A stretch of DNA of 62,993 nt, filler included, from Klebsormidium nitens (Eukaryota; Plantae; Klebsormidiophyceae), in the NCBI GenBank assembly GCA_000708835.1. It is 6 parts of 6 records of this genome, joined end to end, with 100 filler letters (N's around TTAATTAATTAA, not from the genome) between each part and the next. Parts side by side here need not be neighbours in the genome. Positions count along the whole stretch, not along the records: positions 1 to 30,371 come from DF237784.1; positions 30,472 to 38,071 come from DF238297.1; positions 38,172 to 42,876 come from DF237752.1; positions 42,977 to 47,327 come from DF238553.1; 2 more parts are not named here. One strand, 5' to 3'. Under the pieces are notes generated by a model. The model did no database searches, was not told where the DNA came from, and saw only the letters and a list, made by a program, of their open reading frames with translations. Both the position numbers and the translations under genes were made by a program. This document shows, piece after piece, positions 1 to 62,993 of the stretch (the first letter of the stretch is position 1; each line of letters starts with the position of its first letter).

Positions 1-457
1 GACGTTGATTGATTTCCTCCAACGTTCTCCAGTTTTTGAATTCCCTCTCCGTCATCTGTTGGGCTGGCCTGGCATCGTCCATGAGCTTCCTTACGGCAGT
101 ATACCTGTTATACAAGGCCTCGTAGATCTGTTGCTCGCCAGGCCATAGCTTGCGTGCTATGACCAAAAGTGGGTTTAGGTAGGTTGCTTGTGTTGGAAGC
201 TTGGTGGAATAAGTCCTCTCCAGATACTCAATAATTCTAGCCGTATCTCTCACCCAGTCGAGGCTATCAAAATCCTCCTTTGGAGCGTACATACCCTTGA
301 ATAAGCGTTGTACACGTGTACAGTACTGATTAATTGTGAAGGGCTTTCTTGTGCCATCATCAAACACAGTGTGAAGCAATCGCTCAGCTGTTGAAACTGT
401 AGTTATAACCTTTATGTCGGCCTTTAAAGCTCCCATGCTTGGGGTATCTAGATACAT
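1..457 (-). CDS. N-terminal half of a PLV/virophage-type (OLV11-like) tyrosine recombinase, copy A; runs off the left window edge
   Basis: Manual translation from ATG 457 is open to the edge: MYLDTPSMGALKADIKVITTVSTAERLLHTVFDDGTRKPFTINQYCTRVQRLFKGMYAPKEDFDSLDWVRDTARIIEYLERTYSTKLPTQATYLNPLLVIARKLWPGEQQIYEALYNRY...QMTEREFKNWRTLEEINQ. It is collinear with 42235-42876, whose continuation carries LCLYTYSPAVRNDY, the first catalytic Arg motif of this recombinase family (recognised from memory). Confidence 0.7.
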   Translation of the reverse strand, partial: MYLDTPSMGALKADIKVITTVSTAERLLHTVFDDGTRKPFTINQYCTRVQRLFKGMYAPKEDFDSLDWVRDTARIIEYLERTYSTKLPTQATYLNPLLVIARKLWPGEQQIYEALYNRYTAVRKLMDDARPAQQMTEREFKNWRTLEEINQR

Positions 458-698
458 TGATAAAAATGTTGACCAGCAACCGACCGCGGGCGGCCTAGAT
501 AACGAATATGTATGTACATGAATTTTTTCACCAATTTGATGCACGTAGAAGCTTTTGTTGGTTATCTGGCGCGCAAAAGCTCCTACAACCCGGCAAACGG
601 ATTTCTGATATCGGCCGATATCAGAAATGCTCTTCGCTATCCGCAGATACCTGAATATGGGTGTACATATTTCGTTGAACGAGGCTTTTTAAGCAATT

Positions 699-1250
699 CT
701 AATATCTAGGTGAGGAGCTTTCTGGAGATGCCTCGGTCACGCGAGCCTTCTGTGGATTTGCAAGCATGTCTAAGCCTAATATTGGCTCAATATCATCGGT
801 CCAAGCAACGCTCGGGGCATACCGTGGTGACTCGTAGCATTCCTCATGCTGTTTGTCAGCCGTCGGGAGAGGGCTCTCGATCTCATGCAAAACCTCCCGT
901 GCCTTGGACCGTAAATGACGAGCCCGACGTCTAGCGCGTTGTGCACTGTTCAAGGCAACTCTCCAATCCACTTTGACACCGTAAGGGCCATTCACGCCAG
1001 TCTTGTCCCACCACGCGTTGAAGCCTTCCGCAATGAGGGATCTCACCAGAGCACGAGTTATGTGGTCCAAGTTGAAGGGATGGGTGAGCGCTCGCATGCC
1101 ACCTAAAGCTGCAGCATCTAGGATCGTATTCAATATTCCGAATTCTTGATAACTCCGCACTATTGCGGACCGTGCAGATTCGAGTACATGACGATCCATC
1201 TCGAGGATTGCGGCCCGATTCAATGGGCGATAACCGAGAATTGCATCCAT
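699..1250 (-). CDS. Conserved unknown element ORF (ORF-C), copy A
   Basis: MDAILGYRPLNRAAILEMDRHVLESARSAIVRSY...RSLIAEGFNAWWDKT aligns with 41425-41967 (MDMILGHRPQSRFAILEMDKNVLDLARSAIVRCY...RSLVAEGFNAHWDKT). Both frames are open despite many nucleotide changes. Confidence 0.7.
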   Translation of the reverse strand: MDAILGYRPLNRAAILEMDRHVLESARSAIVRSYQEFGILNTILDAAALGGMRALTHPFNLDHITRALVRSLIAEGFNAWWDKTGVNGPYGVKVDWRVALNSAQRARRRARHLRSKAREVLHEIESPLPTADKQHEECYESPRYAPSVAWTDDIEPILGLDMLANPQKARVTEASPESSSPRY

Positions 1251-1312
1251 GCTGATGAATGTACACGAAGGAAATTCGAAAGCTGTTTGCACATGGCTTG
1301 TGTTGCGTACTC

Positions 1313-2424
1313 CTATGTGCTTCGAGCTACACATCGTTTGAAGGCCTTTGAATCCTTAAATCTCTTCTCTAACTCGATAGTAATCCAGCTCTGCCGAGCT
1401 TCTTTGAGTGCCTTTCTTGATCCCTCCAATGCGCTCTCATAGTCGGCAAACCTCACTAAGTATGCCATGTATTCATTGACGAGCGTCATCTCCACGTTCA
1501 GCCACGCCTTCCAAAGCATACCTCCGGCTTTTTGGGCACTTAATCCGGGTTTGAAACGGTCGGAATTGAGTGGCCCAAAGAGTTGGGTTGCATAGCATGC
1601 TCGAATGATCTCCCAATCCGAGCGGTCAAATGTGTTGCGCTCAAGCTCTCGCCGTATGATGTGATTGTAGAAGCGGGCAAATTGCTGTAGGTGCCTGAGG
1701 CTTCTTCCCTGCATTTGGAAAAAAGACCATTCATGAATATAGCATATGATTGAAAGAGGATGTACACCACCAATTACTCAATATCGATAAATGTACACGT
1801 CCAATAGCTATATAATCGTGTACATCAACCAACATGTTGACAAGCTAACAACAAAATTACTGGGCAACTCACCTCCACCTTGTCCGGATGGAATCGGAGA
1901 GACCATGCAGAATGATTCAAGTGAATCTGCCCGCTATTGAATCTTGCCTTGACCTCTTGGGCGCCAAATTCGGCATCCGCGAGCAGCCATGAGATAGGTG
2001 GTGGCATGTACTCTGGACCCTCGGGCTGGGGCGGTTGTGGGACAGCGGTGATGGCAAGGGCACGGTACTTTGCTATGTGACGCGCGCGAAAGACGGCCCG
2101 TTCTCCCGCGATCGTGGTCCTGTACTTTACAACGGCTGTCTGATTGCTTTCATGTCTCACTTGACGGGCGGCCTCTGGATCTAGACCATGGAACTTTGAG
2201 ACGGGTCGATCGCTCGGCAGCTTTGCCGGCTCGCAGCCAGTCCTCCTACGATGAGCTTCTATGGCTTGCTTCGATGCAAAGCCCTTGCTACAAGTCACGG
2301 ACTGATTCTGTGAGTGCCGCTCGAGGCACACAAAGCAACTGTCATTCTTCTCCCAAAGTTGGGGAGTAGCTTGCGGAATGGGAGGCTCGGGCGAAGCGGT
2401 TGCGGCGTCAGTGAATGTCGCCAT
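1313..2424 (-). CDS. Spliced C2H2-like zinc finger + J-domain-like protein, copy A; exons 2424-1873 and 1708-1313
   Basis: Donor GAG|GTGAGT at 1873/1872 and acceptor TGCAG|GGA at 1709/1708 are both phase 0. The join gives LRFHPDKVE-GRSLRHLQQFARFYNHI. CSKGFASKQAIEAH lies upstream. The same junctions occur in copy B. Confidence 0.7.
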
Positions 2425-2489
2425 AGTGTGACTTATGTGTAGTAGGATTGAGCATTTGGTGCACCTCGCTATTCCCTAAGCTCATGCAA

Positions 2490-3500
2490 AACACTCTCGA
2501 TTCGCCAATAAATATGCCTTGAAAGTTCCTTTGTTGTGCGAAGGCCTCGACAATTTGCACCATCATGCTATACAAGCAAGCCTTCACAACGGTGCATATT
2601 GACGGCTTAGTAGATGTCCTACAACGTGCTCCAAAGAAACTGCGCGGCATGGTTCGAAAGGGCCCCGACAATTTGCACCAGCATGCTATACAAGCAAGCT
2701 TTCACAACGGTGCATATTGACGGCTTCGTAGATGTCCTACAACGTGCTCCAAAGAGATTGCGTGGCATGGTTCGAGAGGGCCCCGACAATTTGCACCGAC
2801 CGTTCTATACAATGAAGATTTCAAGCCAGTGCAAATTATTGTCTGGTTCTCACTATCAACTACAACGTCTGACAAAAGCGGTCGGCATGGTCGGCAGACA
2901 ATTTGCACCAACGGTCCTATACAAATAGGATTTCTATATTGCAACGAAATCCCGACTCATGATTTGTCAACAATCGGAAGTTACATGTATGATCCTCCCG
3001 ATCCTAAAGCTTTGACAAAGTGAACCCATTTATCCCGTGTTAACATTCATGTATAGATCGGCCACTAGGAGTGGTTTCTTCAACCCGAGATTAATCGAGA
3101 ATGTACATCAATCAAGCATGCTTTAATTGATTATGTACACGTTAATGGCCATATAATCGTGTACATCATCTAACATGATGAAGCAAACAAGCCAACAACA
3201 ATGGGCGACTCACCTCCATCTTGTCGGGGTGGAATCATTAGAGACCATGCAGAGTGGCTCTGCGCGGCATGGCTCGAGAGCCGGGCCCAGTCAATTTGCA
3301 TCATCATACTATACAAAGAAGCATCAATAACAATGCAAAATGATGACGGCTTCATGCCATCTCTTACAATACTAATTGGAGAAAGTGTCCGGCATGGGTC
3401 CGTCAATCTGCACCATCATGCTATACAAGGAAGCCTGAATAACAATGCAAAATGACGAAGATCGTGCCATCCCACTTAATATGCATAGTAATGAAGGGCC
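2490..3500 (-). repeat. Degenerate ~120-bp tandem repeats plus a decayed copy of the J-gene exon 1 end and intron start
   Basis: CAATTTGCACCATCATGCTATACAAG-like unit recurs near 2550, 2670, 2790, 2900, 3295 and 3405. 3130-3260 mirrors 1790-1910 (HSAWSLMIPPRQDGGE versus HSAWSLRFHPDKVE). Confidence 0.7.
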
Positions 3501-3619
3501 GCCCGGCCTTCGACCATCCCACTTAATATGCATAGTAATGAACGGTACGAACGTCGTGTCCGAGTGTCCGAGATTTTGACAAAACTTTTTCAACAGCTGC
3601 GGGTATCCGAATCGTTGGG

Positions 3620-3900
3620 CCTGGACCACCCCTCTCAATATGTGCCGATTTTTGTAATTTATCGAGCGACCAGACAGGAAGACAGGACAGACGGGAGTTC
3701 GGTCCAAGTCTCCCGGCCTATCGCGACCATCCCAGCCAATATATTGAACGTTTTATTATTTCCGACCGAACAGACAGGAAGACAGGACAGACGGGAGTTC
3801 GGTCCAAGTCTCCCGGCCTATCGCGACCATACCAGCCAATATGTCGACCCTTTTATAATTTCCGAGCATACAGACAGGAGACGGCACAGACAAGAGTTTG
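3620..3900 (+). repeat. ~100-bp minisatellite with ACAGACAGGAAGACAGGACAG core (about 3 units)
   Basis: Units are directly visible; the same family occurs at 12030-12730 (+) and 39930-40165 (-). Confidence 0.85.
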
Positions 3901-4079
3901 GTCCTCCGGCCGCCTTCATATGACCGGGTGAGAGCAGTGAGAGCAATTTTTGGCAAGGTTGCTTTTACCCGGGCTAACTCGGTTGTCTGGCATGCGTCGC
4001 CCGGTCAATTTATCGGAATATTGTTGATTTATCGCGCCTGAGAGCGGTGAGAGCGATGAGATTGAATTTTGGCAGGGTT

Positions 4080-6872
4080 TCTTTTGGGACCGGGAGGCCC
4101 CTCACTGACTTAGGGACAAGGAGCAGCCCAAGGGGCGGGAGCTGGGCGGGACCGGGAGCGGAGCGGCCGGTGACTACAACCTTAGGGGTAAGCGACCGGC
4201 TGGGCCGAGCGGAGCGGCCGGTGACTACAAGCTTAGGGGTAAGCGACCGGCCTAGACCCTGGCGGGGTGCGAACCGGAGGACTGGGGGCAACCGGAGCGG
4301 AGCGGCCGGGGTTGGTACAAGCTTAGGGGTAAGCAGCCGACCCAAGGGTGGGGCGCACCGGCCGACCCAAGCCCCGGAGGGGGCGTGGGGAAGCCGGAAA
4401 TCAAATCGGATAGCCCTTAGATACATACATATTAGCAAAGTTGCCGGGGGTCAAACACTCTCGTACTGTAATCTGTTATAAAAATTTTCTTCTGGACAGA
4501 GGAAAAAAATTATAACAGATTAGCAGTACGACTTTTGTCTTTGGGGACCTCGTTGCGAATATGTATGTAGTAAGGCCATACCCAAAAAGATAGTAAACAC
4601 TAATATTTATTCTTTTAGAAAGTCAATTATAATATTTACTATCTTTTTGGGTATACCCTTAGATACATACATATTCGCAACGAGGTCCCCAAGGACAAAA
4701 GTCGTACTGCTAATCTGTTATATTTTTTTCCCTCTGTCCAGAAGAAAAATATAACAGATAAGCAGTAGGACTTTTGTCCTTTGGGACCTCCTTGCGAATA
4801 TGTATGTAGTAAAGCCATACCCAAAAAGATAGTAAGATATTATAATTGACTTTACAGAAGAATAATATAACAGATAAGCAGTACGACTTTTTCCTTTTGG
4901 GACCTTGTTGCGAATATGTATGTAGCAAGGCCATACCCAAAAAGAAAGTAAATATTATAATTGACTTTCCGGAAGAAACATATAACAGATAACTTGTTAC
5001 CCACTTAAGAACAGAAAGCAAAATATCGGCTTTTTGTCTCTAAGTGAGTGCTCGGTGGTCCCAATCAACCACACTTGGGCTCGTACCGGCTTCTTTTTTT
5101 TGGGTCCGGGAGGCCCCTCACCGACTTAGGGATAAAGAACAGTCCGGAAGGGGCGAGAGCTGGGCGGACCGGGAGCGGCCGGGGCGACTACAAGCTTAGG
5201 GGTAAGCGACCGGCCTGGACCGGGGCGGGGTGCGAACCGGAGGAGCGGCCGGGGCGACTACAAGCTTAGGGGTANNNNNNNNNNNNNNNNNNNNNNNNNN
5301 NNNNNNNNNNNNNNNNNNNNNNNNNNNNNNNNNNNNNNNNNNNNNNNNNNNNNNNNNNNNNNNNNNNNNNNNNNNNNNNNNNNNNNNNNNNNNNNNNNNN
5401 NNNNNNNNNNNNNNNNNNNNNNNNNNNNNNNNNNNNNNNNNNNNNNNNNNNNNNNNNNNNNNNNNNNNNNNNNNNNNNNNNNNNNNNNNNNNNNNNNNNN
5501 NNNNNNNNNNNNNNNNNNNNNNNNNNNNNNNNNNNNNNNNNNNNNNNNNNNNNNNNNNNNNNNNNNNNNNNNNNNNNNNNNNNNNNNNNNNNNNNNNNNN
5601 NNNNNNNNNNNNNNNNNNNNNNNNNNNNNNNNNNNNNNNNNNNNNNNNNNNNNNNNNNNNNNNNNNNNNNNNNNNNNNNNNNNNNNNNNNNNNNNNNNNN
5701 NNNNNNNNNNNNNNNNNNNNNNNNNNNNNNNNNNNNNNNNNNNNNNNNNNNNNNNNNNNNNNNNNNNNNNNNNNNNNNNNNNNNNNNNNNNNNNNNNNNN
5801 NNNNNNNNNNNNNNNNNNNNNNNNNNNNNNNNNNNNNNNNNNNNNNNNNNNNNNNNNNNNNNNNNNNNNNNNNNNNNNNNNNNNNNNNNNNNNNNNNNNN
5901 NNNNNNNNNNNNNNNNNNNNNNNNNNNNNNNNNNNNNNNNNNNNNNNNNNNNNNNNNNNNNNNNNNNNNNNNNNNNNNNNNNNNNNNNNNNNNNNNNNNN
6001 NNNNNNNNNNNNNNNNNNNNNNNNNNNNNNNNNNNNNNNNNNNNNNNNNNNNNNNNNNNNNNNNNNNNNNNNNNNNNNNNNNNNNNNNNNNNNNNNNNNN
6101 NNNNNNNNNNNNNNNNNNNNNNNNNNNNNNNNNNNNNNNNNNNNNNNNNNNNNNNNNNNNNNNNNNNNNNNNNNNNNNNNNNNNNNNNNNNNNNGAACCG
6201 GTGGAGCGGCCGGGGCGACTACAAGCTTAGGGGTAAGCAGCCGGGCCAAAAGGTGGGGGCGCACCGGCCGACCCAAGCCCCGGAGGGGGCGTGGGGAAGC
6301 CGGAAATCAAATCGGACAGCCCTTACATACATACATATTAGCAGAGTTGGGGGGGGGGTCAAACGCTCTCGTACTGTAATCTGTTATAATATTTTTCTTC
6401 CGGACAGAGGAAAAAATTATAACAGATTAGCAGTACGACGTTTGTCCTTTGGGACCTCTTTGCGAATATGTATGTAGTAAGGCCATACCCAAAAAGATAG
6501 TAAAATATTATAATTGACTTTCAGAAGAAAAATATAACAGATTAGCAATAGGACCTTTTCCCCTTTCGGGAATGTTGCGAATATGTATGTAGTAAGGCCA
6601 TACCCGAAAAGATAGTAAAATATTATAATTGACTTTCAGAAGAAAAATATAACAGATTAGCAGTATGACCTTTTCCCCTTTCGGGAATGTTGCGAATATG
6701 TATGTAGTAAGGCCATACCATAGATTATTTCATTTCATATTATATGCGACTTTTCAGAAGAAAATATAACAGATAACAGTACAGGTTGTTTCCTTTTGGG
6801 ACTTTTAAGTAAATGTATGTATGTTACCCACTTAGGAACAAAAGGCAAAATATCGGCTTTTGTTCCTAAGTG
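4080..6872 (+). repeat. Tandemly duplicated ~1-kb terminal module: GC-rich GCTTAGGGGTAAGC repeats, 115-bp AT-rich repeats and hairpin
   Basis: Unit 1 spans about 4080-5095 and unit 2 about 5096-6872 (N gap 5275-6194). AATATGTATGTAG starts at 6465, 6580 and 6695 (115-bp period). Confidence 0.85.
6829..6872. other. Perfect 16-bp inverted repeat with 12-nt spacer (candidate recombination or terminal site)
   Basis: CACTTAGGAACAAAAG-gcaaaatatcgg-CTTTTGTTCCTAAGTG. Degenerate relatives at about 5002-5046, 12948-12990, 13499-13545 and, inverted, 39399-39450. Confidence 0.8.
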
Positions 6873-7050
6873 AGTGCCCGGGTGGTCCCAGTCAATCACA
6901 CACTGGTACGTACCGTGAGTCCGGAGAGCTTTCGACCGGGTTGGACCCCTCCACTAGTGACCTGCAACCTTTCTGGGCCGGGGGGCTGACGTGGCGCCCT
7001 CCCAGTGGCCAAAGATTAATGCCGAACTTCATTTGCCTTGCTGATCCGAT
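6873..7050 (+). promoter_or_regulatory. Conserved post-hairpin GC segment upstream of a gene (putative element-borne promoter)
   Basis: Shares GTACGTACCG...CTTTCGACC...GACCTGCA...CTGACRTGGCG...ATGCCGAACTTCATTTG with 13545-13810; weaker match at 43420-43560. Confidence 0.45.
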
Positions 7051-7139
7051 CTGTAGCGCCTACGCTTTCTTAATATTTGGGGCAACTTATCTGCTGACAA
7101 GAGCCGTGTTCCTAGCCAGGTCCTGGCTGTCCGTCCACA

Positions 7140-10100
7140 ATGGCACCCCACATCTGGCTTAAGTCAGATGATATCAAGCCTTGCCAGTTTACAGTAAAAG
7201 ATGGCAAGCTAAATTTAAAACACATATGCACCGTCTTTCAGCTAGACGTGAGCAAGCCGTTGCGCTTGGGCGACTGGTGGCCAGAAGTCACAGCGGATGG
7301 TTGGGCAGAGTATGATGAGGATTGTGCAGTGGGGAAGACGAAGAACACAGCCTCCCCTATAGAGGGAACCTCAAGTGAGTCAGCTACACCTTTGATCGTA
7401 TTTCGGGTTTAATGATTTGAGGCCGTTCTTCATGTAGCCTGCTGAAACTATCATGAGGATTGTCAAGGCTTGCGCATTCCGCGGGAAGAAATGATGTACT
7501 TCGATTTGTATGCTCCTCCCCGGGCTCGAACAGACGAGCAGCTGCAGCAGAGAGAGGATAGGATTAGGAAAGTGAAAGTGAAAGTGACCTGTACCTGGAC
7601 GTTGCCCGCGTGTTTTGTTGCACTGACCTCGGGGAAGGCCTTATTAGAACTTGCTGGAATCGACTAACTGCGTTAGGATGGTCGATTCAGGTGACAATTG
7701 CAAGCAAGCCGCACCGCAAGTATCATCACCTCAAGGAAGTTTTATGTAGGTGTGCAGGATTTCAGATGGATCATTCAACTGATAGCAGTGTCGCTTTACC
7801 TCGGTCTGTGTGAAGTAGATGCTCCTCTGGAAAATTTAACCTCTTTCATTGGCAAGCCTCAACTCTTTACGTACTCCAGCAACATGTCTTCTTGCATGTG
7901 CAGCTGCCAAACACTTGTCCTCCTCATTGTTTGCAGCTCGCCCCGCTCCCATTCCCATTGTGAAGTTCAGCATCAAGAGGACGGGGGGCAAGCCCTTCGA
8001 GTTTTCAATGAGAGCCCCAGTCGAGTGGCCTGCTTTCGAGCAGCGCTTTCGGACTGAATCTGGCTGGGAGGTGGGGCTTTTCAAATTAAGTGCAGAGACG
8101 GGACTGGAAGTCACAGAGGACATGTGGGCTACGCATCTGCGATTGGAAAGTGATGGAAAGGCGGTCGCTGAGGTGAAGCTGGTGGCGGAAAAGCTTGACA
8201 AGGGGTTCTCAAGCTTCTCGCGCACCGATGGGCTGTCCTACCTGGAACTACCAAAGAATTATGTGAGTATATTAAACCGCATGAGCTGCCAAACACCCAT
8301 TCCCAATTGTTGTCTGCATCAATGGTAAGCGATGGGTGCCAAAACGGGCCTGTCTGGATAGCTTGAGACGTTCTTTTACCAAGTAGTAGCCTGATGTTGT
8401 GTCTGTGTTCCTTATCCCGTTTTTTTGCGTTTGAGGTTGATCTCCAGTTTCTTCTTGCAGGTCATGGTTTTTTGAATGAGCAGACATGATGTCAATTTTT
8501 TGGGCTGCTGCCAGCTGCTCTAGCATCTTCAGTGTTTTTGGGTGGCGCTATGGACAGTAAAACGCCCTTGCCAATTCTGCGCAGGTTCCTCTTTCCCTCT
8601 CTTTGCTATTCACTTCTCCTTTTTCCTTCTGAAGTTCGATGCTGATTGGGATTGGTCTGTCACGTGGACGAAAGGCAAGGTTCTGTCTCATTCAAAACGC
8701 GGATCAGTGGCTTGGCAGCATAAACTGAAGTTTCTTCTCGATTGTAGACTGTCCGGAAGGAGCCCAACGTGTTCCAGCGTGAAGCTTTTGGCAACCTCGC
8801 CGACTTGGTCAACCAGCGGCTCAAGGGCTTCGAAAAGTGGACTTTGAAAGAGCTTGTGACGCACTTTGTGAAGGACATCCAGCTCCGCATGCTTGTTTTT
8901 AGGTGAGTGTCAGGTTATCAGTGATCGGCTCTCTTTCCACCTCCTTCAATGCGCTCTCTGTTCTTACCATGGGATAAAAGCATGGTTGCAGTTTTGAGTC
9001 ATCTCCAGAGTCTAACTGTGCTTTGCCTAAAGTGTGTCCCTTTGGTGGCTGTTTCCTTTGGTGCTACTTTCAGTTGGGGGACAAGATGTTTCTACTTGCA
9101 ACTACGGAGTTGGAGACAGGTCAGCTTGTACCTGGACTGTGGATCTGGGGGCATGCCTAGAGGGGTGTTGTACTCGCGGCACTCAAAGAGCGCACCTTAG
9201 AGGTGCTTTTGATCCAAGGAGAGACTTCAGTTGGGAAGGAAACGTGGTCATGAACGCTCCACCTGTAACAGAACAGGCAAGCGTCACTGCATGACTCTAC
9301 CTTCTCATAAAGAAAATTTAGTTTTCAGTGCACTTGAAGACGATGGCAGCTACAGATACAGTGGCCCAGGACACTCAGGGAGAAGCATGCTTGACCTCTT
9401 AAATACACGCTTCTCACTCGATTATTACGCTTTTTGGCTGCGTGCAGTTCTTTCACGATGCAGGGCCTTGAATTAACCCGGAGGGAGCTCATCTCCCCGG
9501 TGCTGATCCTGGCCTCGCTTCTGGCAAAGAGCCAGGTAGAGCTGCGGGCGGAGGCGACCGTACAAGGGTCCTTGGGATGCGGGCCCATTGACTACACCGC
9601 CCTCATAGAACAGGTCCAGATCCTCCTGACAGAGGCGAAGAAGGCTGAGCTCAAAAAAGCGGAGGGCCAAGTGAGACAAACGAGTTTTGTTCAAGGGCTG
9701 CTTCTTAATCCAGACACGGACCTTGAGAGGAAACCTATTTCAGCATGCCAGGTTTCAGAAAGAATTGCTTGCATCTACCTTCAGTGTTGAGCTAGTGCGA
9801 TCACTTGTTTGCACTATCTGTTGCGTTTGCTCTCCGAAGAAAAGTCGATTCGCACTTCTTGCACATGCAGCTGTACGCGGAGATGGCAGCTTCTCGAGAG
9901 GCTCTCGCGAGGGTCATCGACCCGGGCACGAAGAAGCGGAAGTTTGCGGAGCTCGACGAAATCCTCGAAGGGGTAAGACACTTTTGTTCTTGAGCTCTGC
10001 ACAACTTCAAGCCTCGCCTGCCTTATCTCCGTGGCAAGCCCCACGCCAGCATCTTTGAGCTGAGCGGGCTGAAAAAGCACCCATCTCGTTGATGGAATCA

Positions 10101-10720
10101 TCGAGGCGGTGAAGTTGAATGCAAGGAAAGCTGGCAGGATGCGGGTAAACAGCCACCAGAATCTGCCAGTCTCTTCTGGTATGCTCTGAATGATATTGCA
10201 GTTGAGTAGTGCTCTGAACGGAGTCTGTCATGACTCCGAACTCGTATACGCCCACCTCCTTCTGTAGGATAGCTATTTGTTTTTCCCTTCAGAATTCCAA
10301 GCTCTTGAATGTCCATCTCCTCATTGCACGTTGTCATAATCTTTTCGGAATACTAATGTCGTGTTGACCTGAGTATGGAAGTTTTATTCTTTCAGATTAG
10401 CACGACGGGGGTGCGCACCGACGCGCAAACCTGGGTGCTTTCCCGGTACGTCAACAAGACCCTGGTTGAGTCCGAGGAGATGAACATCGACCTGAAGAGC
10501 CCCTCGGACAAGACCCTTCAGGACCAGCTTATGGTCGTTGTAGGGGCCCTTACGGGGGCGATGAACACCCACATCACGGAGTATGAGACAACGATCAAGA
10601 CTAAGAGGCAACGGAATGTAAGCTGCAGCCTTGAGAACTGTTTTTGTTGAGCAGCAAACCTCTGCCTGATTTTCGGTCTCCCAACCTTAGCTCCTTCAAG
10701 TACAGGTTTAAAAGGGTTAG
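7140..10720 (+). CDS. Multi-exon Crinkler/CR-type effector with C-terminal PD-(D/E)xK restriction-endonuclease-fold domain
   Basis: Phase-0 exons 9464-9670, 9871-9972 and 10396-10617 join to RRELISPVL...GCGPIDY...LLTEAKK...EGQ|LYAEM...LEG|ISTTGVRTDAQTWVLSRY, matching the G-x-G-x-V/I-D-Y, EAKK, Q-x-x-x-x-M and G-I-V-T-D-x-x-x-W pattern of CR-REase domains. Upstream exons from 7140 are less certain and the 3' end is approximate. Confidence 0.7.
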
Positions 10721-12029
10721 TTAGTCAGGTACCGAAATTGGAGAGCTTGGACCTGTCGGTTGAAGTTGGCGTTCTCTGGTCCGGTGCTCGTTCGTCTTTA
10801 CGAAAAGTACAATATCCAGATACAGAGACCTTTCGATTGAGTATTCTTATATTTGGCATGTTACGGACACCTGTCAGGGGTCTTTCAAGGGTTACTTTAT
10901 CTGAACTTTCAGTGGGTTGGTAAAGAAGTTCGGGCAACGGCTGCAGCTATATTGTCAATCCATACGCCTTTGATGAAAGCTGAGCATGCTTGTAGCGGTT
11001 TTGCCCCAGCCTTCTTGTTTACCGTCAGTGCCAGTAGTTTGACACCTGACCCCCGGCAAGCCTTTAAAGGTTATACAGGCCAGAGAGAAGCTCGATTGCC
11101 GGCTTCTGAGCAATCATGATCTGGCTCAAAAGCAAAGAGTTGCGATATTTTGCAAGCTTGTACTCCCAATTGATGCAGGAGGACAAAGGCACGAGTACGG
11201 GTAACTCCTTGGGTACAGAGGCTTAGCACTTTCGAGGTAAGCATCGACAATCTTGAGCAGGATGGTCACGTTTTGGAGAAAAGAGGCCACTTACCTTACA
11301 TCCACTGGTGTCTACTCAAGGGGTTTCTTGCTGAGTTACAATAAAGTTGCTGCTCTTTCTGCCTATTTCAAACCCCAGTGCAGATTGATGCAAGTCTGCA
11401 TTTGAGACAACAGATTGTCGCATAAGCAAAAAACCTGCCAGCATATTTAGCAACTTACAGCTCCAGCAATAGCTGCGTCTTCTTCAGACGGCAAGGTGCA
11501 TCCTTCTATAAAAGTGGCCAGGTCAGCAACTCAAGTCACAATGGTGGTGTGGACAGCAGTAGTGCAATGTTGAAGTGTTGGAATTACCAGTCATGCACCA
11601 TACAAGTCGCGAAGCCTTGCAAGTGGCAGCTTACCTGAGTCCACAAGTACACTCTGGAATATGCTTGTGCAGCTGCTCACAATGCGCATACTTCTTCAAA
11701 CCAGGCTGAGAAGAGAGGCCAGCAACTCCGATCAGAATGCACAACGACTACCTTCTCAGGAAAAGCCAGCCCTTCACCACCTTTTGCTGCTCACAAAGCG
11801 GCGCCAACAATTCAAACAGGTGCATAGTGATGATTCCAGCTGGGAAGCTGCCGGTTTACAATGAGACTTTTAGATGTGCTGCTTTGCAATACAGACTTGA
11901 GTCTGGAGTTCCGCTTGTAGACTTTGGCGGGAAAAGCACCTACTTGGCAGGCATCGGCTTCCATCAGGAAGACACTTGGCATCCACTTGTCTTAGTTCTG
12001 AGCGGGCAAACTTGAAAGGTTTAAAATGT

Positions 12030-13550
12030 GTCACGACCATCACAGGCGATATATGTCGAGCTATTTTGTTGGAGCGTATACCGTAAACAGGAAGACACCA
12101 CGGACAGGAGAATCGTGCAAGTCTCCCGTCCTAATTTCTGTCCATCCCGGCCAATATGCTATACATTTTTATATCTAATAGAATGTGCATACAGGAAGTC
12201 AGCACAGACAGGAGAATCATGTAAATCTCCCGGCCGGGCCCATTGTTTTGACCATCCCAGCCAATATGTCGAGCATTTTATGATTAATTGAGAACGCAGA
12301 CAGGAAGATATCACAAATAGGAGAATGGTGTCAGTCTCCCGGCCGGGCTCCTTTTCCGACCATTCTGGCCAATATGTCGAGCATGTTATGATTAATGAGC
12401 ACGCAGACAGGAAGACAGCACATGATCGTTCGAGTCTCTGGTCTCATTTTCTGACCATCCCGGCCAATATGTCGAGCATTTTATAATCAATAGAGCACAC
12501 AGACAGGAAGGCAGCATAGACAGGAGAATCGTGTTAGTCTCACGGCCGGGCTCAATTTCCGACCAATCCGGCCAATATGTCAAACAAATTTTATTCAATA
12601 GAGCGTGCAGACAGGAAGACAATACAGACAGGAGTTAATCGTGTAAGTCCCCTGGCCGGGACCGTTTTTCTGACCGAGCATTTTATATCTAACAGGGTGA
12701 ACAGGCAAAACAGACAGGACAGACACGAGTTTGTGAAGCCTGACATGTGCGCCCAGTTCTCCCCGCCCATGCCAAACAATATACATCATAATCCCTGAGA
12801 CCTGAGTGGCCGGGTGGCCCTAAACTAGGCACCTATTACACCCGGGATCGCCGGACAGCCCTGGTGCATGCGTGCATGCATTTTGTGTGTCATTTAGTAC
12901 AATCTGTTCCTTTTAGGACTTCTGAAAACTATGAATGTACGTAACACACTTAGGAACATGGAGCGAATTTTGAATTCTTGTCCCTATTAGTGCGTTACCA
13001 GGTGGCTCTAAAGCACAAAATTTCGTACAGGCGGGACCGAAAACACACCTCGTGCAACTTGCGTGCATATGCATTTTGTGTGAAAAAACTAAGAGTAGAT
13101 ACGGTAACATTCTTTTCCTTTTGGGACTTTTGGTGAATATGTATGTACGTAATCCACACTTAGGAACGAATCGCTGGAAGGTTGCTTCCAATCACCGGTC
13201 ATCTTGGGATATTGTAATTCCGGCGCACAAATATTTGAGAATATTGTGATCGATGAGAGCATTCTTCTGCATAGTTGTTTACACTTCACCGAACCGGCCC
13301 TGCGCGCGTTTGATAGAAATACCGTATGTGTAGGAAAATTATAACAGTGAAATGTACAGTACGATTCTTTCTCTTTTGGGCTTTTTGAAGAATATACATG
13401 TACCTTACTTTGTGTGAAACATTTATAACAGTAGGAATAGTATAGATTTGTTCCTTCTGGGACTTTTGAGAACCATGTATGTATAGTGTACGTGATCCAC
13501 ACTTAGGAACATGAAGCGATTTCTGGTGTTTTGTCCCTGTAGTGAGTGCT
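12030..13550 (+). repeat. Gene-less copy of the terminal module (minisatellite of about 6-7 units, AT-rich repeats, CACTTAGGAAC hairpins)
   Basis: ACAGACAGGAAGAC units at 12030-12730; TATGTATGTA repeats at 12900-13500; CACACTTAGGAAC near 12946, 13157 and 13497. Confidence 0.8.
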
Positions 13551-13810
13551 CGGTTGATCCAAGTCAAGTGCCCAAGGGTACGTACCGGCTTTCGGAATGG
13601 CTTTCGACCCCGGTTCGCCCCCCTCTGGCGACCTGCACCGCTTTGGGGCCTGACATGGCGACCTCTGATTGGCCCCATTTTTATGCCGAACTTCATTTGG
13701 TTTGCTGGCGAAACGGTCCCGACCGCCGGTCGTGGGAAGGCCCCCGGGCCAGGGGGGACACGTGGCGCCTATCGAGCGGTTGAAAATAAAGGCCGAAGTT
13801 CATTTGGTTT
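13545..13810 (+). promoter_or_regulatory. Conserved post-hairpin GC segment upstream of the F-box gene
   Basis: Homologous to 6873-7050; GCCGAA(C/G)TTCATTTGGTTTGCTG is duplicated near 13686 and 13792. Confidence 0.45.
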
Positions 13811-14062
13811 GCTGAGCTGGTCGCAGTGAAAGTTGTCTGCGCAATCCTCGCGTTCAAAGCCAACAATGCCAATGGCGGGGGTCCAGCACAGGCCAGGAAC
13901 TTCGGGCAAATTGGCGGCAGACTTCAGGGGCTGCTGCAGGCAAAAGCAGGTCATCGCATAGGTAGTTCAGCGCATCTGAGGAGGGAGCACAATCCTTGAG
14001 CTAGGCCCAGGCGCAAGGGACTAATTTGTTCCATTGGGCAGCTCAATACTGGAAGAACTAAA

Positions 14063-15439
14063 GTGATGGACCGAGGTGCCATGGTCAATGTGGGCCCTGG
14101 CAGCCCCTTGGATCGGCTGTCCGACGATATTTTGCTGCGCATCCTGGCAGAAGGCGCCTGCATCGTGGCTGAAGGCGCCTGGAATGTCGAGGACCACCCT
14201 CGGGACAGGGTTTGGGACGGCTTTGGAGACATGAGGAAGCTATGTCAATTGAGGACTGTCTGTCATCGCTTCGATGACTTAGTCATGGGAGTTGAGAACA
14301 TCGTGTGGAGGCTCAATCCTGCTGCGGTTCTTGCCCCCAGTGCGCACCGGTTCCTTCAGCAGTGCAAGAAGCTGAAGGGACTCCGCTTGATCATGGGACG
14401 GAACAGCTTCGCACAGTCAGATGTCTACGCCATCCCTGATAGCTTTTGGCTTGCTATTTCTAGAGTTACTCCAGACCTTGAGGAGTTCGAAATCCTTGGG
14501 GGAATGCAGAATCGGCTGAACCTACCTGATGGGCAAATGCACGAGGTTTTCAAGACCATGGCGATGTGCCCTCGACTTGCTTCATTGAAGCTAGAGAGAT
14601 GTGATGCACAATTGACCCAATCTTTGTCTCCAAGACACAAGCTCAATTCAATCGTTAATCTCCACATCTCAACCATCGATCTGACAGATCTCGGGGTTTC
14701 AAGTATCCTTGAGGCATGCCAACAATTAGAGTCCCTCACTTTATCATCAATAACGGGACTCACAACTCCAGTATTGGCTTCAAAGTGTCTGAAGATGTTG
14801 GTGATTCAGCAACAAAGACCTCTTATGAACACCCTCAAGATAGTGGCACCGGATTTAAGGTGTCTATCAGCAAGTGGGATGACAATGTTAACAGTTGGTG
14901 CACCAAACTTGGAAGAGCTTGTCTTGGGAAATACATGTGCAATTGTCAGGGAGAGCACTTGGAAGGTTACCGGATTGAAAGTAGGGGATGGACCAAGGAA
15001 CCTGAACCAACTTGTGGAGATTTTCGCCTTGTGCAAGGATGCAAGGAAAGTTACGGTGCTTCATCCATTTCAACCAGATGTAAGCGGAGATCTGGTGGCC
15101 CTATCATGGCTTTTGCAGCATCTAGAGCACCTGGAGTATCTAGAGATCCCATCAGATTTAGCGATGCGCATTAACATAGACACAGGAGGTGCAGTCCCCA
15201 TGTCCTTATCTCTACCCAAACTCAAAAAGTTGAAAGTATCCTTCGAGAAACTCCGCCGGCAATTCGAGCTTTGTCTGGAGCTGTGTAGGATTGCTCCTCA
15301 ATTAGTGGATCTGTGTATTGATCTTACAAATCTACTTGGAAGAAACAGAGCAGATTCTGTGGTAATGCGCCTCTTAGAGCTCCAAAGACAATACCCACTG
15401 ATCAAGCTGTTGGTCAATTGGCCAACAGTATTGCAATAG
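14063..15439 (+). CDS. F-box/LRR (RNI-like) protein, single long ORF
   Basis: SPLDRLSDDILLRIL...LRTVCHRF F-box-like motif, followed by LxxLxL repeats (LEEFEI, LASLKL, LESLTL, LEELVL, LEYLEI). Confidence 0.85.
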   Translation: MMDRGAMVNVGPGSPLDRLSDDILLRILAEGACIVAEGAWNVEDHPRDRVWDGFGDMRKLCQLRTVCHRFDDLVMGVENIVWRLNPAAVLAPSAHRFLQQCKKLKGLRLIMGRNSFAQSDVYAIPDSFWLAISRVTPDLEEFEILGGMQNRLNLPDGQMHEVFKTMAMCPRLASLKLERCDAQLTQSLSPRHKLNSIVNLHISTIDLTDLGVSSILEACQQLESLTLSSITGLTTPVLASKCLKMLVIQQQRPLMNTLKIVAPDLRCLSASGMTMLTVGAPNLEELVLGNTCAIVRESTWKVTGLKVGDGPRNLNQLVEIFALCKDARKVTVLHPFQPDVSGDLVALSWLLQHLEHLEYLEIPSDLAMRINIDTGGAVPMSLSLPKLKKLKVSFEKLRRQFELCLELCRIAPQLVDLCIDLTNLLGRNRADSVVMRLLELQRQYPLIKLLVNWPTVLQ

Positions 15440-16969
15440 GACAAGCAAAAAAGGTGAGTGGCACTGCATTTCAGCCTTATGTCATCCAAATTAGTCACTT
15501 GTTTCGTAATTATCATTCGTCCCCCATCAGCCCGTGGCGATTAAGCCATGGGCCGTCAGGTTAATTGTGGACACTGTCTACGGTTCGACTAGATACAATC
15601 ATCAAGTTAAGCCAATCTGATGGTAATTCCCACTTCAATAACGCCTGATGAATCCAGCCTACGTCCATCATTGCATGCCCGTAGTCAACTTGGCTCGCTC
15701 ACATGTATTTGGATGTATAATGTTTAAGTTATTACTTTTCATTAGCTTGGGTTGCAAAATCTAGCTCTCAAAATCTTAGTATTCCTCATGCCGCGCGCGC
15801 CACCGCGCATTGACATCTGTTTACCCATGGTTGTTATTGGCTGGCAATGGTAACGTGAGTTCTCATGGCATTTTCCATGATCTGCACAAATATTTATATC
15901 GCAGTTTGGTTCATGCGCTTAACATGAAAAACGAAGTACGACATAGGTACATGTACAAGTCTACAAGGCTACGCGTACATTGCATCATTGCGCTGAAGAT
16001 CATACTCAATAATGTTTTTTCGATGCACTGAATGCATATATACTCAAGTGTCATTGTAAGCAGCTCTTCAATTAATTTGAGCAACATGCAACTCGTTCTT
16101 TTTGTGCAGCCACCATGACTTATGCATCTGGGCCGTCATGATATGCGCTTTTCTTCTCCATGCATGCATGCGCCGGGGATCTTTTCCGTAGTCGAATGCA
16201 TCCGTGCATGATGCCGGGCCCCTAGATTGCATCTGAACAAGCATGTTGCAACGATCGTATATATACAGGCCGGCACATTGCAGGCGTGCACTCTGGCAAA
16301 CAGCCTGCGCTTGCAATGATCACAGTGCCCCTGTTTCTGTGACTCAATTGGAAACCGGCAATAGAGGGTCCCGGAGGCTATAGCAACTGTGGCATCGGAC
16401 AACCGTTTCATCCGCGCGGGTATATGACTTACATGCACCAGCTAGGATGCGCATGTAAATTCTATTAACTATTAACTATTAACTATTGCAACTACCCCAC
16501 ATGTATCATTTTTATCAATTCAATGCCCTTTGTTATATGCCACCTTACTTATATGGTACGCTTATATGGTACGTGGGCCCCATTTGCATAATTAATCTGG
16601 ATCACTGCACTGATACATGATGCATGCACTGATGCATGCATATCACATACGTGCACGGACATGTTCAAGCTACTTCTGCTTGCACCAGTCCATTGTCTGA
16701 TCGAGTTAAGAAATGATGCTGTTTGACACTAAGGCACGACACAATGCCTCAATTTCGATGAATAACTAAAGTATGAATGAGCAATCATACAGTGTGCGAG
16801 TCACTTAAAACACCTTCGTCGACAAGTTGGCAAAGCCTCAACAAAACACTTGTACCCTTGCTGAGTTCAGAATCTCCATGATCGGCTGACTTGTAAGCTT
16901 GCTCATGATTATAGCAAATCCCAAGATTACTGCCAAAGTCAGCTCAGAACAATAACCTAGGACCTACAC

Positions 16970-19900
16970 CTACTGTCCAGTTAAATAACGTTTTGTTTCC
17001 TCCAAGATTCTCCGTATACTACTCTTATCAAGATTAATGTCTTGTTTCAAGAAAACCTCGGACCCTTCCTCCCATCCTTTCGCCCAGACCGAAGTAGGGT
17101 CGGTAAAGGCCGCGTGACTGCCGTCGTACTTCCGCACCAGACTACTCTCCTCCTTAGACACGTTATAAGCGATGTAATGCATGCCGTTTTGACGAGCGCA
17201 CTCGCCAAAGTCGCTCTCGCTCACCCATTCTGCCCCAATCGGCACCAACTGCACGAAAGCACATATCACGGTGTTCGTATTCCTGCGAAACTTGCTTCGA
17301 TTTCCCTCTCTGCAATCTGAAAGGAAGATCTTGTTGGTCTTGTCTGTTAGAATTTCCGCTTGAATAATCTCCCCCGAGCGCGAACCGTGCTGGTCACTGT
17401 ATCCTTGCACCTTGCAGCACCTCCGCCTTTCTGTGGCACTTTGGTTTCCCAGGTATAAGCGAAACATTCCTCGTGTTTTTCAATACCAGCGCGGATCTCA
17501 GTCCTCGCTTTCAACTTACACACAGAGAACGAAGGACACCTTGGAAATTCCAAGTTTTGAAGATGCCGAAAGCCAGGACTGATCTCACGAGAGCAGATCG
17601 AAGGTGATTGGGACGAGACATGAAGACTTCCTGTTAGGAAGTCCAATCTGTAAAAAACGGCACCGAAGAATCTGAGGCAGAATCAATCGTAGAGGACAAC
17701 GACAGGGAGAAGAACAAAAGACGAGGAGGAAAGGATGGACATAACCGGAAACTTCAGATGAAAACGGAAGGATGGAGGCAGGCGAATGGACGGAGACTGA
17801 TGGAGACAAGGCGAAGAAGGGACCAAGGCTTCTCAAGAGACGGAAACGGAGATTGCATGAATAAGACCAAGTTGCAGGCGGAATCGGGAAGAACACGAGC
17901 GTGACGAAAAGGAGAAAGTCGAATGCGAGACAGGCGAACACAGGACCAAAGGTTCCGGATCAAACGACAAGCCGATCCAAAAGCAGTCGTCCCAAAACTC
18001 TTACCTGTATCAGCACGGTGCCCTTGCGCATCATGGTCATCTGACTCAGCCCCGCGCCGTGCACACCGAGCAGCGCGTCTAGTTCCTGCGTCGCCGCCAT
18101 GGCCTTTGCGTTGTCCAAATTTTCTAGCAGACTCTCCGAGAGCAGCCGCAGCTCGAAGCCCATCTTGGACGCCTCCTCGATCACCTCCGCCTCGTTCAGC
18201 AGCCGCCGCGTCTTCTCGCGGTGCAGGATGCCCAGAACTAGGCTGCCCCCGGGGCCCGGAACTCTGCACGAAGAGTCTCACGAGATTAAGCGCATGCGCC
18301 CAGGGGACCGCGGCCTGATGCGTTGATGCGTCAGGAAAATGCAGTTGTTTTGCGGGACAGGATGCCCAGAACTCGGCTGCCCCCAGGGCCCGGAACTCTG
18401 CATGAAGAGTAGTCAAATCTTGATTTGTATGGACGGATAGCCAGATCCTGAGTTGAGAAGTGTCTCAAGCGAAGTTGACAGACCTTTCCGGACTTTTCGC
18501 GATGCAGGATAGGCCAGCACCAGGCTGCCCTTGGGCCCGGTACCCTGCACGAAATATTACGATGCCAAGTCTGTCTGCGTTTGGTGCTGAGGATCAGCGG
18601 AGTAAAGCCTGATATGTTGATGCGCTCAAGCGCAGATACTTTGGGGTGTAGGATGCCCAGAAGTAGGCTGCCCCCGGGGCCCTGTACCCTGCGTGGCCAG
18701 AGATTGATTTTAAACCAGTTCTCGGATAACCATTGGAAGAGCCTCAAGGCAGACTTGTCGCGGTGCAGGGTGTCCAGTACCAGGCTGCTCCCGGAATTCC
18801 GGAACCCTGCCTGGACGAGAGGGCACGAACTAGATTCGGAGGTGTTAAAGTGGAGAGTGAGAGCCCATCATTACGGACTTCTAGTGGTGCAGGATGCCCA
18901 GCACTAGGCTGCCCCCGGGGCCCGGAACCCTGCACGAAACATTTCAGAAGTTAGGCGCATGCGATCTGCCTTCGTTCTTCATAGCAAACCGATGCGTTGG
19001 TGGGTTGAAGAGCAGCTTTTGCGGGGCAGGATGCTCAGCACCAAGCTGCCCCCGGGGCCCGGAATCCTGCATGGACGAAAGGTCAGGTTTCGACCTATGT
19101 AAGTTAACGTTGACTGAATATAAAAAAGCCCTTTCTGCGGACTCGCATTCAAAGAGGTCTGAGAATATATCGGAAGGACTTGAACGACCTTCTGCGGTGC
19201 AGGATGCCCAAGCACCGGGCTGCCTCCCGGGCCTGGGACCCTACAGGAGAAGTTGAGAGCGGGCGGTCCCTGTTTGATCTAAAAAACACAGCGAACGGGG
19301 CGAGAGTGATGCCCGATCATTTGATGCGCAGAAGAGCAAAGTTCGAGGTGCAGAGTGCATATCCCCAGGCTGCCACCCTAGGTCAGCACCGAAATTAGGG
19401 AGCCGGCATGAATAGACTCTCGATGCTTAGCTAGAAGTTTGGAGCGGAACGGTTTTGAGCGGGATCCAAGATCGACACTTCTTCTAAGGCTGAGGACCCA
19501 GCAGAAGCAGGTCAGCGTCTGCTCCTAAAGAACAGATACTTCTAGTCATGTCATGCCCGGCCGCTGGACACATTTAAGTCGATCGCCGATAAAAAACCTG
19601 GACATCTGGCCATCTAAAGGCTTTGGTTCCGCAACTGGGCCAGGCTATTCCCTGGCGAAGTGGGAGGTTTTGCAGCATGCGCACTGCAACTGCACCAACT
19701 TCTGTCTCTGAGGACGAATCTTACCAGCAAAATTAGCAGACAATTTTGACCTTCCCTCCCGCTCCTTCCTCTTTACGAACATCCTTCCCTTGTCCTTCAG
19801 AATGCCGGTTCTCACTCCCGTCTCTCACCTCGGTTCCGGCACCGGCAGCCCGTACGCCCGCGCCGCCAGCTGTACGAACGCGTGGTTGTCCGCGCCGTCC

Positions 19901-22777
19901 GGCATCTGCTCCGGGTCCACGCACAGGTTCGGCCGGTGCAGCTTCAACCCCACCGTGACGTCACTGAAGCAGTGCACCTCCGGTTCCCGGTTCTCGTCCA
20001 CTTCCTCCGAGCCCTTGTTCTCCGTCAGCCCGATCGGCAGGACGGGGTACTTCGAGAGCTCGCTCACGATCCGCCCGTACTTCAATTCCCACCACCCTAG
20101 ATAGTCCAGGACCCCGAACACGACCTCGCCCTTATAATGCTGCGTGCTTATAAATAGGGGGACGAGCCCGTCGCAGAACGTGTGGTAGCCGTTGCCGTTG
20201 TACCCCCCCACGGAGAAGACGACCGCCGGCGCCGCGTGGCGGTGCGTGCACTCCAGGGCGGTAACGTTGCTCGCGAAAGTGCTGGTGAGCGTTACGGGCG
20301 CGACCATGGAATTCATCGCGGTCTGGCGCGCGAGCGCGTGGATGTGCTCTTGCACTTTGTCGCGCGCCATCGTTACGGGGCCGGTGTAGTAGTCGCTGCT
20401 CTGCTTCAGGGGGTGGGGCTTGATGACCACGGAACCACGCACAGTGGAGGGCTGTAGGTAACGAATTGTGGAGGTTAGCATCAAATTGCTTTTATGGTCT
20501 GCGGTTGAGATTGTTGCCGCTCTGCTTCAAAGGGTGGGGCTTATTGACCACGGAACCACGCACGGTGGAGGGCTGCAGGGGGGGGAAGAGGAGACGGGAG
20601 CAAGCATTTATCCGCCTTGAAAAACTTTCTTGCGTCTTCAAAGGTTGGCGCTTTGCTTTTCGAGGTAAAGCTTGATGACCAGGAAACAAAGCACGGTTCA
20701 GTGCTAAAAGTCGGAGGAATCGAGGGTCAGCTCGAATCTATGGCCCTCGATCGGTGGCAAGGAACACACCATGCTTCTGACGTTGACCAAGTTGCAGCTC
20801 TACGTCAGTGGATTCGTCCTGATTGAGACATAGCAAGGCATGATGGTTGGCTGCAAAGGGCGTTAGAAGATCTGCGAGGGCGGGGATCCTCGTGCGTACA
20901 AAGAGTCTCGTTACGATCAGTCACAAGTCCCGTGGAATAGTGTCAGGTCCCTGCGCCGCGCTGTTTCGACGAGAAAATAACAGTAAAGTGGGCAAGCCTT
21001 CTTTTCCAATTTCAACGGGGAAACGGCAAGCCGTCATTTTCTATACGTTCGACTTCTTGAAATTTGATGCTCGACGAGCCATACGAGCACGAAGCGAAGG
21101 ACGAGCGATGACAAAGGCGTTTTGAGGGGTCAGAGTCGATTACGGGGCAAAAGCATACCTGCGTTGCCACCAACACGATCTTCCGGTTGACCACATCAAT
21201 GCGCACGTCCCCAATCATGCGGCAGACGTCCGACCTTTCGTCGGACATGTCGCACAGGAACGCCTCCGGTGGCGTCCTATTGATGCTGCGGTCCGTTATT
21301 TGCCAGCTCGAGATGACGGTGCGCATGGTGCCTGGACCCGTGCCCATTACTCCCCCTGGAAAAGCAAAGTAAGCTTTCGTTACTGCTCGTTGAGTGCGTT
21401 TCTGATTGAGTCTGCACTCTGCTTGCTCGACATCACTGCTTCCGCGCGGTTTGGATCCGTATGCATCACTTCGCCTGCAAGGCAGAAGCAGTTGGGGTGA
21501 ACACCTTTCAAGCGATGGAAAGAGGAAACAGTAAGTTTGTCACGGAACTTCAGGGACCCAGAGGGGAAGTTGAAAGTGATCAGCATATAGCGGAACCGCA
21601 GGGACCCAGAAGGGAAGTTGAAAGTTATCAGCGTATAGCGGAGGGTATCATAAAGTCATAGGTTCGCCTCAGAACTGGAACAGCTTGTGGTCATTCAGGA
21701 CGCCGCCACTGGGCCATACTCGAGTACAGCAGCAATGAAGCGTACGCCATTGAACAACAGTTCAAGAAATACATCGTAATCACCTCCGCCCACGACACTC
21801 TAATCCCTGATGTAAGAATCTCTGACGAATCTCATTTGGCGTTTGTCTCGGTATCAGAAATGAAAGGCTCCTGACCCGCAGAACGTTGACAGCAGCAGCC
21901 AAAAGAAAGAAAACATTTGAGGCTAGAATTGCGACACTGAGCACAGCGATGCACCTTGTGGCCACTTTTAAGGTCCCGGATCACATATGGCTGGGGAAAT
22001 GGGCCTCTACGTCATACTGACTGATCATTAGCGAACCTTCTTTTTCCACAGAACGTGGACAACCCGACCACAGAGTACAAAGGGGTCTTGAGAAGGCCCC
22101 AGTAATGCAGGTTCTTCAGACTTCGAACTCGACATTGACTTGTCCCTTCTTCCATACGACATGGCAAAGCCGCAGCTTGAAAGCCTATTACCACCTTCAC
22201 TGAAAAGCGAGACCTCTCCTGCATCTAACCGACTTTCAGACAGCGCTCCCTCAGCATCGGGCAACGAGCCCTTTCTTTCAGCTTTCGAAGCTTCTAATTC
22301 TGGCCTTGTAATGCCACCCGCCAAAATAGCGCACGCTATTTCTTATTGTATTCCCCGTAACGGAAAGAAACAAGGAAGAAACTCTCTGACCGCCTGCCAG
22401 AGCTCAATACAAGACGGCAAGGTCGCAGCTTAGAGACCATCACCAGCTCAACCGGAAAGCAGAACTCTTTCTGAATCTGGCTTCCTTAGATTCCTTTGCC
22501 CTTCCAAAGCTGCAACTCCAGTCACTCATCAAAACAGCTCACAGGTCTTTGTCTTTCAGCCCCCTAAAGGAAGGAAAGAAGGGGCCTTTCATTGCAAGAA
22601 AAATCAGACCTCTTGATATCAAAATAGACACCGCTCACCCCATCCTGTGGCCGCCTGCCAGAGCTCCCATATGAGCACCCCAAAGATGACCCCCACCAGA
22701 AACGCCGTCCGCACCGGGAGGCTCAGAAATTTCCGGTCATGCCCAGCGGTGGGGGTTCGCACCGGGGACGGGGTCAT
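16970..22777 (-). CDS. Glycosyltransferase family 61 (xylan arabinosyl/xylosyltransferase-like), multi-exon
   Basis: N-terminal transmembrane segment (AFLVGVIFGVLIW) and motifs CDMSDERSDVCRMIGDVR, PAVVFSVGGYNGNGYH, EVHCF, GVHGAGLS and LVPIGAEW...YNVSKEESSL. Exons 20451-19829, 18263-18005 and 17248-16970 have GT/AG junctions; the 5' exons are approximate. Confidence 0.9.
18264..19250 (-). repeat. Seven intronic copies of the 3' splice site plus first ~45 nt of the next GT61 exon
   Basis: Copies near 18352, 18497, 18645, 18759, 18885, 19021 and 19194 match the true junction GTGCAG|AGTTCCGGGCCCCGGGGGCAGCCTAGTTCTGGGCATCCTGCACCGC at 18263. Confidence 0.85.
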
Positions 22778-24909
22778 AATGATGGTGTCAAAGTCCACGC
22801 GCCTGCCAGAGGGACACAACACTTTGACCCCGTGCTTTGGTCTGCCATGTTGAGGAATAGGGCGAGGGGAGTTGTGTTGGAATTGGAAAAAGCTAAAGCA
22901 GGGACTTGCAATGTCGGCATCCTTGCGCAGGGAGCTGAAAAATGGGCCATGACTAACCCAAAATGGTTTAGCGGTTCGCTGCCCTGTTGCTGAAGGAGGA
23001 CGGCTGCTGCTGAACGTTGTTTAACGAGACCAGTTAAGGGCAGAGGTCTTCGTATAACCAGGACACTGTGATATGCTCCGAAGGCTCTGATGAAGGGGCG
23101 CTGTGCTTGATGAACCTCAACATGGAAGTTGAAGGGTGCTAAAAGTTCAAGTGCTGCAAAAGGCTCGTGCTTCGTTTGAATGCGTGACCCCAGTGTCTGT
23201 CAATATCAGCAGATGGCTTAGCCTTTACATCAGTTCTTGATGTACTTATTTTTCGTCTCTGTTTTGGGCAGCTCTCATTTTGCCAAATTGCAATGGTCTC
23301 AGCAGCTATGACAGCTGGTATGTGGACACTTTGTTAGTTGCCAAATCTAACTCAGACTATCGTGGCTGACGCTTGAACCATGAGGAGGCAATCAACAAAA
23401 CCTCTATCCCCTTCTTGCTAGGCTACATAATGAGGGTCGCTTGCAGTCCACTCTGGCTTCTTCCTCTTCATCTCAACCTTTTGACTGGACGGCATGTGCA
23501 ACATAGACTGTAAGGCACAAGCACCGCAAATGTTTTGAAAATTAAGAATACTAAAGGGCACCACTTTTACAGTTGAAAGCAGGACACAAGAGCAGAAGCA
23601 ACTTCTTAGTTGCCCTCACCATCCAGCAGTTCACAACAACACCCAACATCCCTCCACCACACCGCTCCTTTCGCAGCAGAAGAAGTCCTGCAGAAGTTTG
23701 GCTCGATTTTTTTGAAGATCAGCAAGAGGGCTCACCTAACACTGCTATCGCCACCACATTTCCTTGGCGTTGGCATGAGCAGGTACTACAAAGACATGTC
23801 AGTGACTTACAAGCTGAAGATGTAAGTGGAGGGCGAAATGACGAGGGGCAGTGTAACACGAGAAGGGTGCAATGCACTCTACACAACTTCGGCGCTACCC
23901 TTGATGCACCAACGCGCAAAAGGTGGTCGGCGCAGATTTACAGATGCTGCTTGGGCATGATGCCGTCCCCAGATCCAGTGGATGGCAAAGCCGTAAAGGT
24001 TCCTCAGAGAGATGGCTACCAAAAATGTTGTAATCACAACGTGTGCGTCCCAAGTTCAACCTTGTTGATGACGCCAAAATGGAGCGAAGGGGCATGCTCC
24101 CATAAAAACAGGAGCTCTGATCGCTGCCTCTGCAGACCATGCATGCAACTTGCAAGGCTACGGTAGGCAGGTTCAAACTTTCAGTGTTTTCGTCAAACCT
24201 GGCCTCCTTAACCAGGTTCTTTCTGTGTCGAGTACATGATCTGAGCCGTCGGATAGCTATGTTTAAAGAAGCGAACGGTCATACGACGGATTGTTGAAAT
24301 GATTATTTGGTCAAGCGGCCACCTAGTTTTCAATTTCTACATACCGTAAACGCAAAACCTACAGGCTACAATCTTGGCCCTTGGGTGATCACTGTTCCGA
24401 TCGACCCTCCAGATCACCCGGGGAGTCCCTGGTAGAAGGCAAGGGGCGGGGACAGGCACAACAATTTGGGCTGCGACTAGGTGACCAGATGCGGCAAAGA
24501 CCGGGGCACAAGTCCGGGAGAAGGTAGGAGAAGGGGTCCATTCACCGACCACTTCAAGCCGACCCACTAAATCAGCTACCCCCTTGCTCCTAATTTCGCG
24601 GAAGCATGCTTCCCCTGCCTTGCCCATTGGCATTGGCATTGGGAAGGTAGCCGTGGGTTTCCTTCTTTTCCCAGCTCTGGTCATCTTCGCCCGTTCAAGG
24701 AACCCTGGCTTCCTAGATGCAGCAGCACTGTGAGGACGTAGGGTCGCCTAGGTCTGGGTATCAACTTTGAATGTTGATCAAGTAATCAGTGAAACCGGAA
24801 TGGTTGGCGGAAGTCCGCTGGCGAAGCTAGCGTATGTTGAACAAAATTAGGTTGAAGCAGCACAAGGAGAGGCGTAGAAACACAGCGAGTAGGAGATAGC
24901 TTAGTGAAA

Positions 24910-27615
24910 ATGGCGGGGAAGGAAGAGGACCTGTATCTGGTGCTTGGCTTGGAAAAGGGATTGGAGAGCACAGAGGCAGAAGTGAAGAAAGCTTACAGAA
25001 AAAAGGCGTTGGAGTCTCACCCAGACAAGAGGCCGGACGACAAGAATGCTGCGGCAGAGTTTGATCGCATCCAGAAAGCTTATGAAGTCCTGGGAGACGA
25101 AAAGGCTAGGAAAGCTTATGATGACCTCAGAAAAGTGCAAAGGGCCAGGGCCGATAGGGATGCTGCGAAGGGGGTGAAGCGGCAGAAGATGATGGACGAT
25201 CTGAAAAAGCGGGAGGATGCATATGTGCATGAGAGGAGTGCTGAGGAGATGGCCAGGATGAAGCTCAAGGCAGAGGTGAGGGGATTGTGCGCTCTGACCG
25301 GGTTACATGCTGTTGTTGAGTTTCTCGAAGAATCATTGCACTTGCAAAGCATTGGAGGTGGGGCAAATCTGGCTTCACTTGTATCTTGATCACATCTCCT
25401 TGCTTGGTGTTGGAGCGAAACCGGAAGGGTGTTCGCAACTTTAGATTACTTGAGGCGAATCTAGGTAGTGGTGGTTCTCAGAGGGCACGTCTTCATAGGT
25501 TGCGGAAGGGCTTCGAAAACTGAGCGGTTCCAGTAAAGTTTTTGGTTCCAAGTAGTGGTGCTTATCTACAAATCGGGTCTTCTGAGAGAACTTGGTGGTG
25601 GCCAAATTGGCAGGTGCGGGCAGTATGCTTTCCTGTCAATCTGCTTCTATCGAAGTTCATGCAGTGTACTCTTGGGGAAGTCTGTCCTTTCCTTTTTCTT
25701 TCCCTTGATCTTTAAACATGTAAGTCAACCACCGAATGAGTTTCATCTTGGGCCTCCGTATTTGATGCTTCCAAGGGCAATTTGCCATCTGGCACCTCAT
25801 GCTAAGCCTGCGAATCTGCTCTGCCCCCCTGCAGATCGCCCGGGTACGCCAGGAAAACATTGCCCGCCAGAAGCGCCAGCAAGAAGAGCTAGCCGCAGCT
25901 CAGGAGGCAGCCCGTCGCGCATCTGGGGGGGTCACATCCACCCCCGGATCCACCCCTGGGGCCGAAAGCACCATTCTGCAAGGTGCCACTCTCGCACGGA
26001 CCCTCAAAGTCACATGGGACCGTTCGCGCGAGGGGGCCCTTGAAGACTACGGGGCGGAGAAACTCAGAAAGGTGTTCTTAAAGTTTGGCGCAGTTGAGGA
26101 CATCATCGTAAAGGAGGAGGTGAAAAAGAAGAAGAAGGGTAGCGCGCTGGTGGTTATGGGGGCTGAGGCGGGGGCGGCCGCGGCGATTGGGGCGGTGTGC
26201 GGGGATCTGAGCAACCCGCTTTTAGTTAAGCCAGCGGTACCGGGGTTGATTCCCGGCCAGGGGGGTTCAGTGGATGAAGCAAATAAACCCCCTGGGAACA
26301 GCACGAATCATGCTGATGGAAGCGCGGCAACTGGGAATGGATTCAAGAGAGCGGATGTAAGTGGAGCACAGACGACCGGTGTGAGTGGGGGCCAGACGAG
26401 TGGGGGGAATGGGGCCCAGACGAACGGAGCTGAAACAAATGATAGAAGCGGGGCGCAAGAGGCGGTCGACGACGGGGCTGAAAGTGAGGGCGCAACCCGG
26501 CAAGGAGCCGAAGGTGGCATAGGAAACAGCGGAGTTGGGCAGAAACCAGGCATGAGTGGCAGCCAGGTATGTTACGATATACGATAATCTCATACCTCAC
26601 TCTTCGAAATGCTTCCAATCCGTTTCTTCTCGAGCCATGAATGCGCTTCTCTGGCACGCCAGCGTTTTATACTCTTGATAAGGATAAGGCCAGGTTTTGG
26701 CTCGTCAGTTTTGGCTCGATGCTAGGAAGAGCCGTACGGACATAGAGAGCGCTCCCGAGTACTGTGCAGGCCAAGGTTGGCTTTTTTTCTTGATATCTGA
26801 AGGTGATTGTCTGGGCCTTGGTAAGTTTGTGCTTTGCAAACGGCGCCAAGCACTGAAGCGGACCCGGATTACAAGAGGATCTCGATTCTGGTTTGCTTGC
26901 CTCCCCTCATCCAAAGTTTCTGACTCGGCTTCTCTGATGCAGCGGCCCAACATCTTTGCGAACGGCCCTCCTCGGCCACTGTTTCCTGGCGCCGGCAGCT
27001 CGCTGAACCCGGGCGCATTCAGCGGCGCCGCAGCGGCGGCCAGTTCGGGGTCCCACAAGGACTACGAAAACGTGACTCTCATGCGGATGCGACAGGTAAG
27101 TTGCACAATTCGAATCGGTTCAGTCAGATCAAGGATTCTTTGGTTTAAGCTCAAACGTTTGAGATCGTTCGAGGGATAGTCAGACAGGCCAACGTGAGAA
27201 AGACAGGGTCTGTCATGCAGCAGTGCCCTCTGTTTGGACCGGTCCATCTGGCTAGCTTCGATATCCAAACGATCGAAGCCCATGGATGTGGTACGTGTTG
27301 AAGAAAACTACTGCTTTGCTGGAAATTCCTAGTGAAAAAACTTCACAGTGTGCAAAAAGGAACTGGCGGTCTAGCTGCAAAACGTAGCATTCAACGTGGC
27401 GACGAGTTCTGCCAGCAACACTGCACCGTTTGACCTTTTACAGAGAATAGTGTTTGCAGCAGTTACTTGTTTGAGGGTTCCATGAGTCGTTCTGAACACC
27501 CAGAATGGTGTATCTCATGCGGTTTCTCTTGGTGCAGGCTGCTGAGCGGGCCAGGCTCATCCGAGAAATGGAGGAACAGGATGCACGAGAGGCAGAAGCT
27601 GAGAAGGGCTCGTAG
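24910..27615 (+). CDS. DNAJC17: DnaJ + RRM splicing-associated co-chaperone (DNAJC17/Cwf23-like); exons 24910-25275, 25835-26566, 26943-27095, 27538-27615
   Basis: Canonical J-domain (DLYLVLGL...[14 protein letters not shown]...AYEVL), coiled coil, RRM-like RTLKVTW...[10 protein letters not shown], and C-terminal [12 protein letters not shown]|[15 protein letters not shown]. All junctions are phase-consistent GT-AG. Confidence 0.92.
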
Positions 27616-28723
27616 ACTGGAGCTCACCCACATCCCCATTCGGTGTAGGAAGCCTGAGAGCCCGCGGTTCGTAGGGATTGTATACATGTATGAAGCATTC
27701 GAGCAATTATCTCATCAAAGCAAGTTGTATCAGTTCCATGTCGGGTCACCATGCACATTATATCTTTGATTGAGCGAGAATCACTTTCAAGTTTCCTGTT
27801 TTGAGAGCATGAAGGCCGGCCCGTGCTGTTCATGCATCGATTATCGATCGAGTAGATGCACCAATCATCCTATAGGAAGCCTGAGCTCAACGGTCGTGTT
27901 GCGCGCAATAAAGCTACATCACATGCTGGCGCCAGCATGCATGATGCACATGCTGGCGTCCGGGACGGTTGTGCACGATGTCCGGGACGGTTGTGATGCG
28001 CATGCCCATGCACGTGTCATGATATGATATTCTCCATAAAGAACGTACAAACATACATTGATGGGTCTCGATCTTCATTTTTGCCGTAAATTAGCAGATC
28101 ATCCCGTCGCGATCATGATGGCATGGCCTGGCCAGGTAGTAATTATACCGCCCCGCAAACATATGCATGCTATAGGTAATCCATAAGTCACTCGTACTTC
28201 CGACGAGGCAGCTGGCTCACACTTTTCTTTGTATATCATGATCTGGCCAATGAGTTTACCAACGCACACACTGGCCAATTAACAAAAATGTACCTGATAT
28301 GCAGATTTGACTATGCAAACATGGCTAGCATCTGACCTTGCAGGCATGTACACTCGTCGCGAGGTCAATTCACCTCTTCAATTGTCGAATGAGTGAATCC
28401 GCGGTTCACACGAAAATGCCTTACGCGGGGTAGACTTTGAAGAAAATCAGGAAGTTTCACTGTGGTGGTGCAAACCCAATCAGAGTGGCCACTGTTCCTT
28501 CATAACTTCAGAACCTTATACGGACTCTCACGAACAGGGCCCGGCCAACTCAAATGAATCCGCGGTATTCACCAAGGCGCAAAACACAGCGCCCATGGGT
28601 TTGAAAGGAAGCCACTGCTCAAAGAGCTTGGTGTCACGGTTCTTGTTTTGATGGTAAGAGAACTTTATTGAGATCGGATCCCTGCCCTTGGGGCTGCTTT
28701 GCATGCATGTCAAACTTGTGTGG

Positions 28724-29899
28724 CTATACCTTGTAACCAGTCAATGACCCGCCTCTTCCAATGATCTCGCCGACCACAAACCAAGCGTACAATTCCAAAG
28801 TGAAGAGCGCCGCGGTGCCGATCTCGTGCACGGAGAGATCTTGTCGATGCGCCCATTTACTTTTGACAGTGTCCACGTCCTTCCAGAAGAGCTTCTGCCG
28901 GTGGGGGATACTGCACCAAACAGAAATCAGAAGATAAGGCCACAGCCAAAAACGAAACAATGCAGAAAATACTCAGTAAAAACCTGAGACCTTCTGCTGC
29001 TTAACCGAATGTGGCGCCAAATAATTGTCGACCACTGAGTCATCAGTATTGACGACGACTTCTTCAGACAAAAAGCCCTTGCTCTACGGGTAGATTAACG
29101 ACGGAATCGCCCCAAAATATGGAACTTTGTGAGCAATCAGGAAATAAGGAGCACGGAGCCCTCGGACAGTCCTGTCAGAAAGTTAGAAGTAAGCCTTGAT
29201 CAGCAGGTGAGCTTCATAGCCGGAAACACGACCAAACAATATTCTGACCGACAGACCTCTAGCAAACACTGGGGCGCGCAATATTTTGACAAATGATTCT
29301 GCAAAGCTGTGTCTATCATAATCTTTTTTGAATTTTGAATGCACTTGACATTGTGCAATGGCATGAAAAGTGTTCATACACGGAGTGGCAATCTGTTGCA
29401 GTTGAATTAGTGCACAGGCTGTGCCATGAATCTGCCCACAACATGCATGATCTGATCAACATTGATCATCAAGGGGCCTTCCTTTACACTGCAGCCTGAT
29501 ACAACGGAAATACACCTTCACACCATCTAGACACTAATGCTGACAGGCCAGGGAGAGACCATTACCAAAAAAAGGCTCTTAAAAGCCATGAATTGATCAG
29601 GTACCCCGCACAAACACCTCAACCCATCCTTCAGCGCAATTTTACTTGGAAACGGGCTGCACGCTAGTCAGATCTCGAAGGATTTTGGCAGCTTACGTTG
29701 CTAGTTGGGTGTAGAAAGCCTTCTTTGTCAGCTCTGCTGCCTTTTCTGGCGTTGCAGGGTCCGCAACAAACTGCTTGTTTGATTCCATCATGCTCTTGTA
29801 TGCAGAAGAACCATGCGTTGATGCGAGGTTCCCAGCCTTGCTGGCTGCATCCGTCAAGGGCTTCAATCGCTTCAAGGCGGCCTGAGCGAACGATGCCAT
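28724..29899 (-). CDS. ATP5MG: Mitochondrial ATP synthase subunit g; exons 29899-29697 and 28910-28724
   Basis: KAFYTQLAT|IPHRQKLFW...ELYAWFVVGEIIGRGGSLTGYKV is typical of plant subunit g; the phase-2 junctions match. Confidence 0.92.
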
Positions 29900-32439
29900 G
29901 CTGTTTCCGGCTTCCGACTTCCAAAGAAACCGGACTCACGGCAAGGATACTGTTCTAAGCCCCACAGAATCTACAGGTGCGTGCCTGACTTGCGGCGCCG
30001 TATCAGAGACGGAGTTTCAACCTGATCAACCGATTCCTCAGATGCAGATATAGCTACTGCCCTTCCTTTCCCTCCCTTCTGATTCTTTGAAGAGCCCTGT
30101 GCGAGGCGATGATCGTGAAGCCTGATGCACCTTGATGAGCTTTCTCTTGCTACAGCTTGGAACAGATGGATGCATGCGCCAAGCTTGATCATTGATGGTT
30201 GATTAGCCCTGCTGCTGGTAGCGGGATCTGTGACTAGTGGTTGATCAAGTACTGACCATGCTGACCGAGCTTGTGGTTAGGCCTTAACTCAAGCAGAGAA
30301 TGGCCTCGATCAAAGCCTTTGATCGAGCTGCTTCGACCCTAGCTCGATCGAGTCTTTTCCTGAGCTACCCGNNNNNNNNNNNNNNNNNNNNNNNNNNNNN
30401 NNNNNNNNNNNNNNNTTAATTAATTAANNNNNNNNNNNNNNNNNNNNNNNNNNNNNNNNNNNNNNNNNNNNGTCACAAGCACACAAGTATTCAAGGCATC
30501 CTTTGCCTGGCCTGGTCAACCGTAGTTGATTAGTTAATCGTATCTCTGAGCCTGCACACACGATTTGAGACGTACTGGAGTACCAATCTCGTTACAATGG
30601 CCGATGGAAGCTGTGACCTGGTTACTCTGGTTTGCAAAGTTTGGGAACCCGTCCTTAGATTCAGGTACTTCCAAGAAGACCCACAAGCTAAGAAAGAATT
30701 GAACTTCCAGTACAGATGGATTTTCGACAAGAGCATGTTTCGACATACTCAAGTGACTTGTTTCTGGAGGTAACATACTCGCGTGACTCGTTTAATCTGA
30801 AGTTCTCGGAAGGAGATCAACTCTCAATCGAAATTGCGGCCTCATTGTGGATTCCAACAACCTCTGGGCTTGGAGGCACTCACAGTCGATTCCATCCCTG
30901 CCGCGTGAAAAGCACGCGAACGCTTTCAGAAGGCACAAGCAATGGTCCAGGATGACGTCAGAGGTACATAATCTGGAGATAAACTGGCAGGCGGCATCAA
31001 GTAACTGGAGCTTTTGCGTGTCCTATTGGGCGTAGACAAGACAGCCGAGGTGCTCTTCTTCCTCGCCCAGTTGGGAGCATGGCAAAGAGTAGCAGCGTAG
31101 CACCGGCGGCACTTAAAGACCAGGGCAAGAGCACACGAGTATAAGCGATCGTCCGACAAGAATTGAGAAGCCCAAGAAGCGAAGACGTCCGGCCTCCTCT
31201 CTGAACAAAGCTGCCCGACGTCACTGCGCTGCAGTGACCTGAAAATGCTGTGCAGTTGTAAAAATCGTCCGTATCTGCGACTAATATGAGGAGTACTCCT
31301 GAGCGTCCGCACAACATGAGGGGGCGCCTGATATGGAACTGGCCTCGGCAAATGATCACTATTCTGAGACCAATCTGCGTGTTAAGCCATTTCTAGAGCT
31401 ATCGGATTGGCGGGAAAAAGAGCTTTAATATGGGTTCATATCGACTTCTACACCCACAGTGAGATTGGTGAGACCAGTCTCAAGAGAGCTCCGGAAACGA
31501 CCTCAGTCACCGGTGACAAGAAGCGCGTCTTGAGCACTCAGTAAAGTCAAAAGTGCTTGGTCAGCGGAACCGACTTCAAGCGGGTTTATCCGTGCCACGT
31601 AGTGTGTGCAGTCACGCAAGTTCTGGAAAACGTCACATTCAGAAAAGACGATTCGATTCTTGTCCAGACGACGATTTCAATTGTAAACAGTGCTCGTAGT
31701 AGTAATCGTCGAAGGACACGTACGAGGAACAGGAACAGTTCCAGTCTACCAATTGGTTTTGACATGAAAGGTCGCAAGAAAAGGCCGCGGCGTCAACAGC
31801 CAGACCTAGAGACACGAGCGAGTTTCCGGTGCATGGCCCGCAACCAGGAGAGCTGTGTTCAGTATCTTTTTTCTGATTCCGATTGATTGAGAAAATCTGC
31901 AAATGGGATCCCGCATTACCATAACGAAGTTTCATTACAAGAGCCACATAAGTGGACCCTAGCGTCAAAGCGCGGCCTGCCAGAAGGCTCTCCGGCGAAG
32001 CAGGTTGAGATTCAGGATCAAACCCATGAGAGGTTTCGTCTTGTTGCTGCAGATAAAGCTTGTTCGAGGCTCTCATGCACGAGGCGTCAGCCTGAACCCT
32101 TCGTACTCTTGTGAGTGCTCTTTGAACTCAGGCTTGGTTCATCCTTGCCACGTCCAAGGACTACTCACTTGAAAAGATAAGGCCATTTCGAAGGTGGAAT
32201 CCTAACACTGGATGAATAGGCTCGTGACGAGTACGATATGAGAAGGTCTAGGAGTCGGCCCGTCGGTCCTTAACGTGGACAGCGTCAGCCTAAAGTAATG
32301 AAGTTTCTTTTTTAGACGTGGCCGAAAGTACAACAGCCCAGTGACGCGAGAAACCATATTACAGTGGTAGTGAATGTCATACTGAGTGTATCATGGAGTT
32401 TTCAAGATCAACGTCCGTACTCTGCCCAAAAAAACTCTA

Positions 32440-33990
32440 GTGCCGGGGTTGAATTAGGAGGAGTTCGCGTTCGAGACGACTTTCCCCCTCTATACAACTT
32501 AATAGAAAAAGCTTGTACACTCTCTCAGAGCGGGACTCCGAAGAGGAGCACACGAAGTACTAATGGGGACGGAAATATTACAAGATTTGGCTTCATTCTC
32601 AATCTCATCATTTCAGCCTTCCTTGGGATGAAAGCCTTCATTTTCTTCATTATTTTCACGATTCCGTTCATTGCCTTCATTATTCCGGCAAAGCGTCTTC
32701 ATTATCCTCCGTATATTCATCATTCCGTTCATGATCTTCACCAGCCATACACGTCTACCCCCCGGTTCATTCCTCTCATCTTCCTCCTTTTTTTCACTGA
32801 AGAAGTTGAGGAAGATGATGAAAATATTGAAGGGCAGCGCCCCGCTCATGCGGCGCCACGCGTCCGGTCGAGCCCCCGGTTCATTGTGCTGTTACCAAAG
32901 TACGTACCCCGGTACTCAGCTGTAGCGCCAAAATTCGCGTACCGATAGAGTCCGGTACTGTACCGTCGGTAGTTGCGGAACCGGGGGACAGATTTTATAC
33001 TCTCTCTTAGCCTGCCAGTATCTTGTACACAAAATTTGACACTCAGAAAACTAGTAAAACTTGATTTCGGTCGGCGCGACAAGCTGGAGCTAAGTGAACA
33101 GAGCGACTTCAGTACGTTTGCAGTACCTCAAACCTTTAAACTCTTGACAGACTGGCGTACTTTCGGTTGCGTCTGCCCGGGGTAAGCGGAAACGGGGGGG
33201 GCGGGGGGGGGTGCCTCCCAGCATTTCCCAATGGCCTCATCCTCATTTTCATCAATATATTCACTGAATAAAATGTGGCGGATGAAGGCCCGGAACCCGG
33301 GGGTAGAGGTGTCGCAAGACCTGACACTTGTATATTAGGGTAAACAAAATGATAATTTTCTTCATCCTCATTTTCATCATTATTTTCAGCAGCACCCTCG
33401 GCCCGGCTACACGTCTACCCCCGCGTTCACTGCTCTCATCCGCAACATTTGCTTCATTGAATATATTGATGAACATGAGGATGAAGAAATTCACCAATTC
33501 CGATAATTATTAAACAAGTGCCAGGCTTTGCGACACCTCTACCCCCCGGTTCACCGCGTTCATCCGCCACATTATCTTCACTGAGATCTCGGATGCTGCC
33601 CGGGCCCAGGTTCATTTTCATATTCATCATTTTGNNNNNNNNNNNNNNNNNNNNNNNNNNNNNNNNNNNNNNNNNNNNNNNNNNNNNNNNNNNNNNNNNN
33701 NNNNNNNNNNNNNNNNNNNNNNNNNNNNNNNNNNNNNNNNNNNNNNNNNNNNNNNNNNNNNNNNNNNNNNNNNNNNNNNNNNNNNNNNNNNNNNNNNNNN
33801 NNNNNNNNNNNNNNNNNNNNNNNNNNNNNNNNNNNNNNNNNNNNNNNNNNNNNNNNNNNNNNNNNNNNNNNNNNNNNNGGGGGGTAGACGCGTAGCCGGA
33901 GATATAATGAAGAGGCGGAAAATAATGAAGGAATCTGTATATATTCATAATCATCAATGAGGAGAAAATTAGCGTGAAGTATGAAAGTTG
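32440..33990. repeat. Foldback-like low-complexity element with inverted CTACCCCC(G)GGTTCA motifs
   Basis: The motif occurs near 32752, 33411 and 33533 (+) and inverted near 33295 and 33880. 33293-33331 is the reverse complement of 33515-33551. The motifs are embedded in ATC/TTC-rich sequence with an N gap. Confidence 0.55.
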
Positions 33991-35920
33991 TAATCTTTAC
34001 AAGCCCATTAGTACTTTCTCGAGGAGCATGGCAAAATCCACGGAACGACCAAACAATCGACGAACGGAATGATCATCTTTAAGAGAAGCCAGCAAAGCTG
34101 ATAACATGCAATTTTCTCTGCGGTAAGGAACGTGTACAAAGCTGATTGTGGCGTCAGATGACTTGCCGCTCCCGTTGGCCCGGTTCGGATAATCAATGGG
34201 AGTCCATCCTTGCCAGGAAACTTCTTGCGACGAAGGCGCTTACTAATGGTCTAGATCAGATGATTCCAGCATAACTTCGCAAAACCCTCTTCTACTGACC
34301 CGCTGTTAGTTAATTCACTCATTTTCAGCGATTACAAGTCAGGCAACAACTTGAACGTCGAACCGAGCAATCGCGGATACGTACCCCGAGATCGTCAACG
34401 TGTGTCGATTAGCACAGAACGATGTTGCAACGTACGCTGAGGCTTCAGAGCCGGACTAGAGATGCCTTCTTGAGCTTATATCCACTCAAAACTGGGCCCC
34501 ATCCCTAGCCTGCCACGTCCGACGATCGAAAAGCTCCATAAAAGCACACAAGCGACACTTACGAGCGACTAAGGGGAATCCCTGGATACTACTTTCTGCA
34601 AGCCAGGTACAGGCCGACACGTGTTATCATTTTCCTAGTGCGTGCGGAACACGCAGAGCGCTCATGTTTGTTTTTGGTTACCATACGACACTTTTTCCGC
34701 ACGGCTGCGCAGTAATCCAATCAAATGGCATGCGCCACATAACAGGCCAATACAAGTAGATTAAGCTTGAGATTTACATCACGTTATCGGCAAAAGAAGC
34801 GCAACGGGACACTCGTCGCACAGAAACGAGGTTATGGACCACGCACTTACAACAAGCCCCTCTTTTGTCTCCAGGATAGGCAACCAGGCGAACTCGTGCT
34901 AGAAATCGAGGTGAACGGCTTTGTGGGCGACGGCAAGATGGGAAGTGTCGGACTTCCAGACGGTGCAATAATCAGACGGAATGTGAGCTGCCTGTGGTAC
35001 CATAATACGGGTTCGATCACGGCAGCTCACGCTGCGCTCGTGCAGAAAATTCTGTGATCCTGGGACACCCGTTCTTTTTCGAACAATGAAGGCTTTGGTG
35101 GGCTGTCTGCTGGCAGATGTTTTCATTTGATATTTTCACAAAGCAAGGCGGAACAGATGATTGACAAGGCAGCACTTTTGCGCGTACAAAGTCAACCACG
35201 TCGTTTGACACAGCTTACTCGGGATCGAGACTTCAAAGGATGAATATACCTCTAGAGACTTCAAAGGATGAATAAACCAAAGCTTCTAGGCATTTGAGCC
35301 TTCTAGGCTAGTGGCAGCGTCGAGTCACCAAGTAAAGACGCACAGCTTGGCATGGCCCGCACTAGCCCAACTTCAGTGAGAAAGTAAAACGACCGGTATT
35401 GATCAAAAGTAAAGACGGACGATCTGGGCCTCTATGGCTGTTAATAGACAAATCGCGGAGAAGCAGAACGGCAAGACCTTTCGTAAGTTGCTTCAAATTG
35501 TCAAAAACTAATTGGAAGCAACTAGAGATACGCTAGAGAGCCAACGAAAGAGCTGCTTGTTGGCTTAGTAACCGTAGTTATCTGATGGATCGGCGAGGGG
35601 CAATGGCGTCAGAGCTACTTTTCGCCACTGAGAGAGTCTCAGTACGATTCGTCCTTGCCACGCGGAGCCACGATCAGCTCGCTGCTTGTGTTTCAATTAA
35701 GCTTCAGGCTGATATATATAGTACTTGGAGGCTCGTAGATGGAAGCATGGGTGTTAGGTGCTTTATGCAGAAACAAAGAGGCACCTTTGAACTCAGACTG
35801 ATGAACGGCACAGACTGCTCAGGCCCCAGCACCGTCCACTTTTCAAAGAACGACAGCACGAAATATTAGGTCTTGCCGTGCTACGTTATCCATTTCCACA
35901 CCGAGAGGGTTCGCGGGTTC

Positions 35921-36690
35921 ATGTACCACGACCTAAGCGCGGCGGGCGCGCTCGTCAAAGTTCAAGGGGATCACCCTCCTCCCGCGGCAGAAGCCGCGGC
36001 ACGTCAAGAGGCGAAAGACGAAGAGGCGCTAGCTGGGGAGATGGCCGCGCGCAAGCGCGCGGAGTTTTACTTCGGGAAGAGATTTCAGGTGAGGGAGTGC
36101 TTTGCACTGCAAGACAAGAACGCAGGGGAAACGACTGCCAAAAGTTACTTCGGGAAGAGATTACAAGTGAGGGAGTGCTCTACGCCTTAAAATTACAAGA
36201 GCGACCTCCTATTTTACTTTGGGCCGAGATTCCAAGTGAGGGAGAGCTTTCCGCCTCGAGTGAGCTGAAAGATCAACCGGACGACAAGCTGGAAATTGCG
36301 ATCCTAAGAAACATCAGGCCAGAGGATCGGGAAGCACATTTGGGGCCGGAGTGACACCACCGCTGCAGGGCCTGAAAAGTCGCAATGTGTCTTGGAGGCT
36401 TTTGAAATGGGCCGAGCTGAGGCCAAATTCCGCTTCGCCTTGACGATCGATAATCCCGGTACAAGATTCTTCACGGCTGGAACACCTACGAGCAGTGGAT
36501 TCCCTTCAAGCATTGCAAAACGCGGTTCGAAATGATCCACGCCGTCTCCCCCCCCCCCTGCTAGGTCCTGGACTGGAGCCCCCCGGAGGACGACGACGAC
36601 GCGGACGAGCAGATGGTGTACCCGGACGCGGCGTGTTCACACCTCACGGAGGACGGCGACGAAGGCGAGTACACCGCCGAGTACCAGGTC
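35921..36690 (+). CDS. Exons of an unidentified spliced gene
   Basis: MYHDLSAAGALVKVQG...EFYFGKRFQ|GTGAGG (donor at 36089) can join CTAG|GTC CTG GAC TGG (VLDWSPPEDDDDADEQMVYPDAACSHLTEDGDEGEYTAEYQ|GT) in phase 0. No family recognised. Confidence 0.4.
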
Positions 36691-38412
36691 GCCCGATTCG
36701 ACCGGCAGTGGGGCTCGTGTTACGCCCAAAAAAAAGCAAAGTGGGGAAAGAAAGGCTCCGGTTGACCCAAGGAGGGGAGTACACTATACCGAGGAGCCGT
36801 TATCGAGGGGATGGCGTGTTCGCACCTCACGGAAGACGGCGACGAAGGAGAGTACACTGCCAAGTACCAGGTCGCCCGGTTCGACCGGCAGTGGGGCTCA
36901 TGTTACGCCCGGGAAGCTTCGGAACGGGAAAGGAAAGGCTCCCGGTGAGACAGTTGTTAGGAATGGGAGGAGATCGAGAGAGGTAACCTGGGGAAGAATC
37001 TGTTCACGCGAACCGGTTCGTTCCGACGACGAGAAGAGTCCTGATGTCCTGGCCTTGGCGAGCAGGTTTAACGGGGAAACTCAGCTTTTGGGAACGAACC
37101 ACTTTTCCCTCAGCGGACAATCAATCCCAGAGGGACTGCTCTTGAGGGTTCTGAGCAACTCGCGATGACAGCCGAGAAATGAGCGCCTGCGGCGCGCAGT
37201 GGTCTAGGTGAGTCGCCCTGACGGCTTTTGAGCTTCCGCAAGAATTCGAAGCCGGCGTTGGGATCTTCACTTACCTCTACGCGACCTCCGGATATCGAGT
37301 GTGCTGCATTCGGATTGATACCTGGACTGAGAACGTGTACAGTTAAACGATTCGAAGAGGGGCATTCGAAAGAGACTCGAAAGGGATAGCAATGACATTA
37401 GACGGAACACAGTTCTGGCCGAGATCTTTCTCCCCGATCAAATATCAAGGCTGACGTAGGATCTGGAGACTGCACATTTCTTGGTTTATACGCCGTACTC
37501 AGAACTCCAGCAGACTATTTGGGTTTGGCGTTATACGTTTCCGAGCTACCAACTCTTACGGCTGTGGTCAAGCCGTTGACCTTTCGAGGTACTGCCCCCA
37601 TAATGCACCTTCCGCTTCCAGGCTGTATACTTACCTCGTATGCTCAACTCATTTTGCAGAGCCGATGACGAATCCTCGAGAACTTGTTTGTTCTACAAAG
37701 ATGGTCCGCAGTCACTAAAGCCAGGCTCTCCGTTGAATATGAATAGCATCAGCACGATCTGGTACGATAGTCGCGTTGGCGACTTGAAGGTGACTTATCG
37801 GATGATTTGCGTCCGTATTCGCTTGCATTTCACCTTATTAGGACACCAACAGAGCGAGGCTGTTCCCGCCACTACTCTGCTAATTGCGATCATCGAGTTG
37901 AGCACTCTGAATCTGGCTAGAAGAATGTAATGTAATTGGCGGATTGCAGAAATCAGAAATTCCTCGGGACGCTCGAAGCCATAGCGCAGTGCAGCCGCCT
38001 GCAAAACATCAACACAAACGGATGCGAGTCTCAGGCTAGTACTTCTAGCTGCCCTGCGCAGATTAAGGTGCNNNNNNNNNNNNNNNNNNNNNNNNNNNNN
38101 NNNNNNNNNNNNNNNTTAATTAATTAANNNNNNNNNNNNNNNNNNNNNNNNNNNNNNNNNNNNNNNNNNNNGTGCCTGCTTTTTTGAATGATGCCAAACA
38201 AAACGTTTGAATATGCATAGTGCATAGTGCATAGTGCTTAGCAGCATCGTCTTCCTCTTGCAAGTCGTTCTGTGCACAAGATGTGTAAGTTGAGTGGGCA
38301 GTCATTGCCTTTGTGACTTGCTGAAACCCGTCTGTGCGCACCCTTTTAGAGGATGCAACTCACAAAACGCTTGGAAGTGCTTACTAAGAACAGTCCCCCT
38401 CCTTTTGTGCAG

Positions 38413-39021
38413 CTCGTCCTGTGCACCAACTACCTGCCAAAGACGGACAAGACCTGGTCCGTTGCATTGCGGCGGCGTCTGCAGCTCGTGTGCTTCCTCA
38501 AGCGTTACTTCTCCCCACACGAGAAGGGATACGACCCCAACAACCCGCTGCACGGGCCCGTGGATACGCGGCTTCTTGCCACGTTGACCACGGAGCCGAA
38601 CATGCAAGAGCTTTTGGCGTGGCTGGTGGCGGGAGCTGTGAAGTGGTACCAAAACGGACAGCAGCTCTACCCCATGCCAAAACGGAGTGAGCAGGCACTT
38701 CGTGAGTACGAAGAAGAAAACGACGACTTCGAGGCCTTTGTGCGCAACAGCTGCATTGTTGGAGAGGATCTCTTTATCTCCACCAAGGCGGCTTTGGAGG
38801 CGTACCATGATCCTCAGCGAAAGGTGGACGGTACATTCGTCTCGAACTGCAGTGCACTCAAGAATAAGAGCTTGAAAGTAGTCATGATCAACCATGGATA
38901 CAAAGGCCCAGGAAAGCCTAGCGAGCTCGGATTGGGGGGGGAGTATACCGGTTCTCAAGAGCGAGGGTACCGAGGTCTAGCCTTGAAACCCCCTGGGCAG
39001 TCCCTTGGAGAGTTGTCTTGA
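38413..39021 (+). CDS. Last exon of a D5/P4-like primase-helicase (superfamily 3 helicase C-terminus plus winged-helix region)
   Basis: Acceptor TTTTGTGCAG| then LVLCTNYLP...ALRRRLQLVCF...ELLAWLVAGAVKWYQNG...REYEEENDDFEAFVRNSC, covering motif C, the arginine finger and the C-terminal pattern of D5-like ATPases. Walker A/B exons were not found (N gap upstream). Confidence 0.85.
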   Translation, partial: LVLCTNYLPKTDKTWSVALRRRLQLVCFLKRYFSPHEKGYDPNNPLHGPVDTRLLATLTTEPNMQELLAWLVAGAVKWYQNGQQLYPMPKRSEQALREYEEENDDFEAFVRNSCIVGEDLFISTKAALEAYHDPQRKVDGTFVSNCSALKNKSLKVVMINHGYKGPGKPSELGLGGEYTGSQERGYRGLALKPPGQSLGELS

Positions 39022-39398
39022 CAACGGAGGCACCGCTACGTTGGAGTAACTTATTTAACGGCTTTTCTAGCTGTTATTGCTCCAATATTTGAAGTATGTT
39101 TCGAATGAGAATCCAGCACTGGTTTGTCCGTTAGGTTCTATAAAGTTCCATGTTGGTTTGTAGGGTGTTAGTATTGGATATTGGTTGGTGTACATCTCTC
39201 ATAATCTTGATGATTCTATGTGAATGTACACGATCCACTTCAATCTTGCAGCGACTGTTAACGTATGTATATTGTTTTCAACACGTCGCACTTAGAGTGT
39301 GTGCTTGAAGGCGCAAACACAAAGTCCGCGCCGTGGTTCGTAGTTAAAGTGATCATAGAATCGACAATCCCATATTGTATTCGTTTGATTCATTCAAA

Positions 39399-40165
39399 CA
39401 CTTGCTTAGGGATAAAAGCCAATATGTAGCCCTTTGTTCTTAAGTAGGTAATCTATATATGTTATCTAATAAAGGTTTGAAGGTAGAATCATTGTGTTTT
39501 ACTTCTTCTGAATTGACGCACATAATATGGAATGGGATAATGTATGGCATGGCCTTATTACATACATATTTGCACGTGAGGTCAAAAGGGAAAGAGTCCC
39601 ATTGTTTATCTGTTATAATTTTCTTCCGGAAAGTCAATTATAATATTAAGCATCTTTTTGGGTATGGTCATTTACTACATACATATTTACAATGAAGGCC
39701 CGAAGGAGAAAAGTCGTAATGCTTATCCGTTATAATTCTTTTCCTCTGGACAAAAGAAAATTATAACAGATATGAATATGAAATGGTCGGAACCTCCTCA
39801 ATCTTGCTGATATGTATGTATGTACTGTTGCCCATCGGTCGCTCGTCAACTTAAAGGGGCATGCATGCGCATATTGTGTGGCTTGAAGGAAGTATATCCC
39901 GGCGCACCCGTCGGGCTTTACAAACTCGTGTATGTCCCGTCTGCCCGTCTATAGGCTCCGAGAATTACAACCTTCGGATATGATGCCATGTGAATATTGA
40001 GTATATGCCCTGAGAAAGGCTTGCCAATGCTCCTGTCTGTGCTGTCTTCCTGTCTGGTCACTCCGTAAACTATAATAGCCCAACATGTTGGCAGGCATGG
40101 TTGAGGAGAGGCGAGGAGAATTAGACCAAACTTCCTGTCTGTCATGTCTTCCCGTCTGCTCGCTG
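39399..40165 (-). repeat. Inverted copy of the terminal module (hairpin, AT-rich repeats, ACAGACAGG minisatellite)
   Basis: Reverse complement reads CTACTTAAGAACAAAGGG...CTTTTATCCCTAAGCAAGTG at 39399-39450; TACATACAT repeats at 39540-39830; CTGTCTTCCTGTCTG units at 39930-40165. Confidence 0.8.
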
Positions 40166-40247
40166 CCATCATGTGTCATCAGTGCATGAGCTTAGGGAAT
40201 AGCGAGATGCACTAAACGTTCAATCTTTGACACGTCTAGGTCACACT

Positions 40248-41342
40248 ATGGCGACATTCACTGACGCCGCAACCGCTTTGCCCGAGCCTCCCATTCCGCA
40301 AGCCACTCCACAACTTTGGGAGAAGAGTGGCGCTTGCTTTGTGTGCCTCGAGCGGCACTCACATATTCAGCCCGTGACTTGCAGCAAGGGCTTTGCATCG
40401 AAGCAAGCCCTAGAAGCTCATCGTAGGAGGACCGGCTGCGAGCCGGCAAAGCTGCCGAGCGACCGACCCGTCTCAAAGTTCCATGGTCTAGATCCAGAGG
40501 CCGCCCGTCAAGTGAGACATGAAAGCAATCAGACAGCCGTTGTAAAATACAGGACCACGATTGCGGGAGAACGGGCCGTCTTTCGCACGCGTCACATAGC
40601 AAAGTACCGTGCCCTTGCCATCACCGCTGTCCCACAACCGCCCCAGCCCGAGGGTCCAGAGTACATGCCACCACCTATCTCATGGCTGCTCGCGGATGCC
40701 GAGTTTGGCGCCCAAGAGGTCAAAGCAAGATTCAATAGCGGGCAGATTCACTTGAATCATTCTGCATGGTCTCTCCGATTCCATCCGGACAAGGTGGAGG
40801 TGAGTTGCCCAGTAGTGATTTTGTTGTTAGCTCGTCAACATGTTGGTTGATGTACACGATTATATAGCTATTGGACGTGTACATTCATCGATATTGAGTA
40901 ATTGGTGGTGTACATCCTCTCTCAATCATATGCTTTGTTCATGAATGGTCCCCTTTCCCATATGCAGGGGAGGAGTCCAAGGCACCTACAGCAGTTTGCC
41001 CGCTTCTACAATCACATCTTAGAGCGGGAGTGCAACACAATTGACCGTTCGAATTGGGAGACGGTTCGTGCATACTACGCAACGCAGCTCTTTGGGCCAC
41101 TCAATTCCGACCGTTTCAAACCCGGATTAAGTGCCCAAAAAGCCGGAGGTATGCTTTGGAAGGCGTGGCTGAACGTGGAGATGACGCTCGTCAATGAATA
41201 CATGGCATACTTAGTGAGGTTTGCCGACTATGAGAGCGCATTGGAAAGATCAAGAAAGGCACTCGAAGAAGCTCGGCAGAGGTGGATTGCTATCGAGATA
41301 GAGAAGAAGTTTAAGAATTCAAAGGCTTTCAAACGTTGTTAG
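40248..41342 (+). CDS. Spliced zinc finger + J-domain-like protein, copy B; exons 40248-40799 and 40968-41342
   Basis: Phase-0 intron 40800-40967 (GTGAGT...TATGCAG) gives FHPDKVE-GRSPRHLQQFARFYNHIL; near-identical to copy A. Confidence 0.72.
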
Positions 41343-41424
41343 GTGCAGGCCGCAGATTAAGTAGGTGCTCGAAGCTTTGGATTTTTTGTTTCCTTATCAT
41401 CAAGACAGCTCTCTTTACAACCAA

Positions 41425-41967
41425 ATGGACATGATTCTAGGGCATCGACCCCAGTCTCGGTTTGCCATTCTTGAGATGGATAAGAATGTACTCGATCTCG
41501 CAAGGTCTGCAATTGTGCGATGTTATCGCGAGCAGGGTCTTTTGAGCACGACACTCGATATCGGTAGCTTGGCTGGTATCCGAGCATTAACTTACCCTTT
41601 TGATCTTGCGCATATCACACGAGCGGTTGTTCGATCGCTCGTTGCTGAGGGATTCAACGCCCATTGGGACAAGACCACCTTGAACGGTAATGGATCTTTG
41701 TACGTTGTACACGTTAGCTGGAGACTTGCCTTGAACTATGCGCAAAGGGCCAGGCGCAAGGCCCGTGAACGTCAAAAGCAGCGAGTCAAAACACACAAAG
41801 TCCCGACCGATGATATGGCTCATGACAGCAATTGTACATCTCCGGGATACGCCCCAAGTATTACTTGGATAGACGATGTGGATCCCGTCCTCGACCTAGA
41901 TATGCTGGCAAACCCAGATAAGCTCCTCAAAAGTGATGGATTGCATGATATACCGTCCCCTAGATAA
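41425..41967 (+). CDS. Conserved unknown element ORF (ORF-C), copy B
   Basis: Homologous to 699-1250, with a conserved start Met. Confidence 0.7.
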   Translation: MDMILGHRPQSRFAILEMDKNVLDLARSAIVRCYREQGLLSTTLDIGSLAGIRALTYPFDLAHITRAVVRSLVAEGFNAHWDKTTLNGNGSLYVVHVSWRLALNYAQRARRKARERQKQRVKTHKVPTDDMAHDSNCTSPGYAPSITWIDDVDPVLDLDMLANPDKLLKSDGLHDIPSPR

Positions 41968-42234
41968 TAAACTTGCTAAAAAGCTACCGTTTCACAAAAA
42001 ATGTACCACCATATTCACAGTATCTGGCCTTATTCACTTATCGGCCGAAAATCTACTATCTACTAAGGGGACCAATGCGGGTTCTAGAAGCTTTTGGTCG
42101 TTAGATAACCTGTAAAAGCTCCTACATGACATCAAGACCAATGAAAAGATTTTGAACTTGGATATTCACTTATCCAGGCCCTCGAGGTAAGTCGCTTGGT
42201 CGAAATTATTTTCAAGTATCTAGATAACTTAGTT

Positions 42235-42876
42235 ATGCAAGCGTCCAACGACGATATCAAAACCGTAACCACTCTAACAACAGGCGAAAAGCTACTGCAC
42301 AAGGTTTTTGACGATGGCACCCGAAAACCTCTGACTGTTCTCCAATACTGCAACCATGTTATGCGACTCTTCAAAGGCCTTCACGCTCCAGCTCGAGACT
42401 TTGATAGTTTGATTGGATTAAAGATTCAGCTGCTATTATTGAGTATTTTGATAACGCTTATTCCACCAAGCTATCGATGCAGGCAACGGGCTTAAACCCC
42501 CTCCTAGTGGTCGTGCGCAAAGTATTTCCCAGTGAGCAGCAACTCTATGATGCTTATTACAAGAGGTACACTGCTGTCCGTGAGATGATGGAAAAGGCAA
42601 GGCCACCTCCGCAGGTCATGACAGAGGCCGAGTTTAGGAATTGGAAGTCTCTTGAGCAGATTAATGAGCTTCGTACAACGCTGCAACGGCGCGTGAATCG
42701 AACGATTCTCCCCAAATCGCCCGATCAATTGACGATTGGAGACAAAGTGATCCTCATTCGTCACTTAGTGTTGTGCCTTTATACCTACAGTCCAGCCGTC
42801 CGAAACGATTACTCTGACCTTCCAATCCTTTGTTTTGAGAACATTGGCACCGCTGCGGCAAAGGAGCTAATGGAAG
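42235..42876 (+). pseudogene. PLV/virophage-type tyrosine recombinase, copy B, with a 1-nt frameshift; truncated by an assembly gap
   Basis: Frameshift near 42408-42411 relative to copy A (DFDSL/DWIKD). LVLCLYTYSPAVRNDYSDL has the catalytic Arg codon at 42801. The C-terminal HxxR/Y motifs are not visible. Confidence 0.68.
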
Positions 42877-43399
42877 NNNNNNNNNNNNNNNNNNNNNNNN
42901 NNNNNNNNNNNNNNNNNNNNTTAATTAATTAANNNNNNNNNNNNNNNNNNNNNNNNNNNNNNNNNNNNNNNNNNNNGCAAGGAGACTGCAAACGTGGGGT
43001 GGCACAGGGCTTCATACGGAAGCACTGTCAGTGGAAGAGTATACGTGAGTTGTATTTCTTCATACACATTTATACGAGAGATTGTGGTCGTTGGCTGGAA
43101 TGGTATGGGATATTCCCTTGCGTAGCACTTAACTTCTGGGTTGCGCATGTCAGGCTGACCTCTCGTACACACCACGATTCCGCTGCCCACTGGTGCGAGT
43201 TAGCTTGTCAGTGACTTCGGGGTTACTCCCAGGTTGCGGTTAGTGACGGGTTAGCTTGCGTTAGTGTAACTCTGAGCCATTCGGAGGCGGGAACTAGTCA
43301 AGCGAGTGGTTTTGAGTGACTAGTGGTCCCGGCGTTCCGGTGGTCTTTCTAGTTCAGTACACATACCTGAAAAAGATGCCATTTCGTAATTGCCTTTTT

Positions 43400-43560
43400 G
43401 AGGAAGAAGAAATAACCCTAGGTACTTAGGGAGTGCATGCCCGGATCGAACTGGTACCACTTGAGTCTCCGACTTCAGGGTTCGACCCCTGGTACCACCT
43501 TCACTCTTTTGGGTCTTGGGGGGTATGACGTGGTGGCCTGGGAGTGGCCCAAATTTAACA
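43400..43560 (+). repeat. Diverged copy of the post-hairpin GC segment
   Basis: CTTAGGGAGTGCATGCCCGG...TTCGACCCC...TGACGTGGTGGCC...GTGGCCCAAATTT resembles 6866-7020 and 13540-13680. Confidence 0.45.
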
Positions 43561-45052
43561 CCGTTGTGTTGGCTAAAAGGGGCTGTCCATAATAGGGCAG
43601 CTCGCGCTGTTTAGAACAATCTAGGAGCTAGACCTCTAGCTTTAGTAGTTTTTATCGATTGCGGAGATCTTCTCACGGCCGCAGCTTCTGATCCCATCAT
43701 TGACATTTGAGGTGTTGTGGCACCGCTGATTCGAGATTGAGTTGGCTTGGCTAATGTCTTGCTTTATATGTTGATTATCATTGTTATTCTTATTATATAT
43801 TAATGTGGCGGCTAAACTTTCAATTGCATGTTGCCAACATCTGCGATGCTAAGCTGGGCATGCTCATGCACAACCGACCACACNNNNNNNNNNNNNNNNN
43901 NNNNNNNNNNNNNNNNNNNNNNNNNNNNNNNNNNNNNNNNNNNNNNNNNNNNNNNNNNNNNNNNNNNNNNNNNNNNNNNNNNNNNNNNNNNNNNNNNNNN
44001 NNNNNNNNNNNNNNNNNNNNNNNNNNNNNNNNNNNNNNNNNNNNNNNNNNNNNNNNNNNNNNNNNNNNNNNNNNNNNNNNNNNNNNNNNNNNNNNNNNNN
44101 NNNNNNNNNNNNNNNNNNNNNNNNNNNNNNNNNNNNNNNNNNNNNNNNNNNNNNNNNNNNNNNNNNNNNNNNNNNNNNNNNNNNNNNNNNNNNNNNNNNN
44201 NNNNNNNNNNNNNNNNNNNNNNNNNNNNNNNNNNNNNNNNNNNNNNNNNNNNNNNNNNNNNNNNNNNNNNNNNNNNNNNNNNNNNNNNNNNNNNNNNNNN
44301 NNNNNNNNNNNNNNNNNNNNNNNNNNNNNNNNNNNNNNNNNNNNNNNNNNNNNNNNNNNNNNNNNNNNNNNNNNNNNNNNNNNNNNNNNNNNNNNNNNNN
44401 NNNNNNNNNNNNNNNNNNNNNNNNNNNNNNNNNNNNNNNNNNNNNNNNNNNNNNNNNNNNNNNNNNNNNNNNNNNNNNNNNNNNNNNNNNNNNNNNNNNN
44501 NNNNNNNNNNNNTCTGGTTCGATGTGTTGCAGGCACTGACAGAGTTTCCGGTACTCAAAGTGGCTCGTTTTGCACTTCGATCGAAGACTTCCGAAGGCAT
44601 GCAATCAGATTAACATGCGCCGCTCCTTCGCCCTAATAGGCATTCTTCTTATACATGATATTATACAAGCTCACCATTCTCGTGCCGGCTGAAAGCAATA
44701 TGCTCTCATATGCGCGCGCGCAAGTTATTCCTCAAATAACCAAAAGCCCACCCCTCGGAAATGCGCAGAGTTGACAAACTCGCATACTCATTTGCCAAAC
44801 TTTCATTGACCGTTTGTGTAAAGAGATTTGGGGTATTTTAAGCATTCAAGCTGCTCAAAACCTGAACGGCACATACAAAGGCTTCCACAAACGTTGTGAA
44901 CAAGGATGTATCAACGAGAGGGGTTGAGTCCATGTCGAGATTAATGTCCACATCAACTTGTTCAAGTCTAGCGTCGCCCTCATACAGCAACTAGACCTCT
45001 CAAACGTTTCGAAGACCACCCTCGCGACAACTGAAGGGCTCTTCACTGCTCC

Positions 45053-47212
45053 TCAAAAGCTAACTTCAAGGGCAAGTTGCTTCACTGCTCTCCTCACTTC
45101 CGCAATCCCAGGACATTGCTTGATGTCCGAACCCTGGAACTTCATAAAGGCGTCAGAAGGCAGAGCAAAGTAAAGCTCAACAGCCCCGGGCCCGTTTTGC
45201 CGGAGGAACTCTATTGCCTTCTTCATCCCAGCGCCTTTCAGATCGTGCCTCTTGCTGACCGTGATCTGGAACAAGACATTAGGCTGCGTTGCAGAATCCA
45301 CAGACTCGTTTGTCTTGCTCCGAGGTCTCAAGTACTGCCCGTCCTGCTTGCCCTGAATATCGTCCCACTTGTCGAAGACCAAGGGGGCTGCGGCAGGACG
45401 CTGGAAGATCTTGTCCGAGGTGGACAGCAACGGGTCGGACAGATCCCTGATCCTGAACTGACCGCCCTCGATCAGTCTAGCGTGGCAAAAACCTTCCCAC
45501 AAGTTGCCCCTCAGAGCTCCGACGGACCCCTCCCCTTCTGATGAGCTGAGAAACGTTCTTAGCGCCTCCTTCTCGTTCTTCCAGATCTGATACGCAACCC
45601 TGTGGGTCACGTATACCGAAGCCATCACCATCACGGTCGTTTCAAAGTCTCCCCGGACACGAAGATGGAGCAGTTTGTGGCTCGCTTCATTGGGGGCCGC
45701 TTGTGAACCGACCGAATCAACGAGAACTTTCAACGGTGTGGTGGAAATCGCCTTCTCGAGGAGAGCCTGAGCGTCCGAGTCCACCTTCTCCAGGACAAAG
45801 CGCGGGATGCCGCCCCATCTGCAGGATAACGAGAATGTTGTAAAACATCAGCGAGTTATGGATAGCATTCAAAGAACCTGTGCACCATATGCCGGGTAGG
45901 ATATGTATGGCATTGAAAGGACCGGTGCACCATGGACTGCATGAGAGCATGCAACTCCTGGGAAAGAAAGGAAAAAGAACTCCCGACATATCCTTGATGT
46001 GAATGTTTCTCGCTGAAGTTGAAAGCGGCCTGCTAGTCCATACCTGTCGTACCGGGCCTTTGACTCGTCGGGATCCCGGTCTGGGAAGACGCCCTCTCGG
46101 CAACTCTCCAGTTCGTTCCAGCTCCACACGTCCATATAGCGCATTCGATACCCCCACGATTTCCAGGGCTCCTACCAACAAGAAGAAGGGCACATGACAT
46201 CAAGGCAGACCATCAAACAGATCTCGAGACCATCAATTCTTAAAAAACGAGTCCAAGAACATTGGCATACAGATCTTCAGAGTTTGTTGCTTAGGCCAAG
46301 ACATGCAAGTCCACACCTGGGCACGGCCAGTTTTCAACAGGATTCCAGCATGCCTCACCTGGTAGATTTTCGGATCTGGTGACGTAACCAGGACCATTTG
46401 TGCCCTGGTTGGCAGGTCGCCAACATCCATGGGGTTAAGACCGTCCACCAGATACCTGCATTCAGTAAGACCTTTCTTGAATCAGATTCTGACCCAGTCG
46501 TTTAACCCCAGGAACAGCATTCGACAGGGACTCACATACAGGAGTTGCGGAGCAACAGTTATGTACAAATTCTGCTTCGACGTGCCACCAAAACGACCAA
46601 AATGTGACACACCTCACTTCAGGCCGGTTCAGCTGGTCTGCAAGGGACTTTGCATCCAGCTCAAAGCATCCGGTTGTCGTAAGCAGCGTCGGCTTTGAAC
46701 GAAATCCCCGCTTCACAATCACTACCGGCCGTGGCGGATCTTCAGTTGCCCACTGGTACAGAAGCAGGTAACCCAACATGGATTTGCCGATCCCTGCAAG
46801 GAAAATACTTGGCTAAACTTTGTGCAGTCTGGACGCCCCGTCAGAACCTCCAAAAGAAGCGACATTAAAGAGCTCACAGAACATAGCCCGAATCTCTCTC
46901 TAAAGACAGAAAATGACCCAAACCCCTTCTCAGAGACAAGATAATTGTTCTCTTCTCACCTGGATTTCCGATTATCGCCACCGCCCGGTTTTTCTTCCTG
47001 CCCGTGCTGTCTTCTTGCGCAAAGAGCTCAGAAACGTTCTGCTGCAAATCTGGATAGCAGTCGCGGCGGTATAACCGATTGCTGAGCCCCTCGTGCCCCA
47101 AAAAGTGGGTCCCATCAACAAGCGTCATGACTTTTCCATCATCGGACCAAGAAGCGTTTGGCAGAGCCGTCCAAAAGTCTGACAAGGCCTGCGGAGCTGG
47201 CGTAACTGCACA
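45053..47212 (-). CDS. Crinkler/RHS-type effector: P-loop NTPase + restriction-endonuclease-fold domain, multi-exon, 5' end missing
   Basis: Splicing 46960 to 46793 builds Walker A VAIIGNPG|IGKS. YLVDG, LVTSPD, MDVWSWNEL, WGGIPRFVL, ASHKLLH, RGNLWEGFCH, NESVDS and LFQITVSKRH follow, the standard CR-NTPase+REase signature. Confidence 0.88.
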
Positions 47213-47749
47213 GAGAAAGATAAGAGTTCCTTCCAGTCTTCAAGCAAGAATATTGTTCTGCACAAAGCATGCATGTGTGCACTCAAAGGGTCTAGAGACT
47301 TGCACAGTAAGGTGATCTCAAGCGACTNNNNNNNNNNNNNNNNNNNNNNNNNNNNNNNNNNNNNNNNNNNNTTAATTAATTAANNNNNNNNNNNNNNNNN
47401 NNNNNNNNNNNNNNNNNNNNNNNNNNNGATTGGGAAAGCTCTAATTTGATCGTTTTTGGATACCAATAAAAACACCTTGTTTTTTCCTTTTACATGCTTC
47501 AAGACGGTCCTGTCGAATGCTGCCCAGACGCAAGTCTCTGCACAGTGCAAGACAAGTTGGCATGCAAGAGTCAAGCTAGGCAAACTGCCTTCGCATGACG
47601 CAGCCCAAACCTTTTCTCCAAGGTATCATCACGCAGTTACACTGGTACTCAATAGCTACGTAGCTTGGAGCACGTTCTTGCGGTGGCAGACAGGCATTGA
47701 CCTGATGGTCTTTTGGGCGGCAATTTGCAGCTGAGAGTTTGGGGTGCAT

Positions 47750-48248
47750 CAATGGAAGCCCAGGAGGGGCTTGACCCCTGGTTGCGCGACTTTGAGGAAG
47801 CAATGCGCCTCACGGATGATGTTGCGAGCAGAATCCAGGAGATTGAGGGGCGGACACGATCCGGGGAGGACGTCTCCCGCGTAATCCACTCTGCCCGGAA
47901 GCGCATCCGGCGGCTCACTGCCACCGCGGACAAGCTGGAGGAGGTGCTCAACAATGGCCAAGACGCAGATGGAATGTGAGCAGTGGCCCTTACATGAACA
48001 CCTGCCCAACAGCTGGGCGCTTTGGGCCTGTTTTGACCCGCTCGCTCTTCGGAAGGCTTTCACTCCCTTTTACCCTGCATTGTGTTGTTTCTGAGCTGAG
48101 TTTGCACTTAAAGTGTTCCCAAAATGCCGCCTCATTTTTTTGGCCCTGCAAGCTCAATGCTCATCTTCTTTGATTTGACTGGTGGCTTTGGCGCATGCAG
48201 AACTGAGAAGGAGCTGTACCGGAGGAGAGACATGGTCATGGGGATAAG
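47750..48248 (+). pseudogene. SYP51: 5' fragment (two exons) of a SYP5/syntaxin-8-like Qc-SNARE
   Basis: MEAQEGLDPWLRDFEEAMRLTDDVASRI...RKRIRRL and TEKELYRRRDMV resemble the SYP51/52 N-terminus. I found no SNARE-motif or transmembrane exon downstream. Confidence 0.6.
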
Positions 48249-51200
48249 GTAAGAGGAGGGGCTTCATTCTTACTAACATTGTGTTGGAAGAAGAGGATAC
48301 CTGGAAAGTCGCTTTCTAATAGCAAACTGCACTTCTGGTACTTTGTGCCGGACACCCTCCTTTGAGCTTTTACTAAGCTCCGGAGGAACCACACCTGTGT
48401 AAAGTTTCTGTGAGCAGAGGAACGAAGTGCCGTGCTTGACTGAAGCTGCACACCCTGGTGATTTCGCCAGTGTCGTTTCCCTTCCAGGTACAGAGCCAGG
48501 AGTCAGGCGGCCATGCTTCCGGCACAGAGCAGCCAGCCAGCTGGCAGGTAAGGTGAGTAGGCAGCACGACAGGCCCACTGTGTGGGGGCAATGATGGCAG
48601 CCTACAACCATGGAATCTGGAGTGGAGTGGCTGTTTCTGCGTGGAGCGCAGTGGATGTTCTATTTGAAAATGTTGGCAGGCCGAATGATCGGGGAATGAT
48701 CGGGCGAGCATTGCCAGATACGATTTGCGATAGAATAGGTATTTTGGGTGACAAAGTGGAAGGTCCTTCTTTAAAAGTGGATGCTTTTGTATGGGGGATG
48801 GGGGTGGAGGGAAGATCAGACGAAAAAACGTTGCGCTTTCTTTGGGGAGCCAATACTGGCCAACATTGCAGAGTCATGTGATGAGCGGCTTGCTGATTCT
48901 GGAGTGTCAAAAACAAAGCTTGCTTTTTGCAGCTGGTCTCCCCTGACTCCAACCCAGCCATCTCGGTGGGACAGAGCTGGCCCATCGGAGGAGGGCGCTT
49001 CGAGCACGCGGGAGCTGAGGGCAGAAGGTTAGTCACCACAGCAGCATGTGGCGGGCCTTTGTAACCTGGCGCAGAGCTGGACAGAGGCAACCGTTCAGGG
49101 AAGCAGGGTGGATCTGACCATACCGTTCTGAGCCGACGCGCAGAAAGTGGAGATGATTGTGATGGTAGAGTGTGGGTAGAGCGTTCTGTCGTCTTCCCAA
49201 TGGAACTTAGGCATGGAATGCAGAGAAGCTGGGTAAGACACAAGGGACTGCCTTTCGAGGCAAGCAAGGAGGCAGGGCAGGAGTGCGCAAATCTGTACTG
49301 TCAGTTCTCAGAGCCTTCAGTCTGCTTATGTGTACAGATTCGGAGGTTCAGCCAAAGGAGGCTAGTGACGGCAGCAGTACAGACAAGCACATGGTGCTGG
49401 AAGTGCGCGACACCCCGGCCAGCCTGCACCAGTGCCTGCTGGTAAGCGGGGCGCCATGCTTGTGAGAAGCAAGCATAGATGTGGATCCGTTGCACTCTGA
49501 AAAGTACCGTTGTGGATGCTTCCTTCCCTAGGAGTCCAGTATGAGTGCTGCCCGTCACTCTAGGGAGACTGAATATGTAGTAAGACCTCTTTCGGACTCG
49601 ATCGAAAGAAAGCGCCAGACCTGCGGTTGCCTGTTACAATTGGCAAATGGATGGTCCGCCCCACCTGCAAGAAAGCGGACTCTGTATGCTCGCATCTAAT
49701 AGGCTGAATGCAGGCACATGCCGGGAGCACATACCTCGATTCGATACAGTGGGTCAAGGCTGACCCCTTTCTTAGGAGGCCTTCCTAGCTCGGCTGGCTG
49801 CACCGATTTGTGTTGAGTGACATGGGGGAAGTCTCTCCACAGCCATCTTGCACCTGGTTCCAAAGTGTCAAAGCAGCGAAAGGAGTGGTTTGAGTCAGTG
49901 AATGCTCAAAACTTGCAGGGCTTGTGACCACAAGCATACCCATGAATCCTTATGCACCAGTACTCAGGTGTAACAAGCAGGAATTCGCTCTTGGAGAATT
50001 TTTCACGGACCTCTTCACTGAAGACCCCTTTTCGGGGTTACCATCATTGTGCAAGAATTATTGAAATTGCATCCGGGCTTAACGTCGTTCGCAGGGTCAC
50101 TGACTTCGTCTTTTGCTTCCTATCAATTGCTGTGCAGGAGACCGACCCTGGGCATGAAGCGGAGCTCTCTGACGCATCCAGAACGGAGAGTGGCATGCTC
50201 GTCTGGATGAAACAACAAGCGGGTCGCCATTGTTCTTGCACGTGCTTGGCCCTAACCTTACTGCTCTTCTCATTTTGGTTTTTGTGGTCCTTGATTTGAG
50301 CAAGTGGATCGGCACCTGATCGCTTGCGACCTGTCTGCCTTGCGACCATGATTGGCGAGGGCATCTTGAAGGTACAGGAACTTTGGAAAGCAGGGCGCGC
50401 ACTTGTATTGCATAAATATGGCGTAGATAGTGATATTATTGAACTGACTGCGCGCACAGGCTTAAAAGGTCGTCGACTTACGACCTAAGGTTGAGAGTGT
50501 TGGTGAGATAAACGTTATGATCTTCGTGGTCAGGCACTTGCTAAATGGATTGCCGTGTTGACAGGTTAAACATGGTTCATAAGGAGTTTGGATTGATTCT
50601 ACAGAACAGTTGTGTTTGGTTGCGGTAAGAATTGGTATCCTTGGGTTACTCATCGATCTGAGTGCAGAGCTTCTTTGGTGCGTCTAGGTCCATGCAATAG
50701 CCTCCGCTGCCAGGAACAGGTCTGCAGCCGCCTTTGCGAGGGAGATCACTCGTTTCGCGGATCTTCGGGGTGTGCTCAATCTTCCCCCGGACAGCCCGCT
50801 GCTGCCCAATCTGTTGATTGTAGAGCGTACGAGGTTGTACAAGGCCCGCCCTGCAATGCTTGGTGCAGTCCGCAAGGTCTGAATTAGGCATGAGGCATTC
50901 ATCTTCTCAAGTCACCACTTATACGCAAGCCGAGGTTTGCCCTGTTTCCTCCAATTGCCGCCCTTTGGGCCCCAGCCATTCACCGCTGCTTGTGCTCGCC
51001 GTGTGAACTTCTGGCCTACCTTTCTACCCGCTTACCAGCAGTCGGTTGCATGTTCAACATGATGCACTGGCTATATAACAACGAGCCTCAACTGCAAATT
51101 ATGAACCGCGGCTTTGCAATTTTGAACAGTACAGTGGATGATTGTCATGCCATATGCCCTCGGTGCCAGATCGCCTCGGCTAGCCAATCAGCGTGCAACA

Positions 51201-52149
51201 CGTGGCGCTACCGTATTGTAACCAGTTAATTTAACGTAAGCTAGGTTAGCGTAGCTTAACCATAACCGCGTAGAATCCGACTAGGATAGGATCTGGACGA
51301 CCAGGCGGTATTGGATGTCCAACGACCAATCAAATCAGTGGGCATCCAATGATAATGCGATTCAATCCGAGTACGTTCTGCAACGATCCCGGGGTACATA
51401 ACCAGTTATGTTACCGGGTATGTTACCGACAGTAACCAGGTTACGTAGCGTGCTCAATGCATGCGGACATCCAACGCCGCTAATGCCATTGGAGATCCAA
51501 ACTCAATTGGCGATCCTACGAGTACTTAAGCCAATTGGGATCACCATTCCCAATTCGACTTTCATTCAAGTCATTATCAACCATCGTAATTGGACCCCGT
51601 GTCCAACCAGCATCCGAGCGCCTTGAGCGTTCAACCCAGCTTACGAGTGTGCTCGCGTACACTCACCCAGCCAGCAGTATCGGCGGACCAGGAAGACTAC
51701 ACATTGTACCAGAGTACCAGCAGCGATAGTAACACCATCGACCAGGAGAATCACACGGAGAACAACACCAACGGTAGTAGTACGAACACGACAGTAACTT
51801 AACCGGCCTTATAGCCCTAAGCGTTACCCACTTGTTTCTCATCATCATGTCTCACGCCTCCGGCGACGCCATCATCCAATCAGTAAGTGTCATGCACCTG
51901 TTTCTGTCGTTTGCTAGTGTTTGAGCTTATCCATTGAACATCCAACGGAATTCCTACGAGCCACTGCCATTTGGTTGAGAGCCTCAAGGTGAGCCGGTGC
52001 GGTTGTTACGAGGGTTACCTTGAATGTTAGCACGCCACTTCCAATCTTAACTTGTTCAATTGCATTACAACTTCATCCTTGCTTTTCACAAGCTGGACAT
52101 CCCAGCTACCCTACTTGAAAGAAAGTCTTGGGTGAACAATGCCGCCTGA

Positions 52150-52767
52150 ATGAGCTTTGAACGGAAGTCCGTGGTAGGAAGCAGCTTGCTTGAATCGACA
52201 TTAGACGGAGTTGAGAGGATTTCTGCATTTCAGCTATCGGTTCAGTTGGTCCGAGAGGAAAGGGAACTTGCATTGATTGGATCAGCGCTAGCAGCACCAG
52301 GAGGGCCTGGAGCTGACAGCAGTGCTTGGGAATTGGATAATTTGGAAATTTCAGTAGCAATCCAGGAGAGAATTGACCAACAGCTCCCAGACATATATCA
52401 AGAAACAGGATTGGTAGGAAACTTCAGCGGACAGCCATTTCGATATCGGACGTGGGAAGATCTTTGTGGAATTGAACAACTGTATTCGGACCTCAGACAT
52501 CACACTGGTCCAATTTTTGAGCTGTGGGGGACTGTGTTGTGTCCATTGTGCAACACCCCAGCTCAGGATTGGGACGACAATTTCAGTTTCATCTTGTTAA
52601 CTCAGCCTCTCAGGACAACCTTCTCGGATAATCCTCGGAGACCTTGCGTTAAAACTAGTCAGCTGACTGTCCAGAAGGACCTCTGGAAGCCAGTGGTGGC
52701 CGCAGTCATACGGCGCCATTTCACAGCGAACGGGGAGTCTTGCGCCCGCTCTGCCCTTTTAGTTTAG
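52150..52767 (+). CDS. Orphan ORF with CPLC motif
   Basis: 205-codon open frame with globular-looking composition; no family recognised. Confidence 0.4.
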   Translation: MSFERKSVVGSSLLESTLDGVERISAFQLSVQLVREERELALIGSALAAPGGPGADSSAWELDNLEISVAIQERIDQQLPDIYQETGLVGNFSGQPFRYRTWEDLCGIEQLYSDLRHHTGPIFELWGTVLCPLCNTPAQDWDDNFSFILLTQPLRTTFSDNPRRPCVKTSQLTVQKDLWKPVVAAVIRRHFTANGESCARSALLV

Positions 52768-52857
52768 ATATCTCAGGATTTTACTTGGTGAATGTCCCCT
52801 GCCAGTGTGCATCGGACGTCCGCAGCTACTAACAGCATTCTTCCACGTACAGAATTT

Positions 52858-53779
52858 CAATTGGGAAGAGACCGCGAAACGTGTCCCTGGACTCTTGGAA
52901 CGTGTCAACGCCCCACTCAGCCCCGCAGCCAAGAGCCGCCGGAGCTCAGTCCCCAGCCTATCCAACACTCCCCCATCTTCTCCCCAACATCCCAGCCAGC
53001 TCCAGTGCAACCACTGTGGGCCGGACTCATCCCCTCACTCCTCAGATCAGTGCCCTGGACGCCCGTCCAGAGCCTTTCACAGCAGCCTGAAGGTCAACAT
53101 CAGCGCCAACACTCAACGGGGCCAGCGTAAGCAGACCCCAGGACAGCGCCGAGAGGCCCAAGGCAACGACATCGACCAGACGCGGCTGCAACACGCCGTC
53201 ACCCGAGCGGATACCCTGTTTGCGGAACACGTAGCCCTGGACGGCACCAAAGCTGTTGAGCGTCATCTCTTCGCAGCCCGGAAGGCCAAGCTCCAGCACC
53301 GCAACGTCACCACCAAGCAGCGTGGGGTATACGAGGCCATCAGGGAAATCCCTGAGATCCTTCCCCTCAAGTGGCGTCAACAGCGGAACAAGCACCTCGC
53401 TTGCCCGCCCAACACGTCACGCCGCCTGCCCACTACCCGGGTGCCTAAGCCTGCGCCTCCTCCGATGGTCCACAACCCCACCTGGCGTAAGCAGCACCGT
53501 GCCGACACTCCCAGGCCCCCAGGCTTTGGAGACAATCGGCGTGTGCACTTTGCCCCCCCGGCAAGGCTGCATCAGGGTCCGGTGTACCCGACCCAACCCG
53601 TCTTCAGAAGGCTGGACAAGCAGACGTACCGGGGCCCCTACCAGCCGGCTCCCTACCGTCCGCCCCAGCTTTTCCCCAAGTACCCGCAGTACCGTCAGCC
53701 ATACCCGCAGCAGTACCAGCAGCAGCCGTTCCGGAAGCTGACCTGGAAGTCCAACAACTACTACGAGCCCCTGAACTAG
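52858..53779 (+). CDS. Orphan ORF or exon with helical core and P/Q/Y-rich tail
   Basis: Long open frame preceded by a CTAAC branch point and TACAG acceptor at 52857; no family recognised. Confidence 0.45.
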
Positions 53780-55143
53780 GGATCAGGTAATACGGAAATC
53801 CAGAAAGGTGTTGCCTTTCTGCTGTACCAGTTATTAAGGATTGTTGTTTGAACTGGTGGGATTAGACCCAAATTGCCCGAAGCTACAGTTAGTTGGACTG
53901 AGCGTGTTTCTTTTATTGTATCTGGCTGCCTTGTTATTGACTGCGCAGGAACATACTTGGATCAGAGGCATTGGCTGTACAGCCAAGTGCCGATCTCTTA
54001 TTGCACTGGAAATCACCCCATTGGATAAGGATTCTTGTTTGCCCCGGACAGTATTTTAACCACTGTTGTGACGGTTGGACAGGGTCACACGNNNNNNNNN
54101 NNNNNNNNNNNNNNNNNNNNNNNNNNNNNNNNNNNTTAATTAATTAANNNNNNNNNNNNNNNNNNNNNNNNNNNNNNNNNNNNNNNNNNNNATAACGGAC
54201 GATGCGCGGCCGCGAGTTTGGCGCGCAGCCAGAAGTCGGTGCGCAGTCGTGCCGTTACAGTGGGACTTCGCCGGATGTATGCCGGAAGTGTGCCGGCTCG
54301 GCATCATTGGTGACGCCAATATGCCGTGTGCTGATCGGAAGTATGCCGGGGGGGCCGCCTGTACCTCGGGCTCTGCCGCCACAGGCATAAAGAGGCCGTG
54401 CCCAGACAAAGGGTCGCCGGGCGGTACCTTCTCTGCCGGACCGGGGACTCGCGGCGCCCACTGCGGCATTATCAGCACAGGCCGTAATTCGGGGATCGGC
54501 GCGGCACCAAATGCTGGCCCCAGACCGCCCGGGCCGTGAGTGCCGCATCTCATATGGGCGACTGCCGGAGCCTTTCATAGGCTCCGGCACTCGCCTAGGT
54601 AGGTGCGGCAATGTACATGCCGCTCGCATTTAATGGCTGCCGTGTATTGTATGGGCAGGTGCCGCACCCTTGATGCGGTACCGGCCGGCATGTACTGTTT
54701 TCATCCATTACACCGGCCGGCATGCAGGGCATGTATTTATCCAAGTACCAGCCCGCACGCATCTACGGTAGAGTCCAGTGGGGACTGGAAACAGCGCTCT
54801 CAAACTTTGGAAGGTCGGTCCAGGCAAATTTTGCGTACGGATCGTGACTTTCGCCCTCGGTACGGCGAGTTATTCACTCGGCAAAACTTCAACTTTTTCG
54901 ATAATTCGGACATAGGCAGGAAGTCCGCGCGACCCGGCCGCGTCAGCCGCGCGGCTTGCAGCCGACGCGGCTCAGCTGCGGCAGTTCAAGTTGGTCTCAT
55001 ATCTGGACATTTGCAAGAGTACAATGGGGGCAGAAATGGCGCCAACAGCAGCTGGTATCCTAGCAATCCGCTCACTCTGAGGCACTATTGGCCCCCTCCA
55101 CAGTCTCTGCTGTAGACAACCTCTCTGCATTGGAAAGTTTGCA

Positions 55144-56424
55144 ATGGCACCCGGGCCAGACCCCCTTCCAGCAGCCACAGCACCGCGAAGCAATTCATGC
55201 AATTGTTGCGACAGATTCACTCATGTCAAGCTGCCTGATCCTCCAGGATGGGAGTTAGAAAGGCAGGAGGATTGGAGCCGGCTGTGGGACAAGAGAAAAG
55301 CTGCTGCCTTCAGGCGTTGGTTCGCGGACGAGGTGGAAGAATTATGTGGGCAGGATGTTAATGATCAGGTTCTAGAGTACTTTGATGACTTCAGCACAGA
55401 CGAGGTTCTTCTAATGTTTCAATGGGGCCTCCCGGGGGTGGAAGAGAACATGACATACTATGCAAGTAGGGCAGCCTCCCTCACTTTGCGCCAAGACTGG
55501 GAAGAGGAGTTTCACTTCAAGAACGAGAAGAATGATCAGACCATGCCGGCGGTAAGTTACATAATTCAATGGCAACTGTAGAAAGATTTGCTGGCCAGCA
55601 TTATTGAGAAACTTCAAAGGCACATTGTTGGCTGACGGGCATTTGTGAAATAAGCATCAGATGAACAAGTCCTGCATCAAATCTGAGGATGCCTCAATTT
55701 TGAGAACACTTTAAATGCTGTGAACACTGCCATCTTACAATGCTGTTAGAGAGTAGCCTTTCAAAAATGATTTTGCATTGTCATGCTTCAAGCTGCTGGT
55801 GTCCTATCAGACCTCAATGTCAGACGTGAATCCTGCATTGTGCAATTATCACTAAGAAGTCTGTCAAAGTGGAGCCTACTCTCGTGTCAAAGAGGTTTTT
55901 CTTTTGTCCTTCTGGGATTCATGCCCTTCCACCACTTGCTCTAACTAAGAGGGATAGACCTTGAATGCATTGCAGTCACTGGTAAGCCAAGTGCACATCC
56001 TCCATTTGGCAGTGTTGATAAAACAAAAGTTACTCTTACAGTAGCTCAGTCCCAGACCATGGTTCAGACCCGAGGCAAGTTGCTTTGGTTGAGAGCATTA
56101 TGATTATCTGGAGGCTTATTGTGTTGTTGCTCATTCATTTTGCAGATCCACTGCGCGCCATTTCCAGAGGAAGACTGTGAGGCCTTTCTCTGGGGACCTT
56201 TCTTTCGGAAGAAGTTCTACGCTTTGGAGAAGGCCATCAACGTGCACGAGTTCATCAGGCGTGATGCCAACTCCCCGAACTACATTGTGTCCAGGGTGCA
56301 CAACCTCGAGGCGACCCAAGCATTCTTTGACGACTTCTGGAGGGGCACCATGATAGAGGTAGTGCAACACGACATCGTGAACATGTATGATCCAATTCAC
56401 CCTGACCACAACCCTGGCTTCTAA
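55144..56424 (+). CDS. Unknown two-exon accessory protein inside the transposon; exons 55144-55551 and 56146-56424
   Basis: Phase-0 GCG|GTAAGT and TTTGCAG|ATC junctions join two protein-like ORFs. Confidence 0.65.
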
Positions 56425-57268
56425 GTTATAAGTCTTGCTTGCAAAGCTTATGGTTACGGCAGTCAGATGCTTCCAGTTGCTGAGCTGATGTTGGGCCAGT
56501 TGTTGTGGAACTTGGGATACATACCGTGTTGCTCAAATGTAATTCAGGGTGGGCATAGCCATTGGGCTTCGTGTTGGATGGATTACTGCAATTGATGTGT
56601 AACAAATTCAATAGGCCCGCAGTTAATATAGGCTGTCCGCATTACCATGTGATTGTACACTGTCACTCTCGCTAGAGCAAGCAGTGCTAGTCCCCGTACT
56701 ATTAGAGCTCCTCAAAAATTGACAGCCTCCGCAAATTTGCCCCTAGATGGTCGGTGTTAGTTAACTCCTCGTTAGCTGATGCCCATTCAAAACCTTCGTC
56801 CATCGGTTCCAGCTGAAGTTCCGGTAGCCAAACTATTGCACGATTTGATACTATATTAGTAAAAAGTTATTGTGCATTCGTCCGCCACTCATGGATAGGC
56901 ATGCAAAGGGCAAGTTGTCGTGCATGCTTGCTATAGCAGGCGCACCGTCCTCAATCATGCCAGCCTTACCGTGTTCGTTGTCGGTCAGGCTAGAGGGATC
57001 CCCCGCGATCGGGAGTGGTTCTTCCACCCCCCACTCCGGAAAACCTATATAAGATATTCAAAACGATACTCAGCACATGGCTGATGCTGCTACTTTCTAA
57101 TGTGCTACTTCCTTTAGTATGTGCGCCTTGCAAGTATGCCAGTGCGACGAAGCAGGCTCCGCGTATTAGGCGTCATGCTGTGCACGTGTACGTTTTGTGC
57201 CGGCATGATGTACACGATGAATTCGAAGAAACGGATTCTTCGAGCCGCGGCCGATCACATATTGTTGT

Positions 57269-60200
57269 TCATGAACACTTACCATGGCTGCGTTCGGCAG
57301 GAGTCGGACTCTCGTCAGGCAAGAAGAAAGCCGCCTCCTCCCACCCGCCCTCGTACACTGCAGGGCCAAACGCCTCCTCATCTCCGCTCAAGGCTCGTTC
57401 AGCAATCGGTGCGAGAGGGACTTCCTCGCGTACCCCTTCCCTGTCCCCCACCTCGCCGTCCTCCGAGCCCACGGGGTCGTTCCTACCCTCCGACCCGCCG
57501 TCATCTTCCGACTCGATTTCGGGGTCCAGTTCTGTTTCTGCCACGCCTGCCTGCCCCCCGCTTTCTGCTTGCGACGCTTGCATCACAACGGTTCCCAGCT
57601 GAAGCTTCTCGCAGAGCAGACCCCACAGCACCGGAATGGTCTGCCCCTTTTTGCTCCATGTGATGTCCTTCATCCCGTCGACAATCTTCAGTCGCTTGAG
57701 CTGGTCTACCAATCTCTTCCGCCTATCGGTCTGCGGAGAGAAAGCAGACGGCCCAGCATACAAGGTCTGGACATCCACGGCCGACTGGCATTTCGGGAGG
57801 CCCGCCAAGCAGACCAGCTGCTCCGCTTGGGTTGCTAATCGTGCCTGGCGGACTGCCCCCTCTTCATCCGCTCTATCTGCTTGGATCTGTCCGTGCTCCG
57901 CTAGCTCCCTGTTCTTCGTGGACTCCTTCCGAATTCGCCGCCCCTCTTTCATTGCCCAGCCGTGCGCTTTTCGCTTGTCTCCGACTGCCTCAAACCCGCG
58001 CTCATCCATACCCGAGCACTTATACGCTACAAAGCTTGAAGCCTTTGCATTGGTTGCATTCGGCCTAGCTCGCAAGAACTGCTTCCCAGTGCCGTTTGCC
58101 CCCTCCATCGGATCGTTGCTTGGATTCATTTCGGGCAGGGCCTTCACAAACGCGTCTCCCACCACGTCCCGTCGATTCTTCCCGCCCTCAACTAGAAGCG
58201 CGTCCTTTGCAAAACCGACGGAGGCACACCTCCATCTGTGCGTACCCCCAACAGCAACTTCAACGTTCCCCAGGCTGCATGCCCAAGGCTGTACTCTGCC
58301 CGCACCGACTGTACCAGCTTCCTCGAGCCACGCTCGACCTCGGGACCAAACACGCACACAAACTCCCCCGTCAGCAGGTCTGTTGCGTCCGTTTGGAAGT
58401 GGATGAGCGACAAAACTACCTTGTCCCAAATAGGGCCCCAATCCCAAGCGTTGGGGTAGATAGCTTTTGCGACGATGCAAGGAAATCCAAGCTCGTGCTC
58501 AATCACCGCAAGGCAGACCATTTCTAGGCAGGTTGGCTCGTCTTTGAGGCCAACGAGGAGCCGTTTTTCGAGGTGGTTCAAGGGCTTCCGTTGCTGCACG
58601 CGAGTTTCTAAAAACTCGATGATGAGCAGACGAGCTACCACAGCTGGGGCGCACACTCTTGCTTTTTCGAAAAACCGGGCTTTTCCCACCATTCGGATGC
58701 TGAAGGCAGCATTTACCGCCACCTTGAGTGCAGCCAACTCTTCCTCGCTTGCCCCCGCCTCCGTCTTCTGCTTCACCAACAACACCAACCAGCTCCGCCA
58801 CTCCGCAAATAATGCACCTGGCCGTTGAGAATCGCTATCCCCAAGGACCACAGAAACGATGACCGCGCAGACCAACCCCCCTGAATCTACGGACTCCGCA
58901 TGCTCAAGCAGGTCGTCAATCAAATTTTCGACCCGCTCCTCTTCGTCCCGCACCTCCCCTTCCCCTCCGTCCGGCTCCCCCCCCTCCGCAGCCCCTCCGC
59001 CGCCCGGGCCTCTCGCCGCGTGGGCCGCTGCAACCTCTCGTGCAAGTCGGTTTCGACTGGCGGCAAGGGCTTGTTTCTTGTTTGGGATTGGGAGCGGCTT
59101 AGGAATCTCTGGGTGCCCACGATAGACGTCTTTGAACCCCGCAGGCGCCTTTTGGATTGTGTTGTCCATTTTATGATTAATGCACCCAAAGTCAGCTATC
59201 CAGGCAACCGCCTCCTTCTCGTCCTCGGTGAGACCAGTCCAAGCGGGGCCCCCCAGCTGGTCCAAGTACGCACGTTTCCGTCGCTGCAACAAGCAATCAA
59301 TTATGTAAGACGTTTTGATGCAATAGGTTAGTCGTTGGGAGGCGAAGGCANACGAGGGGATAGGNNNNNNNNNNNNNNNNNNNNGGGGCTTTCCGACTGA
59401 CCGGGGGGCTGCCTGGGGGATGTCCCACTGATCGGGGGGCTGCCTGGGGGATGTCCGACCGACCGGGGGGCTGCCTGGGGGCTTTCCGACCCGTCGGTCA
59501 TGCACTCCGGTCGGTCGGACAGCCCCTAGGCAGCCCCCCGACCAGTCCGAGGACAGCCTCGGGGCAGCCCCCCGGGCAGCCCGCGCTTTCCATTCGAGCA
59601 ATGGGTCCTCAGACCTAAACTGTAAGAGGCAACGAGGCTTACTTCAACTTGTTTGAATCTACAAAAAGCGTAGACGCTTACCTGCAGCTCTTTCGTCTTT
59701 GCTTTTTGATCGCTCGCGTGGTCGCCCATGGTGGCCACGATGATGTCCGAGTCAAGCGACATGCGGGCAATCTGCTGGGCCGCCTCTGGGTCGATCGCCA
59801 AGCAGGCCCAACGAAGTCGCTCAAACATCACCTCGTGCTCCTTAACCTGTTCCGCAACAGTGTGGTTGGCAAGAGACTTCCACCCAACAAGGAAGCGCAC
59901 CGTCTCGTTTTGCTCATTCAAAACGTCCATGCCCACTGCTTGGAAGTCAACACCACCTTTCGTTGTGCCATCACTGGACAGGTTGACGTTTCGAGCGCGC
60001 CCGTCTAGCCAATCTTTTGAAAGACGGAACTCTGTCAAGTGCCCCATTTCTAATTGAATATTGCTCACGGTTGACACCGAAGGGGGTTTGAGCAGGCGGA
60101 TGCTCTTTGCGCCTTGAGAGACGGCGCTAAATGTAAGCACTTGGTTGATCAGGGGGATTGCGTTCTCGATTGAGACGTTCTTAGAGAGCATGACTTGGAG

Positions 60201-61022
60201 AAGGTGCCGAAGGTCGGTATTGACCTGACTTCTGTTTTCTAACCCGACCTCTCTCGTGTTGATCTTGACCGTTTGGTTGGCTACCCCCTGCCGGCTTTTC
60301 CGGTACCCCACTGCCCGCCGGAGTTTCTGGCTTTCCGCGCGGTACCTCTCCAAGAGTTCGTCGGCTTCTTCTTTCTCCCCCTTCATCTCCAAAAGGAGTT
60401 CTCCCCCGGCCTTGATCTCGCTTTCTAAACGTTCTATCTTTTCCGTTTGCCTCCTACATTTCTCAAGCCCCGCTCTCCGCAACCGATCCAACTCTCTCTC
60501 CCATTACGCACGACTTGCAAGTTCTTCTCCGAGGCGCACTCTGGCTTCGCTCCCTTCAGTCAAGTCCCGCTGCAAACCCTCAAGAACGGCCGCTTCCGTT
60601 TCGAGGACGCTTTCGAGTTCGGACCGAGCCTCATAAGCTGCTTTTTGGTTTGCAATGATTTGAGCCTCCAGTTCTTCGACGACTCGATCTAGAGCGGGGA
60701 GGTATGCATCGGGAAGGACATCTCTTAGGCGAGCTAGGCACGTGTCTACCGACTGAGCCCCATCGGCAGCGCCTCCTTGGTTTCCCCTCCCCTCATTCCG
60801 TTGTTGCTGCCCTTGCCCCGCCCCCACTCCGTCCCCCCCCTCCGCCCCTGGCTCCCTTGCGGACTCTCCGCTGGAAGATCCCCCTCGATCGCCAGCCGGA
60901 GAGTCGCTCCGAGCATCAGGAGAACATGCTGCCGTAGCCGCCTGGGCCAACGGCTCCTGGACACAAGTCCCGTTCCTGGAGCTGGTGTCCTGTTCTGCCG
61001 CGGTCTGCAGACGTGTAGTCAC
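57269..61022 (-). CDS. DDE/RNase H-fold transposase with CxxH motif (hAT/MULE/P/Kolobok-like group), multi-exon, N-terminal coiled coil
   Basis: LSSDGTTK (D1), TMGDHASDQK (D2), FGCINHK (CxxH) and PSNDPMEG (E). Phase-0 junction KELQ|FRSEDPLLEWK has its donor at 59681. Other junctions are inferred. Confidence 0.78.
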
Positions 61023-61742
61023 AAGGATTGAGTCACAAAAGAACTAAACTTTTAGTATATTGATCAGCAGTACTGTTGACTGAGTGGCGGTGCAGAGCGG
61101 CACCGTCTGGAGGCCTAGCGTCCAACAAGGATAATCGGTCAAACTGAGCTGCCTGCTGTCTTGTGCGGCCCTTTGGCAGCATACAAAGAGTCTCGCTATA
61201 CCCTTCAACCCCGGATCAAAAGCTTCGCAATCGCTACCAAATGATGTTCTTCCGATGGTACCTGAGAAATCATTGCTAGATGATCAATACACTAGACCAT
61301 GTAGCTGCATGTCGTGCGTAAGCAGGTTCCGATCTGAGCCTTACCGTCCTCGAGTTTGGTTGACGCAGTGTCTCAGTAGCGAGTGACGTCATGCCAGGTT
61401 GTCGAAGTGCTTCGAAGCCGGTGACAGACTGATTTGGAGCGGCGACCGACTCGCTTTCGTTGTTGGCCACCTGGCAACAACAATCGATCAGGGCCACACG
61501 AGAAGTCAATAAGTGCACGAGCCAGCTGTACAACCTACCAATCTGTTGTCTTGATCTTCAATACGACATTGCATTTGAGTTGTGAAACTTCGAGCTGGGC
61601 ACCCACGTCACGAGATTACGTTTGATGCTGCCAAAGCTTGCAAAAGCTGGTGATCAGGTGATTGATGCACCCAAGCTGCCAATCATCGAGCTGCCTGAAA
61701 CCGATTTGAGCTGAGACTCTTTGCCATTCCTCTTTCAAGACC

Positions 61743-62282
61743 TCACAGATGAAACATCAAGAGGACGTCACAAATGATCTTTCGTTCAATTTCAAGGTCG
61801 AGTCGACTTCGAACCTGAGCAGTATTACTACAGTCAGGTTCCTTGACTAAGGCAGTCAGGTCAGTGCTAGTGCCCCAGGACCGTTTGGCCATGCGGGAAT
61901 GGACTTTCGACACTTCGACTGACCCTTTACACAATTCATCTCTTGCAATGCCATTGCAAGCCGCATACAAGTTCGTCTTGTACGACTTCACTTTTACAAT
62001 GCATCCCCTCGCCCCCATCTCCTTCAAACCTGGTGAGAGTCGCATTAGGAATGTGCTCAGAGCAATTTGCTTCGTACTGCAGGTAGGTGGTAACGAAGCT
62101 GAACCTAGGCCCGTCACCCATCTTTCAAACCCCAACAGTGTTCCAACTGTGAGTGGTCGAAGCTGGAGATCACCAATTTGATCGGGTAAAGTCTCTAATG
62201 CACTTTCCAAGCCTAGAAAATGAAGCAATTCTGATTCGTTCTCCTGCAGCAACCTCACGGCCTGAGCTATCCTGGCTGCCAT
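61743..62282 (-). CDS. Unknown ORF inside the right end of the transposon
   Basis: 179-codon ATG-initiated ORF pointing inward from the right inverted repeat; no family recognised. Confidence 0.5.
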   Translation of the reverse strand: MAARIAQAVRLLQENESELLHFLGLESALETLPDQIGDLQLRPLTVGTLLGFERWVTGLGSASLPPTCSTKQIALSTFLMRLSPGLKEMGARGCIVKVKSYKTNLYAACNGIARDELCKGSVEVSKVHSRMAKRSWGTSTDLTALVKEPDCSNTAQVRSRLDLEIERKIICDVLLMFHL

Positions 62283-62993
62283 ATTTCTGTCATTGAGGGC
62301 TCATCAGAGCATTGCAACGGGCCTGGCATGACGAATGAACCCTGTAGGAGTGCATCCGATCAGATCTGGCTCAAGCATCCAGTGCGGTTAGCAATGCTGC
62401 CTATATCTAATGCGTGCAAGACGAAGAGCAGCACCCCAGGCCTTGGGGTTGACGTTTTCTGCAATTCCAGAGCCGGATCTAGGCGGAATGGTGAATCGCA
62501 AAGCCAGCGCCTCTCGTCTGATGCCCCTCTTGAAGAATCGCCGCACACATTTGGCGAACTCCAGCCCGCCGGGTCAGGAGATGGGCATATATGGGGTTAA
62601 ATTGGTAATTTTAACAGTAATTCCAGTACACTGAGTGCAGCCTACTTATCTGCGAATGTGTGCGACGAAACCTCGAGCGAATATATTCACAAGAACTATA
62701 CAATTCTAAACTTGACGAAATTCATCATTCCCACTCTGGAATTAATTTCACCCTGATATCATTAACGGTATTTTTTAGTTGGCGATAAATTTTGACCGGT
62801 TATTTATAATCGCGGAGCCGCGATAAAAGTACGACGGCATATCTGTTTGACTCGAGAGGCGTACGAAACTCGGTGCGGACCAGCCTCGAACGCCGTCCGA
62901 AATGCGGTCGGGGATACTAAAAAGCTGAGCGCTGTTTCCAGTCCGGATTCTACCCCAGTACCGGCCGGCACCTGATGACCCCGCAGGTCACAA

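Follow-up and report, generated by a model that had tools for sequence, protein, structure and literature searches.

Polinton-like viruses (PLVs) are recognised by a double jelly-roll major capsid protein (MCP), a minor capsid protein (mCP), an A32-type packaging ATPase, a primase-helicase or pPolB for replication, in many cases an OLV11-like tyrosine recombinase, terminal inverted repeats and a length of 15–30 kb. In the passages available on these viruses, the recombinase lies near an end and beside a primase-helicase (PMC4642659; 10.64898/2026.10.13.758929), among such genes the OLV11-like recombinase has the widest distribution within the PgVV group (10.1101/2022.07.28.501842), the helicases are swappable and mutually exclusive (PMC9356565), and the endogenous viruses lack introns (PMC10120064, PMC9356565). 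The genome of the alga Klebsormidium nitens has seven PLV-type MCP genes on seven contigs (PMC10120064, Tables S4/S5), which by column count belong to the PgVV group, and giant-virus inserts are described for the same genome in the available part of PMC5294986. Polinton-like cases held to be 'capsid-less' have tended, in the text accessible to us, to turn out to have a capsid gene once searched more closely, as in Trichomonas (PMC10120064). The window considered here, the whole stretch of 62,993 nt of K. nitens DNA that was analysed, contains copies of a mobile family of which our literature search, covering sources other than subscription papers, Repbase and bioRxiv supplements, returned no description.

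The initial annotation proposed a new class of mobile element over 1..43560, built on two inverted copies of a three-gene cassette. The copies are indeed there, at 65–2488 (minus strand, copy A) and 40183–42605 (plus strand, copy B), 76.6% identical over 2482 columns and with gene 1, ORF-C and the recombinase in the same order in both, as are the repeat modules beside them; most of 7044–12030 and 13815–38071, however, is non-element DNA with host genes such as LRR, DnaJ and ATP synthase g. The copies have a GC content per kb of 0.39–0.53, against 0.44–0.58 in the intervening host stretch. The cassettes are also mosaic, in that identity is 0.78–0.99 across 40183–41360 of copy B and 0.58–0.67 beyond. 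The gene 1 proteins are 95%/87% identical, with dN/dS of 0.33 in one exon and 0.28 in the other, while in ORF-C (pS 0.78, dN 0.34) and the recombinase synonymous sites are saturated and the protein is conserved. Gene modules have been exchanged between old subfamilies. Unsized gaps at 38072 and 42877 flank copy B and must hide at least the remainder of two genes, and the copies of the window look defective, given the frameshift in B, the module of A without an adjoining helicase and the module without genes (Table 1).

Table 1. Coordinates of the features of the element family in the window
Feature	Position	Strand	Remarks
Copy A recombinase, N-terminal part	1..457	-	ends at window edge before catalytic Arg
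Copy A ORF-C	699..1253	-	184 aa, 57% identical to copy B ORF-C
Copy A gene 1	1313..2424	-	predicted intron 1872-1709; 315 aa if spliced; weak C2H2-like and FHPDK motifs
Repeat R1, 118-bp units	2551-2934 and 3292-3501	.	copy A only
Relic of gene 1 exon end/intron	3133-3256	.	enclosed by R1 units (2551..3501)
Repeat R2, 100-108-bp units	3623..3911	.	copy A module
Repeats R4 (~45 bp) and R3 (115-bp AT-rich units)	4166..6821	.	unit duplicated across 920-N gap
Hairpin	4996-5052	.	within R4/R3 region, copy A module
Subterminal hairpin	6823..6877	.	-17.9 kcal/mol, DNA parameters; ~170 bp inside end
64-bp end motif	6981..7043	+	terminus at 7043, module-side end of copy A
Gene-less module	12035..13707	+	R2 array, decayed R3, hairpins, end motif 13645-13707
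Second end motif	13752..13814	+	directly outside 13645-13707 motif; E 2e-17 (in profile by construction)
Last exon, D5-type (D5_N + SF3) helicase gene	38413..39021	+	upstream exons in gap 38072-38171
Copy B module	39398..40154	-	hairpin 39398-39451, R3 39517-39820, R2 40009-40154
Copy B gene 1	40248..41342	+	predicted intron 40800-40967; 308 aa if spliced
Copy B ORF-C	41428..41967	+	179 aa
Copy B recombinase	42235..42876	+	reaches just past catalytic Arg; frameshift near 42408; cut by unsized gap
Decayed end motif	43520..43577	+	likely recombinase-side end of copy B; link crosses unsized gap

Thirteen close relatives of the recombinase were found, and that of copy A is 44–70% identical to the full-length relatives P0002/P0004/P0005/P0014. 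A profile of 36 relatives, six of which match the Pfam family Phage_integrase, matches the solved integrases 3nkh (E 8e-7) and XerA (E 4e-4), and Arg207, Lys253, Arg320, His346 and Tyr355 (P0002 numbering) are invariant or almost invariant among the relatives. The structure check suggested in the initial annotation gave a tyrosine-recombinase fold for P0002, with a pLDDT of 91 and Cre as the first PDB match; an earlier fold from 10 sequences (pLDDT 55) was set aside. Against BFVD the same model matches giant-virus, virophage and similar proteins (E 1e-10 to 5e-5). As modelled, therefore, the full-length relatives have a Cre-like fold and stand among virophage, PLV and giant-virus recombinases, as had been supposed; the label OLV11-like we infer from structural and sequence neighbours. 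In a midpoint-rooted tree of 44 rows, which takes in the truncated P0011/P0012/P0013 and two window fragments filling less than half of the columns and leaves out fragments and several short matches, 15 of the 44 rows form one clade (support 100/99) of several subfamilies, with copy A inside it. No close viral relative was found in IMG/VR, the close-family profile has no locus in the metagenome or viral contigs, and no viral relatives were found of the outgroup recombinases P0026 and P0078.

Gene 1 had been read as a zinc-finger and J-domain gene. A J-domain has about 65 residues, with HPD between helices II and III; a sequence profile of 71 J-domains (70 bacterial and the window's own DnaJ) aligns only the FHPDK stretch, at 0.6–0.8 bits, a level reached by 15/500 and 12/500 shuffles (0.8 bits and 12/500 for copy A). 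The J-domain is thus unsupported, and the zinc finger falls below the Pfam cut-off (E 0.004, 17.6 bits against 25). A predicted GT-AG intron lies at the same site in A and B and restores a single frame; for exon 1 no longer homologue was found among 1463 candidates. ORF-C has no match in Pfam, PHROGs or NCBIfam and no viral relatives in IMG/VR. Atlas top scores of 0.77 (gene 1) and 0.75 (ORF-C) serve as leads only.

A D5-type helicase exon adjoins copy B, as annotated, with a PHROGs primase match at E 1e-12 and 71–72% identity to two K. nitens proteins with D5_N and SF3 domains. A contig of run X9, which is taken to be RNA by a guess whose sole support is the in-frame skipping of an intron, spans 38412–39486 and extends 681 nt upstream into in-frame helicase sequence with that intron skipped; the upstream exon is absent from the visible window, where one match with two mismatches is at chance level. 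The helicase gene is therefore spliced and apparently transcribed, so that the earlier claim of spliced genes stands for the helicase, while the intron of gene 1 is a prediction from sequence. In X9, the single run examined as RNA, helicase contigs are deep, the recombinase has no contig and the cassette is nearly uncovered, which is not taken as silence. One contig of run X1 covers helicase and copy B module together (38172–40269), and a diverged X1 contig also joins the helicase 3' region to the hairpin (39157–39457, 42 differences), so that the join of helicase and module is not unique to this locus. Three helicase paralogues lie on scaffolds of 10.8–13.1 kb. The proposed PLV-like pairing recurs in three K. 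nitens gene models, in which part of a recombinase is fused to Prim-Pol+D5_N+SF3 or NrS-1-like helicases that are 27–28% identical to the helicase of the window or unrelated to it. No close viral relative of the helicases was found in IMG/VR: for P0022 none was found, and the sole match of P0074 is a tailed-phage locus at 26%.

Two further observations concern the read data. An X1 depth of 36–37 over helicase/module and recombinase, against 20–23 elsewhere, hints at a near-identical twin of copy B, an indication not relied on here because depth is not copy number; if such a twin exists, the helicase transcript may derive from it. In run X8, which looks base-converted, 93% of C are changed in the helicase contig against 40–65% in the cassette, figures biased by the 80% likeness filter and set aside.

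The repeat/hairpin module was found beside both cassettes and at 12.0–13.8 kb, as the initial annotation had it, but the ends are not hairpins. The end of copy A is a 64-bp motif, new in the present analysis, with its terminus at 7043. The strong hairpin 6823–6877 is internal, with homologues at 4996, 12944, 13496 and 39398, and a 260-bp palindrome at 4607–4865 is two inverted internal R3 units within the repeat arrays, 5 kb in extent, that lie immediately inward of A's end. Ten contigs end exactly at 7043 (four from X1, six from run X5) with unrelated flanks (agreement 0.46–0.60), two X1 contigs end at 13814, three contigs at 13708, and at least 13 X1 contigs bear the motif with other inner DNA. 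Moreover, X5 contig 28 (one contig, depth 9, from a metagenome) holds the flank 7043–10989 without the element, as a relative of about 97.5% identity (97 differences in 3954 nt), and runs 494 nt beyond 7043 into non-element DNA. The flank comparison and empty site called for earlier are thus to hand: the shared stop, the unrelated flanks and the empty relative argue for insertion rather than segmental duplication, and the presence of copy A's end differs between two close genomes. The decayed motif at 43520–43577 is matched at E 1e-4 by a profile built without it, and four X1 contigs share with it similar inner letters ahead of the motif (loose ends before 13651). The motif faces outwards both in A, where it lies on the side of the module, and in B, where it lies on that of the recombinase, such that the ends would be short inverted repeats, a reading that combines different copies and crosses a gap. 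The end-motif pattern has no match in the metagenome or the viral contigs. The module without genes exists as proposed, and its inner edge bears no end motif. One X1 contig (6972–13699, 0 differences) shows it continuous with host DNA; a same-strain contig joins 13645–14600 to other DNA, so that it may not be a true solo copy.

Whether capsid genes belong to the family is the central matter. No capsid, ATPase or pPolB family was found by Pfam in 23+74+62 ORFs of copies cut by gaps or the window edge; the scan took 74 of the 105 ORFs of at least 75 aa and then 14 more, leaving out most of 15.4–27.7 kb. The same holds for an A32-type packaging ATPase in the ORFs scanned of these gap-cut copies, and virophage proteins including MCP and mCP gave no tblastn match at E 0.05. 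An MCP of the PgVV type may have no model in Pfam, whose profiles the scan used. The mobile element is real, then, but its standing as a 'new class' rests on complete copies without capsid genes, and all copies seen are incomplete.

On the reading that we favour, tentatively, the locus may well represent a host-adapted, capsid-less PLV derivative: a multi-copy mobile family with a shared 64-bp end, a virophage/PLV-type recombinase and a neighbouring spliced D5 helicase. Such a family is likely to be descended from PLVs, to have lost the capsid module and to move within the algal nucleus; its adaptation to the host is suggested by the spliced helicase contig, the conserved GT-AG intron of gene 1 and the GC content of the copies near that of the host stretch. 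The recombinase would bind the two ends and excise a circle, by analogy with the Tn916-type integrases, which excise a circle; the circle would then be replicated from the repeat arrays by the primase-helicase and returned to the genome by the recombinase, with little preference for target sites. The apparently defective copies of the window would be moved in trans. It is doubtful whether one may go further and speak of an autonomous, entirely capsid-free class of eukaryotic DNA transposon whose members would have an OLV11-like recombinase, a swappable primase-helicase, host-type introns, inverted ends of 64 bp, replication origins in the repeat arrays and interchangeable cargo, and would have moved recently in streptophyte algae.

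It is quite possible, on the other hand, that complete members are ordinary capsid-encoding endogenous PLVs of the PgVV group, which would spread in virions, perhaps helped by a giant virus, and integrate by means of the recombinase. What lies in the window would then be broken remnants, their capsid module having been deleted or lying in the gaps. The seven published MCP genes (PMC10120064) keep alive this outcome, which the initial annotation had named as its refutation. Giant-virus inserts share the genome (PMC5294986, in the part available), the layout of a recombinase near the end with a primase-helicase is PLV-like (available passages of PMC4642659; 10.64898/2026.10.13.758929), one virophage contig that carries MCP and mCP also holds a distant relative of the recombinase, and seven full viruses would have 14 ends, close to the at least 13 other ends seen. 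What such viruses would not lead one to expect is the spliced, apparently transcribed helicase, the predicted intron of gene 1, the lack of GC contrast with the host stretch, 5 kb of repeat arrays instead of dense genes inside A's end, an end of 64 bp in place of long inverted repeats, and a recombinase, ORF-C and helicases without close viral relatives in IMG/VR.

A composite origin is distinctly unlikely. Here the mobile unit would comprise only end, repeats, gene 1, ORF-C and recombinase, the helicase being a gene of viral origin that the host has domesticated and expresses, and beside which a truncated copy B landed by chance. No helicase lies between the module of copy A and its end, X9 (RNA by guess) is deep on the helicase and nearly empty on the cassette, and the recombinase-fused helicases elsewhere differ in type, all of which would fit; yet copy B has no end motif between helicase and module, the helicase-3'/hairpin join recurs in a diverged second contig, the three paralogues lie on scaffolds of 10.8–13.1 kb, and recombinase and helicase adjoin three more times elsewhere. 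That the copies are simply host genes in a duplicated segment, with repeats there by chance, is highly improbable: gene 1 is 95% identical between copies that lie within 43 kb, but ORF-C and recombinase are saturated at synonymous sites, the recombinase is of viral type, and one end at many unrelated flanks together with an empty site refutes it unless the contigs are chimeric.

The favoured derivative bears on the open question of whether a Polinton-like element can persist as a genuine transposon. The family makes a testable case: it has a defined end, an insertion that is polymorphic and a helicase gene that is spliced, and its host is a culturable alga close to land plants whose genome also carries capsid-bearing PLVs for comparison. 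OLV11-like recombinases are predicted integrases only, and the mapped end motif and empty site offer a substrate for a first direct assay. A capsid-free class, if true, would be a virus-to-transposon transition alongside capsid-bearing relatives in one genome; if complete copies carry capsids, the family would still be a rare, intron-gaining endogenous PLV lineage of moderate interest.

Among capsid-less or capsid-poor relatives of Polintons and PLVs, transpovirons and Tlr1 are likewise centred on a helicase, which is of superfamily 1 and not D5/SF3, and we know of no OLV11-like recombinase as their defining integrase. Starships resemble the family as large tyrosine-recombinase elements with exchangeable cargo, but are fungal, have a DUF3435 captain as first gene and, to our knowledge, have no helicase partner; DUF3435 has no match at E up to 1 in the full-length relatives P0002, P0004, P0006 and P0010. 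Cryptons, which contain introns, are also DNA elements of eukaryotes that depend on a tyrosine recombinase for their movement, and we know of no helicase in them. The K. nitens recombinase, as modelled, groups with viral proteins, and in place of a sole recombinase gene and the short terminal direct repeats given for Cryptons in the available text of PMC3627910 there are three to four genes and a 64-bp end with unrelated flanks. The reverse transcriptase/RNase H of DIRS has no Pfam match in the visible sequence in or beside either copy. The family is accordingly distinct from Cryptons, DIRS and Starships, as first suggested. The Amoebidium 'Plavaka' giant repeats, so far as the accessible part of PMC11244446 describes them, are similar in being capsid-less and eukaryotic with tyrosine-recombinase genes of foreign origin, but are tandem clusters of intron-poor genes that can reach 50 kb and have a Plavaka transposase at their flank; no such transposase was found in the K. 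nitens element. With the PgVV-group PLVs (PMC4642659, 10.1101/2022.07.28.501842, PMC10120064, in the passages available) the family shares an OLV11-like recombinase near the end, an SF3/AEP-type primase-helicase, likely inverted ends, integration in algae and interchangeable replication genes, the recombinase and primase-helicase both being present here; the particular recombinase and ends of the family are not described in those passages. Where PLV genes are compact and intronless, the helicase is spliced and an intron is predicted in both copies of gene 1, and the family differs further in having no MCP, mCP or A32 ATPase in view in its gap-cut copies, spliceosomal introns, a host-like GC content, a shared end of about 64 bp and kilobases of repeat arrays.

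Both cassettes of the element, arranged as inverted copies in the window, encode a tyrosine recombinase, ORF-C and gene 1, and together with their repeats they represent a real mobile element family with unusual host-like features. For the genes of the element, every named homologue comes from Klebsormidium nitens, a charophyte alga and so the likely host; searches of the published literature turned up no description of the family. The five 100-base spacers at 30372, 38072, 42877, 47328 and 54092, each built of N44, a 12-letter stretch that puts a stop in every frame, and a second N44, appear to be joins of unknown length.

The window recombinases are N-terminal parts only, that of copy B with a frameshift near 42408. 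A search with the copy B fragment gave 13 relatives (294–997 aa, 59–69% identity), and a profile search gave 58 matches, including many distant relatives of ~310 aa. An alignment of 36 proteins shows the catalytic residues (Arg, Lys, Arg, His and Tyr) to be either invariant or conserved to 90% or more, and six of the 36 match Phage_integrase. Moreover, the recombinase profile matches solved integrases, and the predicted structure of P0002, a full-length relative (pLDDT 91, pTM 0.83), matches Cre in the PDB, such that the tyrosine-recombinase fold proposed in the initial annotation is borne out. The P0002 model matches proteins from algal/protist giant viruses and a virophage far more strongly than it does Cre, and a virophage contig with major and minor capsid protein (MCP and mCP) genes holds a 24%-identical relative of one of the more distant, outgroup recombinases. 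Such recombinases are named the OLV11-like family by Yutin et al. (PMC4642659), and this label would seem to extend to the element recombinase. The copy A and copy B fragments both fall inside one 15-row clade (support 100/99) containing several subfamilies.

The two cassettes, whose inverted arrangement had been noticed initially, do align (76.6%), but in two regimes. For gene 1, dS between the copies is 0.07 and 0.24, with dN/dS about 0.3, and on this comparison of sequences the gene has been shared recently between them. For ORF-C and the recombinase, synonymous sites are saturated (pS 0.78–0.92) and dN is 0.25–0.34. Both identity switches are crossed by contigs from X1, a sequencing run of the same strain (38172-40269 with 3 differences; 41259-42068 with none), and the mosaic is therefore not merely an assembly product; a few positions within gene 1 of copy B carry the copy A letter in all contigs. 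Modules have therefore been exchanged among old subfamilies.

Gene 1 has a predicted GT-AG intron at the same position in both copies, giving frames of 308 and 315 aa, and diverged paralogues of its exon 2 occur in sequencing run X3, whose contigs have loose ends at 41112 and 41180. Its earlier description as a zinc-finger/J-domain gene is not supported: a 71-sequence J-domain profile matches FHPDK only, at 0.6–0.8 bits, a score attained by 15 and 12 of 500 shuffles, and the zinc-finger match is below threshold. ORF-C has no family match in Pfam, PHROGs or NCBIfam; its central motif may resemble, without library support, a small conserved hypothetical giant-virus protein.

Coordinates of element parts and neighbouring features in the window
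Feature	Position	Strand	Remark
Cassette, copy A	65-2488	-	
Cassette, copy B	40183-42605	+	
ORF-C, copies A and B	699-1253, 41428-41967		
Helicase exon	38413-39021		
64-bp end motif	6981-7043		copy A end
64-bp end motif	13645-13707		module end
64-bp end motif, second	13752-13814		outside module end
Decayed end motif	43520-43563		E 1e-4
Short multi-locus segment	7445-7604		
LRR (F-box-like) gene	14000-15439		
Dispersed direct repeats	18212-19248		about six, ~50-200 bp; no Pfam match in ORFs scanned
Host gene	24856-27615		DnaJ + RRM protein
Host gene	28727-28972		mitochondrial ATP synthase g subunit
AT-rich palindromic repeats	32631-33634		33237-33584 self-inverted, copies at 32748-32821; runs into gap
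Two small tandem duplications	36065-36948		136 bp at 84% and ~40-120 bp; GC-rich ORF-like sequence left of helicase gap; no family match
Spliced-looking gene	45053-47240	-	
Three long ORFs	57269-60503	-	409, 483 (including N) and 325 aa; no library match

By profile mapping, four repeat types and a hairpin lie in the same order in copy A, copy B and the gene-less module at 12-13.8 kb. A 64-bp motif terminates copy A and this module outside the hairpin; hence the hairpins are internal and the termini had been wrongly described as hairpins. Contigs were aligned to 6815-14600, and 24 of 102 loose-end rows were inspected, the direction of contig record coordinates being set from record 26 of run X9. 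Among the matches listed, contigs stop and pass into unrelated flanks at 7043 (at least four from X1 and at least six from the metagenome X5), at 13814 (at least two) and at 13708 (at least three). In at least 13 X1 contigs the motif adjoins other inner DNA, which in at least four of them resembles the right side of copy B. Contig 28 of X5 (4448 nt long, at depth 9) matches the flank 7043-10989, with 97 differences over 3954 nt, and extends beyond 7043 by 494 nt of sequence that does not resemble the element. Either the site is empty in this contig or a break arose independently at exactly that base; the contig places insertion or excision after the split of two ~97.5%-identical genomes. Unless these contigs are assembly chimeras, plain segmental duplication is ruled out by this contig, the common stop at 7043 and the unrelated flanks. 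The motif faces outward at the module side of copy A and the recombinase side of copy B; the ends would then be short inverted repeats, a reading put together from two copies, with an unsized gap in between. The solo module, in turn, may have been misjoined in assembly or rearranged by recombination between two element ends: in X1 record 8 the right flank (13645-14600) is continuous with 2386 nt that do not match the window, and X1 record 6 stops at 13699.

Beside these ends, contigs of run X19 identical to the LRR gene start at 13845, 31 nt outside the second end motif. This element end (region 13752-13845) holds a G-box-like CACGTG and might act as a promoter. The short multi-locus segment recurs at other loci in runs X1, X19 and X20, where its left flanks vary, and is either a multi-copy exon or a small repeat. 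Elsewhere in the window, the AT-rich palindromic repeats form a separate family, unrelated to the element repeat profiles. The C-terminal ORF of the spliced-looking gene, with no Pfam or NCBIfam match, may resemble Crinkler-type proteins, and the three long ORFs, which may resemble a DDE transposase relic, contain a palindrome (hairpin 59385-59579) and 31-bp repeats.

Two D5_N+SF3 proteins encoded on K. nitens scaffolds of 10.8 and 11.5 kb share 71–72% identity with the helicase exon. A 1755-nt contig of X9, a run that is RNA by guess, spans 38412-39486 (2 differences) and extends a further 681 nt upstream, where the loose end (consensus of three X9 contigs) encodes in-frame the residues that precede the same exon in the two paralogues. 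Either this gene or an almost identical twin is therefore spliced, as initially proposed, and apparently transcribed, if X9 is indeed RNA. At other K. nitens loci, a piece of this recombinase is fused to other primase-helicases in three gene models (Prim-Pol+D5_N+SF3, Prim-Pol+NrS-1-like and NrS-1-like); these are read as annotation fusions of neighbouring genes. A recombinase with an interchangeable replicase is a pattern of Polinton-like viruses (PLVs), as described in PMC9356565 and 10.64898/2026.10.13.758929.

No capsid gene was found in the window, either by Pfam among the scanned ORFs or at E 0.05 by a tblastn search with virophage proteins that included MCP and mCP; this is a weak test, given that copy A runs out of the window and that gaps hide at least most of the copy B helicase and half its recombinase. 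Seven PLV-type MCP genes, each on its own contig, are listed for K. nitens in Tables S1, S4 and S5 of PMC10120064, and these belong to the PgVV group of PLVs by a count of table columns together with text of that paper; 10.1101/2022.07.28.501842 gives the OLV11-like recombinase type as most widespread in this group. Giant-virus inserts are also present in the genome (PMC5294986). The family is likely PLV-derived, and it is unlikely to be the fully capsid-free autonomous class first suggested.

In the mechanism proposed, the recombinase would excise the element as a circle at the 64-bp ends, the primase-helicase would copy the circle, starting from the repeat arrays, and the circle would be reinserted at varied sites. 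Modules would be exchanged via recombination among copies, and defective copies could be moved in trans.

The element is, as had been supposed, distinct from Cryptons, DIRS and Starships, failing the membership tests for each of the three. It is not classed as a PLV either, because introns are present and no virion genes were found in the visible sequence; its mode of action would be that of the integration–replication half of a PLV.
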